Part shown: positions 1 to 34,033 of the stretch, piece by piece | Numbering within the stretch: the first letter of the stretch is position 1 | How the letters are laid out: each line of letters begins with the position of its first letter | Assembly: GCA_002085355.1 (NCBI GenBank) | Contig: NATN01000012.1 | Location: forward strand, 1 to 34,033 | Origin: Candidatus Zhuqueibacterota bacterium 4484_87 | GTDB lineage: Bacteria > Zhuqueibacterota > Zhuqueibacteria > Thermofontimicrobiales > Thermofontimicrobiaceae | Length of the DNA: 34,033 bases | Direction: 5' to 3' | The notes under the pieces: generated by a model | The model's input: the letters and a program-made list of their open reading frames with translations, nothing else | What the model was told of the DNA's origin: nothing | Databases searched by the model: none | Made by a program: the position numbers and the translations under genes

Positions 1-918
1 CGATTCCGTGTGTCTATTTTGCCAATTGTTACTTCCCAATACAATCGAAAATACGAAAGCGTCGTCATTCGCGTGCTCGATGACCGCAAAGTAATAAAAA
101 ATCTGGATGCCCTTGGATTTGATGAAATAGCCAAACGCGAGTTTGTTAGCGCGATAAAAAAACCACAGGGAATGGTAATCCTGACAGGGCCTACAGGAAG
201 CGGTAAGAGCACAACTTTAGTAGCTGCTCTGAACTATGTGATGAATCCCGAGCTCAATGTACTGACGGTTGAGGACCCGGTGGAATACAACATTCGAGGC
301 GCGAGGCAGTTGAAGATCAGCCACAAAATGGACTTTGATCAGGCAATTCGGGCAATTTTGCGGCATGACCCGGACATCGTCATGGTGGGTGAGATCCGTG
401 ATGCGAAAACGGCTGAGATTGGTATCAAATTGGCAAACACGGGTCATTTAACCTTCAGCACCTTGCATACGAACGATTCAGCCAGCGTTGTTTCACGACT
501 ATACAAAATGGGAATCGAACCCTTTTTGATCGCCTATGCCATCAATTTGGTTGTGGCGCAGCGCCTTGTACGGAAATTGTGTCCGCACTGTCGTAAGCCA
601 ATCAGTGAAAGCGAAAAAGAGAATGCGTTACAGTTAGGAATCACAGAAGAGGAATTGGAGAAAGCAACAATTTATGAGCCTGTTGGTTGTGACAAATGCA
701 ATAGAGGCTACAAAGGAAGAATGGGAATTTACGAAGCGCTCCCATTTACACATGAGATCAGAAAAATTATTTTAAAGGCATCACAAGAATTAGATGAAGA
801 TGCCGTCAGAGAAGCAGCCCAAAGGCATGGGATGCTTACACTAAGGCAGTCAGCAATTCGGCTGGCATTACAAGGAGTAACCAGTCTGGAAGAAGTAGCT
901 GCCGTAACTTCAGAATAA
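1..918 (+). CDS. pilB: Type IV pilus assembly ATPase, PilB/GspE family (5' part lies upstream of the window)
   Basis: Frame is open from base 1 (RFRVSILP...). Walker A GPTGSGKST, Asp box TVEDPVEY, Walker B LRHDPDIVMVGEIRD, His box TGHLTFSTLHTND, and Zn tetracysteine CPHC...CDKC, which marks extension ATPases. Confidence 0.93.
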   Translation, partial: RFRVSILPIVTSQYNRKYESVVIRVLDDRKVIKNLDALGFDEIAKREFVSAIKKPQGMVILTGPTGSGKSTTLVAALNYVMNPELNVLTVEDPVEYNIRGARQLKISHKMDFDQAIRAILRHDPDIVMVGEIRDAKTAEIGIKLANTGHLTFSTLHTNDSASVVSRLYKMGIEPFLIAYAINLVVAQRLVRKLCPHCRKPISESEKENALQLGITEEELEKATIYEPVGCDKCNRGYKGRMGIYEALPFTHEIRKIILKASQELDEDAVREAAQRHGMLTLRQSAIRLALQGVTSLEEVAAVTSE

Positions 919-935
919 GAAAGCAGAGGAATGAC

Positions 936-1337
936 ATGGGAAAAGTACTATTGGTTGATGACGATCCTGTCATGCAACGTTATACGGGGCACATTTTGGA
1001 AAAGGGCGGTTTTGATCTTGATACGGCATCTGATGCCTTCGAGGCCATCAATAAAGCGCAACAAATTTCGTATGATCTGGTAGTTGTTGACTTGGTTCTC
1101 CCTGGTCCTTTGAATGGCGTTGATACAATCAGAGAAATCCGAAAAAGCTCTCCGTCGGCTAAAATTATCGCCTATTCAGGGTTCAGCGACAATGATATCA
1201 CGGAAAGAGTTTCGCTTGCAGGCGCCGATCATTTTTTAACAAAACCATTTAAACCAAATGAATTAATGGCTCTCATTCGGGGGAAAGCTGAAAATGAGAT
1301 CGCCACTAAAAGCGATCTTAACATTCAATTTGCTTAA
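936..1337 (+). CDS. Single-domain response regulator (CheY-like receiver), copy 1
   Basis: VLLVDDD, phosphoacceptor in VVVDLVLP, IIAYSG, FLTKPF. No output domain. GAGGA RBS upstream. Confidence 0.92.
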   Translation: MGKVLLVDDDPVMQRYTGHILEKGGFDLDTASDAFEAINKAQQISYDLVVVDLVLPGPLNGVDTIREIRKSSPSAKIIAYSGFSDNDITERVSLAGADHFLTKPFKPNELMALIRGKAENEIATKSDLNIQFA

Positions 1338-1384
1338 AACACGAAAGGAATCTTTATCATCAACAACTGTGAGGAGGATGCGTA

Positions 1385-1741
1385 ATGGGCAAAATTTTAA
1401 TTGTCGATGACGAGAAGGACATGTGCGAAGTTCTGGCACAATATTTCTCCAGTGAGGGGCATGAGGTGGATTGTGCTTATGATGCGGAACAGGCAATTCA
1501 TAAATCACAAAATAAAAAATACCATTTTGCGCTCGTTGATCTGGTTATGCCGGGCCGCATGAATGGCATTGATGTGATTCGCCAAATTAAGCAGGATTCA
1601 CCAAAAACAAAAATCATCGCATATTCAGGATTTTGCGATCTGGATATTGCGGACAGAGTTGTGAATGCCGGCGCAAATCATTTCCTGACAAAGCCATTTA
1701 AGCAACAACAGTTATCGTATCTTATGTTTAACACGAATTAG
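1385..1741 (+). CDS. Single-domain response regulator (CheY-like receiver), copy 2
   Basis: ILIVDDE, ALVDLVMP, IIAYSG, FLTKPF. GAGGAGG RBS upstream. Confidence 0.92.
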   Translation: MGKILIVDDEKDMCEVLAQYFSSEGHEVDCAYDAEQAIHKSQNKKYHFALVDLVMPGRMNGIDVIRQIKQDSPKTKIIAYSGFCDLDIADRVVNAGANHFLTKPFKQQQLSYLMFNTN

Positions 1742-1799
1742 AAAACAGTAAATAATAGGTGACAGTAAAGCCAGACAATTAAATCGCGGAGTAAAAAAA

Positions 1800-2189
1800 A
1801 TGGCAAGGATACTAATCATCGACGACGAAGTGGAAATGCGGGATATTTCGTCTCAAATTTTCGAACTGGAGGGACATGACGTTTCAACTTCTGCTGACGC
1901 AGAGGATGCAGTTTTCAAAATAAAAAATAACAAATACGATGTTCTATTGGTTGACCTTGTATTGCCCGGCAAGATGAATGGGCTGGACATAATCAAACAG
2001 GCGCGGATCAATATGCCTCGGGCGCACATCATCGCATATTCCGGTTTTAGCGGTCACGACATAACTGAAAAAGTCATTCGTGCCGGAGCGGATAATTTTA
2101 TCACTAAACCGTTTAAGCGAAAGGAATTGGTGGATTTGGTAAATGCATTTGTGTATCGAAGTAATGATAAATCAGCGATCATTCAATAA
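1800..2189 (+). CDS. Single-domain response regulator (CheY-like receiver), copy 3
   Basis: ILIIDDE, LLVDLVLP, IIAYSG, FITKPF. GGAG RBS upstream. Confidence 0.92.
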   Translation: MARILIIDDEVEMRDISSQIFELEGHDVSTSADAEDAVFKIKNNKYDVLLVDLVLPGKMNGLDIIKQARINMPRAHIIAYSGFSGHDITEKVIRAGADNFITKPFKRKELVDLVNAFVYRSNDKSAIIQ

Positions 2190-2240
2190 ACAGGACGAAA
2201 AAGATCAAGACGATGGATTTATTAACAGGTGAATTGAGCG

Positions 2241-3212
2241 ATGCAAAAATTAAATTCGATTTCAAAAGGAGTTACCAAACTGTCAATGAATATCCACGAT
2301 TATGAACAGATATCATTTCGGCAGGCTCTGAAGTGGTGGAATCTTGTACGCTGGTTATCCACCATCAGTTTTCTCGCGTTGGGAATCATCCAAATAAGCG
2401 CCAGTGGCTTTACTTTTCCTATTCCCGCTTTTGTCTTGACATTGTTGGCAATCACTCTCTTGAACACTGTTTACAGTCTCTGGATCGATCATTTTCATTA
2501 CAACATCATTTTTCCCATTATTCATAATTTGCTGGATATCATCATTTTTTCGATGGCTATTTTTATGACCGGTGGGATTAAAAGTCCCTTTTTGTGGGGC
2601 TATCTTATCCCGATTCTTACGTCAAGTATCACCATAGGCAGGACGATGGGATTTTTTGCTTCATCATTGAGCATTCTCAGTCTGTGGGCTATCTCGCAGC
2701 TTTCGCAGTCTCCCATTATGATAAATTTGAAAGCGAATTATGACGTCTTCAATTACAATCAATTTGAAATAAAAACTCTTCTCTCCTACGCTTGTTTGTT
2801 CTTTCTGGTCTATTTTATTTCGTCTTTTTTGGCAAATTCATTGCGCGAGCAAAATTCAAATCTAAAAGCGCTGAATGAACAATTAATAGACAAAACGAAT
2901 CAGATTTTGAAATCTCAGGAAAAAATATTGGAGATGGAACGTCGCGACACACTTTACCAGGCGGCAATGACAATGCAGCATGAAATCAATAATCCTCTGA
3001 CTATTGTATCGCTGAACACCGAAATGTTGGTTAAGGAAACTCCTTACGTCAACCCAAAACGGATTAAGACCATTAATGATTCAATTGAGAGAATCAAAAA
3101 CATTTTAAATAAAATGCGCTCACTACAGGCAAAATCTCTGAAAAAACGGGATGCGCTGAGTGGGCTGGAAATTTTTGAATTAAATGAAAACGAAAATCAG
3201 ATAATTTTGTGA
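2241..3212 (+). CDS. Polytopic membrane protein with PilS-like sensor region and HisKA (DHp) domain but no HATPase domain
   Basis: About 6 hydrophobic segments including PilS-like MTGGIKSPFLWGYLIPIL, a coiled coil, and H-box QHEINNPL (His247). The protein ends about 75 aa later with no N/G1/F/G2 boxes. The start could instead be the ATG at 2286. Confidence 0.8.
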   Translation: MQKLNSISKGVTKLSMNIHDYEQISFRQALKWWNLVRWLSTISFLALGIIQISASGFTFPIPAFVLTLLAITLLNTVYSLWIDHFHYNIIFPIIHNLLDIIIFSMAIFMTGGIKSPFLWGYLIPILTSSITIGRTMGFFASSLSILSLWAISQLSQSPIMINLKANYDVFNYNQFEIKTLLSYACLFFLVYFISSFLANSLREQNSNLKALNEQLIDKTNQILKSQEKILEMERRDTLYQAAMTMQHEINNPLTIVSLNTEMLVKETPYVNPKRIKTINDSIERIKNILNKMRSLQAKSLKKRDALSGLEIFELNENENQIIL

Positions 3213-3213
3213 A

Positions 3214-4431
3214 ATGGAAAATTTGAATAAAATATTTGATAAAATCTTGGAAAATGTCCCGGATTATGCAACAGATATTGAGCGACAGGTATTGATTCGT
3301 CGAGGCATCAAATCTTTGACTCCGAACGAATTGAATGTGATCATTTCACAAATTAATAACTATTTGATCTTTATGCGCGAATCAGAAGCGTCAGACATTG
3401 AAATCGGTGGCTCTACAGCACTCGGACGGATCTGGTTTCGCGTGTACGGAGAGAAAAAGCCTTATCCTGAATTAGGGCTCTTTACGCAGGATCAGACAAA
3501 TATTTTTTGCCAGGCGATTTTAAGCGATAAACAATGGGAGCGCCTTTTGGATTGGCGTGCAACTGATTTCTCCCATCTCATTGAAAAAGACGGCACACTC
3601 TACCGTTGGCGCGCCACCGTTTATTTTGACATGGGACATTTAGCGCTCAACATGCGCGCTATTTCAGATAAAATTTATCCTTTCGCAAGCTATCAATTTG
3701 CCCCCGGCGTAGCAAAGCATTTATCGCTGGGGCATGAAAAACAGGGTCTGGTGCTCATCACAGGCATCACTGGCAGCGGGAAAAGCACAACCATGGACAG
3801 TATCATTGACGCTAACAATCGCAGCTTTTCCGGTCATATTGTCATCATTGGGGATCCAATAGAGCAGATCCACCAGTCAAAAAAGTGCATCGTCCGGCAC
3901 CGCGAAGTAGGTAGAGATGTACTTTCTTTCAAAGATGGAGCTGTTCAGGCGCTGCGCCAGGACCCGGACATAATCGTTGTCGGCGAAATGAGAGATTCGG
4001 AAACGATTATGACTTGTCTTGAAATTACAGACACAGGGCATAAAGTATTTTCAACATTGCACACAAGTTCTGCGGTGGAAACGATCGACAGAATCATTGC
4101 CGAATGCCCTCCTATCGAACAGGAGCGGGTGCGCAACCGATTGGCTGATGTGCTGAAAGTTATTATTTCGCAAAAATTGGTTCCAACAATCGATGGAAAA
4201 TTAATACTTGCTAAAGAAATAATGGTCGTTGACAGCGCTGTGAAAGCAGCAATTCGTAACAATAATACCCATGAAATTTACCAGATGATCAGCGAACGCG
4301 GTCATTTGGGAATGACCACGCTTGAACAAGATTTAGTTCGACTATACAGAAACAGGCAAATTTCAAAAGAAAATGTGTATAACTTTGCAAATAACAAAAA
4401 ACGAGCGCATGAATTAATGACTTCTGAATAA
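3214..4431 (+). CDS. pilT: PilT/PilU-family pilus retraction ATPase
   Basis: Walker A GITGSGKST, GDPIE, ALRQDPDIIVVGEMRD, TGHKVFSTLHT, AIRNLIRE-like AVKAAIRNN, GMTTLEQDL. No tetracysteine motif. Confidence 0.9.
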   Translation: MENLNKIFDKILENVPDYATDIERQVLIRRGIKSLTPNELNVIISQINNYLIFMRESEASDIEIGGSTALGRIWFRVYGEKKPYPELGLFTQDQTNIFCQAILSDKQWERLLDWRATDFSHLIEKDGTLYRWRATVYFDMGHLALNMRAISDKIYPFASYQFAPGVAKHLSLGHEKQGLVLITGITGSGKSTTMDSIIDANNRSFSGHIVIIGDPIEQIHQSKKCIVRHREVGRDVLSFKDGAVQALRQDPDIIVVGEMRDSETIMTCLEITDTGHKVFSTLHTSSAVETIDRIIAECPPIEQERVRNRLADVLKVIISQKLVPTIDGKLILAKEIMVVDSAVKAAIRNNNTHEIYQMISERGHLGMTTLEQDLVRLYRNRQISKENVYNFANNKKRAHELMTSE

Positions 4432-4447
4432 GTGAATTGAGGGAACG

Positions 4448-6040
4448 ATGGACAAATTAGCTTTAGGAATTTATTTTGATGGACTTTACGTCCACGCTGC
4501 GCTTGTGAAAAAAGAACACGGCTTAATTTCCATAGAGTCGCTGGAATCTTTCCGGCTTTACGATTCGCTGGAGCAGACAGAAGAGATCGAAAACAGCGAC
4601 CTGCCGCAAAATGGTGAACAACCAACAAATCCAGAAGATCCGTTTGGTTTTGATCTTGATGGATCTGCCCAATCAGGTGATGTCACTGAGGCAAGGGGCA
4701 ATATTGACGTCATCGTTGAAATGCTGGCAAAAATGGCGCCGGAAGGCTGCCCTATCGCCTTTAATTTGCACAATTCCAATGTCATCTACACTGTCGTCGA
4801 TGTTGACAAAAAGGTATCGAAATCTCAGCTAAAAAAACTCATCGCGGAAGAATTAGCAAAGGCAAACGAACAGGAATCCGTTTCCGGACAGATTGGTTTC
4901 GCGCCAATCGCTGATTTAAGTTATCTGGGCGTTGTTCATAAAGACCCATTAATTTTCGCAAATTTACTATCAGAAGCTGTCCGCCTGATGCATCGACAGT
5001 CTCAACCGATCAAATTGATTGATACCATTGAATTTTCATTGGCAGAGCTTGTCCATGAAACTTATCAGTTATCTGATGTGGACAGAACAGCCGTCGTCCT
5101 GTTCAGCCAAAATTTCACAAAAATTTTCTTCATGAAGGGCTCGAAAATCGATTACATTTTGCCAACCATTCACATCGGCATTCGATCGAGCAAAATTTGC
5201 GAAACCGCATTTTCAAAACTGTTATACGAATTAGATTTCAAAGGGCTTGAACTACCGCGGCAGATCGTGCTGACAGGAGAAGTTGATGCGATAGATGCGG
5301 AAGATTTTTTCCAGACAAAATTCCCGAACATTAACATCGTGAAATTTGAAGTCAGTGAATCCTATCTCGCGCCGCATCTTCAAGGCTTGGCAGGCAAAAC
5401 CTCGCCCTACAGCGTTGCCATTGCTCTGGCAACAAAAGTCTTGCGTCCCAAAAAAGAAAGAATTTACAAAAACAACTTTGTTCCGAAAAAAGTCAGGGAA
5501 CAGCAATCCCAATTTGTTATTGCCTGGCATGGCTTTGCCATGATAGGTCTGGTTTTTTTGACGCTCATTTTGCTTTTTTTAAAATCTTCGGCGATCAATA
5601 GCGATATTGCCAAAGTGAAAAATTCACTTGAAGAAATCAATTTTGATCTGTCGCAGCTCAAAAACGTTGAGCATGATGTGGATAGCCTGCGTCTGGAAAT
5701 TAGCCATTTGGAAAAAGGAACATCACTGATTGATTCGTTATCGGCTGTTACAACTCGTTGGACGCCCTTGATAAAAACCTTCTCTGATGCGTATGAAAAA
5801 ATTGGGAAATTTACTATCAAAAAATTTGAAAGCGTCAGCGATGAAAAAATGGTTGTGAGTCTGAATTTGTCAAGATTGGAGCAAGTCGCCCTGCTGGAAA
5901 GATTTATCTCTGATAGCAAGGTTCTGTCAGTGGGTCGTCAGAAAACCGAAGATCAAGGCGAAATACTGGAAATGACAATCGAATGCGATTTGAGTCATCA
6001 GAAATTAAAAAAGCCTGAAGCGGCAAAAATAAATAATTAA
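4448..6040 (+). CDS. PilM-like (actin-fold) plus PilN-like fusion protein
   Basis: N-terminal LGIYFDG strand, IVLTGE and PYSVAIALA motifs as in PilM. Then NNFVP (PilN INLLP-like), one TM helix and a coiled coil. Position between pilT and the pilO/secretin genes fits. Confidence 0.7.
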   Translation: MDKLALGIYFDGLYVHAALVKKEHGLISIESLESFRLYDSLEQTEEIENSDLPQNGEQPTNPEDPFGFDLDGSAQSGDVTEARGNIDVIVEMLAKMAPEGCPIAFNLHNSNVIYTVVDVDKKVSKSQLKKLIAEELAKANEQESVSGQIGFAPIADLSYLGVVHKDPLIFANLLSEAVRLMHRQSQPIKLIDTIEFSLAELVHETYQLSDVDRTAVVLFSQNFTKIFFMKGSKIDYILPTIHIGIRSSKICETAFSKLLYELDFKGLELPRQIVLTGEVDAIDAEDFFQTKFPNINIVKFEVSESYLAPHLQGLAGKTSPYSVAIALATKVLRPKKERIYKNNFVPKKVREQQSQFVIAWHGFAMIGLVFLTLILLFLKSSAINSDIAKVKNSLEEINFDLSQLKNVEHDVDSLRLEISHLEKGTSLIDSLSAVTTRWTPLIKTFSDAYEKIGKFTIKKFESVSDEKMVVSLNLSRLEQVALLERFISDSKVLSVGRQKTEDQGEILEMTIECDLSHQKLKKPEAAKINN

Positions 6041-6058
6041 ACTGGTCTGATAAAAGCC

Positions 6059-7030
6059 ATGAATAAGATTGTAAGAAATACACTTATTTTGTCCTCTGTA
6101 TGGGTATTGATGCTGATTATTGGTCTGGTGTATATTTATGGTCACCAGAAAAAAATACTCGACAAACTCAGTGCAGAGGAAAAGAAAAAATCAGAACGAT
6201 TGGAGGATCTACGTTCTCTTCAAAGTGATTTATCAGAATTGCTCTCCTATTACAATCAGTTAAAGGAAAACAGTTTGCGCTTCAAAGGGACGCTGGCTTC
6301 GTTTGTTTCTCCGGGCGAAACATTTGATTACATTCGTCGCGAGCTGTTGAGGACAAATTCTTCGATCAAACTGGATATGGACTTTGAGAGTGAATCACCA
6401 TTTAAAAATATGATTAAACGGAATTATAATTTGAAAGGTACTGGGAAATTTACCGATATTTATAGTTTCATCTGGTTTCTGGAAAATGGACCAGTCTTTT
6501 ATAATTTAACATCATTGACTGTTGAAAAGCTTGATCCAACAGCGAGCGCAGAAATTGAATTCACTCAGGCAGACGAAGCTACATTCAACTTCAGCCTCAT
6601 CGGTTATGATCGCAAAGAAGGCCCTAAAATCGCTGAAATTAACAATGAGTACGGAGAGCCAGAGCATATCGTCAATTTGCTTGAGGAGATAAATCCGTTT
6701 CGCAAAGCAACTGTCAAAGCTCGTCCGTCTCAATACGCAAACAATTCGCCGGCTCCAGTGAAAAGACCATATACAGCGCGCGCATTGGAGACAAACAGAC
6801 AGTCCGCTGCTCCAAAATTACCGGAAATAAACAGCGCGTGCGAAGTTTTAGCAATTACCCCTTTTTCTGTACTCATCAAAGAAGCGAATGGTAAAATAGT
6901 AAAACTCCGCAAAGGCGACAAAATTTACGGCGGGACCTTAACTTCATTGGACGCAAAAACAGGAAAGGCAATTTTTCAGTATGACAATTCATCAGGATCG
7001 AGAAAAGTTGTATTAACAATGCAAAAATAG
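6059..7030 (+). CDS. PilO-like protein with C-terminal PilP/GspC-like beta domain
   Basis: N-terminal TM, coiled coil, and YNLKGTGKFTDIYSFIWFLEN (PilO-like). Then an NPF motif, a linker and VLIKEANGKIVKLRKGDKIYGG (PilP-like). Confidence 0.65.
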   Translation: MNKIVRNTLILSSVWVLMLIIGLVYIYGHQKKILDKLSAEEKKKSERLEDLRSLQSDLSELLSYYNQLKENSLRFKGTLASFVSPGETFDYIRRELLRTNSSIKLDMDFESESPFKNMIKRNYNLKGTGKFTDIYSFIWFLENGPVFYNLTSLTVEKLDPTASAEIEFTQADEATFNFSLIGYDRKEGPKIAEINNEYGEPEHIVNLLEEINPFRKATVKARPSQYANNSPAPVKRPYTARALETNRQSAAPKLPEINSACEVLAITPFSVLIKEANGKIVKLRKGDKIYGGTLTSLDAKTGKAIFQYDNSSGSRKVVLTMQK

Positions 7031-7032
7031 AG

Positions 7033-8670
7033 ATGACAACTATGAGAAAGATGATAATGACAACAGGCGTGGCGATGTGTATTTTTCTCACTGCCGCACT
7101 TTTTGCTCAAAATGAACTACCGCGAGAATACACGCCGCCCGAAGAGTTAATTTCACTCAACAGTGAAATTGACATTGCAACAGCTCTGGATTTATTGAGC
7201 GAATATGCAATCCAATTCGCCAGGAAACCCATTTACGATCCGGAAAAGCATACCGGCCCCATCGGCGTGGACATTCGCAGCATTGCGTGGAAAAAAGCGC
7301 TCGGATTAATTCTCAGCAGGCGCGGACTCTGGTACGTTGAAAAACCGCGTTACATTGAAATCGTCAATGCCGACGAGTATGAATCCAGACTCACGGGTGG
7401 AGACAATTTAAAGCTCGGTGCTGGAGAAGACCTCAAGCCAAATAGCCGGGAAGTAAAGATTGAGACTGTGTTTTTTGAAGGCGACAGAAAAGCATTGAAA
7501 GAAATCGGATTGGATTGGAGTACATTTTATCAAGGAAAAGTTTTCATCGATGCAAATCAGTTGGGTTCGCTGGACATCACTGACAACATGTTTAGCGTTG
7601 GTGCGCGAATCCCGAAAAATGTTGTTGGAGTAGATTTAGAGCTATTGTTAAAAGCATTTGATTCAAAAAAAATCGGCAAAGTGCTGGCGCAGCCGCAGGT
7701 CGTCGTCACTGAAGGAAAAGAAGGCGTCATTCAAGTCGGTCAAGATTTTTCGATAAAAGAACGGGATTTTGCCGGAAATGTCATCGATCGATTTTACAGC
7801 ACTGGTACGATTCTCAGAGTGATGCCCTATGTCATTCAAAAATCAGGCCCGGATGGTAAACCCCTTGAGCCAGTCATTTTTCTGAAAATTCACGTTGAGC
7901 GCAGCACTGCCCACCCGGATGTCGTAAGCACAATTATCAACAAATCCCAGGCAAATTCATATTTACAACTTTACGATGGCGAAGAAACCCTGATTGCTGG
8001 CCTGTACTCCACCGAAAAAAATAGTGTGCGCAAAGGAGTGCCGATTTTGAAGGATATGCCCTGGTGGTTCTTTGGTTTTCCCTACATTTTTGGTTACAAC
8101 CGCACAGAAGAAAACGAGAAAGAATTGGTTATTATCATCAAAGCAAGCCTGTTGAAAGATGTACTAACGAGGCAAAAAGTAACTAAAACGAATGCACTCA
8201 ATTTAAGTCATACAGTAGCACAAAATTACCAAAGCGACTCATTTATCAGAAATGACTTTTCTCAAGTTAATGTCTATCAAAACACTCCGGTGCAGGATTT
8301 TAAGGTTACCACAAATCCGGAGGCAGCGATGATCTCGCAACCCTCATCAATGCCGATACAATCAACAGCGCCGATAGTACAAAATTATAGTCCGCTTCCA
8401 AAATATTGTTTGGGAAAGGTAGTCAAAATAAAGGACCAATTTGCCCTAATCAATTGGCAAAGCAAACCGGAAGTTTTAAATATCGACGGAAGAACAGCAT
8501 CTGTTGTGAGAAAATCAAACAGCAATCGAAAAGTAACAATTATTGGAATAGCCAAAATTCTCGGTACAAGGCAGAATCGATCTGTCGCTAAAATTGCTAA
8601 AAAGAGGCTCAATTCACAAATTCGTGCCGGGGATTTCATTGTTGTCAAACTTAATGCAACTGAGGATTAA
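7033..8670 (+). CDS. pilQ: Outer-membrane secretin (PilQ/GspD family) with C-terminal extension
   Basis: Signal peptide (..ALFA|QN), REVKIETVFFE, KVLAQPQVVVTEGKEGVIQVGQ, GTILRVMP, DGEETLIAGL, GVPILKDMP, KELVIIIKA. Confidence 0.88.
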   Translation: MTTMRKMIMTTGVAMCIFLTAALFAQNELPREYTPPEELISLNSEIDIATALDLLSEYAIQFARKPIYDPEKHTGPIGVDIRSIAWKKALGLILSRRGLWYVEKPRYIEIVNADEYESRLTGGDNLKLGAGEDLKPNSREVKIETVFFEGDRKALKEIGLDWSTFYQGKVFIDANQLGSLDITDNMFSVGARIPKNVVGVDLELLLKAFDSKKIGKVLAQPQVVVTEGKEGVIQVGQDFSIKERDFAGNVIDRFYSTGTILRVMPYVIQKSGPDGKPLEPVIFLKIHVERSTAHPDVVSTIINKSQANSYLQLYDGEETLIAGLYSTEKNSVRKGVPILKDMPWWFFGFPYIFGYNRTEENEKELVIIIKASLLKDVLTRQKVTKTNALNLSHTVAQNYQSDSFIRNDFSQVNVYQNTPVQDFKVTTNPEAAMISQPSSMPIQSTAPIVQNYSPLPKYCLGKVVKIKDQFALINWQSKPEVLNIDGRTASVVRKSNSNRKVTIIGIAKILGTRQNRSVAKIAKKRLNSQIRAGDFIVVKLNATED

Positions 8671-8673
8671 AAA

Positions 8674-11600
8674 ATGTGTCGATACATTATAAAGTTCGGG
8701 GCTATCGTAGTTATTAGCATTGTTCTTTTTCTGTCATGCGGAGACAATGATAATGTAGTGGGCTCAAAGACAGATTCCATTGAGACTTTGACGACATCGG
8801 AACCGGCGATTTTGGCTGATGGACTTTCGTCAGCAATCATCGTGGCGACTGTGCTTGATTCCAGCGGGAAGCATGCCGGAGGTCTGCCTGTTCATTTTGA
8901 AACGACTTTCGGTACAATCAATGAAACCGTGTACACAGATCAGGATGGCAATGCTTATGCATTGCTGCAGAGCGTTGCCAGCGCAACAGATATCAAAGCG
9001 ACAGTTACGGCAACTGTTCTGGATACGCTGTTCACCATTCCCAAAACTCGTGCGCATTTCGGAGTTAATCTGTCTGTGAAAGGTATGAAGTCGTTGCCCG
9101 GCAGAAAATTCGATTTAAAAAAATCTTCGGCAGCAGGAGAAAATTCAGCATCCATCGATGTTACTTTTCTGGGCATTACTTTCAGCGGCGAATTACAGGA
9201 AATCGCAATTCCGGCAGACGGCATCTCAAAAAGCCGCTTGAAAGTCAACATCAAAGAAACTACAAGCAAGAAGGCAATTACAGAAGCGCAAATTTCTCTT
9301 GCTGCGTGCTATGGCACGATTGTCAATAAAATCGTAACTGACAATCAGGGATTAGCACAAACCGACATTACGGCAGCGACAACCGAAGTGACGGACTCTA
9401 TTTTCATGGAATACGGGAATGTCTTCCGCGATACGTTGTTCATCAGCTACGAGAAGCCCAATATTTCTATTTCACCGAAAACAGTTTACTTGATTGCTGA
9501 CGGATCGAGCAAAACGACCTTTACTGTCTCGCTGAAATCGAAAGAGAATACCCCCATCGTGAACGCAGAAGTCCGTTTTTCAGCGACAAACGGCACCATC
9601 GCGCCCAGTTCAGTTTTCACGAACAGCGAGGGAATCGCTCAGGCAACACTCACAAGCGTGGCAAAAGTGGACACAAATGTGCTCGTCATCGCGCGTTTGA
9701 ATAGTTTTGCAGATACATCTCATGCCAATTTTATCAAGCCGATTCTAAGCCTTACTCCGGAAACTGGAGAATTACCGGCGGATGGCAACAGTGAAATGGA
9801 TTTTACTGCCTCCCTCCTGCTGCCGGATCACACTCCTGTCGTCGGCGCAGTAATTAATTTTTCAACATCAGCAGGCTCGATTACTCCGGCTTCCGGTGAG
9901 ACAGATGCCACCGGCTCTGTGAGCGCAACGTTGAAGAGCAGTTTTGATGAAAAAGAAAATGTCATCGTCAAAGCGGCATTTCAAGAGCTGGAAGAGACAG
10001 CAACCGTCAAGTTCTCTCTCCCAGTTCTGACAATTTCTCCGACTGAAGCCAAATTGCTGGCGAATGGCAGCAGCAAACAAACTTTTACAGCAGCGTTGAT
10101 TTCCCGCAATAATGTTCCTATTGAAAATGCAGAAATTGTGTTTTCAACAACGAACGGGACAATATCCAATTCAACAGCAATAACAAACGCCGAGGGAAAA
10201 GCGACGACAGATTTGCGGAGCAGTACCATTGCTGATTCAAATGTGAAAGTAATTGCTCAGTTTCATCATGCCGCAGACACTGCAGCCGTCGTTTTCATCC
10301 CGTCTTCCACCGAAAGCGGATTGATGCTGGACGGTGAAAAAGAACTGTTCCGTGATGGAATTTCATCCACTTCGATTACAGCCACCGTGTTGGACGACAA
10401 TGGAAATCCTGTCTCTGACGCGACAGTCTTTTTTACTGCGCAATATGGCACAATTCCGCAAACTGCAATCACGGGCACAGATGGCAAAGCGACAGTGACT
10501 TACACTGCTGATGTGGGAGAGAATAGTATTTCTGACGAAATCACAGCAACCGTCGGTACAGCGTCAGTAAGCCATGCAATAAATTTAATAGGGCTGACAA
10601 TGACCCTCACTGCTTCGCCTGACTCAATTCCCGCAGATGGGACGTCAAAGTCGGTAATTTCTGTACATTTAAAACAGACTGAATCTCAACTGGCAGTCCC
10701 TGGAATAAGTATTACTTTTACCAGCAATTTGGGATTCATAGGTACAACGGCTACGACGGACAATGAAGGGGTGGCAATTATTGAATTACGCGCTGCTTCA
10801 ACGCCCGGAAAAGCTACCGTGACAGCGACTTACGGACAATTTGTCAAAACAGTGGACGTTCAATTTTATTTGAACTCGCCGCAAAGTATGGTTTTGACTG
10901 CTGATCCGAATTACATCTGGGTAAAGGAGACTGGCAATCTCGAGCAAACAGTGATTACTGCCACAGTGTTGGGGGTTCAGGGACACCCCATTGGACATTC
11001 AGTTCCGATTAAATTTTATGTTCAGAATTCTCCTGATGAGAGCTTACCCGCAGACCAGCAATGCGGTTTTGTTGATGAAGCTGGTACTGTCGTGAGAGAA
11101 ACGGCTTCCATCTATACATCTGACGGATCAGCGAGCATCGGCTTCCGTTCCGGGACAAAATCCGGGACGGTAGAAATTCGTGCCGAATTAGTGGATCAAC
11201 CGCAAACATTATCTCGTCAGGCTGTGATTGTTATCCGTTCCGGTCCGCCCTACATCTGGATCGATCCGGCTGACCCCAATCATGTCTTACCGAACATGAC
11301 GCTTTATCTGGATTATTTCAACCAGGACGGCAAACACGCGCTGCGTGAATACAATGTCACAGCGCTTTTAGGTGATAAATACAACAATCCTGTTGAACAA
11401 AACACGACGGTTTATTTCACTACCACGGGTGGCGTCATCACAACCGATACAAAGACGGACGCACAGGGTTTCGCGCATGTATCTCTTTTCTCAGGAAACC
11501 CATTTCCGACAACATGTCCGTCCGATACGCGACTGGATCCGCATCAGATCCCTAATCCGAATGCAGACGGCTTATTCTTGCCCATTACGTTGACTGATTT

Positions 11601-12084
11601 TGAAGGAGGCGAGGTGGTCAATAGCTGCGGGGATACCGGCGAAAATGATGGCATCGCTGTCATTTATGCCTATACATGGGGCAGAGATCAAAACGGAAAT
11701 GATGCAACAGTATTTTCTACAGCAAAGGCGATATTTGGCGGCGCTATTGCCCACTTTGAGGTATTCGTCGATCCACCGGTGGATTCTCTGAATCCGGGCG
11801 AAGTTGCCAATATTCACATTCGCGTCTGGGACGAGCACGGCAATCCACCATCAGCAGGATCTTCATTAACAGCATCCACCTCTGCGGGGAAATTATCAGT
11901 TGAAAAATTTATGCCGGATAAAGATCGCTATGGATATGGCAGCACTTATTTTACAACATCTCTGCTCAATAATTTGGACCCTGTGGAAGACGAGGCGCAA
12001 ATGGCAGAGGTTACTATTGAACTGGATGCGCCCAATCCAAACGGGAAAGTAAGCGGAACTGTTTACGTATATCTAAAATTATAG
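8674..12084 (+). CDS. Large lipoprotein with about 10 invasin/intimin-type Ig-like (Big_1) repeats; putative adhesin
   Basis: Lipobox VLFLS|C. Repeated (I/L)PADG.S...(I/F)TA.(V/L).D..G.PV....V.F.T..G.I......TD..G.A...L motifs. S/T/A/V-rich composition. Confidence 0.82.
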   Translation: MCRYIIKFGAIVVISIVLFLSCGDNDNVVGSKTDSIETLTTSEPAILADGLSSAIIVATVLDSSGKHAGGLPVHFETTFGTINETVYTDQDGNAYALLQSVASATDIKATVTATVLDTLFTIPKTRAHFGVNLSVKGMKSLPGRKFDLKKSSAAGENSASIDVTFLGITFSGELQEIAIPADGISKSRLKVNIKETTSKKAITEAQISLAACYGTIVNKIVTDNQGLAQTDITAATTEVTDSIFMEYGNVFRDTLFISYEKPNISISPKTVYLIADGSSKTTFTVSLKSKENTPIVNAEVRFSATNGTIAPSSVFTNSEGIAQATLTSVAKVDTNVLVIARLNSFADTSHANFIKPILSLTPETGELPADGNSEMDFTASLLLPDHTPVVGAVINFSTSAGSITPASGETDATGSVSATLKSSFDEKENVIVKAAFQELEETATVKFSLPVLTISPTEAKLLANGSSKQTFTAALISRNNVPIENAEIVFSTTNGTISNSTAITNAEGKATTDLRSSTIADSNVKVIAQFHHAADTAAVVFIPSSTESGLMLDGEKELFRDGISSTSITATVLDDNGNPVSDATVFFTAQYGTIPQTAITGTDGKATVTYTADVGENSISDEITATVGTASVSHAINLIGLTMTLTASPDSIPADGTSKSVISVHLKQTESQLAVPGISITFTSNLGFIGTTATTDNEGVAIIELRAASTPGKATVTATYGQFVKTVDVQFYLNSPQSMVLTADPNYIWVKETGNLEQTVITATVLGVQGHPIGHSVPIKFYVQNSPDESLPADQQCGFVDEAGTVVRETASIYTSDGSASIGFRSGTKSGTVEIRAELVDQPQTLSRQAVIVIRSGPPYIWIDPADPNHVLPNMTLYLDYFNQDGKHALREYNVTALLGDKYNNPVEQNTTVYFTTTGGVITTDTKTDAQGFAHVSLFSGNPFPTTCPSDTRLDPHQIPNPNADGLFLPITLTDFEGGEVVNSCGDTGENDGIAVIYAYTWGRDQNGNDATVFSTAKAIFGGAIAHFEVFVDPPVDSLNPGEVANIHIRVWDEHGNPPSAGSSLTASTSAGKLSVEKFMPDKDRYGYGSTYFTTSLLNNLDPVEDEAQMAEVTIELDAPNPNGKVSGTVYVYLKL

Positions 12085-12089
12085 GAAAA

Positions 12090-12173
12090 AAATGCGGTAC
12101 ACTTTCATTCTTCAATCATGTGTAAAACGGGAACAACATGATTCTTCCATCCATGCCGAGGTGTACCGCATTT
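12090..12173. repeat. Nested inverted repeat or structured intergenic element
   Basis: Perfect 13-bp IR AAATGCGGTACAC (12090-12102) / GTGTACCGCATTT (12161-12173), enclosing an 8-bp IR AATCATGT (12114-12121) / ACATGATT (12136-12143). Confidence 0.8.
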
Positions 12174-12198
12174 AATACTTTCATTTGATGGATCAACT

Positions 12199-12687
12199 AT
12201 GATGCAGAATGTTTTACTGATTGGCGCATTTGTGATTTTGGGGATATTGATTTTATCAATTAACAGCACAATTTTCGTCACCAACAAAGCGATTAGAGAG
12301 AACGAAGTTCATATTACAGGAATCGGTTTGGGGCAAGCGCTAATAGAAGAAATCACTTCGCGGTCTTTTGATGAAAATACGACCGGGTCAAAAAGGGTGC
12401 TCTCCCCTTATCAATTGACGAGCGTGGATAATCTGGGCAAAGAAACGGGAGAGCCACCATTTGATGATGTGGATGATTACAATAATTACAGTAAAAAAGT
12501 CGATACGCCGCGAATCGAGGGATACATGATTAATGTAAAAGTTGGCTATGCGAATCCGTTGATCCAGAGGAATTTTATTAATACGAAAACATATCTCAAA
12601 AGAATTGAAGTAACGGTAAAAAACCCGAAATACATGCATAACCCAGATTCGCTGACATTAGCGACTGTAGTTTCTTATTTCAAATGA
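12199..12687 (+). CDS. Minor pilin-like protein (PilV/MshD-like), cassette A
   Basis: N-terminal hydrophobic helix, LIEEITSRSFDE, LGKETGE..FDDVDDY (MshD-like), KRIEVTV. Paralog of 14239-14742. Confidence 0.62.
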   Translation: MMQNVLLIGAFVILGILILSINSTIFVTNKAIRENEVHITGIGLGQALIEEITSRSFDENTTGSKRVLSPYQLTSVDNLGKETGEPPFDDVDDYNNYSKKVDTPRIEGYMINVKVGYANPLIQRNFINTKTYLKRIEVTVKNPKYMHNPDSLTLATVVSYFK

Positions 12688-12699
12688 AACAGGAAAACG

Positions 12700-13281
12700 A
12701 TGCAAACGACTTTCAACATAATAATTTCAATTATCATTTTTTCACTTTTAATGATGATAGTCGTAAGCGTCGATGGCAACGTGAAATCAATTTCCAGGCA
12801 GCTATCAGGAGACAAAATCGCCCAGGAAATGGTCGTTGTAATTGTTGAGTTAATCGACCATGATTTTGCAAAAATTGGTTACATGAAAACCGCCCCTAAA
12901 TTTAAATTAGGTGCGTTGGATTCAAATAGAATCACTTTTTATTGCGATTACGACAATAATGGGCTCATGGATTCTGTTTCATATTACTTTGACTGGGAAG
13001 CAAGTGCCGTGAAATCCAACCCACATATTCACCAACTGTATCGCAAGATGAATAATCAAAACCCTGAAAAGGTTGCTTTGGGAATTGTTCATTTCAATCT
13101 CGCTTATTTCGATGAAAATATGAACTCTATCAGCTACGGCAAATTGGCAGATGTGAATTATGTGAATCAAATTAGGGCGATTCGAGTCCGTTTGCGTGTA
13201 GAAACTCAATTTCAAATTGAAAATCATTTCGGAAGCGCTTATTGGGAAAAAGTCTATTTTCCTAAAAATTTAAATTTATAG
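12700..13281 (+). CDS. Minor pilin-like protein (PilW/GspJ-like), cassette A
   Basis: N-terminal hydrophobic helix, IDHDFAKIGY, DYDNNG, FNLAYFD, IRAIRVRL, PKNL. Paralog of 14763-15347. Confidence 0.62.
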   Translation: MQTTFNIIISIIIFSLLMMIVVSVDGNVKSISRQLSGDKIAQEMVVVIVELIDHDFAKIGYMKTAPKFKLGALDSNRITFYCDYDNNGLMDSVSYYFDWEASAVKSNPHIHQLYRKMNNQNPEKVALGIVHFNLAYFDENMNSISYGKLADVNYVNQIRAIRVRLRVETQFQIENHFGSAYWEKVYFPKNLNL

Positions 13282-13290
13282 AACTATAAA

Positions 13291-14139
13291 TTGCGCGGTA
13301 CTTTTGTCGAGGAAGATCAATATATGGATTGTGGAATCGATACGGTTGCCATTTCATCGGATTCTGCTAATCCAACAATCGGAGATACAATATCAGTGAC
13401 GGTAAAAGCCTGGTACAATGACAAAAGGAAAGAAGCTTCAGCAAAAGTCGTATTGTCACGATTGACAATACCGCCGCTGAAAGCAGCCGTTGCCTTCCCG
13501 GGTCAAAATCCGGTACTTGATCTCAACGGCGCGCCGCTTATTGATGGCAATAACCACGACTATAACGGAAATTTGTCATCTGTTTCCAACGATCTGCCAG
13601 GCGTCGCAGTTCACTCAACAACAGACAGCGTCAACATTGTGCAAAAACTTTACAATGACAAACAAGAAGATCACGTCATTGGATTTGGCGGAATACCAAG
13701 TGTGCAAGTCAGCACAGTAGATGATCCGTCCATTTTTATTGATCCCATTACTGCCAGCGCTGACTTTCATTTGGCAGCGGGAACCTATAGTTCAGTGATC
13801 TTTGGTTCCAAAGATGCGCCGGTTATCGTTTACGGCCAAGGTGATTTGAAATTTTCCGGTGGCGTTGTCGGTCACGGAATTTTAGTAATTGACGGTACCT
13901 TGACGCTGTCAGGTAATTTTTTCTGGTATGGCATTGTTTACGTCGTCGGACCTTCTCCGGAGATTTTTAACTCGGTTGGCACAAATAGGATTATCGGCGG
14001 TGTGGTACTCGGCGGCAAAGATAAGACCGCTCGTTTACGAGGTACAGCAGATATTAAGTACAGCTACGAAGCAGTCGAAAATGTGCGAAACAAGACAAAA
14101 AGTCTCCTGACAATGAGTTTGATTTCATGGTTCGAATAA
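13291..14139 (+). CDS. PilX-like protein, cassette A, apparently lacking its N-terminal pilin-like helix (5'-truncated)
   Basis: Third slot of the cassette. Gly-rich beta repeats (GHGILVIDGTLTLSGNFFWYGIVYVVG) and C-terminal ISWFE, matching ISWWE in 15369-16634. Weak TTG start, no RBS and no TM segment. Confidence 0.55.
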   Translation: MRGTFVEEDQYMDCGIDTVAISSDSANPTIGDTISVTVKAWYNDKRKEASAKVVLSRLTIPPLKAAVAFPGQNPVLDLNGAPLIDGNNHDYNGNLSSVSNDLPGVAVHSTTDSVNIVQKLYNDKQEDHVIGFGGIPSVQVSTVDDPSIFIDPITASADFHLAAGTYSSVIFGSKDAPVIVYGQGDLKFSGGVVGHGILVIDGTLTLSGNFFWYGIVYVVGPSPEIFNSVGTNRIIGGVVLGGKDKTARLRGTADIKYSYEAVENVRNKTKSLLTMSLISWFE

Positions 14140-14238
14140 TTTCTATCGATTAATTGTCACAGGAAGTATTTAATCGGTCAATGATCTTGCGCGACAATGA
14201 TCGGTTCGTAATTAGTTATTTAAAATTGGGTTGAGAAA

Positions 14239-14742
14239 ATGGGAAAAGGTGATCTCATATTAGTTATCGGCGGACTGTTGCTCCTGTCGATGTTCACGCT
14301 CTCGATTAATAGCTCCATTACAGAGAATAGAAAGACGCTTTACTCGAGCGAAAGTGTGCTGAATGCGTTGGCTCTTGCTGAAAAATACATTGAGGAAGCC
14401 GAAGCGCTTCGATTCGACGAAAAAAAATCAGCCACTATTCCCAGTTCATTCACGAATCCCAGCCGTCTCGGTCCGGATGATAATGAATATTATCCTAATT
14501 TCGATGACATCGACGATTTTAACTATTTCACTTATACCGATACTTCTTCAGGCAATGTACCGTACACGATTCAGATCAGGGTTTTTTATACGACACTTTC
14601 AAATCCTGATCAGATTTCTACCAGCAGAACTTACTTTAAAAGAATGGTCGTAAATATCTCATCACCATTTATGAAAAAGATCAACGATAAAACGATCACG
14701 TTGAAAAAACTCTTTGCTTATCATTATTTTTATAGTGAATAA
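14239..14742 (+). CDS. Minor pilin-like protein (PilV/MshD-like), cassette B
   Basis: N-terminal hydrophobic helix, YIEEAEALRFDE, LGPD..E...FDDIDDF, KRMVVNI. Confidence 0.62.
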   Translation: MGKGDLILVIGGLLLLSMFTLSINSSITENRKTLYSSESVLNALALAEKYIEEAEALRFDEKKSATIPSSFTNPSRLGPDDNEYYPNFDDIDDFNYFTYTDTSSGNVPYTIQIRVFYTTLSNPDQISTSRTYFKRMVVNISSPFMKKINDKTITLKKLFAYHYFYSE

Positions 14743-14762
14743 CAAAAAAATACGGTCAGAAA

Positions 14763-15347
14763 ATGAATGCAATAAGGGAATCAATACTGGCGCTGTTTCT
14801 TGCGGGCTGGATCATCATGATCGCTCTTCGTGTTAATACTAATACGACGCTTCACCTATATCACACGCAACAGAATGTGCTCAATCAAGAGAGTATGCAC
14901 CTACTGACTGATATTATCGAATATGATTTCCGTAAAATCGGTCATGGGTTATTAAATCCTCTCGGCGCCATTCAAGTCGCTGACAGCAATCGCATTGTAT
15001 TTTCCTATGATAAAGATCCGTCATTAGCGTATGATTCAATTAAAGTTGTTTATAAAATGGCCCCCATTGTACGTCGCAGTCACGTGTTCAACAAAATGCT
15101 CATCCGCAAAGAAAACTCAACAAAAATCACCCGTTTTCCGTTTGGCATTTCAAGATTTCATTTGAAATATTATAATAAACTGGGACAATTGTTGCCCACT
15201 CCGGTAGTATCTGATTCACTGGCAAGCATCCGAGAAATCGAAGTTTCCATCACGTTGGAAAGCAATAACCTTTCAGAAAAAGGATACGACCGGGCAAGAT
15301 ATGTGAGCCGCTTTGTACCCAAGAATCTTTTGAGTCATTACGAATAA
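14763..15347 (+). CDS. Minor pilin-like protein (PilW/GspJ-like), cassette B
   Basis: N-terminal hydrophobic helix, IEYDFRKIGH, FHLKYYN, IREIEVSI, PKNL. Confidence 0.62.
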   Translation: MNAIRESILALFLAGWIIMIALRVNTNTTLHLYHTQQNVLNQESMHLLTDIIEYDFRKIGHGLLNPLGAIQVADSNRIVFSYDKDPSLAYDSIKVVYKMAPIVRRSHVFNKMLIRKENSTKITRFPFGISRFHLKYYNKLGQLLPTPVVSDSLASIREIEVSITLESNNLSEKGYDRARYVSRFVPKNLLSHYE

Positions 15348-15368
15348 AAAAAATATATAGGCGAAATT

Positions 15369-16634
15369 ATGGGACGCTACGTTGCATTCATCATCATGGG
15401 ATTTTTTATCAGCACTTCTACCCTGCGGATGCAGGCTAATCGCTACACGAGTGCCAGCGTGAACAATTTTTCAACGAAATATAAAAAACTTGTTTTAAGA
15501 AATATCGCCAACACTGGGGCTACTGTTGCGTTGAATGCATTGACTGTCAATATTAACACAACAGCAGGGGTTTCAAACAGGCCTCTTGACGGTGGCACCT
15601 ACTCCTATTTCATTGAAAGGCAGCAAGACGACCCCAATTTAGGACCTACAGAAATTCGCGTCACTTCAATCAGTCGTTTCCTCGGCATGACGGACACGAT
15701 TATCGTGTTGTTGACAAGACCCTCTTTTTCAAGATATGCATATTTCACAAACCATGAAGGAAATATCTGGTTTGCCACAGGCGATACAATCTATGGCCCT
15801 TGCCATACCAACACCTATTTTCAAATGATGGGGCAACCAGTTTTTTATGGCAAAGTAACAAGCTCCAGAGTATATAATTCTCATTCTCCTTACAGAAAAT
15901 ATTACCACGGATCAACAAATCCCCAATTCCTGGGCGGCACAGAGTGGGGAGTGCCCGAACTCCCGATGCCTGATCATATACCCCAGGATCTGATTGATGC
16001 CTCGCAGAACGGCGGAATTTATATCTCTAAAAGACATGTCTGGATCCAATTCCTCTCAAATGGGAGGGTAAAAATAGCTGCCAAAAATTCTCCGAGTCCT
16101 CCGCATTCATGGCAATATACGACTTACAATTTAAATTCCATCAATGGTGTCATCTATGTGAACAATTGGGGAGCCAGACCTGTCGTTCGCGTCAAAGGAA
16201 CAGTGAATGGAAACGTGACTGTCGGTACTCGAGGTTACATTCGAATCACTGACGACATTGTATATGCAGATGATCCGAGAACGAATCCAAGTTCAAATGA
16301 TATGTTGGGATTAGTTGCCGAGCGGGACGTTATCGTAGCGAATAACCATCATGATCAGGACAGGACGATCCAAGCGAGTATTATGACGCTGAATCCTTCT
16401 GTTGCTCCTAATAAAAACTTCTGGGTCGATCGTTACAAAAATGATCGTTACGGAAGGCTGCATCTGTTGGGTGGGTTAATTCAAAATTCCCGCGGCGCCG
16501 TCGGTTTGGTCGGTAGTTACTGGTCGCGAAAAGGCTACCTCAAAGATTATCATTGGGACTCTAGATTAATGAAAATGAATCCCCCTTATTTCCCGACTTT
16601 GTTCGCCTTGAAAAAAATCTCCTGGTGGGAGTAA
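15369..16634 (+). CDS. PilX-like protein with DUF4900-like C-terminal domain, cassette B
   Basis: N-terminal hydrophobic helix and LRNIANTGATVAL (PilX_N-like). FSRYAYFTNHE..IWF.TGD.I.GP.HTN, DMLGLVAE and C-terminal ISWWE. Confidence 0.62.
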   Translation: MGRYVAFIIMGFFISTSTLRMQANRYTSASVNNFSTKYKKLVLRNIANTGATVALNALTVNINTTAGVSNRPLDGGTYSYFIERQQDDPNLGPTEIRVTSISRFLGMTDTIIVLLTRPSFSRYAYFTNHEGNIWFATGDTIYGPCHTNTYFQMMGQPVFYGKVTSSRVYNSHSPYRKYYHGSTNPQFLGGTEWGVPELPMPDHIPQDLIDASQNGGIYISKRHVWIQFLSNGRVKIAAKNSPSPPHSWQYTTYNLNSINGVIYVNNWGARPVVRVKGTVNGNVTVGTRGYIRITDDIVYADDPRTNPSSNDMLGLVAERDVIVANNHHDQDRTIQASIMTLNPSVAPNKNFWVDRYKNDRYGRLHLLGGLIQNSRGAVGLVGSYWSRKGYLKDYHWDSRLMKMNPPYFPTLFALKKISWWE

Positions 16635-16910
16635 TAAACGAAAATAAGAACCCAGGGATAAATCCATCTAATTTTTTTTTCTGCAATAATGGGTCTTTAC
16701 CCATCCAATATTTTAATACCCAAACAAAAAGATTGTCCATCAAAAACTTTTTTTTAGAAAACAATTCTGCAAATATTATCAATTTTTGATTTTTTTCCAA
16801 CATGAATGATGCTGCCATTTCAAAATGAAATAAAAATTAAGAATTGAAGAATGGAAGAATAAAGTAAAAGTTTAGCCAAATATTTATATTTCCTATCTAA
16901 TTTCTACAAC

Positions 16911-16943
16911 CTTATAACTCATTTAATTTCATTGTGTTATAAG
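16911..16943. promoter_or_regulatory. Palindromic candidate activator (UAS) or IHF-type site
   Basis: CTTATAAC-N17-GTTATAAG perfect 8-bp IR, centred about 100 bp upstream of the predicted sigma54 start site. Confidence 0.4.
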
Positions 16944-17004
16944 AAGATATTATTTCGCTCGTTTTATTCATATTTAGTAAAATAGCTTCCCCAAAATAAT
17001 TCAA

Positions 17005-17020
17005 TGGTACGCTTTTTGTT
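17005..17020 (+). promoter_or_regulatory. Candidate sigma54 (-24/-12) promoter
   Basis: TGGTACGCTTTTTGTT versus consensus TGGCACG-N4-TTGCW. GG-N10-G spacing is correct, with 2 mismatches including the -12 C. It lies upstream of an operon encoding a sigma54 activator. Confidence 0.5.
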
Positions 17021-17077
17021 TAAATGAAAAGTGAACAAGTTACTTGTAAAACTCTCAAATATGAAAGGGGATGGGAA

Positions 17078-17704
17078 ATGCGTCAGGCAAAATTATTTTG
17101 GGGATGTGTGGTCATTTTTGAGATGTTGTTTCTCTTACTTGGCGGAACGCATCAAGCATGGACACAATCAGACTTTTCTGCAAAACCGCTGAACGTCATT
17201 TTTATTTCCAGCAAAATCGAAAATGCAGAAGCGATCAAAAATGCGGCGGATGAAGATGCCGTGACCGTAATCTACGATTTTGAAAATGCGACTTTACGGC
17301 AATTTAATTTGACGCTCCAGGAACTGGTGCAATGGAAAAAAAGGAAAATCGATCATCTGATGCTTTTTTGCCACGGTGCGCCGGGAACGATTATTTTAAC
17401 CGCGAAAGATATCATCAATGTAAAATCGCTGAAAAAACAAGCTGATGAATGGAAATTTTTCGGCAATATGTTCAACCGCGACGCCACCATTGACTTCTAC
17501 GGTAGCGAGATCGGCTGGGGGGAAGAAGGCAAGAAATTAGTGACTTCACTCTCGCAAATGACCGGTGCAAACGTTCGCGCGAGCATTAATCCGTCGGGCA
17601 ATATCCATGATGCTGACTGGAAATTGGAAATAAAGACCGGTGACAATAATTCCTCTTGCCCGATCAACTTTTCACAATTAGCTAAAACGCCCCTGTATTT
17701 TTAG
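17078..17704 (+). CDS. Stand-alone exported DUF4347-like protein
   Basis: IDHLMLFCHGAPG, DFYGSEIG...GKKLV..LSQMTGANVRAS...GN...DWKLE. N-terminal signal-like segment. The ATG at 17078 has a purine-rich RBS (the ORF track starts at 17024). Confidence 0.75.
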   Translation: MRQAKLFWGCVVIFEMLFLLLGGTHQAWTQSDFSAKPLNVIFISSKIENAEAIKNAADEDAVTVIYDFENATLRQFNLTLQELVQWKKRKIDHLMLFCHGAPGTIILTAKDIINVKSLKKQADEWKFFGNMFNRDATIDFYGSEIGWGEEGKKLVTSLSQMTGANVRASINPSGNIHDADWKLEIKTGDNNSSCPINFSQLAKTPLYF

Positions 17705-17710
17705 ATAAAT

Positions 17711-17780
17711 GGCGCTGGAAATCAGCGCCCGTCCATCGCCGCTGGTTGTCGCCCCTCTGCCAGCGGCTTGGACTTTTATT
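17711..17780 (+). terminator. Tandem GC-rich hairpins; the second is followed by a U tract (intrinsic terminator or attenuator candidate)
   Basis: GGCGCTG-GAAAT-CAGCGCC (17711-17729), then GTCCA..GCCGCTGG / CCAGCGGC.TGGAC (17731-17773), then TTTTATT. Confidence 0.55.
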
Positions 17781-17826
17781 CATCTGATTGGTTAAAACAA
17801 AAAATACAGCAAATGAGAATGCAGCT

Positions 17827-19221
17827 ATGGAAAAGAACAATAACGATCCGAGGACAGTGCTTGTCGTTGATGACGACATAGTTGATCTGAAAATTATGGA
17901 GCGTTTTTTTTTAAACAAAAACTATCCACACTTGCTTGCCAAAAATGCTACTGATGGATTATCTCTGTTTCGCAAACATCATCCAAAAATCATTTTTATT
18001 GACCTGCTGCTGCCGGACATGAATGGCATTCAACTAATGGAACAAATTTTGGACGAAGATTCGGACGTTTCCATTGTCATCGCTACAGGTCATGCTTCTG
18101 TAGAAACCGCCGTAGAAGCGATCAAAAAAGGGGCGTGCGACTATATTACCAAGCCGATTGACATGACTCGACTGAATCTGCTCACAGAAAGGTTGATGAG
18201 ATCGCAGCAGGTTTTGATGGAAAAAATGCTTTTGCAGACCCGGCTCGATGAACTTTTCGGTTATCATAATTTTATTGGACAGAGTCCCGCGATAAAAAAT
18301 ATTATCAGAAAAATCGAACAAGCAGCACCCACGAGTTCCACCGTACTCATCACTGGCGAATCCGGAACAGGGAAAGAACTATGCGCCAATGCAATTCATC
18401 AGGCGAGTCCGAGAAAAAACAAGCCGTTTATCAAACTAAACTGCGCAGCCTTGCCTGAAAATATCATTGAAAGCGAGCTATTCGGTCACGAAAAAGGAGC
18501 GTTCACTACAGCCATTCAGAAAAGAATCGGCAAGTTTGAATTGGCAGATGGAGGCACCATTTTCTTAGATGAGATCGGCGAATTATCCCTGTCCATACAG
18601 GCAAAATTGTTGCGTGTACTGGAAAATCAGGAATTTGAAAGGATTGGTGGGAACGAGACAATCAGAGTTAACGTACGCCTACTCGCAGCGACCAACAGGA
18701 ACCTCAGTGAAGCTGTAGAAAACGGTCTTTTCCGCAAAGATCTGTTTTATCGGCTAAATGTCGTCAACATCCACATTCCGCCGTTAAGAGACAGGCGCGA
18801 AGATATTCCTTTGCTGTTGAGCCATTTTCTGAAACATTTCAGCGAGCAAATGAACAAGCCGATCAAATCCATTTCTCCTAAAGCACAGGCAATGCTTGCT
18901 TCTTATAGCTGGCCTGGAAATGTGCGGGAACTGGTAAACACCATCGAACGCGCTGTTGTGTTTTGTGAATCAAACACGCTTACGGAACAGGACTTGCCGG
19001 ACCAAATATCAGGGAAAAATTCACAGAGAGAGGATGGCACAGACATTCCCATTATGCCGTTAGCTCAGGTTGAAAAAAAATTGATAGAGAAAGTACTTCT
19101 GGAAACAAATTGGAATTTGCGTCGTGCTGCAAAAATTTTAGATATTCACCGAGGCACTCTGTACAGCAAAATTGAAAAACATGGCATTAACAAAAACAGC
19201 TTGCTGATGGTCATGAACTAA
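17827..19221 (+). CDS. Sigma54-dependent response regulator (NtrC/PilR family: REC-AAA+-Fis HTH)
   Basis: VLVVDDD, IDLLLP, GESGTGKE, ESELFGHEKGAFTTA, TIFLDEIG, RKDLFYRL, WPGNVREL and C-terminal HTH. ATG at 17827 preferred over TTG at 17788. Confidence 0.93.
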   Translation: MEKNNNDPRTVLVVDDDIVDLKIMERFFLNKNYPHLLAKNATDGLSLFRKHHPKIIFIDLLLPDMNGIQLMEQILDEDSDVSIVIATGHASVETAVEAIKKGACDYITKPIDMTRLNLLTERLMRSQQVLMEKMLLQTRLDELFGYHNFIGQSPAIKNIIRKIEQAAPTSSTVLITGESGTGKELCANAIHQASPRKNKPFIKLNCAALPENIIESELFGHEKGAFTTAIQKRIGKFELADGGTIFLDEIGELSLSIQAKLLRVLENQEFERIGGNETIRVNVRLLAATNRNLSEAVENGLFRKDLFYRLNVVNIHIPPLRDRREDIPLLLSHFLKHFSEQMNKPIKSISPKAQAMLASYSWPGNVRELVNTIERAVVFCESNTLTEQDLPDQISGKNSQREDGTDIPIMPLAQVEKKLIEKVLLETNWNLRRAAKILDIHRGTLYSKIEKHGINKNSLLMVMN

Positions 19222-19292
19222 ATTAACGGAGATTTTTTTCTCCGGAAAAATTTCTTTAAAATTACTTTCATCAAAGAACGAGGTGAATCATT

Positions 19293-19727
19293 ATGTCTCC
19301 TCAAATTGACAACCAAATCGCTGGCAAAAAGCCTGCAAAAAAGATGCTCATCATTGACGATTCTGAAGTCAATCGTTACTTGTTGGAGACAGTGCTTAGT
19401 CAGTTGGGCTACCAAGTAAGTTCTGCAGAGGATGGCAAGTCAGGACTGGATAAATTCAAACAAAACAGACCGTTCATTACATTTTTAGACATTGTTATGC
19501 CCGGAAAATCAGGAATGGAAATTTTGAGACAGATAAAACAAATTTCTCCGTCATCTATTGTCGTCATGGTGAGTTCATTTTCGAGCAAAGAAAATCTTTA
19601 CGAAGCGAAAAATGCTGGAGCTAATTGGTTCCTCGTCAAACCAATCACGGCGTCAAAAATAGAGGAATTAGTGGTTTATTTTGAAAAGAAAAGCATAGAG
19701 AAAAATCTAAAAATTGAGTCGGAGTAG
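19293..19727 (+). CDS. Single-domain response regulator (CheY-like)
   Basis: MLIIDDS, FLDIVMP, VMVSS, FLVKP. GAGGTG RBS upstream. Confidence 0.9.
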   Translation: MSPQIDNQIAGKKPAKKMLIIDDSEVNRYLLETVLSQLGYQVSSAEDGKSGLDKFKQNRPFITFLDIVMPGKSGMEILRQIKQISPSSIVVMVSSFSSKENLYEAKNAGANWFLVKPITASKIEELVVYFEKKSIEKNLKIESE

Positions 19728-19729
19728 TT

Positions 19730-20074
19730 ATGATTTGCAAATCTTGTGGTGCTGAGAATAAAGACTGGGCGTCATATTGTACACAATGCGGATTGCCGCT
19801 TGGCGATGTGTGTCGTTGCTCCTTCGTTAACGAACCGGGTGACCTTTACTGCGGAGGCTGCGGCAAACCGTTGATGCCAAACGAAAATGATAATTTGAAA
19901 CGAAACCCGTCCAGCATGAATGTTGAATTTGGCAAAATGACACTTTCTGAATCCCAAATTAAAAAGCTCATAAGAGAAAGTTTGTTGATCAAAACAGATG
20001 ATGAAGAAAACATCAGTCAAAAGGACATCGATTTGATTTTTTCCATGGAAACAGAATCAGCTTCACAAGAGTGA
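19730..20074 (+). CDS. Double zinc-ribbon protein with acidic C-terminal tail
   Basis: CKSC, CTQC, CRC and CGGC motifs. Tail ENISQKDIDLIF. Starts 2 bp after the upstream stop. Confidence 0.8.
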   Translation: MICKSCGAENKDWASYCTQCGLPLGDVCRCSFVNEPGDLYCGGCGKPLMPNENDNLKRNPSSMNVEFGKMTLSESQIKKLIRESLLIKTDDEENISQKDIDLIFSMETESASQE

Positions 20075-20111
20075 ACAGTATCATAAAATAGGCTATGCAC
20101 TGAGGACAAAT

Positions 20112-21803
20112 ATGGCATTTCAAGAAGATCAGATTTTCATTCAGGAATTGATAAAAAAAGGTCTACTGACAAAATCTCAAATTATTCAGTCGCAAAACTC
20201 TTTGCGGGAACTGCTTCAACGCGAGGGAATTGCTAAAGCGTTAATCACCCATTTCAAACTCGATGAAACCAAATTAGCGCAATCCATCGCTGAAATTTTT
20301 AACGTTCCTTTTTTGGAACAGGTAAACGGCCTCTCTCGAATAGATATTGAGGAATTGCAAACAGTTAATACCCCGTCAGATTTTCGCTTCATTCCTGTAT
20401 TAGATGATATCAACGAAGTCACCATAGCCATCAAAGATCCGCCATATCAAAAATTAATTGAATTTCTCAAAAAGGCAACTGACAAACACATTATTCCCAT
20501 CATCTTAAAGGAATCGGACTACGAATATCTGAACAATGAAAAAGTCGTCGAGAAAAAAGTTGACAAGCCGTTGAAAATTGATTTTGACAAGCTTGACGTC
20601 GAGAAACAAGGAAAAAAATGGGCGCTGACCGCAGAACAAAGCGGATCGCTGCCGCCGCCGAACAGCGTGCTTGACAGATTGTTAGAAACCGCCAGTGAGG
20701 CCAATGCGAGCGATATTCATCTGGAAATCACTTCTTCAAAAACAATGAACGTGAGATTTCGCCTTAATGGTGTGCTCCAGCGCGTTGTTACGCTGCCGAA
20801 TGCGTATGCGTCTTCGCTGCCCAAAATTGTCAAGCAAAGAGCTTCCATTGACAATTTTGAGAAAAAAAATGCGGCAGAAGGAAGTTTCTTCATGCAATTC
20901 GGAGGTGTTAAGACAAACTATCGCGTCAATATTATTCCCACTGCTTTCAATGAAAAAATTACGCTGCGCGTAATGAACGATCATCTCGACATCATCCGGT
21001 TGGAGCGTCTGGGACTTTCGTTGCATGATTTACGACGAATCCGCCGACTGTTGTCCCAGCCCAATGCAGTAATTCTTTTTTCCGGGGCAAGCGGAAGTGG
21101 CAAGACAACCACGCTGTACTCCGTATTGAACGAATTGAATCATTTCACGAAAAACATTACCACTGTCGAAATGCCGGTGGAAGCCCATTTGGAAGGAATC
21201 AACCAAATTTCCATCGATCAAAACTCTGCATTAAATTTTGAGAAAGCGATCAAAGCGACTTTCCATCATGACGTGGATGTCCTCGCTCTGGGGGAAATTC
21301 GCTCGAAAGAAGATGCTGAACTGCTTTTAGAAGCGGGATTATCAGGATTGACCGCTTTTGCCACAATACAAGCCTCAAATGCAATAAAAACTCTTTATCG
21401 TCTGAAGCATTTTGGCGTGGACATTGAACAATTCGCTTTGACCTTGCGAGGCATCGTCTCGCAGCGTTTTGTGCGCAAGGTGTGTCACTACTGTGGGCAA
21501 GAATATATTCCTGATGAAGAAATTCTGGCAAAAGCAGGATTGGAGAATCTACCAAAAGATATCAAATTGAAACGTGGAATTGGTTGCAAAAATTGTCTGG
21601 GGACAGGTTATCTGGGCAGGATGCCCATTTTTGAAGTGCTCATTTTTAACGACACAATCAGTTCGCTGCTTGCCCAAAATAGACCCTATCGCGAAATCTT
21701 TGCAGCCGCACTGCATGAAGGTTTCACAACAATGCGTTACGACGGACTTCGCAAAGCGCTGGCAGGAATCACCACGCTCAACGAAGTCCTTCGCGTCACA
21801 TGA
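20112..21803 (+). CDS. Second GspE/PilB-family ATPase with degenerate catalytic motifs
   Basis: ASDIHLE, RFRLNGVLQ, Walker A GASGSGKTTT, CHYC...CKNC, GYLGR. The Asp box reads EMPVE, the Walker B region FHHDVDVLALGEIRS, and the His box SGLTAFATIQA. Confidence 0.85.
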   Translation: MAFQEDQIFIQELIKKGLLTKSQIIQSQNSLRELLQREGIAKALITHFKLDETKLAQSIAEIFNVPFLEQVNGLSRIDIEELQTVNTPSDFRFIPVLDDINEVTIAIKDPPYQKLIEFLKKATDKHIIPIILKESDYEYLNNEKVVEKKVDKPLKIDFDKLDVEKQGKKWALTAEQSGSLPPPNSVLDRLLETASEANASDIHLEITSSKTMNVRFRLNGVLQRVVTLPNAYASSLPKIVKQRASIDNFEKKNAAEGSFFMQFGGVKTNYRVNIIPTAFNEKITLRVMNDHLDIIRLERLGLSLHDLRRIRRLLSQPNAVILFSGASGSGKTTTLYSVLNELNHFTKNITTVEMPVEAHLEGINQISIDQNSALNFEKAIKATFHHDVDVLALGEIRSKEDAELLLEAGLSGLTAFATIQASNAIKTLYRLKHFGVDIEQFALTLRGIVSQRFVRKVCHYCGQEYIPDEEILAKAGLENLPKDIKLKRGIGCKNCLGTGYLGRMPIFEVLIFNDTISSLLAQNRPYREIFAAALHEGFTTMRYDGLRKALAGITTLNEVLRVT

Positions 21804-21837
21804 TTTTTAAATCAATAAAAAATCTATAAAAATGGGC

Positions 21838-22380
21838 TTATTCGTATCGTTTGAAAATATGATAGCCCATTTTTGTTTTCACAATATCACTTATTTCGCC
21901 GACTTTCAACTTGCTCAAAGTGTTATCCAATTCAGCCATTAAGTCACCTTTGGTGACAACACCCAAATCACCGCCCTTTTTCGCGTTGGGGCCTATAGAA
22001 CGTTCTTTTGCCAGTTGTTTGAAATCCGCTCCGCCATCCAGCAATCCTTTGATTTCTTTAGCCTCTTCCTCTGTCTTCACCAAAATATGCAATGCACGAA
22101 TTGTGTAGCCTTTTATGCTGAATCGATCCGGACTGAGCGATGGTTTCCAGATATAACCAACAATTTGCACAGCAACCCAATTCCCCTGTTCGGCGAGCGC
22201 AATCACTCTTGTTCCCTGCGGCAGGCGACAAACAACAGAGCCATTTGGTGACAGACGTAAATTTTCAAAATCCGGCTTTACGTAAAGTTCATCGCCTTGT
22301 TGAATTTTAAGTTGCGCGAAAATATTACCACTCCCCAAGATCAAAATAAATATTAGCATTGCCAAAAAAACTTTTCTCAT
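21838..22380 (-). CDS. Exported parvulin (PpiC)-type peptidyl-prolyl isomerase with SH3-like N-terminal domain
   Basis: Signal peptide, NLRLSPNG...GNWVAV (SH3b-like), HILVK, FKQLAKERS, GGDLG, GYHIFK. ATG at 22380 has a GGAGGAG RBS. Confidence 0.88.
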   Translation of the reverse strand: MRKVFLAMLIFILILGSGNIFAQLKIQQGDELYVKPDFENLRLSPNGSVVCRLPQGTRVIALAEQGNWVAVQIVGYIWKPSLSPDRFSIKGYTIRALHILVKTEEEAKEIKGLLDGGADFKQLAKERSIGPNAKKGGDLGVVTKGDLMAELDNTLSKLKVGEISDIVKTKMGYHIFKRYE

Positions 22381-22425
22381 ATTTCCACTCCTCCGGGTTA
22401 ATAGTCGCAAAATGCTCACTTTATT

Positions 22426-23343
22426 TCATCCTGCATTATCATTGAAACGCATAAATTTTAAAACGGTTTCCTGGTTAGGGACACCTTTTTGGCCTCCCAA
22501 TGTCTGACATTTTAGCGCTGCCGTTGCATTGGCAAATCGTAAATTTTTCTCCAAAGACAAACCATGAAGCAATCCGGCGATAAATGCGCCATGGAAAACA
22601 TCTCCGGCGCCGGTCGTGTCAACTACTTTCGTTTGAAACGCCGGTTGAAAAACAACGCCATTTTCATCGCCGCCGTAACTTCCTATCTCGCCGCATGTTA
22701 CAACAGCGGCTCGGGCGCCAAAATTGAGAAGTTTTCTGATTGCTTCTTCATAATCATCGGTTTGAAAAAATTGATGACAAAAACTGTGCGAAACAATCGG
22801 ATAATCCACAGCGCGCAAGAGTTGTTCCATGTCCTGGCGCGGGCTTCCGGCATCAAGTACAATCGATATTTGTTTCGATTTCGCCCATTCAACTATTTTC
22901 CACGTAGCTGCTGTATCTCTGCCGTCAATGAGCACGTAGGCGGCATCATCGATAAAATCAAAATTCATTTCTTCCGGTTTCACAGCCCTGTAGTGACTGC
23001 TATCGAGTACAATGGACTTTTTTCCGCTCGCTCCATCAATCCAGATAAAGGCTTTGTTCGTCGGCATGTTTTCGTCTCGAATCACGCCGGTTGTGTCGAT
23101 GCCTTTGGAACGGAAATTTTCCAAAACAAAATCACCGTCTGTATCAGTTCCGATTTTTCCGATAAAAGCGGTACGGAACCCCAAACGCGCTAAAGTCACC
23201 AGAGCGGTGGCGCATGGGCCTCCCCCCTGTTTCGAGAACTCCAGAGTTTCGGTTTTTTCATCCAAGTTCGGGTATCTCGGCACGAGGCACAAATAATCCG
23301 CGGCACAGATTCCAAACCCAACGCAGTCAAAAGATGTTTGCAT
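22426..23343 (-). CDS. PfkB-family carbohydrate kinase
   Basis: GGGPCATA..TLARLG and VVDTTGAGDVFHGAF. Confidence 0.92.
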   Translation of the reverse strand: MQTSFDCVGFGICAADYLCLVPRYPNLDEKTETLEFSKQGGGPCATALVTLARLGFRTAFIGKIGTDTDGDFVLENFRSKGIDTTGVIRDENMPTNKAFIWIDGASGKKSIVLDSSHYRAVKPEEMNFDFIDDAAYVLIDGRDTAATWKIVEWAKSKQISIVLDAGSPRQDMEQLLRAVDYPIVSHSFCHQFFQTDDYEEAIRKLLNFGARAAVVTCGEIGSYGGDENGVVFQPAFQTKVVDTTGAGDVFHGAFIAGLLHGLSLEKNLRFANATAALKCQTLGGQKGVPNQETVLKFMRFNDNAG

Positions 23344-23373
23344 TATTTATCGTAACTTAAAAAATCATTTCAT

Positions 23374-25053
23374 TTACATAGATTCAATTTTCTTGTTCAC
23401 TATTTCCAGTACCTCACTTTGCAATTTTTCAGCTTCAGTGAGCAATTCATCAACGCGATATTTCATCTTTTCCACAAATTCGCTATCCTGAATACCAGGC
23501 AAATTAATTTTTACATTCAATCCAGCACCATATACAGCAGACCTTGCCATGAGCGCAGAAACTCCGGCGTCACTGGCGGCGTTATCATTTCCTTTCTCCG
23601 CAACAACTTTTGCCAGTTGCAAAACTTTTACTGAAAATTCCATCACGCTGAGCGGAACCTCGCAGGCAAATTTCGTGGCATTTTCAATAGCGTCATTGCG
23701 CAGCGCGATTTGTTCCTCTGTTTTTTTCTTCATGGAAAATGCAGCCATGAGCTGATTGAAAGCTTCAGTATCCCGATCAACGTTTCGGAGTAACTCGTCT
23801 TTGAGGTGCTGCGCTTCAACTGCTGTTTCATTCATTTCTTCCCAGACAGATTCATAGCTTTTTTTCCCTGAAGTGAGATTCGCAACCATTCCGCTCAGGG
23901 AAGACGCCAGCGCACCTGCCAGCGCAGACACGCTTCCTCCGCCTGGCGCCGGTGATTCTGAAGACAGCTCATTGGCAAAATCCCGCAAATCCATTTTTAC
24001 CAGCGGGCCCTTGGCCTCCCGCACCTGATATTCGATGATTTTTTTAGCAGGATCAAATTCACTCACATCGCGCAAGCCCATGGAAACCACGGCTGCCTCT
24101 ATCAAATCTTCTTCAGGCACCCCCGGAGATTTGCCTTGTTTCAGCAAATAATGTCTGCCAGCGTCAAGCATCGCTTGCAAAGGAATCAATCCCACTAATT
24201 CGCTGCCTGTAACCCGCAGACCACGTTTCTCCGCCTCTTCACAAACAACATCGAAAGCCAGATGCGGAGGCGTTATTTTGTAATTTATCAAATTCATGGA
24301 GACCTGTGCCTGGCTATATTCGTCGATGTACCAGCCCACAGCGCGGCAAGCCTGTAAACGCCCGGGAACTTTCACTGCTTTTCCATCCGCATCACGAATA
24401 ATTTTCCCTGCGGCATCGCGTTTAGCGCGTCCTGCCTCCCGAATAGTCAAGGCAATATCGTGTGCCAGCTTCCGGTCTCGTGTATTTAAATTGACATTGT
24501 AAGCGATCAAAAATTCTCGTGCCCCGATCACCGTGGCGCCGGATTTTTCATTAAAAATTGCTTCGCCAAAATCGGGCTTCCATTCCGGATCTTTCAGTTT
24601 TTCCGGCAAACCTTCGTACTCACCCTTGCGAATATCTGCCAGACTTTTTCTTTCGGGGCGCGTTGCTGCTTCTTCATACAGATAAACCGGAATGCCCAAT
24701 TCCGCCGCCACGCGCTCGCCTACCTCTTTTGCAATCTGAACGCAATCTTCCATGGTAACGCCGGAAACCGGCACAAACGGACAGACGTCTGTAGCGCCCA
24801 TGCGCGCGTGCTCGCCTTTGTGATGACGCATATCAATCAGCTCGGCTGCCTTCTTTATCGCCCGAAAAGCTGCCTCTTTCACCCCTTCCGGCGAACCAAT
24901 GAATGTTACTACGGTGCGATTGGTGTCCGCTCCGGGATCCACGTCTAAAAGTTTAACATCTTCAGTATCCCGAATCTCGTCCACAATCGCTTCAATAACC
25001 TGCAAGTTTTTACCTTCACTGAAATTTGGCACACATTCGACTAATTTTAACAT
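23374..25053 (-). CDS. ftcd: Bifunctional glutamate formimidoyltransferase / formimidoyltetrahydrofolate cyclodeaminase
   Basis: LVECVPNFSEG, NRTVVT, HKGEHARMGATDVCPFVP, then cyclodeaminase PAPGGGSVSA and NVKINL. ATG at 25053 has a GAGG RBS. Confidence 0.93.
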   Translation of the reverse strand: MLKLVECVPNFSEGKNLQVIEAIVDEIRDTEDVKLLDVDPGADTNRTVVTFIGSPEGVKEAAFRAIKKAAELIDMRHHKGEHARMGATDVCPFVPVSGVTMEDCVQIAKEVGERVAAELGIPVYLYEEAATRPERKSLADIRKGEYEGLPEKLKDPEWKPDFGEAIFNEKSGATVIGAREFLIAYNVNLNTRDRKLAHDIALTIREAGRAKRDAAGKIIRDADGKAVKVPGRLQACRAVGWYIDEYSQAQVSMNLINYKITPPHLAFDVVCEEAEKRGLRVTGSELVGLIPLQAMLDAGRHYLLKQGKSPGVPEEDLIEAAVVSMGLRDVSEFDPAKKIIEYQVREAKGPLVKMDLRDFANELSSESPAPGGGSVSALAGALASSLSGMVANLTSGKKSYESVWEEMNETAVEAQHLKDELLRNVDRDTEAFNQLMAAFSMKKKTEEQIALRNDAIENATKFACEVPLSVMEFSVKVLQLAKVVAEKGNDNAASDAGVSALMARSAVYGAGLNVKINLPGIQDSEFVEKMKYRVDELLTEAEKLQSEVLEIVNKKIESM

Positions 25054-25309
25054 AGTTTTTTCCTCATCATTTTCAAACAATTTTTTGCATTTTTCTCAAC
25101 TTGGAAAACCCATTTTTTCAGAGCCGCTGAAACGATTCAAGCGAAGATCGTCGTAATCAAGTACACGTAAAACAAATTCGAGAGACCACACAAGCAAACT
25201 ATTTTAAAACCAATACAATAAATATCCGAAAAATCACCCGCGATTATCAATTTTCATTCCGCAATCAAAAAAATGAAAATTCGTTTCGATTAAATCTGAC
25301 CGACAAAAT

Positions 25310-26494
25310 TTACTTCACCAGGAACAACTCCATCTGCCGCGGTGAAAGAAATTTACATCCGTTCTCCGTCACGACAACTTCCTCTTCAATTGTCGCCACA
25401 CCAAAACCTTTACAATACACGCGTGGTTCCAAAGTGTACACCTGCCCGGCTTCGACCTTCAAATAAGGCAAATCGCCGTATCTTTCCCAGATCGGACACA
25501 GCACCCCGGCGCCATCGTGGGCTTCTCTGCCAACCTGGTGACCCAGCGCATGAGGATATTCGTCAAAACCACAATTGATGATATGCTGCCTGGCGACATT
25601 ATCCACTTCCCAGCCTTCAACTCCCGGCCGGAGAAATTCAGCCGCTTTTGTTATTGCATCACGAACAGCATCAAAAGCTTTTTTCACTTCCGCCGGCGCA
25701 TCGGTTTCGCCTTCGCGTAAAAAATACCACGTACGCTGCAGATCGGAAACATAATCGTCCGTACGAACGCCAAAATCCATATTCATAATATGACCGCGCG
25801 CTGTTTTGCGATCCGTGGGACCGTAATGCGCACCGGCAGTATCAGGCCCGGTAAAAACTGATGGGCAAGATGCCGGATCCCAGGACAAACCCACGCCTAA
25901 CTCATCCACGCGTTTCAGCACAAATTGTGCAATTTCTTTTTCGGAAAGCCCAGGCTTCAACATACGCGTCACTTCATCAAAAATGTCAATGGTGATATTA
26001 ATCGCTTTTCTCAGCCTGTCCAATTCAGAGGGCGACTTTCTCCCCCGAAGCGCAGAAATAATTTTCTCCGCAGAGACGAACCGATTGACATAATCAGTAT
26101 CTTTTAAATAATCGTTGAGCAAAAGAAACATTCCATGAGTCAAGCCGTCAGAGACGTGGTCGTTCGTGGAAAAATTCAGTGCTATGGAACGAGGATCCAG
26201 AGCAGATATTTCTTTGAGTAAATCATCTCGAATGGAAGCTTTGTAGCTGATCACATTATCGTAAACACCGAGGTCTCGCACAGCAGGAAAATCCAGATTC
26301 CCAACGATAGCCGTCGTTTTTCCAGTGGCAGAAATTAAAAAAGCGGATTGCCAGGTACAGCTTCCTTCGAAAATTAATGGCAGGCTGGGATCCGTTAAAG
26401 TATGACTCTCGCGCACAAAAATGAGCCAGACATCAATTCCCTTTTCCTTCAAAATTTCAACTGCCTGCTCCAGCTTTTCTTTAATCATTTTCAT
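25310..26494 (-). CDS. M24-family (Xaa-Pro) aminopeptidase
   Basis: MDFG, YVSDLQRT, HALGHQVG..AHD, TLEP and IEE metal-ligand motifs. Confidence 0.9.
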   Translation of the reverse strand: MKMIKEKLEQAVEILKEKGIDVWLIFVRESHTLTDPSLPLIFEGSCTWQSAFLISATGKTTAIVGNLDFPAVRDLGVYDNVISYKASIRDDLLKEISALDPRSIALNFSTNDHVSDGLTHGMFLLLNDYLKDTDYVNRFVSAEKIISALRGRKSPSELDRLRKAINITIDIFDEVTRMLKPGLSEKEIAQFVLKRVDELGVGLSWDPASCPSVFTGPDTAGAHYGPTDRKTARGHIMNMDFGVRTDDYVSDLQRTWYFLREGETDAPAEVKKAFDAVRDAITKAAEFLRPGVEGWEVDNVARQHIINCGFDEYPHALGHQVGREAHDGAGVLCPIWERYGDLPYLKVEAGQVYTLEPRVYCKGFGVATIEEEVVVTENGCKFLSPRQMELFLVK

Positions 26495-26540
26495 GAAATC
26501 GCCTCATTGACTAATTTAGTTCAATAAAACTCATTAGATA

Positions 26541-26573
26541 AAAAGAAACCGAGAAATAAAATCCTCGGTTTCT
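26541..26573 (-). terminator. Intrinsic terminator downstream of mdh
   Basis: Perfect 10-bp stem AGAAACCGAG (26544-26553) / CTCGGTTTCT (26564-26573), followed by Ts on the - strand. Confidence 0.75.
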
Positions 26574-26599
26574 GAATAATAATCATTTCATGTTCAAAA

Positions 26600-27547
<948 letters not shown>

Positions 27548-27676
27548 TTAATTTTGAATTGTGTGGCTTATATTAAAAAAATAGAGCTATCTTTTCCCGA
27601 ACAAAATAATGGTATCCACTGCCAGATGATATTCCTGAACAAATACGCAGGGCAATGGTACACGGCATCGATAAAT

Positions 27677-27931
27677 TTAGGCAGGTAAAACGCTCACCAT
27701 TTTCTTCGATTTTCCGTGTGTGGTGTATTGAACTTTGCCGTCAATTTTTGCAAACAACGTGAAGTCACCACCCATGCCAACGTTAGAACCTGCGTGAATT
27801 CTGGTTCCGCATTGACGTACAAGAATGCTTCCCGCGGTTACTGTCTGACCGCCATACACTTTAACGCCGCGCATTTTTGGTTTGCTGTCGCGACCGTTCT
27901 TTGAACTGCCTACACCTTTCTTATGAGCCAT
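27677..27931 (-). CDS. rpmA: 50S ribosomal protein L27
   Basis: [16 protein letters not shown]... signature. Confidence 0.98.
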
Positions 27932-27953
27932 TTATTATTTCCTCCAAATCGCT

Positions 27954-28268
27954 TTATGATAAAACAATATCTTCAATTTTTAAACGAGTGAAATCCTGAC
28001 GATGTCCTTTTTTTACTTTGTAACCTTTGCGTCGTTTTTTCTTAAAAACAACGACTTTCTTCCCTCGCTCGTCACCCAAAACAGTTGCCTGAACTTTTGC
28101 GCCCTTCAGGACAGGATTTCCGACCTGAACTTTTTTCTCGTCCGAGGTAAACAGCACTCGATCAAATTCAACTTTGCTTCCTTCTTCTGCCTGCAATTTC
28201 GGAGCTAAAATTTCATCATTTTTGCGCACTTTAAACTGCATTCCGGCAACTTCAACAATTGCGTACAT
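27954..28268 (-). CDS. rplU: 50S ribosomal protein L21
   Basis: MYAIVEVAGMQFKV and FKKKRRKGYKVKKGHRQ. Adjacent to rpmA. Confidence 0.98.
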   Translation of the reverse strand: MYAIVEVAGMQFKVRKNDEILAPKLQAEEGSKVEFDRVLFTSDEKKVQVGNPVLKGAKVQATVLGDERGKKVVVFKKKRRKGYKVKKGHRQDFTRLKIEDIVLS

Positions 28269-28341
28269 TAGTTTTCCTCCAAATCAAATATCTTAAATGA
28301 ATACTTTTTTCTCTAATGAATCTGCGTCATTCCAGACTTCA

Positions 28342-28370
28342 AATATAATAATTTTTATCCATTAAGTCAA
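28342..28370 (-). promoter_or_regulatory. Sigma70-type promoter for rplU-rpmA
   Basis: On the - strand: TTGACT-17 bp-TATATT, overlapping the stop codon of the RNase E/G gene. Confidence 0.6.
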
Positions 28371-29884
28371 GATTTAAATTTGTCCGTTATGTCAATATTT
28401 TGTTTTTTTGAAAAAATATGGAATTCATCAAACTCCAGATTACCATCTCCGATAACCTCCAGTTTGAGAAAATAGCGCCACATAAGCCGGCGAACGGGAC
28501 TTTTGATGCCCTGACTGAGATAGTTTTTCATCTCCGGATGCGTGACTATTTTCAAACGACGCTCTTTGGACTTCGCACGGAATCTTTTAATCCAACGCTC
28601 TATTTGGCTCAATACAGCACTTTTTGACGTAATTCGCCCCAATCCGCCGCACGTCGGGCATGTTTCACTGAAAGCATACATAATGCTCGGTCTGATTCTC
28701 TCACGTGTCATTTCAATCAAACCAAAATCGCTCAAAGGCAAAATATTTGCCTGCGCCCGATCTTTTTTCAATTCGCCCTTTAATTCCTCGTAGAGTCGTT
28801 TCTTATTTTTCTCATCCCGCATATCAATAAAATCGATGACAATGATACCGCCAATATCCCGCAGTCGCAATTGACGAGCAATCTCTTTGGCAGCTTCCAG
28901 ATTTATTCTCAAGGTATTTTGCTCTTGAGTTTTTTTGCCGATGAATCTGCCGCTGTTCACGTCAATGGCGCACAACGCTTCAGTCTGATCAATAATGATC
29001 GAACCGCCGCTTTTGAGTTCCACCTTGCGGGAGAGGCTGTTCTGAATTTCATCTTCAATTTTGTAATGATCAAAAATCGGCGTGCTGCGGTCGTAAAACT
29101 CAACCAACCCAGCCATTTCATGAGCGACATCTTTGAGGTATGTGACAATTTTCTTGTACAATCTCCGGTCGTCCACAATCAGGCGCGTCATATCGCGTGT
29201 AAAAAGATCACGGATAACGCTCGACATCATCCCCATGTCTTTGTACACCAACAACGGGGGCTTGTTCTTCTTGATCCTTGCTTCAATCTTTTTCCACACC
29301 TTTTTCAGATTGTCCACGTCTTTTTGCAACACCAATCTATCCCTGCCGTCGGCGACGGTGCGCACGATCAGCCCAAATCCTTCGGGGCGAATTTCTTTGG
29401 CAATTTTGCGCAACCGTTTCCTTTCACCGGCGCTTTCAATTTTTTTGGAAACGCCAATGAATTTGGAATTTGGCACAAGCACCAAAAATCTCCCCGGAAT
29501 TGAAATTTGAGTCGTCAGCCGCGCGCCTTTGGTGCTAATGGGCTCCTTGATAATCTGAACTAAAATCTGTTGCCCCACGCGGATATCTTCCGGCGCAAGC
29601 ACCTCTTTTGATCGATCTTCATCTGTCAGATCAACCATAGAACTCACCGTTGAGAATGATTCGCCAATATCGGAAAAATGCAAAAAAGCATCCTGTTTCA
29701 GCCCAATATTGATGAAAGCGGCACGCATACCACGCACAACATTGACAACTCTGCCGAGGTAAATGTCCCCAACCATTCTTTCGTTGTCCGGCATTTCCAC
29801 AAAAAGCTCTGCCAGACGACCGTTTTCTAAAATTGCGATCCTCGTCTCTCCGATCGCTGCGTTAATAATTATTTCTTTATCCAT
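28367..29884 (-). CDS. rng: Ribonuclease E/G family (RNase G-sized)
   Basis: S1 domain (VGDIYLGRV...AAFINIG), IDVNSG, RLRDIGGIIVIDFIDM, CPTC.G.G. Confidence 0.93.
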   Translation of the reverse strand: MDKEIIINAAIGETRIAILENGRLAELFVEMPDNERMVGDIYLGRVVNVVRGMRAAFINIGLKQDAFLHFSDIGESFSTVSSMVDLTDEDRSKEVLAPEDIRVGQQILVQIIKEPISTKGARLTTQISIPGRFLVLVPNSKFIGVSKKIESAGERKRLRKIAKEIRPEGFGLIVRTVADGRDRLVLQKDVDNLKKVWKKIEARIKKNKPPLLVYKDMGMMSSVIRDLFTRDMTRLIVDDRRLYKKIVTYLKDVAHEMAGLVEFYDRSTPIFDHYKIEDEIQNSLSRKVELKSGGSIIIDQTEALCAIDVNSGRFIGKKTQEQNTLRINLEAAKEIARQLRLRDIGGIIVIDFIDMRDEKNKKRLYEELKGELKKDRAQANILPLSDFGLIEMTRERIRPSIMYAFSETCPTCGGLGRITSKSAVLSQIERWIKRFRAKSKERRLKIVTHPEMKNYLSQGIKSPVRRLMWRYFLKLEVIGDGNLEFDEFHIFSKKQNIDITDKFKS

Positions 29885-29914
29885 AATGTCCTATCTTCAT
29901 TCAAATTTTGTTAC

Positions 29915-32356
29915 TCAAACATCAAAAGGTGTTAATTGTTTTTGATCAACCTGAATCAAAAGCGCTTTTCGATGCACGCGGCTCAGAGCGATTTCTTCAT
30001 CGCTCATGCTGAACATTTCCCCTAAAACCTCTTGCACGCGCGCTGTTTTTGATTCCTGAAAAGTCAGCGTCATCACTAATTTTTGTGAAGCTCTGTCCAG
30101 ATTGACCGCTTCGACATAAGGCCTAATGTCAACATCCACGACATCGTTCTTGCGCTGACGCTTGACAATAACGCTCTCACGCGCGATAAACCGGATAATT
30201 TTTTCATTCATCTGCGCTTTGTCAAAAATATCCGGCAGTTTTATTTCATAAATAGCCCGATTTATCGCTGCTGCCAGCGATCGCGGTTTCCCGAAAATAT
30301 TTTTCGCTTTCAAGATTCGCAGCCCTCGCGGAAGTACGCGATTCAAATGAGTAATGATCTCTTTGCCACGCTCCTGAAAATAATGTACATCCAAATATTC
30401 CGCTTCACTGGTAAAGCCGATTGCCAAAGGCGGACTGTACGCAATTTTCGGATGCGGGTGAAATCCCTGTGAATACGCAAGCTTAATTCCGGCACGCCGG
30501 AACGCACGCTCAAAGATTGTTACCAAATCCAAATGTGAAGTAAACCGAACATCCTCACCTTTGGAATAGCGCAGCCGAATCAAGCGAGCTTCAGGTTGGG
30601 CAGTTTCCGCAACTTTGCGCAGAGATCTGCCGTAAAAATCCTGTTTTTTTTCGCTCTCCGCAGCTTTCGCTGACTTTGTCTCTGCTTTTGCTGCGTTTCC
30701 GCGAATAATTTCCTGACAAGACGCTGTATCCATCAGACCGCAGCCATGACAGGTTGAAGTACGGCAATCTGATGTCGGAGTTTTCTCCAAAGATTTTTGA
30801 TATTCTTTGACGAGGTATTTTTTTGCCACGCCTTTATCAATGTGCGCCATAACGCCTTCCAAAAACGCAACTTCAGGATCCCGCCAACTGAATTTGAACA
30901 TGGAATTTGCCAGACGATCTTTCAGATAAAAAATCTTCTGCCGCATTTCCTCAATGGGGCTTTGCGCTACCCACTGGAAAGGCGTTCCTGCTTTAGGGCA
31001 AAACGGTGAGACAGAAATATTGATATTTTTCCCCCGATAACTCTGCGCAATCTTTCTCACCTCGCGGACAAGTTCGACAATTCCCTCTAAATCCTCCTCT
31101 TTTTCTCCCGGCAATCCGATCATAAAGTACAGCTTGACTGAATTCCAGCCCTCGGAAAATGCAATCTCTGCTGCACGCAACAGGTCTTCGTTGGAATTGG
31201 TTTTGTTGATAATGTTGCGCAATTCAGCAGTACCAGCCTCTGGTGCCAGTGTAAGGCCGGTCTTGCGAATTTTTCTTCCAAAGCGCGCCATTTCCGGCGT
31301 AAAACTTTCTGTGCGCAATGACGGAAACGACACTGTGACCATGTCAGCTTCCAGTTTACGCGACAATCTTGTTAGAAGCGGCAGAAGCTGGCTGTAATCA
31401 GAAGTAGAAAGCGATGCCAGCGAAATTTCATCATAACCGGTATTTTTTATCACAGCTTCAATATGTCGCTCCAGTTCCTCAACACTTCGCTCGCGAACGG
31501 GTCTGTAAATATATCCGGCATTACAAAAACGGCAGCCCTGAGTGCAGCCGCGCATAATTTCGACTGAATAACGATCATGCGTCGTCTCGATGAGCGGCAC
31601 CAGCGGTTTTGTGGGATAATACTCAGCCTTTAATTCTTCAACGACACGCGCAGTAATTTTCTCAGGCGCATCAGTTTCGGGTTTCGGACGCAGACTTTTG
31701 AAAAGTGCGCCGTCGTACTCTGCCTCATACAAGGACGGCACATAAACACCCTTGATTTTTGCCAGTTCCACGAGCAACGATTCTCTGGAAATTTTCTCCT
31801 TTTTCAGATCACGGAACTTCTCCACAAATTCAGCGACAACTTCCTCGCCGTCTCCGATGACGAAAGCATCAATAAAATCTGCTATTGGTTCAGGATTGAA
31901 CGCACAGGGCCCGCCGGCAATCACGAGCGGATCTGTATCACTGCGATCCCGGGAAAAAACCGGAATGCCGGACAGATTCAGCATATTGAGAATGTTGCTA
32001 AAATGCAGTTCATACTGCAAAGTGAAGCCGACAATATCAAAATCTCGGACGGATTTTTTTGATTCCAAAGAAAAAAGCGGCAGAGACTTTTCTCGCAATA
32101 ATGCTTCCATATCTGCTCCGGGCGCATAAACGCGCTCCGCCGCCACATAGTCGATTTTGTTCAGCAGGTGATACAAAATTTCAAAACCGACATGCGACAT
32201 GGCAATTTCATACATATCGGGAAAAGCCAGAGCAAACGTAACATCAACTATGTCCCAGTTTTTTTTGATGACATGTACTTCACTGCCGGTGTAACGGCCT
32301 GGTTTATTCACTAATGGAAGTATTTGATTCTCAATTAATTGCGCAATATCTGCCAT
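29915..32356 (-). CDS. Radical SAM protein (TIGR03960-like) fused to radical SAM-linked domain (TIGR03936/DUF2344-like)
   Basis: KPGRYTGSE, FPDMYEIAMSH, RGCTQGCRFC, KLYFMIGLPGE, then RFTSHLDL...AYSQGFHPHPK. ATG at 32356 preferred over TTG at 32371. Confidence 0.9.
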   Translation of the reverse strand: MADIAQLIENQILPLVNKPGRYTGSEVHVIKKNWDIVDVTFALAFPDMYEIAMSHVGFEILYHLLNKIDYVAAERVYAPGADMEALLREKSLPLFSLESKKSVRDFDIVGFTLQYELHFSNILNMLNLSGIPVFSRDRSDTDPLVIAGGPCAFNPEPIADFIDAFVIGDGEEVVAEFVEKFRDLKKEKISRESLLVELAKIKGVYVPSLYEAEYDGALFKSLRPKPETDAPEKITARVVEELKAEYYPTKPLVPLIETTHDRYSVEIMRGCTQGCRFCNAGYIYRPVRERSVEELERHIEAVIKNTGYDEISLASLSTSDYSQLLPLLTRLSRKLEADMVTVSFPSLRTESFTPEMARFGRKIRKTGLTLAPEAGTAELRNIINKTNSNEDLLRAAEIAFSEGWNSVKLYFMIGLPGEKEEDLEGIVELVREVRKIAQSYRGKNINISVSPFCPKAGTPFQWVAQSPIEEMRQKIFYLKDRLANSMFKFSWRDPEVAFLEGVMAHIDKGVAKKYLVKEYQKSLEKTPTSDCRTSTCHGCGLMDTASCQEIIRGNAAKAETKSAKAAESEKKQDFYGRSLRKVAETAQPEARLIRLRYSKGEDVRFTSHLDLVTIFERAFRRAGIKLAYSQGFHPHPKIAYSPPLAIGFTSEAEYLDVHYFQERGKEIITHLNRVLPRGLRILKAKNIFGKPRSLAAAINRAIYEIKLPDIFDKAQMNEKIIRFIARESVIVKRQRKNDVVDVDIRPYVEAVNLDRASQKLVMTLTFQESKTARVQEVLGEMFSMSDEEIALSRVHRKALLIQVDQKQLTPFDV

Positions 32357-32579
32357 GCAATAATGACCCAAAATTTTGACTTAAAAAAATATTTTCAAAA
32401 AAATAAATTTAACTAAATTTTCAACGAATAGTTGAATTAAAAGTTCCTGTTCAAAAAAACAATTTTCCGCAAAAAGTGCGAGAAATTGACGCAAAGCCAA
32501 AAAAGAAACTTTAAATCATCACCGAGGCATCCATTCTTTTCTCTTTGGGAAAATATTCAACTTTGCTGCTGTAAATAAT

Positions 32580-32615
32580 AACAAAAATCGGGCATGAAAC
32601 TCACTGCCCGATTTT
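32580..32615 (-). terminator. Intrinsic terminator downstream of the oxidoreductase gene
   Basis: 11-bp IR AAAATCGGGCA (32584-32594) / TGCCCGATTTT (32605-32615), with a T-rich tail on the - strand. Confidence 0.72.
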
Positions 32616-32659
32616 CATCATTCACCGTTTTTCTATCTGTCAGCAAAAAACCGGTAAGA

Positions 32660-34033
32660 TCATGCATAGTTTTCCTGAATGTAGCGAACGCCTTCTTGTA
32701 TCGCTTTCACATTGATATCAACATATTTCTTCTTTTTCAGATTCTTCTTAATGGATTCAACTGCCACATTTGGATCCATTATTTTCGTGTATTCCAGATA
32801 AGCGCCGATACAAACGGAATTCGCCACCGCTGTCATTCCCAAATTTGCCGCCATTTCAGTGAGAGGAAGATATAAAACGCGCACATCTGAGCGTTTCACT
32901 TTTCTATCAACGATAGAACTGTTCACGATTATTAAACCGCCTTCCTCTACCGTTTCCTCAAAAGCATCCAGAGACGGACCATTCATGGCAATTAAAACAT
33001 TGGGGTGCGTCGTCAGCGGTGAGCCGATGCGCTTGTTCGATAAAATGACGCTGCAATTCGCCGTGCCGCCGCGCATTTCCGGTCCGTAGGACGGAATCCA
33101 GCTCACATTCAAATCCTGCGTCATGGCAGCATCAGCCAACATGACGCCCATAGTCAACACACCCTGACCGCCAAAACCGGCAATTTTTAAATACTGCTCG
33201 GGGAATTTTTCGATAAAATCTTCGCTGACATTCTTGCTCTCTTCCCCTCCGCTGATTTTAAGAATTTGCAAGACTTCCTCATCGGTCAATTCAGTCTTTC
33301 TAATCGGGCGCGACTCGGCCTCATCGCTGATGTCCTTGAAAACTTTCAGCGGATAGTATGGAATCATTTTTTCCTTAATCCACTTCTGCGCTTCCACAGG
33401 CGTCACTTTCCATCCGGTGGGGCATGGAGAAAGCACCTCCACGAATGAAAAGCCCTTGTTTTCAATCTGGTTTTTCAGCGCTTTTCGGATCGCCTTTTTC
33501 GCACGATTGATGGATTTGAAATCAACCAGCGCCGTTCTTTCCACGTAAATCGGCATTTCCAGCGTGCTGATAATTTCGCACATGCGAATGGGAAAACCCT
33601 CGTTTTGCGACGAGCGGCCCCGAGGGCTGGTCGTTGTTCTTTGCCCAACCATCGTTGTCGGCGCCATCTGACCGCCTGTCATACCGTAAATTGCATTATT
33701 GATAAAAATCACCGTCATATTTTCGCCGCGATTTGCAGCGTTAATAATTTCCAAACCACCGATAGCAGCCAAATCGCCGTCTCCCTGATAGGAAATCACA
33801 ATACTTTCCGGATTCGCACGTTTCAATCCGGTGCCGACAGCGGGCGCTCGCCCGTGAGCTGCCTGGATATTTCCCGTGTCAAAATAGTAATAAGCAAAAA
33901 CCGAACATCCGACCGGAGAAATGACAATTGTCCGATCCTCAATGCCGAAATCTTCTATCGCTTCGGCGAGAATTTTGTGTACATTCCCGTGGCCGCAACC
34001 GGGACAATAGTGTGTTGTCTCCAGATTGGCGCC
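32660..34033 (-). CDS. 2-oxoacid:ferredoxin oxidoreductase fused beta (TPP-binding) and gamma subunits (5' end outside the window)
   Basis: Frame is open to the window end (GANLETTHYCPGCGHG...SPVGC...HGRAPA). GDGD...NN TPP motif, then gamma motifs AGFGGQG and SYGPEMRGGTA. Confidence 0.92.
   Translation of the reverse strand, partial: GANLETTHYCPGCGHGNVHKILAEAIEDFGIEDRTIVISPVGCSVFAYYYFDTGNIQAAHGRAPAVGTGLKRANPESIVISYQGDGDLAAIGGLEIINAANRGENMTVIFINNAIYGMTGGQMAPTTMVGQRTTTSPRGRSSQNEGFPIRMCEIISTLEMPIYVERTALVDFKSINRAKKAIRKALKNQIENKGFSFVEVLSPCPTGWKVTPVEAQKWIKEKMIPYYPLKVFKDISDEAESRPIRKTELTDEEVLQILKISGGEESKNVSEDFIEKFPEQYLKIAGFGGQGVLTMGVMLADAAMTQDLNVSWIPSYGPEMRGGTANCSVILSNKRIGSPLTTHPNVLIAMNGPSLDAFEETVEEGGLIIVNSSIVDRKVKRSDVRVLYLPLTEMAANLGMTAVANSVCIGAYLEYTKIMDPNVAVESIKKNLKKKKYVDINVKAIQEGVRYIQENYA

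What the first reader, a model, noticed from the sequence alone, without database searches (positions are those of the whole stretch)
1..21803. Atypical type IV filament system with streamlined fused machinery, leaderless pilin-like subunits and a signalling set lacking any complete kinase
Seen: one co-oriented 21.8-kb block encodes three T4P-family ATPases, PilMN and PilO(P) fusions, a compact secretin, an Ig-repeat lipoprotein, two minor-pilin-like cassettes, five receiver domains and one His-containing DHp protein. It has no complete histidine kinase, CheA, CheW or MCP. Established: canonical T4aP loci use separate pilMNOPQ genes, class III signal peptides, PilY1, and PilS/PilR or Chp/Frz control. 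Inference: this is a distinct, little-described T4F subtype with its own phosphorylation-linked motor control.
Basis: partly seen in the sequence, partly recalled or inferred. Interest (0 to 1): 0.8.

Follow-up and report, generated by a model that had tools for sequence, protein, structure and literature searches.

The report
Type IV pilus with leaderless pilins
A sediment bacterium of the phylum Calditrichota carries a complete retractable type IV pilus machine whose pilin subunits appear to be made without the usual leader peptide, in genomes where no leader-cutting enzyme was found, although both are regarded as universal in this superfamily.

Summary
The block is real and conserved. Pfam and NCBIfam confirm every listed component. 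The window is a whole contig that starts inside pilB. The reverse complement of contig C193 overlaps it and carries a receiver, three tandem major-pilin genes, pilC and the pilB 5' half. A same-genus genome has the whole array on one contig.

The main result concerns the pilins. The major pilin starts MGQQQLLL directly behind a Shine-Dalgarno site. Its model has the type IV pilin fold. It belongs to a family of 1662 50%-identity clusters with nearly the same N-terminus. The minor pilins are leaderless too. In the class, 32 of 74 pilin-carrying genomes gave no Peptidase_A24 match, 24 of them at least 90% complete.

The "no kinase" reading is an edge effect. Two close relatives encode a complete PAS histidine kinase and a sigma-54 regulator just upstream of the pilin genes. 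The CA-less PilS-like DHp protein is nevertheless a conserved family.

Verdict: a new variant of the type IVa-like pilus. No description was found in seven literature searches.

The parts
1..918 (+). 3' part of pilB1 (assembly ATPase). The 5' part lies on contig C193.
   Evidence: T2SSE 311.5 bits and TIGR02538 379 bits. There is a 255-nt overlap with the end of rc(C193), with 12 mismatches. The gene is contiguous in G001.
936..1337 (+). Single-domain response regulator REC1
   Evidence: Response_reg 94.5 bits. The acidic pocket, phospho-acceptor Asp, Ser and Lys are visible in the sequence.
1385..1741 (+). Single-domain response regulator REC2
   Evidence: Response_reg 98.5 bits
1800..2189 (+). 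Single-domain response regulator REC3. This is the receiver copy whose best match is kept in all five relatives' loci examined.
   Evidence: Response_reg 87.4 bits. The REC3 query matches a receiver in G001, G010, G029, G039 and, weakly, G024.
2241..3212 (+). PilS-like six-TM sensor domain plus DHp (HisKA), with no catalytic ATP-binding domain
   Evidence: PF25323 and PF00512. All 64 homologues are 189-341 aa and none carries HATPase_c. The H-box His is at least 90% conserved, with E at +1 and N at +4.
3214..4431 (+). pilT retraction ATPase
   Evidence: TIGR01420 315.9 bits over 47-396. 62-89% identical in five relatives.
4448..6040 (+). PilM-PilN fusion: cytoplasmic actin-like domain, TM segment, coiled coil and periplasmic alpha/beta domain
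   Evidence: AlphaFold pLDDT 75.9. The Foldseek top 10 rows are all PilM, and GspL cytoplasmic domains come at E 1e-6. Found in 26 of 41 genomes.
6059..7030 (+). PilO-like protein with a PilP-like C-terminal part (lead-level evidence)
   Evidence: ESM Atlas feature score 0.91-0.95 and structure rows to PilO and PilO+PilP clusters, TM 0.37-0.46. No Pfam hit.
7033..8670 (+). Secretin (545 aa, no AMIN domain detected)
   Evidence: PF00263 85.1 bits at 210-374. TIGR02515 PilQ 68.9 bits, below its cut-off of 284.
8674..12084 (+). Probable lipoprotein with seven Big_1 / invasin-D3 Ig-like repeats, conserved directly after the secretin
   Evidence: Big_1 257 bits in 7 stretches. Cys in an ...LFLSCG... 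N-terminus. Syntenic in G001, G010, G029 and G039.
12199..12687 (+). Leaderless minor-pilin-like mp1 (paralogue of mp4)
   Evidence: 31-33% identical to mp4. N-terminus MMQNVLLIGA... with a unique start region. Aligns within the mp4 family.
12700..13281 (+). Leaderless minor-pilin-like mp2 (paralogue of mp5)
   Evidence: 24-28% identical to mp5. A single start codon in the frame.
13291..14139 (+). mp3 (paralogue class of mp6), lacking here the N-terminal helix that G001 and G010 have
   Evidence: The orthologues carry 64-72 extra N-terminal residues beginning MGKAA.... A contig of run X1 diverges just before 13290.
14239..14742 (+). Leaderless minor pilin mp4 (Glu/Asp/Gln at position 5 or 6 counted from Met1)
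   Evidence: Single start codon. Family alignment. hhalign puts residues 1-20 in register with residues 1-20 of the major pilin, probability 72%.
14763..15347 (+). Leaderless minor pilin mp5 (PilW/PpdB-like fold)
   Evidence: The Atlas model (pTM 0.72) matches PilW/PpdB/N_methyl clusters at TM 0.79-0.86. Asp/Glu at position 6 across lineages.
15369..16634 (+). Large leaderless pilin-like mp6 (DUF4900), with no acidic residue in the N-terminal segment. Candidate tip subunit.
   Evidence: DUF4900 36.7 bits. N-termini MG[RK]... in 5 relatives and 8 environmental loci.
17024..17704 (+). DUF4347 protein (accessory; syntenic only in G001)
   Evidence: PF14252 102.8 bits. Synteny.
17788..19221 (+). 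NtrC/AtoC-type sigma-54 response regulator (accessory tail)
   Evidence: Sigma54_activat 249 bits, Response_reg and HTH_8
19293..19727 (+). Single-domain response regulator REC5
   Evidence: Response_reg 90.1 bits
19730..20074 (+). Double zinc-ribbon protein
   Evidence: DZR 33.6 bits and Zn_Ribbon_1 33.9 bits
20112..21803 (+). PilB2, a PilB-like paralogue with altered Asp box and His box
   Evidence: T2SSE 275.9 bits. Orthologues in only 3 of 40 relatives. Both His-box histidines are replaced in all three PilB2 sequences aligned.

Best explanation
This is the larger part of a complete, retractable, type IVa-like pilus machine of a Calditrichota bacterium. All of its pilins are translated in mature-like form and are assembled without a prepilin peptidase.

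Shown:
- The full locus runs: receiver, major pilin x3, pilC, pilB1, three receivers, a PilS-like DHp protein, pilT, pilMN, pilO(P), secretin, an Ig-repeat lipoprotein, and two triplets of minor pilins.
- The major pilin has the type IV pilin fold (predicted). It starts at Met1 with a nearly invariant MGQQQLLL.
- The minor pilins start the same way.
- Many genomes with the system show no A24 peptidase and no canonical class III pilin.

Inferred:
- PilB1 and PilC polymerise the pilin from the inner membrane through the PilMN/PilO(P)/secretin conduit.
- A minor-pilin complex (mp4, the PilW-like mp5 and the large mp6) primes assembly.
- PilT retracts the fibre.
- Met1 corresponds to residue 1 of canonical mature pilins, and Gln5 (Glu/Asp/Gln at position 5-6 in mp4) stands where Glu5 stands. 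Leader removal and N-methylation are therefore not needed.
- The CA-less PilS-like protein probably acts as a pilin-sensing phosphatase or phosphotransfer partner for the neighbouring receivers. Phosphate would come from the PAS kinase found upstream in relatives.
For: Machine:
- Pfam and NCBIfam hits for PilB, PilT, secretin and PilC.
- PilM fold, PilO/PilP leads and PilW-like fold of mp5.
- PilB1 is nearest to T4aP PilB: Myxococcus 306 bits, GspE 276, BfpD 116.

Locus continuity: 255-nt overlap between C193 and the window, and one contig in G001.

Conservation:
- PilMN in 26 of 41 genomes searched.
- Core order in G001, G010, G029 and G039, and as far as the short G024 contig reaches.
- 15 of 24 environmental loci with at least 5 kb downstream of the pilin have pilC + pilB there. 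Of the 13 with at least 9 kb, 12 have pilT and 10 have pilMN.

Pilin:
- AAGGAG lies 7 nt before the ATG, and there is no in-frame start in the 7 open codons upstream.
- The model has pLDDT 94, with a helix at 2-55 plus a 4-stranded sheet.
- The first 14 of 50 VIA rows are all type IV pilins or pseudopilins. The best is Thermus PilA4: Z 9.7, rmsd 3.8, 111 aligned, model 2-137 on chain 1-115.
- The family has 1662 clusters. Of the 150 best representatives, 83 begin with the same eight residues and about 121 with close variants.

No peptidase:
- 32 of 74 pilin-positive genomes have no PF01478 match, and 24 of them are at least 90% complete.
- G001, G010, G029, G035 and G124 have a single T2SSF gene, in this locus.
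- G001, G010, G029 and G035 have 0 N_methyl matches. G039 has 5, all beside its two A24 genes and far from this locus.
- The G039 peptidase as a query finds nothing better than E 0.06.
- A 4-sequence A24 HMM finds nothing in 4248 ORFs around 80 environmental pilin genes, nor in G000.
Against: - The pilin fold is predicted, not solved. Foldseek gave only E 0.05-0.09 for pilins.
- 42 of the 74 pilin-positive genomes do carry an A24 peptidase, so trans-processing cannot be excluded there.
- Nearly all genomes are incomplete MAGs, and the window's own genome is 73% complete.
- Gly2 is at least 90% conserved. It could be a relic or a working -1 Gly of a two-residue leader.
- Methionine aminopeptidase would normally remove Met before Gly, so the true mature N-terminus is unknown.
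- The register with Glu5 is exact for only part of the mp4 family. In mp5 the acidic residue is at position 6.
- There are no expression data and no RNA run, and no filament has been observed.
- No reference phylogeny of PilB, PilT, PilC or the secretin was made.
- The folds of mp4, mp6, the PilN-like part and the PilO(P) protein were not tested with a model of my own.
Confidence: 0.68

Rival explanations
1. The pilins are processed after all, by a peptidase that is not detectable as Peptidase_A24. It could be a very divergent or non-homologous enzyme, or one on unassembled DNA, cutting after Gly2. The system would then be an ordinary T4aP with an extremely short leader.
For: Gly2 is at least 90% conserved in the family, as is the -1 Gly of class III signals. 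42 of 74 carrier genomes do have an A24 gene. Most genomes are MAGs.
Against: - 24 carrier genomes that are at least 90% complete lack PF01478. They include G035, G109 and G124, listed at 100%.
- In G039 the A24 genes sit beside canonical pilins and not beside this locus.
- No A24 was found within 10 kb of 80 environmental pilin genes.
- A one- or two-residue leader has no basic residues to be recognised.
- The minor pilins mp1, mp2 and mp5 have no Gly near the N-terminus.
Confidence: 0.15
2. The machine does not build a surface pilus. It builds a short periplasmic pseudopilus and works as a type II-like secretion system, for instance for the conserved Ig-repeat lipoprotein encoded behind the secretin.
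For: - PilC scores slightly higher on GspF (159 bits) than on the PilC models (143 and 139).
- The PilM-PilN fusion has the architecture of GspL.
- Denise et al. 2019 (PMC6668835, passages read) report that the secretion system of Bacteroidetes clusters with T4aP and away from other T2SS.
- A large surface-type protein is always encoded next to the secretin.
Against: - A PilT retraction ATPase sits inside the locus in all five relatives' loci and in 12 of 13 long environmental loci. From my own knowledge, T2SS lack PilT.
- The cytoplasmic domain matches PilM far better than GspL (E 6e-15 against 1e-6).
- PilB1 scores higher on T4aP PilB than on GspE (447 against 392 bits).
- The major pilin is present in tandem copies and is closest in fold to T4a pilins.
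Confidence: 0.12
3. The hydrophobic N-termini are ordinary Sec signal peptides or membrane anchors of unrelated small proteins. The 'leaderless pilin' would then be an artefact of gene calling or of structure prediction.
For: - The window's pilin has Ala-X-Ala-like strings after the hydrophobic stretch (...FSASAASA...).
- Pfam and NCBIfam give no significant pilin hit.
Against: - The N-terminal 27 residues are the most conserved part of the family. Cleaved signal peptides are normally variable (my own knowledge).
- The Ala-X-Ala string is replaced by ...NDQAAS... in many members.
- There is no basic n-region.
- The helix runs unbroken from 2 to 55 with pLDDT above 90 and superposes on full-length pilins from their residue 1.
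- The gene sits directly before pilC-pilB in 15 of 24 environmental loci.
- The start is fixed by the Shine-Dalgarno site and the lack of upstream starts.
Confidence: 0.04

Closest known systems
Type IVa pilus machine (PilA, PilB, PilC, PilD, PilT, PilMNOPQ and minor pilins, as in Myxococcus, Pseudomonas and Thermus)
   Same: - PilB-type and PilT-type ATPases, a PilC platform, a PilM-fold cytoplasmic domain, PilN/O/P-like parts and a secretin.
- A T4a-like pilin fold and a PilW-like minor pilin.
- An NtrC-type regulator and a PilS-like sensor domain nearby.

   Different: - No class III leader on any pilin, and no prepilin peptidase in many carrier genomes.
- Gln instead of Glu at position 5 of the major pilin.
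- pilM-pilN are fused, and so apparently are pilO-pilP.
- The secretin is short and no AMIN domain was detected.
- No PilY1 was detected. Instead there is an Ig-repeat lipoprotein and a DUF4900 protein.
- PilB, PilC and PilQ all score far below the curated NCBIfam cut-offs (447 against 676, 143 against 700, 69 against 284).
Type II secretion system / GspL-GspM assembly platform
   Same: - One polypeptide joins an actin-like cytoplasmic domain to a TM segment and a periplasmic domain, as GspL does.
- The tip-type large pilin lacks the acidic residue, as GspK does (GspK recalled from my own knowledge).
- PilC scores marginally best on GspF.
   Different: - PilT is present.
- The cytoplasmic domain is closer to PilM than to GspL.
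- No GspC was detected.
- The pilins are leaderless.
Putative T2SS of Bacteroidetes (Cytophaga hutchinsonii chu_3191-3202; PMC5553014, passages read; PMC6668835, passages read)
   Same: It is a divergent secretin-PilB-PilC-pilin cluster of the wider FCB group. It has hardly recognisable PilM/N/O/P-like proteins and very divergent pilins, and it clusters with T4aP in trees.
   Different: That cluster encodes its own Peptidase_A24 (CHU_3197), and PilT does not occur in the paper's text (0 occurrences). Here the reverse holds. Homology between the two was not tested.
MSH pilus
   Same: [quoted passage not shown]
   Different: According to the same passage, MSH-bearing genomes always hold a peptidase from another system. 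MSH pilins have class III leaders (my own knowledge). Here many genomes show no peptidase and no canonical pilins. The MshEN match of PilB2 is below its cut-off (17.8 against 23.1 bits).
PilS-PilR two-component system
   Same: - The six-TM PilS-type membrane domain and the HisKA DHp with conserved His.
- Sigma-54 response regulators in and next to the locus.
   Different: The catalytic HATPase_c domain is missing in all 64 family members found. The complete kinase nearby in relatives is a soluble PAS kinase.

Membership tests
Type IV filament superfamily | PilB/GspE-family assembly ATPase | tested here: met
   T2SSE 311 bits on the window part. The full-length G001 orthologue scores 447 bits on TIGR02538. 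Best PDB matches are T4aP PilB proteins.
Type IV filament superfamily | Polytopic platform protein (T2SSF, two domains) | tested here: met
   There is one gene with two PF00482 domains on C193, directly before pilB. It is the only T2SSF gene in G000 and in five relatives.
Type IV filament superfamily | Subunit with the type IV pilin fold (long N-terminal helix packed on a beta-sheet) | tested here: met
   Prediction only: pLDDT 94. The first 14 VIA rows are pilins or pseudopilins, Z 6.9-9.7. Foldseek E 0.05-0.09.
Type IV filament superfamily | Class III signal peptide (basic leader ending in Gly, Glu at +5) | tested here: not met
   - The major pilin starts at Met1-Gly-Gln-Gln-Gln with no upstream start.
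- The same N-terminus is seen in 83 of 150 representatives.
- No TIGR02532 or N_methyl hit, whereas a canonical pilin of G039 is recognised.
- 0 N_methyl matches in four carrier genomes.
Type IV filament superfamily | Prepilin peptidase (Peptidase_A24) | tested here: not met
   No PF01478 match in G000 or in 32 of 74 pilin-positive genomes of the class, 24 of them at least 90% complete. Nothing found with a class-own query or HMM. Absence from incomplete genomes is not proof.
Type IVa pilus | PilT retraction ATPase | tested here: met
   TIGR01420 315.9 bits over the whole model, 3 bits under the subfamily cut-off of 319.1. Syntenic in all five relatives.
Type IVa pilus | PilM-PilN-PilO-PilP alignment complex as separate proteins | tested here: not met
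   The PilM fold is present but fused to a TM segment and a periplasmic domain in one 530-aa protein. PilO and PilP-like parts appear to be in one 323-aa protein (lead only).
Type IVa pilus | Curated equivalog scores for PilB, PilC and PilQ | tested here: not met
   PilB 447 against 675.65, PilC 143 against 700, PilQ 69 against 284.
Type IVa pilus | Placement inside a T4aP clade in PilB, PilC and secretin trees with named references | not tested
   No named reference set was at hand. Only bit-score ranking was done.
Type II secretion system | GspC, and the absence of a retraction ATPase | tested here: not met
   PilT lies within the locus. None of the 21 ORFs gave a GspC-type hit.
PilS-type sensor histidine kinase | Six-TM domain + DHp + HATPase_c catalytic domain | tested here: not met
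   PF25323 and PF00512 are present. HATPase_c is absent here and in all 64 homologues of 189-341 aa.

The most novel reading that the evidence does not exclude
A widespread lineage of type IV filaments has dispensed with two of the components regarded as universal in the superfamily, namely the class III signal peptide and the prepilin peptidase. The lineage occurs in Calditrichota, and going by source names and Atlas leads also in Zixibacteria, KSB1, LCP-89 and perhaps Ignavibacteriota, Balneolota and Rhodothermota. Its pilins are translated in mature form. Met1 takes the place of the methylated residue 1. A neutral Gln5, possibly paired with a blocked N-terminus, replaces the Glu5-amine salt bridge. 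Leader cleavage and N-methylation would then not be mechanistically required for membrane extraction and polymerisation of pilins.
Probability: 0.5. Interest if true: 0.85.

Novelty: new variant of a known kind. Interest (0 to 1): 0.78.

Why it matters
The class III signal peptide and its dedicated aspartyl peptidase are treated as defining, universal parts of type IV filaments. The abstract of PMC13705601, seen in the listing, names ATPase, platform, filament protein and class III signal peptidase as the shared minimal core. A passage of PMC4471445 read shows that reviews use the peptidase as a marker of the superfamily.

A conserved, abundant family of pilins that starts at Met1 is a natural experiment. 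It has 1662 clusters at 50% identity and 4784 proteins in the 90% collection, and it occurs in genomes where neither a peptidase nor canonical pilins were found. It bears on three questions:
- what the leader and the N-methyl group are for;
- how pilins are inserted with the right topology without a basic leader;
- how the buried position-5 charge is handled.

There is also a practical consequence. Profile-based detection, which demands a recognisable pilin, fails here: Pfam N_methyl and NCBIfam TIGR02532 give no hit on these pilins. By inference, MacSyFinder TFF models would fail as well. Such loci would therefore be scored incomplete or 'generic' in sediment and vent phyla.

The CA-less PilS-like protein is a second, smaller point. 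It is a conserved sensor-DHp module that cannot autophosphorylate.

Tried and rejected
- Profile search of the PilMN family against PDB sequences: nothing (best E 0.44). The fold search was needed.
- Profiles of the mp4 and mp5 families against PDB sequences: nothing meaningful (best E 0.85 and 0.15; a Thermus pilin at E 1.8).
- Pfam at E up to 10 on the pilins: only ComP_DUS at E 0.035-0.11, below threshold.
- Sigma-54 promoter scan. One 9-of-11 match lies 180 nt before the first pilin gene on rc(C193). No comparable site was found at the same place in G001, G010, G039 or G029. The consensus was recalled from memory. Result inconclusive, so dropped.
- The search for related loci on genome contigs with PilMN gave only 2 loci. 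The genome search was more useful.
- Sequencing runs: no RNA holder listed, so nothing on expression.
- Laying contigs of four DNA runs on window 1-17000 gave only short pieces. No piece bridges the contig start.
- Complex prediction of the six-TM domain of the DHp protein with the major pilin: verdict 'no answer'.
- The first structure job failed and was re-sent.
- Literature searches that found no description of leaderless pilins or of a Calditrichota pilus: (Creative Commons PMC and bioRxiv only). Supplementary tables of Denise et al. 2019, which list 'generic' systems, were not read and may include such loci.

Full report
**What is there**

The window is one whole contig (C271, 34,033 bp) of a 2.72-Mb genome bin with 274 contigs, 73% complete. 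Source names of near-identical proteins place it in Calditrichota.

On the + strand, 1-21803 holds 21 co-oriented ORFs.
- a PilB C-terminal part (1-918);
- three single-domain receivers;
- a protein with the six-TM PilS-type membrane domain and a HisKA DHp but no HATPase_c (2241-3212);
- PilT;
- two proteins without Pfam hits (4448-6040 and 6059-7030);
- a secretin;
- an 1136-aa protein with seven Big_1 repeats and a lipoprotein-like N-terminus;
- six small proteins with an N-terminal hydrophobic helix;
- a DUF4347 protein, an NtrC-type sigma-54 activator, a fifth receiver, a zinc-ribbon protein and a second PilB-like ATPase.

The remaining 12 kb are housekeeping genes on the other strand.

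**The block is cut by the contig end, and the missing parts are next door**

A T2SSF (PilC) gene and a PilB N-terminal half lie on contig C193. The last 255 nt of its reverse complement overlap window 1-255 with 12 mismatches. This looks like an assembly break caused by strain variation. Five of these positions carry the same variants in a second metagenome run.

Read in the window's direction, C193 carries an outer-membrane-type protein, a receiver, three tandem pilin genes of about 135 aa, pilC and the 5' half of pilB.

The same-genus genome G001 has everything on one 156-kb contig in the same order: receiver, two pilins, pilC, pilB, three receivers, DHp protein, pilT, pilMN, pilO(P), secretin, Big_1 protein, six pilin-like genes, DUF4347, sigma-54 regulator, receiver, zinc ribbon and PilB2. 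Identities are 68-93%.

**The two proteins without family hits**

An AlphaFold model of 4448-6040, built from an alignment of 18 sequences, has pLDDT 76. It shows an actin-like domain (1-340), a TM segment, an 80-residue helix and a small alpha/beta domain. The first ten Foldseek rows against the PDB are all PilM (best E 5.9e-15). FtsA follows, and GspL cytoplasmic domains come at E 1e-6. This supports a PilM-PilN fusion, although the PilN-like part was not searched on its own.

For 6059-7030, only the ESM Atlas speaks. The nearest clusters include PilO and fused PilO+PilP families, with feature scores of 0.91-0.95 and structural TM of 0.37-0.46. That is a lead, not a proof.

**The pilins are the real finding**

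- *Start of the gene.* The second pilin gene on C193 has AAGGAG 7 nt before its ATG. The open frame reaches only seven codons further up and contains no ATG, GTG or TTG. The protein therefore starts MGQQQLLLIVL..., with no basic leader and no Gly-Phe-Thr-Leu-Ile-Glu motif.
- *Fold.* The AlphaFold model, built from 74 sequences, has pLDDT 94. It is one helix from residue 2 to 55 packed on a four-stranded sheet. An all-against-all structural search over 48,161 chains put type IV pilins or pseudopilins in the first 14 rows. The top rows are Thermus PilA4 (Z 9.7, rmsd 3.8, 111 residues, model 2-137 on chain 1-115), Neisseria PilV (Z 9.3), Pseudomonas K122-4 (Z 8.8) and PilE (Z 8.7). Foldseek ranked pilins first too, but only at E 0.05-0.09.
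- *Size of the family.* There are 4784 proteins at E <= 0.01 in the 90% collection and 1662 clusters at 50% identity. Of the 150 best representatives, 83 begin with the same eight residues. By my count from the printed table, about 121 begin with a one- or two-residue variant. Most others are fragments or have evidently over-extended gene calls.
- *Annotation.* Pfam and NCBIfam do not recognise the family. A canonical pilin from the relative G039 is recognised at once.
- *Minor pilins.* They have single possible start codons and very short N-termini in five genomes and in 8-12 environmental loci per family.
  - The mp4 family has Glu, Asp or Gln at position 5 (position 6 in some). hhalign puts its residues 1-20 in register with residues 1-20 of the major pilin (probability 72%).
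  - The mp5 family has Asp/Glu at position 6. Its Atlas model matches PilW/PpdB minor pilins at TM 0.79-0.86.
  - The large mp6/mp3 family (DUF4900) has no acidic residue.

**No peptidase**

- PF01478 finds nothing in G000.
- Across 125 genomes of the class, the pilin is found in 74 and Peptidase_A24 in 73. The cross-table is 32 pilin-only, 42 both, 31 peptidase-only and 20 neither.
- Of the 32 pilin-only genomes, 24 are at least 90% complete and 16 at least 95%. One of the 32 and one of the 42 are unpublished genomes (G116, G120).
- Two rows among the 74 are weak partial matches (G078 and G038).
- Five pilin-only genomes have a single T2SSF gene, in this locus. Four have no N_methyl match at all.
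- G039 has two peptidases. Its five N_methyl pilins lie right beside them, more than 1 Mb from this locus.
- The G039 peptidase used as a query finds nothing better than E 0.06 in five carrier genomes.
- A small HMM of four class-own peptidases finds nothing in 620 kb around 80 environmental pilin genes, nor in G000.

Absence in bins is never proof. Still, the pattern holds in many near-complete genomes: the peptidase travels with canonical pilins and not with this system.

**Conservation**

- PilMN is found in 26 of 41 genomes searched.
- The core order is pilin, pilC, pilB, receiver(s), DHp, pilT, pilMN, pilO(P), secretin, Big_1 and mp4-mp5-mp6. It is kept in G010 (same family) and in G029 and G039 (another family). 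In G024 it is kept as far as the short contig reaches, but without room for the DHp gene.
- The first minor-pilin triplet is only in G001 and G010, and the tail after mp6 only in G001. PilB2 orthologues are in 3 of 40 relatives.
- A metagenome scan with the pilin alignment found 559 relatives among 611 matched stretches, and 80 loci were kept.
- Of 24 loci with at least 5 kb downstream of the pilin, 15 have pilC + pilB there. Of 13 with at least 9 kb, 12 have pilT and 10 have pilMN. Nine are solitary pilin copies.
- In most of those lineages the order is pilin, pilC, pilB, mp4, mp5, mp6, (Big_1), pilT, pilMN, pilO(P), secretin, without the receiver/DHp insertion.

**Signalling**

The DHp protein belongs to a family of 64 proteins of 189-341 aa, none with HATPase_c. 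Its membrane domain is more conserved than the DHp. The H-box His is at least 90% conserved, followed by Glu at +1 and Asn at +4. From my own knowledge, that is the HisKA phosphatase motif. It cannot autophosphorylate by itself.

The idea of a kinase-less system does not hold, however. In G001 and G010 a receiver, a PAS-HisKA-HATPase_c kinase (363 and 355 aa) and a sigma-54 response regulator lie directly before the receiver-pilin genes. G000 has their orthologues on contig C148, the kinase at 67% identity and the regulator at 81-88% in two frames.

My reading is inference only. The PAS kinase and the NtrC-type regulator would control pilin expression. The CA-less PilS-like protein would tune the phosphorylation of the small receivers between pilB and pilT, perhaps in response to the membrane pilin pool, as PilS does in Pseudomonas (recalled). 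A complex prediction for the membrane domain with the pilin gave no answer.

**Classification**

- PilB1 is nearest to T4aP PilB: TIGR02538 447 bits, GspE 392, TfpB 325. Against the PDB it scores Myxococcus PilB 306 bits, Geobacter 297, GspE 276, Thermus PilF 258 and BfpD 116.
- All curated equivalog cut-offs are missed by a wide margin (PilB, PilC, PilQ).
- The PilM fold, PilT and the T4a-like pilin point to the T4aP branch. The fusions recall GspL/GspM.
- No tree with named references was made, so 'separate clade' remains untested.

**Literature**

Seven searches of the held library found no description of leaderless type IV pilins, of a Calditrichota pilus or of the N-terminal motif.
- Passages of Denise et al. 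2019 (PMC6668835) say that MSH loci lack a peptidase but always co-occur with one. They also say that the Bacteroidetes 'T2SS' clusters with T4aP.
- Passages of the Cytophaga paper (PMC5553014) show that this cluster has its own A24 peptidase. PilT does not occur in the paper's text.
- Supplementary tables were not read.

**Verdict**

The best-supported reading is a type IVa-like retractile pilus whose subunits need no prepilin peptidase (confidence about 0.68). The main rivals are an undetected peptidase cutting after Gly2, and a secretion function rather than a pilus function.

Noticed in passing
G000 contig C193 (L001:2300-2840, - strand); outside the window: The third tandem pilin gene lacks 5 nt near its 5' end compared with the second copy, so its frame is broken after about 9 codons. 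This is either a pseudogene or a collapse of the repeat in assembly.
   Followed up: partly
window 13281-13300: mp3 starts only 3 codons after a stop. It lacks the 64-72 N-terminal residues, including the hydrophobic helix beginning MGKAA..., that its orthologues in G001 and G010 have. A contig of run X1 matches from 13290 on but has 372 unmatched letters before it. This is possibly a deletion, a strain variant or a mis-join.
   Followed up: partly
window 20112-21803: PilB2 keeps the Walker A motif and the four Cys. It has the Asp box changed (EDPVE to E-M/T/S-P-V/I-E), and both His-box histidines are replaced in all three PilB2 sequences aligned. It is possibly a regulatory or slow ATPase.
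   Followed up: partly
L096 (metagenome contig), about 10001-20330: A solitary leaderless pilin gene is followed by a receiver, a zinc-ribbon protein, a PilB2-like ATPase and more receivers. The window's tail module therefore also travels with this pilin family in another lineage.
   Followed up: no
G000 contig C148 (reverse complement 733-3199): The orthologue of the upstream sigma-54 regulator of G001 is split over two frames (residues 1-280 and 297-457). This is a frameshift or a sequencing error. In G000 this kinase-regulator pair is not next to the pilin genes as it is in G001.
   Followed up: partly
window 14239-14742 and relatives (alignment A6): The mp4/mp1 family has an invariant acidic motif, (F/Y)-(D/N)-D-x-D-D-(F/Y/I), in its globular part. 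It looks like a metal-binding loop.
   Followed up: no
window 1-255 and the end of C193: The two contig ends overlap with 12 mismatches in 255 nt. Five of the variant letters are those seen in a hydrothermal-vent run (X2). The bin therefore mixes at least two close strains.
   Followed up: partly
L030 (G039:C1:2186236-2189559): The same class also has canonical systems: a T2SSF gene, a pilin with a normal class III signal (...ESG|FSLTELL...) and a 249-aa prepilin peptidase in a row.
   Followed up: yes
window 8674-12084: The seven-repeat Big_1 probable lipoprotein always follows the secretin in the Calditrichota loci. In several other lineages a weaker homologue sits between mp6 and pilT. Its role is open: adhesin, pilotin or secretion substrate.
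   Followed up: no

What the first reader, a model, noticed from the sequence alone, without database searches (positions are those of the whole stretch)
12199..15450. Pilin-like proteins lack class III prepilin leaders
Seen: the N-termini are MMQNVLLIG, MQTTFNIII, MGKGDLILV, MNAIRESIL and MGRYVAFII. None has the (K/R)G|FxxxE motif, and the hydrophobic helix begins within about 5 residues of Met. Only MGKG| could be a minimal leader. Established: type IV pilins normally need PilD cleavage and usually have Glu5. Inference: these may be 'pre-matured' subunits that bypass prepilin peptidase, which would also hide them from standard pilin finders.
Basis: partly seen in the sequence, partly recalled or inferred. 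Interest (0 to 1): 0.7.

Follow-up and report, generated by a model that had tools for sequence, protein, structure and literature searches.

The report
Leaderless minor pilins of Ignavibacteria pilus
These genes encode the tip subunits of a type IV pilus in an uncultured Ignavibacteria bacterium, and they are made already "mature", with no leader peptide for the normally universal prepilin peptidase to remove.

Summary
All five ORFs begin 2-6 residues before a long hydrophobic helix, and in-frame stops 4-19 codons upstream leave no room for a hidden leader.

- **What they are.** Two tandem GspI/GspJ/GspK-like minor-pilin sets in a PilB-PilC-PilT-secretin cluster. Models of A' and B' have the pilin fold. 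Their best matches are XcpV/GspI/EpsI (Z 8.2-7.3) and TTHA1219/EpsJ/XcpW/GspJ (Z 13.5-11.0).
- **Orthologues.** They show no conserved Gly-1 leader. The initiator Met sits where mature residue +1 would be. Glu/Asp is at position 5 in 19 of 20 kin, and Glu/Gln/Asp in 103 of 107 in-register database representatives.
- **Major pilin.** It lies on the adjoining contig and starts with an invariant MGQQQLLL.
- **Peptidase.** No Peptidase_A24 match was found in this genome. None was found in 13 of 35 kin genomes that carry the family, 10 of them at least 90% complete.

Caveat: these genomes keep one separate protein with a textbook class III signal, so an unrecognised peptidase is not excluded. No experiment exists.

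This scan has noted leaderless Ignavibacteria pilins before on other DNA. I found nothing on them in print.

The parts
12199..12687 (+). A: GspI/PilV-like minor pilin, set 1. Starts MMQN, then the hydrophobic helix.
   Evidence: Paralogue of A': phmmer E 5.2e-15 and 30% identity, aligned in A1. Orthologues start M-x-Q-N-[FLI]-L-L-I-G. In-frame stops lie 3 and 6 codons upstream in two of them.
12700..13281 (+). B: GspJ/PilW-like minor pilin, set 1. Starts MQTTFNIII.
   Evidence: Paralogue of B', aligned in A2 at 25% identity. An in-frame stop lies 4 codons upstream. Orthologues start MQTAF, MDTLL, MSTVL and MNHII.
13291..14139 (+). C: third member of set 1 (PilX/GspK position). In this assembly it lacks its first ~64-72 residues.
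   Evidence: All four orthologues read are 346-397 aa as stop-to-stop frames and start MGK(A/V)A(L/I), then a hydrophobic helix. G001 has 206 extra bases at 13290/13291. A contig of run X1 has 205 letters between the two sides.
14239..14742 (+). A': GspI/PilV-like minor pilin, set 2. Met1-Gly-Lys-Gly-Asp5, then the hydrophobic helix.
   Evidence: AF2 model: pLDDT 86.2, helix 3-55 plus a four-strand sheet. Best structural matches are XcpV Z 8.2, GspI Z 7.7, EpsI Z 7.3 and TTHA1218 Z 7.2. Homologues occur in 35 of 61 kin genomes. Glu/Asp is at position 5 in 19 of 20.
14763..15347 (+). B': GspJ/PilW-like minor pilin, set 2. Starts MNAIRES.
   Evidence: AF2 model: pLDDT 84.2, helix 2-57 plus sheets. 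Best matches are TTHA1219 Z 13.5, EpsJ 11.8, XcpW 11.1 and GspJ 11.0; the next row is 7.1.
15369..16634 (+). C': large third subunit (PilX/GspK position). Starts MGRY, then a hydrophobic helix; no acidic residue near position 5.
   Evidence: DUF4900, E 5.5e-9. The nearest Atlas clusters carry DUF4900, and some carry PilX_N in 11-16% of members (a lead only). All 18 orthologue frames hit start M-G-K/R then a hydrophobic run.
1..918 (+). C-terminal part of the PilB-like assembly ATPase. Its N-terminal part lies on contig C193.
   Evidence: T2SSE, E 2.6e-91. The end of C193 (reverse strand) overlaps the window start by 255 bases at 95.3% identity. Synteny with G001:C94 agrees.
3214..4431 (+). PilT-like retraction ATPase.
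   Evidence: TIGR01420 pilT_fam, E 3.3e-94, 315.9 bits against a cut-off of 319.1. T2SSE.
7033..8670 (+). Secretin.
   Evidence: PF00263, E 5.5e-24. TIGR02515 PilQ, E 4e-19, below its cut-off.
2241..3212 (+). PilS-like sensor kinase, preceded by three receiver genes (936-2189).
   Evidence: HisKA and 6TM_PilS, E 8e-7; Response_reg in three ORFs.
17788..19221 (+). Sigma-54 activator with a receiver domain (PilR-like).
   Evidence: Sigma54_activat, E 2.4e-74; Response_reg; HTH_8.
20112..21803 (+). Second PilB/GspE-like ATPase.
   Evidence: TIGR02538, E 1.2e-99, below its cut-off. T2SSE, E 5e-82.

Best explanation
The five ORFs, plus the truncated sixth, are two tandem sets of minor pilins. In each set A/A' is GspI/PilV-like, B/B' is GspJ/PilW-like, and C/C' sits in the PilX/GspK position.

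They belong to a retractile type IVa-like pilus machine of an Ignavibacteria bacterium. Its parts are three major-pilin genes and PilC on contig C193, a PilB that spans the C193/window junction, and PilT, a secretin and a second PilB in the window.

**Shown**
- The genes are translated from a start codon that sits exactly where the mature residue +1 of a canonical pilin would be. The protein is therefore born without a class III leader.

**Inferred**
- The hydrophobic alpha1-N helix inserts into the inner membrane with only 2-5 polar residues on the cytoplasmic side.
- Each I-J-K trio primes a filament of MGQQQ-type major pilin, which PilB and PilC extrude through the secretin.
- No prepilin peptidase step is needed. 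The Glu/Gln/Asp at position 5 counted from Met1 plays the role of canonical Glu5.
For: **No room for a leader**
- In-frame stops lie 4-19 codons upstream in the window.
- In kin loci L018 and L019 the stop lies directly before the ATG.
- The same holds in 8 of 85 in-register frames of named public records.
- Three major-pilin copies use GTG at the same codon (VGQQQ).

**Pilin fold and identity**
- A': pLDDT 86.2. The top four of 48,161 chains are XcpV, GspI, EpsI and TTHA1218, at Z 8.2-7.2, each covering 79-83 of 82-89 target residues.
- B': pLDDT 84.2. The top four are TTHA1219, EpsJ, XcpW and GspJ at Z 13.5-11.0. The next row is 7.1.
- The gene order I-J-K occurs twice.

**Register**
- Glu/Asp is at position 5 from Met in 19 of 20 kin A' homologues.
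- Of the best 150 of 1881 representatives, 107 share the exact register, 12 have 1-2 extra residues and none has more.
- Position 5 in the 107 is Q 60, E 42, D 1, H 3, N 1.
- None of the 150 has a G[FMLIVY][ST]L[IVLM]E motif.

**Major pilin**
- Homologues occur in 36 of 61 kin genomes, with by-family counts close to those of A'.
- They lie on the same contigs, 4-15 kb from A'.
- 28 of 35 frames start MGQQQ.
- The N-terminal 27 residues are more conserved than the rest: mean share of the commonest residue 0.78 against 0.51.

**Peptidase**
- PF01478 was not found in the own genome.
- Nothing reached the cut-off for PF01478 or PF06750 at lenient thresholds in G000, G001, G010, G035 and G053.
- Cross-tabulating by hand: 13 of 35 A'-bearing genomes have no PF01478 match. 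12 of these also have no N_methyl match. 10 of the 13 are at least 90% complete.
- In the 22 genomes with both A' and PF01478, the two never lie within 40 kb on one contig. Only G012 (43 kb apart) and G039 (1.45 Mb apart) share a contig.
- In 20 of the 27 genomes that have both a PF01478 and an N_methyl match, a PF01478 match lies within about 10 kb of canonical N_methyl pilins on the same contig (for example G040:C132, G057:C183, G028:C68, G039:C1).

**Literature**
Against: - There is no experimental datum: no filament, no N-terminal sequence, and no RNA run listed.
- Absence of a peptidase rests on HMM searches of MAGs. The own genome is only 73% complete.
- These genomes keep a conserved, single-copy protein of about 300 aa with a textbook class III signal: an 8-residue basic leader, Gly-1, Ser+1, Glu+5, Pro+22.
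  - It is found in 52 of 61 kin, including the PilD-less G001, G007, G008, G009, G010 and G013.
  - Gly-1 is kept in 14 of 14 loci read.
  - This hints at a peptidase that the models do not see.
- Gly at position 4 in 54 of 107 representatives and Gly at position 2 in 43 of 107 could mark trimming sites.
- Foldseek gave no match at E <= 0.001 for A'. The VIA Z of 7-8 for A' lies in the range that the tool calls common for best hits.
- B, C' and the major pilin have no acidic residue near position 5. In A the Gln is at position 3.
Confidence: 0.65

Rival explanations
1. Cryptic processing. The subunits are trimmed at the N-terminus by another enzyme. Candidates are methionine aminopeptidase, where residue 2 is Gly, Ala or Ser, or an unrecognised prepilin-type peptidase that cuts after Gly4 or Gly2. 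In that case a maturation step still exists.
For: - Gly is at position 2 in 43 and at position 4 in 54 of 107 in-register representatives.
- The major pilin has Gly or Ala at position 2 in all 35 frames.
- A canonical class III-type protein persists in PilD-less genomes, so some peptidase may exist.
- Removal of Met before small residues is established enzymology (recalled).
Against: - Neither Gly is conserved. Position 2 is also N 39, S 8, Q 6. Position 4 is also R 19, S 7, Q 6.
- The Glu/Gln register fits position 5 only if Met1 is kept.
- There is no PF01478 or PF06750 match.
Confidence: 0.2
2. The proteins are pilin-fold membrane proteins that stay in the inner membrane, for example as assembly or alignment factors, and never enter a filament. 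A leader would then be irrelevant.
For: - No filament has been observed.
- B and C' lack an acidic residue near position 5.
- No Pfam or NCBIfam family is assigned to the unnamed ORFs 4448-6040 and 6059-7030.
Against: - The folds match the I and J tip pseudopilins specifically.
- The I-J-K order occurs twice.
- They are linked to a small major pilin of 137 aa with the most conserved N-terminus in the family.
- PilT and a secretin are present.
Confidence: 0.08
3. The hydrophobic N-termini are ordinary Sec signal peptides removed by signal peptidase I, giving soluble periplasmic proteins.
For: The major pilin has Ala-x-Ala-like strings after the helix (FSASAASAN).
Against: - The helix is 20 or more residues long and runs on into alpha1-C in both models (helix 3-55 and helix 2-57).
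- There is no basic n-region in most.
- No AxA follows the helix in A', B' or C'.
- The N-terminus is the most conserved part, unlike signal peptides.
Confidence: 0.03
4. Artefact. The starts are mis-called or the assembly is wrong, and the real genes carry normal leaders.
For: The window does contain one assembly gap, at 13290/13291, which removed the N-terminus of C.
Against: - Upstream in-frame stops are present in the window and in dozens of independent genomes.
- Contigs of run X1 cover all five starts with no base differences at them (one T>C at 13914 only).
- Gene calls from unrelated projects give the same start in 107 of 150 representatives.
Confidence: 0.02

Closest known systems
Type II secretion minor pseudopilins GspI-GspJ-GspK (XcpV/W/X, EpsI/J; PDB 3ci0, 5bw0, 2ret, 3nje)
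   Same: - Fold of A' (Z 8.2-7.3) and of B' (Z 11.8-11.0).
- Gene order I-J-K.
- The third, large member has no acidic residue near position 5. That GspK lacks Glu5 is recalled.
   Different: - No class III leader and no N_methyl motif.
- No sequence-level match to Pfam, NCBIfam or PDB.
- No prepilin peptidase in the genome.
- A PilT is present, so the machine looks like a retractile pilus rather than a T2SS.
Thermus thermophilus competence-pilus minor pilins TTHA1218, TTHA1219 and ComZ (PDB 5g25, 5g23, 6qvi)
   Same: - Best structural match of B' (TTHA1219, Z 13.5).
- Fourth-best match of A' (TTHA1218, Z 7.2).
- ComZ appears in both lists, at Z 4.8 and 3.3.
   Different: The Thermus proteins are described as made with prepilin leaders and processed by PilD (recalled, not checked here). 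The proteins here have no leader.
Type IVa pilus of Pseudomonas, Myxococcus or Neisseria (PilA, FimU-PilVWXE, PilBCD, PilT, PilQ)
   Same: PilB, PilC, PilT, a secretin, a PilS/PilR-like sigma-54 regulator pair, a small major pilin and a minor-pilin set.
   Different: - No PilD.
- No leader on any subunit.
- The major pilin has Gln, not Glu, at position 5.
- PilM lies at another locus, next to the one protein with a canonical leader.
MSH pilus loci that lack their own prepilin peptidase (Denise et al. 2019, PMC6668835, passages read)
   Same: A type IV filament locus with no peptidase gene in cis.
   Different: MSH genomes always carry another system that supplies a peptidase, and MSH pilins keep their leaders. 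Here 12 kin genomes have neither a peptidase nor canonical pilins, and the subunits have no leader.
'Incomplete' type IV pilus gene set of Melioribacter roseus (PMC3534657, passages read)
   Same: The same class. pilT, pilQ, pilB and pilC were found, but pilA and pilD were not. A record titled M. roseus carries an A' homologue that starts MNTGQ, with a stop 8 codons upstream.
   Different: The paper read this as a probably incomplete set. The data here suggest the pilins are present but not recognisable, and that pilD is not needed.

Membership tests
Type IV pilin / pseudopilin (class III signal peptide, Pfam N_methyl PF07963) | Short basic leader ending in Gly-1, cleaved by a prepilin peptidase | tested here: not met
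   There are 2-6 residues before the helix and stops 4-19 codons upstream. No conserved Gly-1 appears in 20 kin or in 107 representatives. PF07963 gives no hit.
Type IV pilin / pseudopilin (class III signal peptide, Pfam N_methyl PF07963) | Glu at position 5 of the mature protein | tested here: inconclusive
   Counted from Met1: A' has Asp5, and its family has E/D in 19 of 20 kin and E/Q/D in 103 of 107 representatives. B' has Glu6. A has Gln3. B and C' have none. The major pilin has Gln5.
Type IV pilin / pseudopilin (class III signal peptide, Pfam N_methyl PF07963) | Long N-terminal alpha-helix with a hydrophobic first half, packed on a beta-sheet ('lollipop') | tested here: met
   A' has helix 3-55 plus 4 strands, pLDDT 86.2. 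B' has helix 2-57 plus sheets, pLDDT 84.2. C, C', A, B and the major pilin were not folded here.
Type IV pilin / pseudopilin (class III signal peptide, Pfam N_methyl PF07963) | Prepilin peptidase (Peptidase_A24) encoded in the genome | tested here: not met
   No PF01478 match in the own genome, which is 73% complete. No match in 13 of 35 kin genomes that carry the family, 10 of them at least 90% complete. Nothing over the cut-off at E <= 10 in five genomes.
Type IV pilin / pseudopilin (class III signal peptide, Pfam N_methyl PF07963) | Encoded with PilB/GspE ATPase, PilC/GspF platform and (in diderms) a secretin | tested here: met
   T2SSE three times, a secretin and a PilT-like ATPase in the window. 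T2SSF lies on the overlapping contig C193.
GspI / PilV-type minor pseudopilin | Small I-type fold, with sequence family T2SSI | tested here: inconclusive
   Fold: the top three of 48,161 chains are XcpV, GspI and EpsI, at Z 8.2-7.3 and near-full target cover. The tool warns that Z 7-8 is a common best score. Foldseek's best E is 0.066. No Pfam or NCBIfam match.
GspJ / PilW-type minor pseudopilin | J-type two-sheet fold, with sequence family T2SSJ | tested here: met
   Fold met: TTHA1219, EpsJ, XcpW and GspJ at Z 13.5-11.0, well above the next row at 7.1. Sequence family not met: no Pfam or NCBIfam hit and no PDB sequence hit.
GspK / PilX-type third tip subunit | Large third subunit after I and J, without Glu5, with the PilX_N or T2SSK family | tested here: inconclusive
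   Position and size fit, and there is no acidic residue near position 5. Only DUF4900 is found. Atlas neighbours carry PilX_N in 11-16% of members, a lead only. No structure was made here, and there is no PDB sequence hit.

The most novel reading that the evidence does not exclude
A whole bacterial class, Ignavibacteria and probably neighbouring Bacteroidota-group lineages, builds retractile type IV pili from subunits translated in their mature form. The GspI-like subunit alone has 1881 clusters at 50% identity. The initiator Met is residue +1, Glu or Gln sits at position 5, there is no class III signal peptide, and no prepilin peptidase is used. This would be the first natural type IV filament system that dispenses with the component regarded as core to the superfamily.
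Probability: 0.55. Interest if true: 0.85.

Novelty: new variant of a known kind. Interest (0 to 1): 0.75.

Why it matters
**It challenges a defining rule.** The prepilin peptidase and its class III signal peptide are treated as core components of every type IV filament. This is stated in Denise et al. 2019 (PMC6668835, passages read) and in Berry & Pelicic 2015 (PMC4471445, one passage read). A large lineage that makes pilins without a leader would show that the leader and its removal are not mechanistically required for membrane insertion or filament assembly.

**It has practical consequences.** Motif-based pilin finders and system detectors would undercount pili in Ignavibacteria-rich habitats such as sediments, hot springs and bioreactors. 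The Glu-to-Gln alternation at position 5 counted from Met1 offers a natural experiment on the role of Glu5.

Tried and rejected
- **Foldseek.** The A' model against PDB gave no match at E <= 0.001. The best was a Thermus competence pilin at E 0.066. I used the exhaustive VIA-align search instead.
- **PDB by sequence.** Searches with C' and with the B' alignment gave only chance-level rows, E >= 0.21.
- **NCBIfam.** It named none of the six proteins nor the major pilin.
- **RNA evidence.** No RNA holder was listed among 16 runs, so transcript starts could not be examined.
- **Major pilin in the Atlas.** The search returned only unnamed clusters. The nearest named ones (N_methyl) scored 0.87 and 0.85, which is a lead only. 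No Atlas model exists for it.
- **MGKG| as a minimal leader.** Rejected, because Gly4 is not conserved.
- **Hidden upstream starts.** Rejected.
- **Sec signal peptide reading.** Rejected on helix length and conservation.
  - crashed on a regex.
  - The hydrophobic-core heuristic was faulty and was replaced by the hmmsearch register count.
  - mis-padded locus ids and was redone.
- **MGQQQ-type frame near A'.** Within the +/-6 kb held around A' homologues, it was found in only 16 of 78 named loci, and not in the M. roseus record. Linkage in that species is therefore not shown here.
- **Not used.** Complex prediction, because no claim here hinges on binding.
- **Literature.** Eight searches found no paper describing leaderless type IV pilins or peptidase-independent pili. 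The library lacks most subscription journals.

Full report
**The observation**

The window holds six co-directional, tightly packed ORFs between 12199 and 16634.

| ORF | Coordinates | Length | Start |
|---|---|---|---|
| A | 12199-12687 | 162 aa | MMQNVLLIG |
| B | 12700-13281 | 193 aa | MQTTFNIII |
| C | 13291-14139 | 282 aa | TTG start, no hydrophobic N-terminus |
| A' | 14239-14742 | 167 aa | MGKGDLILV |
| B' | 14763-15347 | 194 aa | MNAIRESIL |
| C' | 15369-16634 | 421 aa | MGRYVAFII |

- Read from stop to stop, the frames allow only 19, 4, 5, 8 and 7 further codons upstream of A, B, A', B' and C'. No ATG, GTG or TTG lies among them. A longer leader is therefore excluded by the sequence itself.
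- Pfam and NCBIfam find nothing in A, B, C, A' and B', and only DUF4900 in C'.
- The N_methyl model does not see them even at E <= 1.

**Context**

The ORFs lie inside a type IV pilus-like cluster. From, in order:
- the C-terminal part of a PilB-type ATPase (1-918);
- three receiver genes;
- a PilS-like kinase;
- a PilT-family ATPase (3214-4431; TIGR01420, 315.9 bits against a cut-off of 319.1);
- two unnamed ORFs;
- a secretin (7033-8670);
- a 1136-aa protein with seven Big_1 repeats;
- the six ORFs;
- a DUF4347 protein;
- a sigma-54 activator, a receiver and a zinc-ribbon protein;
- a second PilB-type ATPase (20112-21803).

The genome is a MAG of 2.72 Mb in 274 contigs, 73% complete.

Contig C193 supplies the rest of the cluster:
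- Its only T2SSF (PilC) gene sits there beside the N-terminal part of the PilB-type ATPase and three small pilin-like genes.
- The end of C193 overlaps the window's first 255 bases at 95.3% identity.
- The near-complete congener G001 has all of this on one contig in the same order.

**What the proteins are**

*A'.* With an alignment of 20 kin homologues plus A (A1), AlphaFold2 gives A' a pLDDT of 86.2. The model has one helix over residues 3-55 followed by a four-stranded sheet.
- Foldseek found no match at E <= 0.001. Its best was a Thermus competence pilin at E 0.066.
- The exhaustive aligner put four I-type minor pilins on top of 48,161 chains:
  - XcpV, Z 8.2, rmsd 2.8, 83 aligned of 89;
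  - GspI, Z 7.7, 79 of 83;
  - EpsI, Z 7.3, 82 of 84;
  - TTHA1218, Z 7.2.
- The tool warns that Z 7-8 is a common best score. This match is persuasive mainly because all four top rows are the same kind of protein and are covered almost end to end.

*B'.* With alignment A2, the model has pLDDT 84.2 and a helix over residues 2-57 plus two sheets. It matches TTHA1219 (Z 13.5), EpsJ (11.8), XcpW (11.1) and GspJ (11.0). The next row is 7.1.

*C'.* It is large and carries DUF4900. Its nearest ESM-Atlas clusters carry DUF4900 and, in 11-16% of members, PilX_N (a lead only).

*A and B.* They are paralogues of A' and B'.

The region is therefore two tandem I-J-K minor-pilin sets.

*The A' family in kin.* Homologues occur in 35 of 61 related genomes. 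In the 20 loci read, the N-terminus is M-(G/H/A/N/R)-x-x-(E/D)-(L/M/I/T/V)-x-L.
- An acidic residue is at position 5 counted from Met in 19 of 20. The twentieth is one residue shorter.
- In two loci the stop codon directly precedes the ATG.
- Position 4 is G, S, R, Q or D, so MGKG| is not a conserved Gly-1 site.

*The A' family in the databases.* A profile of A1 finds 1881 cluster representatives at E <= 0.001 among 1.84 billion, and 932 at E <= 1e-10. For the best 150:
- 107 have exactly the profile's register.
- 12 have one or two extra residues, and none has more.
- The remaining 31 are 1-34 residues shorter.

In the 107, position 5 is Q 60, E 42, D 1, H 3, N 1. Position 4 is G 54, R 19 and others. 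Position 2 is G 43, N 39 and others. None of the 150 has a canonical G-[FMLIVY]-[ST]-L-x-E motif.

*Named public records.* The 78 loci are almost all titled Ignavibacteria, Ignavibacteriales, Melioribacter, Bacteroidetes/Bacteroidota or related MAGs. In them:
- 85 of 95 hit frames have a Met in register.
- 8 have the stop directly before it.
- Four further frames have a Val or Leu codon at the register position, which may be GTG/TTG starts.

*The other families.*
- B' starts MN-x-x-x-(E/D) in near kin and M-(D/S/G)-S-x-L-x-L-I-G in more distant kin.
- C' always starts M-G-(K/R) then a hydrophobic run.
- A orthologues start M-x-Q-N. B orthologues start MQTAF, MDTLL, MSTVL or MNHII. C orthologues start MGK(A/V)A(L/I), with a stop one codon upstream in two of four.

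**The major pilin**

The 137-aa protein on C193 begins MGQQQLLLIVLSV.
- Homologues occur in 36 of 61 kin. Their by-family counts are close to those of A' (f10 6/6 for both, f4/f5/f8/f11 0 for both).
- They lie on the same contigs, 4-15 kb from A'.
- Of 38 frames in 24 loci, 35 align from residue 1. They start MGQQQ 28, VGQQQ 3 (GTG at the same codon), MAQQQ 2, MAQHQ 1 and MGAQQ 1.
- In-frame stops lie 1-20 codons upstream, median 5.
- The first 27 residues are more conserved than the rest, 0.78 against 0.51. The three frames dropped from this count are described under 'noticed in passing'.

Every subunit of this machine therefore lacks a leader, and the major one has Gln where Glu5 would be.

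**The peptidase**

- PF01478 (Peptidase_A24) has no match in the own genome.
- Among 61 kin it matches 38, but only 2 of 13 in the window's own family and 1 of 6 in family f10.
- Cross-tabulating by hand:
  - Of the 35 genomes with an A' homologue, 13 have no PF01478 match: G000, G001, G003, G004, G008, G010, G013, G029, G030, G035, G053, G056, G059.
  - 12 of the 13 also have no N_methyl match. The exception is G003.
  - 10 of the 13 are at least 90% complete.
- At lenient thresholds (E <= 10 for PF01478, E <= 0.1 for PF06750), G000, G001 and G010 gave nothing for PF01478. For PF06750, G000 gave two matches below the cut-off (E 0.08-0.10) and G001 and G010 none. G035 and G053 gave only fragments below the cut-off, most with internal stops.
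- In the 22 genomes that have both, the peptidase never lies within 40 kb of A' on one contig. In most of them it sits beside canonical N_methyl pilins, which is a separate, ordinary system.
- A' homologues are equally leaderless in genomes with and without the peptidase.

**A counter-observation**

The weak N_methyl hit on contig C241 turned out to be the start of a conserved protein of about 300 aa with a textbook class III signal. It has an eight-residue basic leader, Gly-1, Ser+1, Glu+5 and Pro+22.
- It is single-copy in nearly all of the 52 of 61 kin that carry it, including PilD-less near-complete genomes.
- Gly-1 is kept in 14 of 14 loci read, and Glu+5 in 12 of 14.
- In G001 it lies between a ComEA-like gene and a PilM_2 gene.

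Either this leader is never cut, or these genomes have a peptidase that the A24 models miss. This lowers my confidence that the lineage has no peptidase at all. It does not change the fact that the window's pilins have nothing for such an enzyme to remove.

**Mechanism proposed**

*Shown*
- The ORFs start at the position equivalent to mature residue +1.
- A' and B' have I- and J-type pilin folds.
- They are encoded with a PilB/PilC/PilT/secretin machine and a leaderless major pilin.
- The A24 peptidase is not detectable in many near-complete carriers.

*Inferred*
- The helix inserts with its few polar residues on the cytoplasmic side.
- The I-J-K trios prime the filament.
- Position-5 Glu/Gln, counted from the retained Met, substitutes for canonical Glu5.
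- No proteolytic maturation occurs.

*Rivals*
- Trimming by methionine aminopeptidase or by an unrecognised peptidase. This is the most serious one.
- Pilin-fold proteins that stay in the membrane.
- Sec signal peptides.
- Artefact.

**Comparison with what is known**

The system works like a type IVa pilus with a GspIJK/PilVWX-type tip. It fails two defining features of type IV pilins, the class III signal and the peptidase, so I do not file the proteins as ordinary members.

- Denise et al. 2019 list the prepilin peptidase among five core components. They note that MSH loci without one always sit in genomes that have another (PMC6668835, passages read).
- The M. roseus genome paper saw pilT, pilQ, pilB and pilC but no pilA or pilD, and judged the set probably incomplete (PMC3534657, passages read).
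- Eight literature searches found no description of leaderless type IV pilins. Subscription journals are largely outside the library.
- This scan's own notebook shows that other agents reached the same reading on other Ignavibacteria genomes. I formed my reading before seeing those notes and tested it independently here.

Added here:
- the position-5 register counted from Met1;
- the GTG starts;
- the per-genome peptidase cross-tabulation;
- the duplicated I-J-K sets;
- the class III-type counter-example.

**Verdict**

- It is a new variant of a known kind of machine, with high interest for the pilus field.

Noticed in passing
window 13290-13291: Assembly gap. The congener G001 has 206 extra bases here, which encode the MGKAALFIVIGL... 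N-terminus of gene C. A contig of run X1 carries 205 letters between the two sides. The truncated C ORF (13291-14139, TTG start) is therefore probably an artefact or a variant of this MAG, not a real loss.
   Followed up: yes
own genome contig C241:7482-7910 (L002:1474-1902): A conserved protein of about 300 aa with a textbook class III signal (8-residue basic leader, Gly-1, Glu+5, Pro+22). It is present in 52 of 61 kin, including genomes with no Peptidase_A24 match. In G001 it lies between a ComEA-like gene and a PilM_2 gene.
   Followed up: partly
own genome contig C193 and window 1-255: The end of C193 (reverse strand) overlaps the window start by 255 bases at 95.3% identity. C193 carries three major-pilin genes, PilC and the N-terminal part of PilB, so the pilus cluster continues there.
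   Followed up: yes
own genome C193:2697-3074 (second major-pilin copy): This copy is 95% identical to the first from residue 12 on, but its frame does not contain the MGQQQ start. It looks like a frameshift near the 5' end, or an assembly error.
   Followed up: no
window 8674-12084: A 1136-aa protein with seven Big_1 / invasin-D3 repeats. Its N-terminus ends ...LFLSC, which may be a lipoprotein signal (read from the sequence). It is wedged between the secretin and the minor pilins and may be a pilus-associated adhesin or an outer-membrane partner.
   Followed up: no
window 4448-6040 and 6059-7030: Two ORFs of 530 and 323 aa between PilT and the secretin with no Pfam or NCBIfam family. They may be divergent alignment-complex parts. 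PilM itself lies at another locus.
   Followed up: partly
window 17024-17704: A DUF4347 protein with a signal-like N-terminus lies directly after the second minor-pilin set and before the sigma-54 activator.
   Followed up: no
kin genome G015: Six N_methyl matches but no Peptidase_A24 match, in a genome rated 100% complete (6% contamination). This is a second hint that a peptidase can escape the model, or that it was not assembled.
   Followed up: no
kin genomes G021, G026, G031, G034, G058: Peptidase_A24 matches in short frames (165-209 aa), in genomes with neither N_methyl pilins nor the leaderless family. They are possibly Tad-type peptidases.
   Followed up: no

Follow-up and report, generated by a model that had tools for sequence, protein, structure and literature searches.

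A family of small zinc-ribbon proteins with a FliM-N-like C-terminal peptide, encoded beside a receiver and a PilB-type ATPase, as candidate cofactors of a pilus motor

Genes and features of the locus

The window, that is, the whole stretch of 34,033 nucleotides analysed here, holds a large type IV pilus cluster on its plus strand, as judged from open reading frames and Pfam and NCBIfam matches, and the three-gene module described below is the last part of this cluster. The cluster starts with a canonical PilB gene, which is cut by the window edge, and continues with three stand-alone receivers (936-2189), a PilS-like kinase, a PilT-family ATPase, a secretin, a Big_1-repeat protein and several small ORFs without Pfam matches. 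Its last part comprises DUF4900 and DUF4347 proteins, a sigma-54 activator and then the module. The activator gene, which lies directly upstream of the module, encodes an NtrC/PilR-type protein with its own receiver (17788..19221, plus strand; Pfam Sigma54_activat, Response_reg and HTH_8), and a hairpin separates it from the first gene of the module. The scan listed this inverted repeat, CGGAGA-loop-TCTCCG (19227..19244; entered without a strand), on the minus strand. It could act as a terminator, in which case the module might be transcribed from a promoter of its own. A scan for sigma-54 promoters gave 11 matches against 9 expected by chance, none of them before the module.

All three genes of the module lie on the plus strand. 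The first encodes a stand-alone receiver of 144 aa (REC; 19293..19727; Pfam Response_reg, 90.1 bits). The second encodes a double zinc-ribbon protein of 114 aa with a C-terminal helical module on a predicted tether, here called ZnR (19730..20074; delimited by ORF, Pfam and AF2 model), and the third a PilB-like (T2SSE) ATPase of 563 aa (20112..21803; T2SSE, 275.9 bits). The receiver gene stops with TAG at 19725-19727 and the ATG of ZnR lies at 19730, which leaves a gap of 2 bp, with GGAG 8 nt upstream of this ATG; 37 bp separate the end of ZnR from the start of the PilB-like gene.

Within ZnR, the double zinc ribbon with its eight invariant Cys, arranged as two pairs of CxxC-type knuckles, occupies residues 1-50 (19730..19879, plus strand) and was recognised by both DZR (PF12773; 33.6 bits, cut-off 27.3) and Zn_Ribbon_1 (PF13240; 33.9 bits, cut-off 25). 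It is followed by a variable linker, predicted to be disordered, at residues 51-71 (19880..19942, plus strand), where pLDDT is low and the sequence is not conserved. Motif 1, or helix 1, spans residues 72-87 (LSESQIKKLIRESLLI; 19943..19990, plus strand; AF2 helix 74-87 and alignments), and its first ten residues, LSESQIKKLI, are residues 72-81 (19943-19972). Motif 2, or helix 2, the FliM-N-like peptide, spans residues 93-104 (ENISQKDIDLIF; 20006..20041, plus strand; AF2 helix 97-108, family alignment and scoring matrix), with the core ISQKDIDLIF at 20012-20041. The first-pass annotation of this DNA had placed the gene 2 bp after a receiver and ahead of a pilus ATPase, an arrangement borne out by the ORFs and Pfam matches, and the position that it gave for the peptide, 20012-20041, was exact.

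The protein encoded at 19293-19727 has the Response_reg score and the DD/D/S/K residue set of a receiver domain. It carries the acidic pocket D22/D23, the phospho-acceptor D66, S94 at the position of CheY T87, a Phe at the position of Y106, and K116-P117. Across 21 module receivers no variation was seen in the acidic pair, in the Asp that accepts the phosphate, in Lys-Pro or in a Lys with which helix alpha5 starts; the Ser at the T87 position was nearly invariant, and the residue corresponding to Y106 was aromatic in each of the 21. From these residues the module receiver looks phosphorylatable. Its identity is 33% to E. coli CheY and 28-32% to the three receivers at 936-2189, which show no evident link to ZnR. 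L and Y stand in the window receiver where CheY has K119 and K122, two lysines that we take to be FliM contacts. When the receiver and ZnR, each supplied with an alignment, were modelled as a complex, the scores were 0.32, 0.27 and 0.26, the mark being 0.32; the runs were made without controls, and they weigh on neither side of the question of binding.

The PilB-like ATPase keeps the Walker A motif, the Asp box and the GE(I)R Walker B glutamate. Both histidines of its His box are replaced (SGLTAFATIQAS), as they are in the orthologues of loci L011, L012 and L013; they are kept in the ATPases of loci L014-L038, which belong to a distant subfamily, and in the other PilB of the window. Against TIGR02538 the protein reached 334.4 bits, where the cut-off is 675.65, and it is thus a member of the T2SSE family rather than a PilB equivalog. 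Because the His-box histidines are lost and the score falls below the equivalog cut-off, the ATPase in the window's clade may be a slow or regulatory paralogue.

The ZnR family and its C-terminal module

Word search recovered six close relatives of ZnR with 52-72% identity, and others were found in related genomes. The close relatives keep the eight Cys and both C-terminal motifs, and the stretch between them varies; the eight Cys were invariant in alignments of 8 and of 21 relatives. A search of 1.84 billion representative proteins used a profile built from 8 orthologues, matched over its full length and without a filter for the terminal motif. At E<=0.001 there were 2,531 matches, mainly zinc ribbons of a generic kind, and at E<=1e-10 there were 62 representatives. 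Family members were picked by a length of at most 145 aa and by the pattern Q..[ILVM][DENKQ]..[FLIM] within 25 residues of the C-terminus. Of 157 collected proteins, 84 had both features; one doubtful protein was dropped and 83 were aligned.

The members are mostly 100-125 aa long and share one layout, in which a double zinc ribbon is followed by a variable linker, motif 1, about 20 residues and motif 2. The consensus of motif 1 is Q[LY]S..[ED][IL].[ED]LL, with the leading Gln in 42 of the 83 members. That of motif 2, which ends 0-12 residues before the C-terminus, is [LVI][STD]Q[DE][DE][IL]D.[LI]F; its Q was found in 83/83 members, its F in 82/83 and its second D in 72/83, counts that are partly circular given the selection by pattern. 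Identity to the window protein drops to about 28-35% in the distant subfamily. In the window's genome (887,027 residues in 2,987 ORFs of at least 100 aa) the pattern [ST]Q.[DEQ][ILV]D.[LIM][FL] matched once, in ZnR. Conservation of the SQxxID-type motif had been put forward in the first-pass annotation as a check on its reading, and the alignments showed the motif kept among orthologues and also in relatives at a much greater distance; the weaker upstream motif, LSESQIKKLI in the window, was conserved in relatives as well. NCBIfam has no model for the family, and the labels that members carry at their source, where given, are only 'zinc ribbon domain-containing protein' or 'hypothetical protein'.

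The AF2 model, computed from a 21-row alignment, gave the ribbon (residues 1-50) a pLDDT of about 86. In the linker pLDDT fell below 50 at residues 53-57 and 59-68, and the two C-terminal helices, residues 74-87 and 97-108, were modelled at 64-77. Three relatives of 249-313 aa (P0017-P0019) have long low-complexity linkers, with the ribbon at one end and the two-motif module at the other, and one member of the family has motif 2 doubled. When a profile of the C-terminal module was searched against longer proteins, 29 matches were obtained. Twenty-seven of them were proteins of 103-125 aa, 26 with a zinc-ribbon Pfam domain, and the other two (P0184 and P0185) were long and acidic, repeated the motif 8-10 times in tandem and were matched weakly at E = 1.5e-4 and 0.02; one of these tandem-array proteins is labelled FimV by its source. 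Because the model, the long-linker relatives and this search agree in combination, the ZnR tail is best described, at the level of sequence and predicted structure, as a probable short linear motif on a flexible tether rather than as part of a globular domain.

Structure and profile comparisons gave no close counterpart. Foldseek of the AF2 model against the PDB returned no match at E<=0.001, its weak rows being RanBP2/NZF-type zinc fingers. The C-terminal-module profile matched PDB chains only at chance level (ribosomal L19e, E = 0.093; aspartate carbamoyltransferase, E = 0.69), and 23 C-terminal modules searched against Pfam at E up to 10 hit no FliM, CheZ or Spo0E model. No fusion of ZnR or its tail with a receiver or PilB occurred among the 157 proteins or the 29 matches to longer proteins, which is weak evidence of absence.

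Likeness of the tail to FliM, CheZ and Spo0E

The FliM N-terminus of E. coli K-12 (MGDSILSQAEIDALLN) contains the peptide ILSQAEIDALL, and the CheZ C-terminus of the same strain (VVASQDQVDDLLDSLGF) contains VASQDQVDDLL. In both FliM and FliY it is the 'EIDALL' motif that binds CheY-P, at the groove which separates helix alpha4 from helix alpha5 (PMC9126983, in part). From flagellated genomes of the same phylum as the window, 30 FliM loci yielded 28 frames, many of which start with peptides such as ILSQSEIDELL; one reads VLTQHEIDKLF and is indistinguishable from the ZnR consensus. To score these peptides we used an 11-column log-odds matrix derived from 87 distinct instances of the ZnR motif, with the 2,987 ORFs of the window's genome as background. 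The N-terminal peptide of FliM scored 14.2-28.0 bits in 21 of the 28 frames, and between 0 and 4 of the 2,987 background ORFs, ZnR included, scored as high. The remaining seven frames reached at most 3.2 bits; some of them are without the peptide and two were possibly wrongly chosen. E. coli FliM scored 14.8 bits (3/2,987 background ORFs as high). E. coli CheZ scored 6.3 bits, and 117/2,987 background ORFs scored as high; its terminal position and its pattern S-Q-x-x-V-D-x-L-L resemble those of ZnR. Thus, of the likeness to FliM and CheZ put forward in the first-pass annotation, the FliM part stood and the CheZ part proved weak.

The spacing and conserved positions that ZnR has in common with FliM and FliY can be written h-[ST]-Q-x-[DE]-[IL]-D-x-[LI]-[LF], and in each case a short helix is carried on a flexible tether. 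The differences are that the ZnR peptide is C-terminal whereas that of FliM is N-terminal, that its final residue is F and not L in all but one of the 83 members, and that it is joined to a zinc ribbon and preceded by a second conserved helix instead of being joined to the FliM switch domain. ZnR also occurs in genomes without FliM, and its CheY-type binding is putative. Neither the FliM middle domain (PF02154) was found in ZnR by Pfam nor a FliM over cut-off in the window's genome. A clamp-binding or SSB-tail-type motif was set aside on spacing, which we presume to be diagnostic here.

An LSQxEIDALL-type peptide is thus present in ZnR at the level of a motif of about ten residues. The highest-scoring background ORFs, a TPR lipoprotein (15.9 bits) and a thymidine-phosphorylase-like protein (15.5 bits), equalled many FliM peptides, and the motif can therefore arise without any link to CheY. 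A likeness over so few residues is not specific, which counts against a mechanism built on the motif.

The position of the peptide bears on a very unlikely reading in which ZnR would serve the receiver as a small accessory phosphatase, or would target one to it, much like a CheZ or Spo0E in miniature; its terminal peptide would dock the receiver while conserved polar residues of the two helices reach the active site. ZnR and CheZ both carry a C-terminal tethered peptide of the type S-Q-x-x-[IV]-D-x-L, and the Gln that heads motif 1 in about half of the members would suit such a function. However, the CheZ peptide fits the ZnR motif weakly, and neither a CheZ domain nor its four-helix bundle was detected by Pfam in the whole ZnR protein or in the C-terminal module. 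Spo0E proteins consist of two helices, the second of which touches the Spo0A receiver through an SQELD (SxxxD) motif (bioRxiv 10.1101/2023.03.28.534590, in part). The ZnR module is likewise predicted to form a small two-helix hairpin with an S-Q-acidic-h-D motif in helix 2, and the acidic S/T-Q-x-[DE]-h-D at the start of that helix recalls the Spo0E family. In contrast to Spo0E, ZnR has the spacing S-x4-D, one residue off from SxxxD, and adds a zinc ribbon and a tether; no profile links the two, with 0/23 C-terminal modules matched by the Spo0E-like and CheZ Pfam models and no match to a PDB sequence. A phosphatase role would also leave the strict pairing with PilB unexplained.

Gene neighbourhood and proposed mechanism

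Gene neighbourhoods were compared at 30 loci with full-length ZnR (27 distinct sequences), namely the window, 9 loci in species-representative genomes and 20 metagenome contigs, and neighbours were counted by tblastn with the receiver and ATPase sequences of the module. A PilB-like gene lay directly downstream of ZnR at 30/30 loci, in most of them after a gap of 1-37 nt. The receiver lay directly upstream of ZnR at 25 loci and directly after PilB at two (L010 and L038); at the other three (L031, L036 and L037) the contig ends inside PilB and its position was not assessable. A receiver was therefore present at all 27 assessable loci. Pfam found Response_reg in the receivers, and T2SSE with MshEN in the ATPases, of the scanned loci. 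Synteny of the three genes, which the first-pass annotation had named beside motif conservation as a check, thus held at every assessable locus, and the interpretation given there is partly supported. In the distant subfamily the triad stands outside any pilus cluster, without extra receivers nearby, and its neighbours are a histidine-kinase gene, transcribed divergently, and a GH38-like gene; a histidine-kinase gene also adjoins the module at L074.

Full-length ZnR was found in 7 of 167 searched genomes of the window's phylum, all seven with the triad; the 167 include G159, an unpublished genome with a zinc-ribbon-only match, which is counted in the denominator only. FliM over cut-off was present in 54 of the 167 genomes but in none of the seven with ZnR, an absence to be read as a consistency check and not as a statistical test, given that these genomes are 73-97% complete and related to each other. 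On this evidence ZnR is not a flagellar part or remnant. CheW was found in three of the five ZnR genomes tested.

The constant pairing of a receiver, ZnR and a pilus-type ATPase suggests a novel connection from two-component signalling to a pilus motor, so far as gene order and sequence can indicate. Our preferred reading, held tentatively and with a little under even confidence, is that ZnR is a tethered-peptide cofactor that couples the phosphorylated receiver to the PilB-type ATPase, every binding step in it being inferred. A histidine kinase would phosphorylate the stand-alone receiver, and the activated receiver would expose its alpha4-beta5-alpha5 face. ZnR would be anchored by its N-terminal double zinc ribbon, possibly onto the ATPase, and would present a pair of short C-terminal helices, the last of which would be a short linear motif of the FliM-N type. 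This tail would capture the receiver at the exposed face, as FliM and CheZ do with CheY~P. The receiver would then be held beside the PilB-like ATPase, and the activity, assembly or location of the ATPase would presumably change, in one direction or the other.

The order of the genes fits a ZnR-PilB pair at least equally well, since ZnR precedes PilB at every locus and the receiver varies in position. It is unlikely, but conceivable, that the partner of the two C-terminal ZnR helices is the PilB-like ATPase itself, for instance its MshEN-type N-terminal domain, with ZnR as a PilZ-like stabiliser or regulator, while the receiver acts directly on PilB or on the zinc ribbon and the likeness to FliM-N is convergent or coincidental. 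Apart from the fixed order of ZnR and PilB, with the receiver on either side, such binding would accord with the motif-level matches in unrelated proteins and with the PilZ precedent, in which PilZ binds residues 12-163 of X. citri PilB (PMC11656802, in part). Against it stand the spacing and conserved positions that the motif has in common with real FliM N-termini of the phylum, and the receiver at all 27 assessable loci. We know of no PilB-binding peptide with the sequence of the ZnR tail, and the available passages on PilB cofactors in a 2024 review describe none (PMC11656802).

Receivers are known to bind PilB directly, which speaks against our preferred reading and for that of ZnR as a PilB-binding protein. 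PixG~P binds PilB1 in Synechocystis (PMC11181946, in part), and DrdR binds PilB/PilT in Xanthomonas (PMC13507683, in part), in both cases without an intermediary. These systems resemble the module in that a receiver domain controls the pilus ATPase post-translationally (PMC11181946 and PMC13507683, in part), and differ in that no dedicated small adaptor gene lies between receiver and ATPase.

The tail might also recruit some other partner, such as a receiver encoded at 936-2189, a chemosensory CheY or a polar hub, with ZnR serving mainly to localise the ATPase; we consider this improbable. It would draw on the three further stand-alone receivers in the cluster, on the CheW and CheA-like genes present in the window's genome, and on the two acidic proteins with tandem copies, which suggest that the motif is a portable ligand. 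However, the tandem-array matches are weak, the distant-subfamily triad has neither a pilus cluster nor extra receivers nearby, and the adjacent receiver was present wherever it could be assessed.

Capture of the receiver by a ZnR that sits beside PilB, our preferred reading, would have partial precedents. The 2024 review of PilB cofactors covers second messengers, PilZ and FimX, CpiA and phage peptides (PMC11656802, in part). PilZ of the PilZ-FimX system of Xanthomonas and Pseudomonas is, like ZnR, a small protein (~120 aa); it acts together with the pilus extension ATPase, which it connects with a signalling protein (PMC11656802, in part). PilZ is a barrel, whereas ZnR combines a zinc ribbon with a peptide and has no PilZ match in Pfam; the signal is c-di-GMP through an EAL protein in the one and a phosphorylatable receiver in the other, and binding of ZnR to PilB is putative. 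In archaea, the adaptor CheF brings CheY-P to a motor of the type-IV-filament class, the archaellum (PMC9126983, in part). CheF is a protein unrelated to ZnR, and its binding mode is reported to be unlike that of FliM-N (PMC9126983, in part), whereas the ZnR tail looks FliM-N-type.

The logic of the peptide and the idea of a PilB cofactor are thus already known, and what is new is the ZnR family and the combination. In open-access literature and bioRxiv, no description of a zinc-ribbon PilB cofactor or of the ZnR family was found. How CheY-like proteins, once phosphorylated, reach the type IV pilus motor is understood only in part; direct contacts between receiver and PilB are one known answer, and c-di-GMP adaptors, PilZ and FimX among them, are the other. 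If our preferred reading is true, the module would be a compact, genetically self-contained alternative made of three small proteins, the flagellar CheY-capture peptide would be a portable motif outside flagella, and a function could be given to a family annotated only as zinc-ribbon proteins. If the tail binds PilB instead, the ZnR family would still be a new class of PilB cofactor. A bolder reading, possible but rather doubtful, is that the widespread unnamed triad is a missing output link by which phosphorylation, from two-component or chemosensory systems, would directly gate a pilus-class motor without flagella; the CheY~P-capture peptide would have been reused for this, and the tandem copies in acidic hub proteins would reflect a general docking code for CheY-like proteins.

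In an ESM Atlas look-up with ZnR, the matches were generic DZR clusters only, at up to 0.89, and Nitrospirota, Bacteroidota and Pseudomonadota were noted as taxa that serve as leads and not as evidence.

Loss of the His box in the module ATPase of the window's clade

The PilB-like ATPase of the receiver-ZnR-PilB module, in which ZnR is the double zinc-ribbon protein with the FliM-N-like terminal peptide, has lost both histidines of the His box in the window's clade, with TGHLVLSTLHTN replaced by SGLTAFATIQAS and similar sequences. This was found in the window (20112-21803) and in its orthologues at three further loci (L011:5371-7062, L012:3114-4808 and L013:3188-4882). Walker A, the Asp box and the Walker B glutamate were retained in the same four proteins, and the module ATPases of the distant subfamily retained the His box. 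Next to the canonical PilB (10-918), the module ATPase of the window's clade may be a paralogue that is slow or has a regulatory role.

Kinases and receivers in the window and the distant subfamily

In the window, three stand-alone receivers of 133, 118 and 129 aa lie in a row (936-2189) between the canonical PilB and a PilS-like kinase, and are more similar to one another than to the module receiver. The kinase (323 aa, 2241-3212) contains 6TM_PilS and HisKA, no HATPase_c match was obtained in it, and the protein stops about 28 residues past the HisKA match, with a PilT-family gene beginning 2 bp after its gene. The kinase seems to be without a catalytic ATP-binding domain.

The module of the distant subfamily has a divergently oriented neighbour, a histidine-kinase gene with HATPase_c (L014:1971-3323, L016:850-2094 and L021:2025-3431, all on the minus strand, and L074:2-1015). 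A GH38-like gene comes after the module ATPase in this subfamily, and there are no further pilus genes close to the module.

The ZnR-type motif in other proteins

A profile search with the C-terminal module weakly matched two long acidic proteins, P0184 (1188 aa) and P0185 (586 aa), with E values of 1.5e-4 and 0.02. In these proteins the ZnR-type motif is repeated 8-10 times in tandem, as in ELSQDDIDSLLNG and VLNQDELDALFAGN. Both lack Pfam domains, and one carries the source label 'pilus assembly protein FimV'. The motif may serve as a docking peptide that is portable between proteins. Its presence is not diagnostic by itself, because NFSQDEIDYLI, the N-terminus of a thymidine-phosphorylase-like ORF in the window's own genome (G000:C133:27105-28436), reaches 15.5 bits when scored with the matrix built from the ZnR motif.

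Other elements of the window cluster

The secretin gene is immediately followed by a gene (8674-12084) for a protein of 1136 aa that carries seven Big_1/invasin-D3 repeats. Between this protein and the DUF4900 protein lie five small plus-strand ORFs (162-282 aa, 12199-15347), none with a Pfam match. A short G+C-rich inverted repeat (19227-19244) that follows the sigma-54 activator gene and precedes the module receiver may separate the transcription units.
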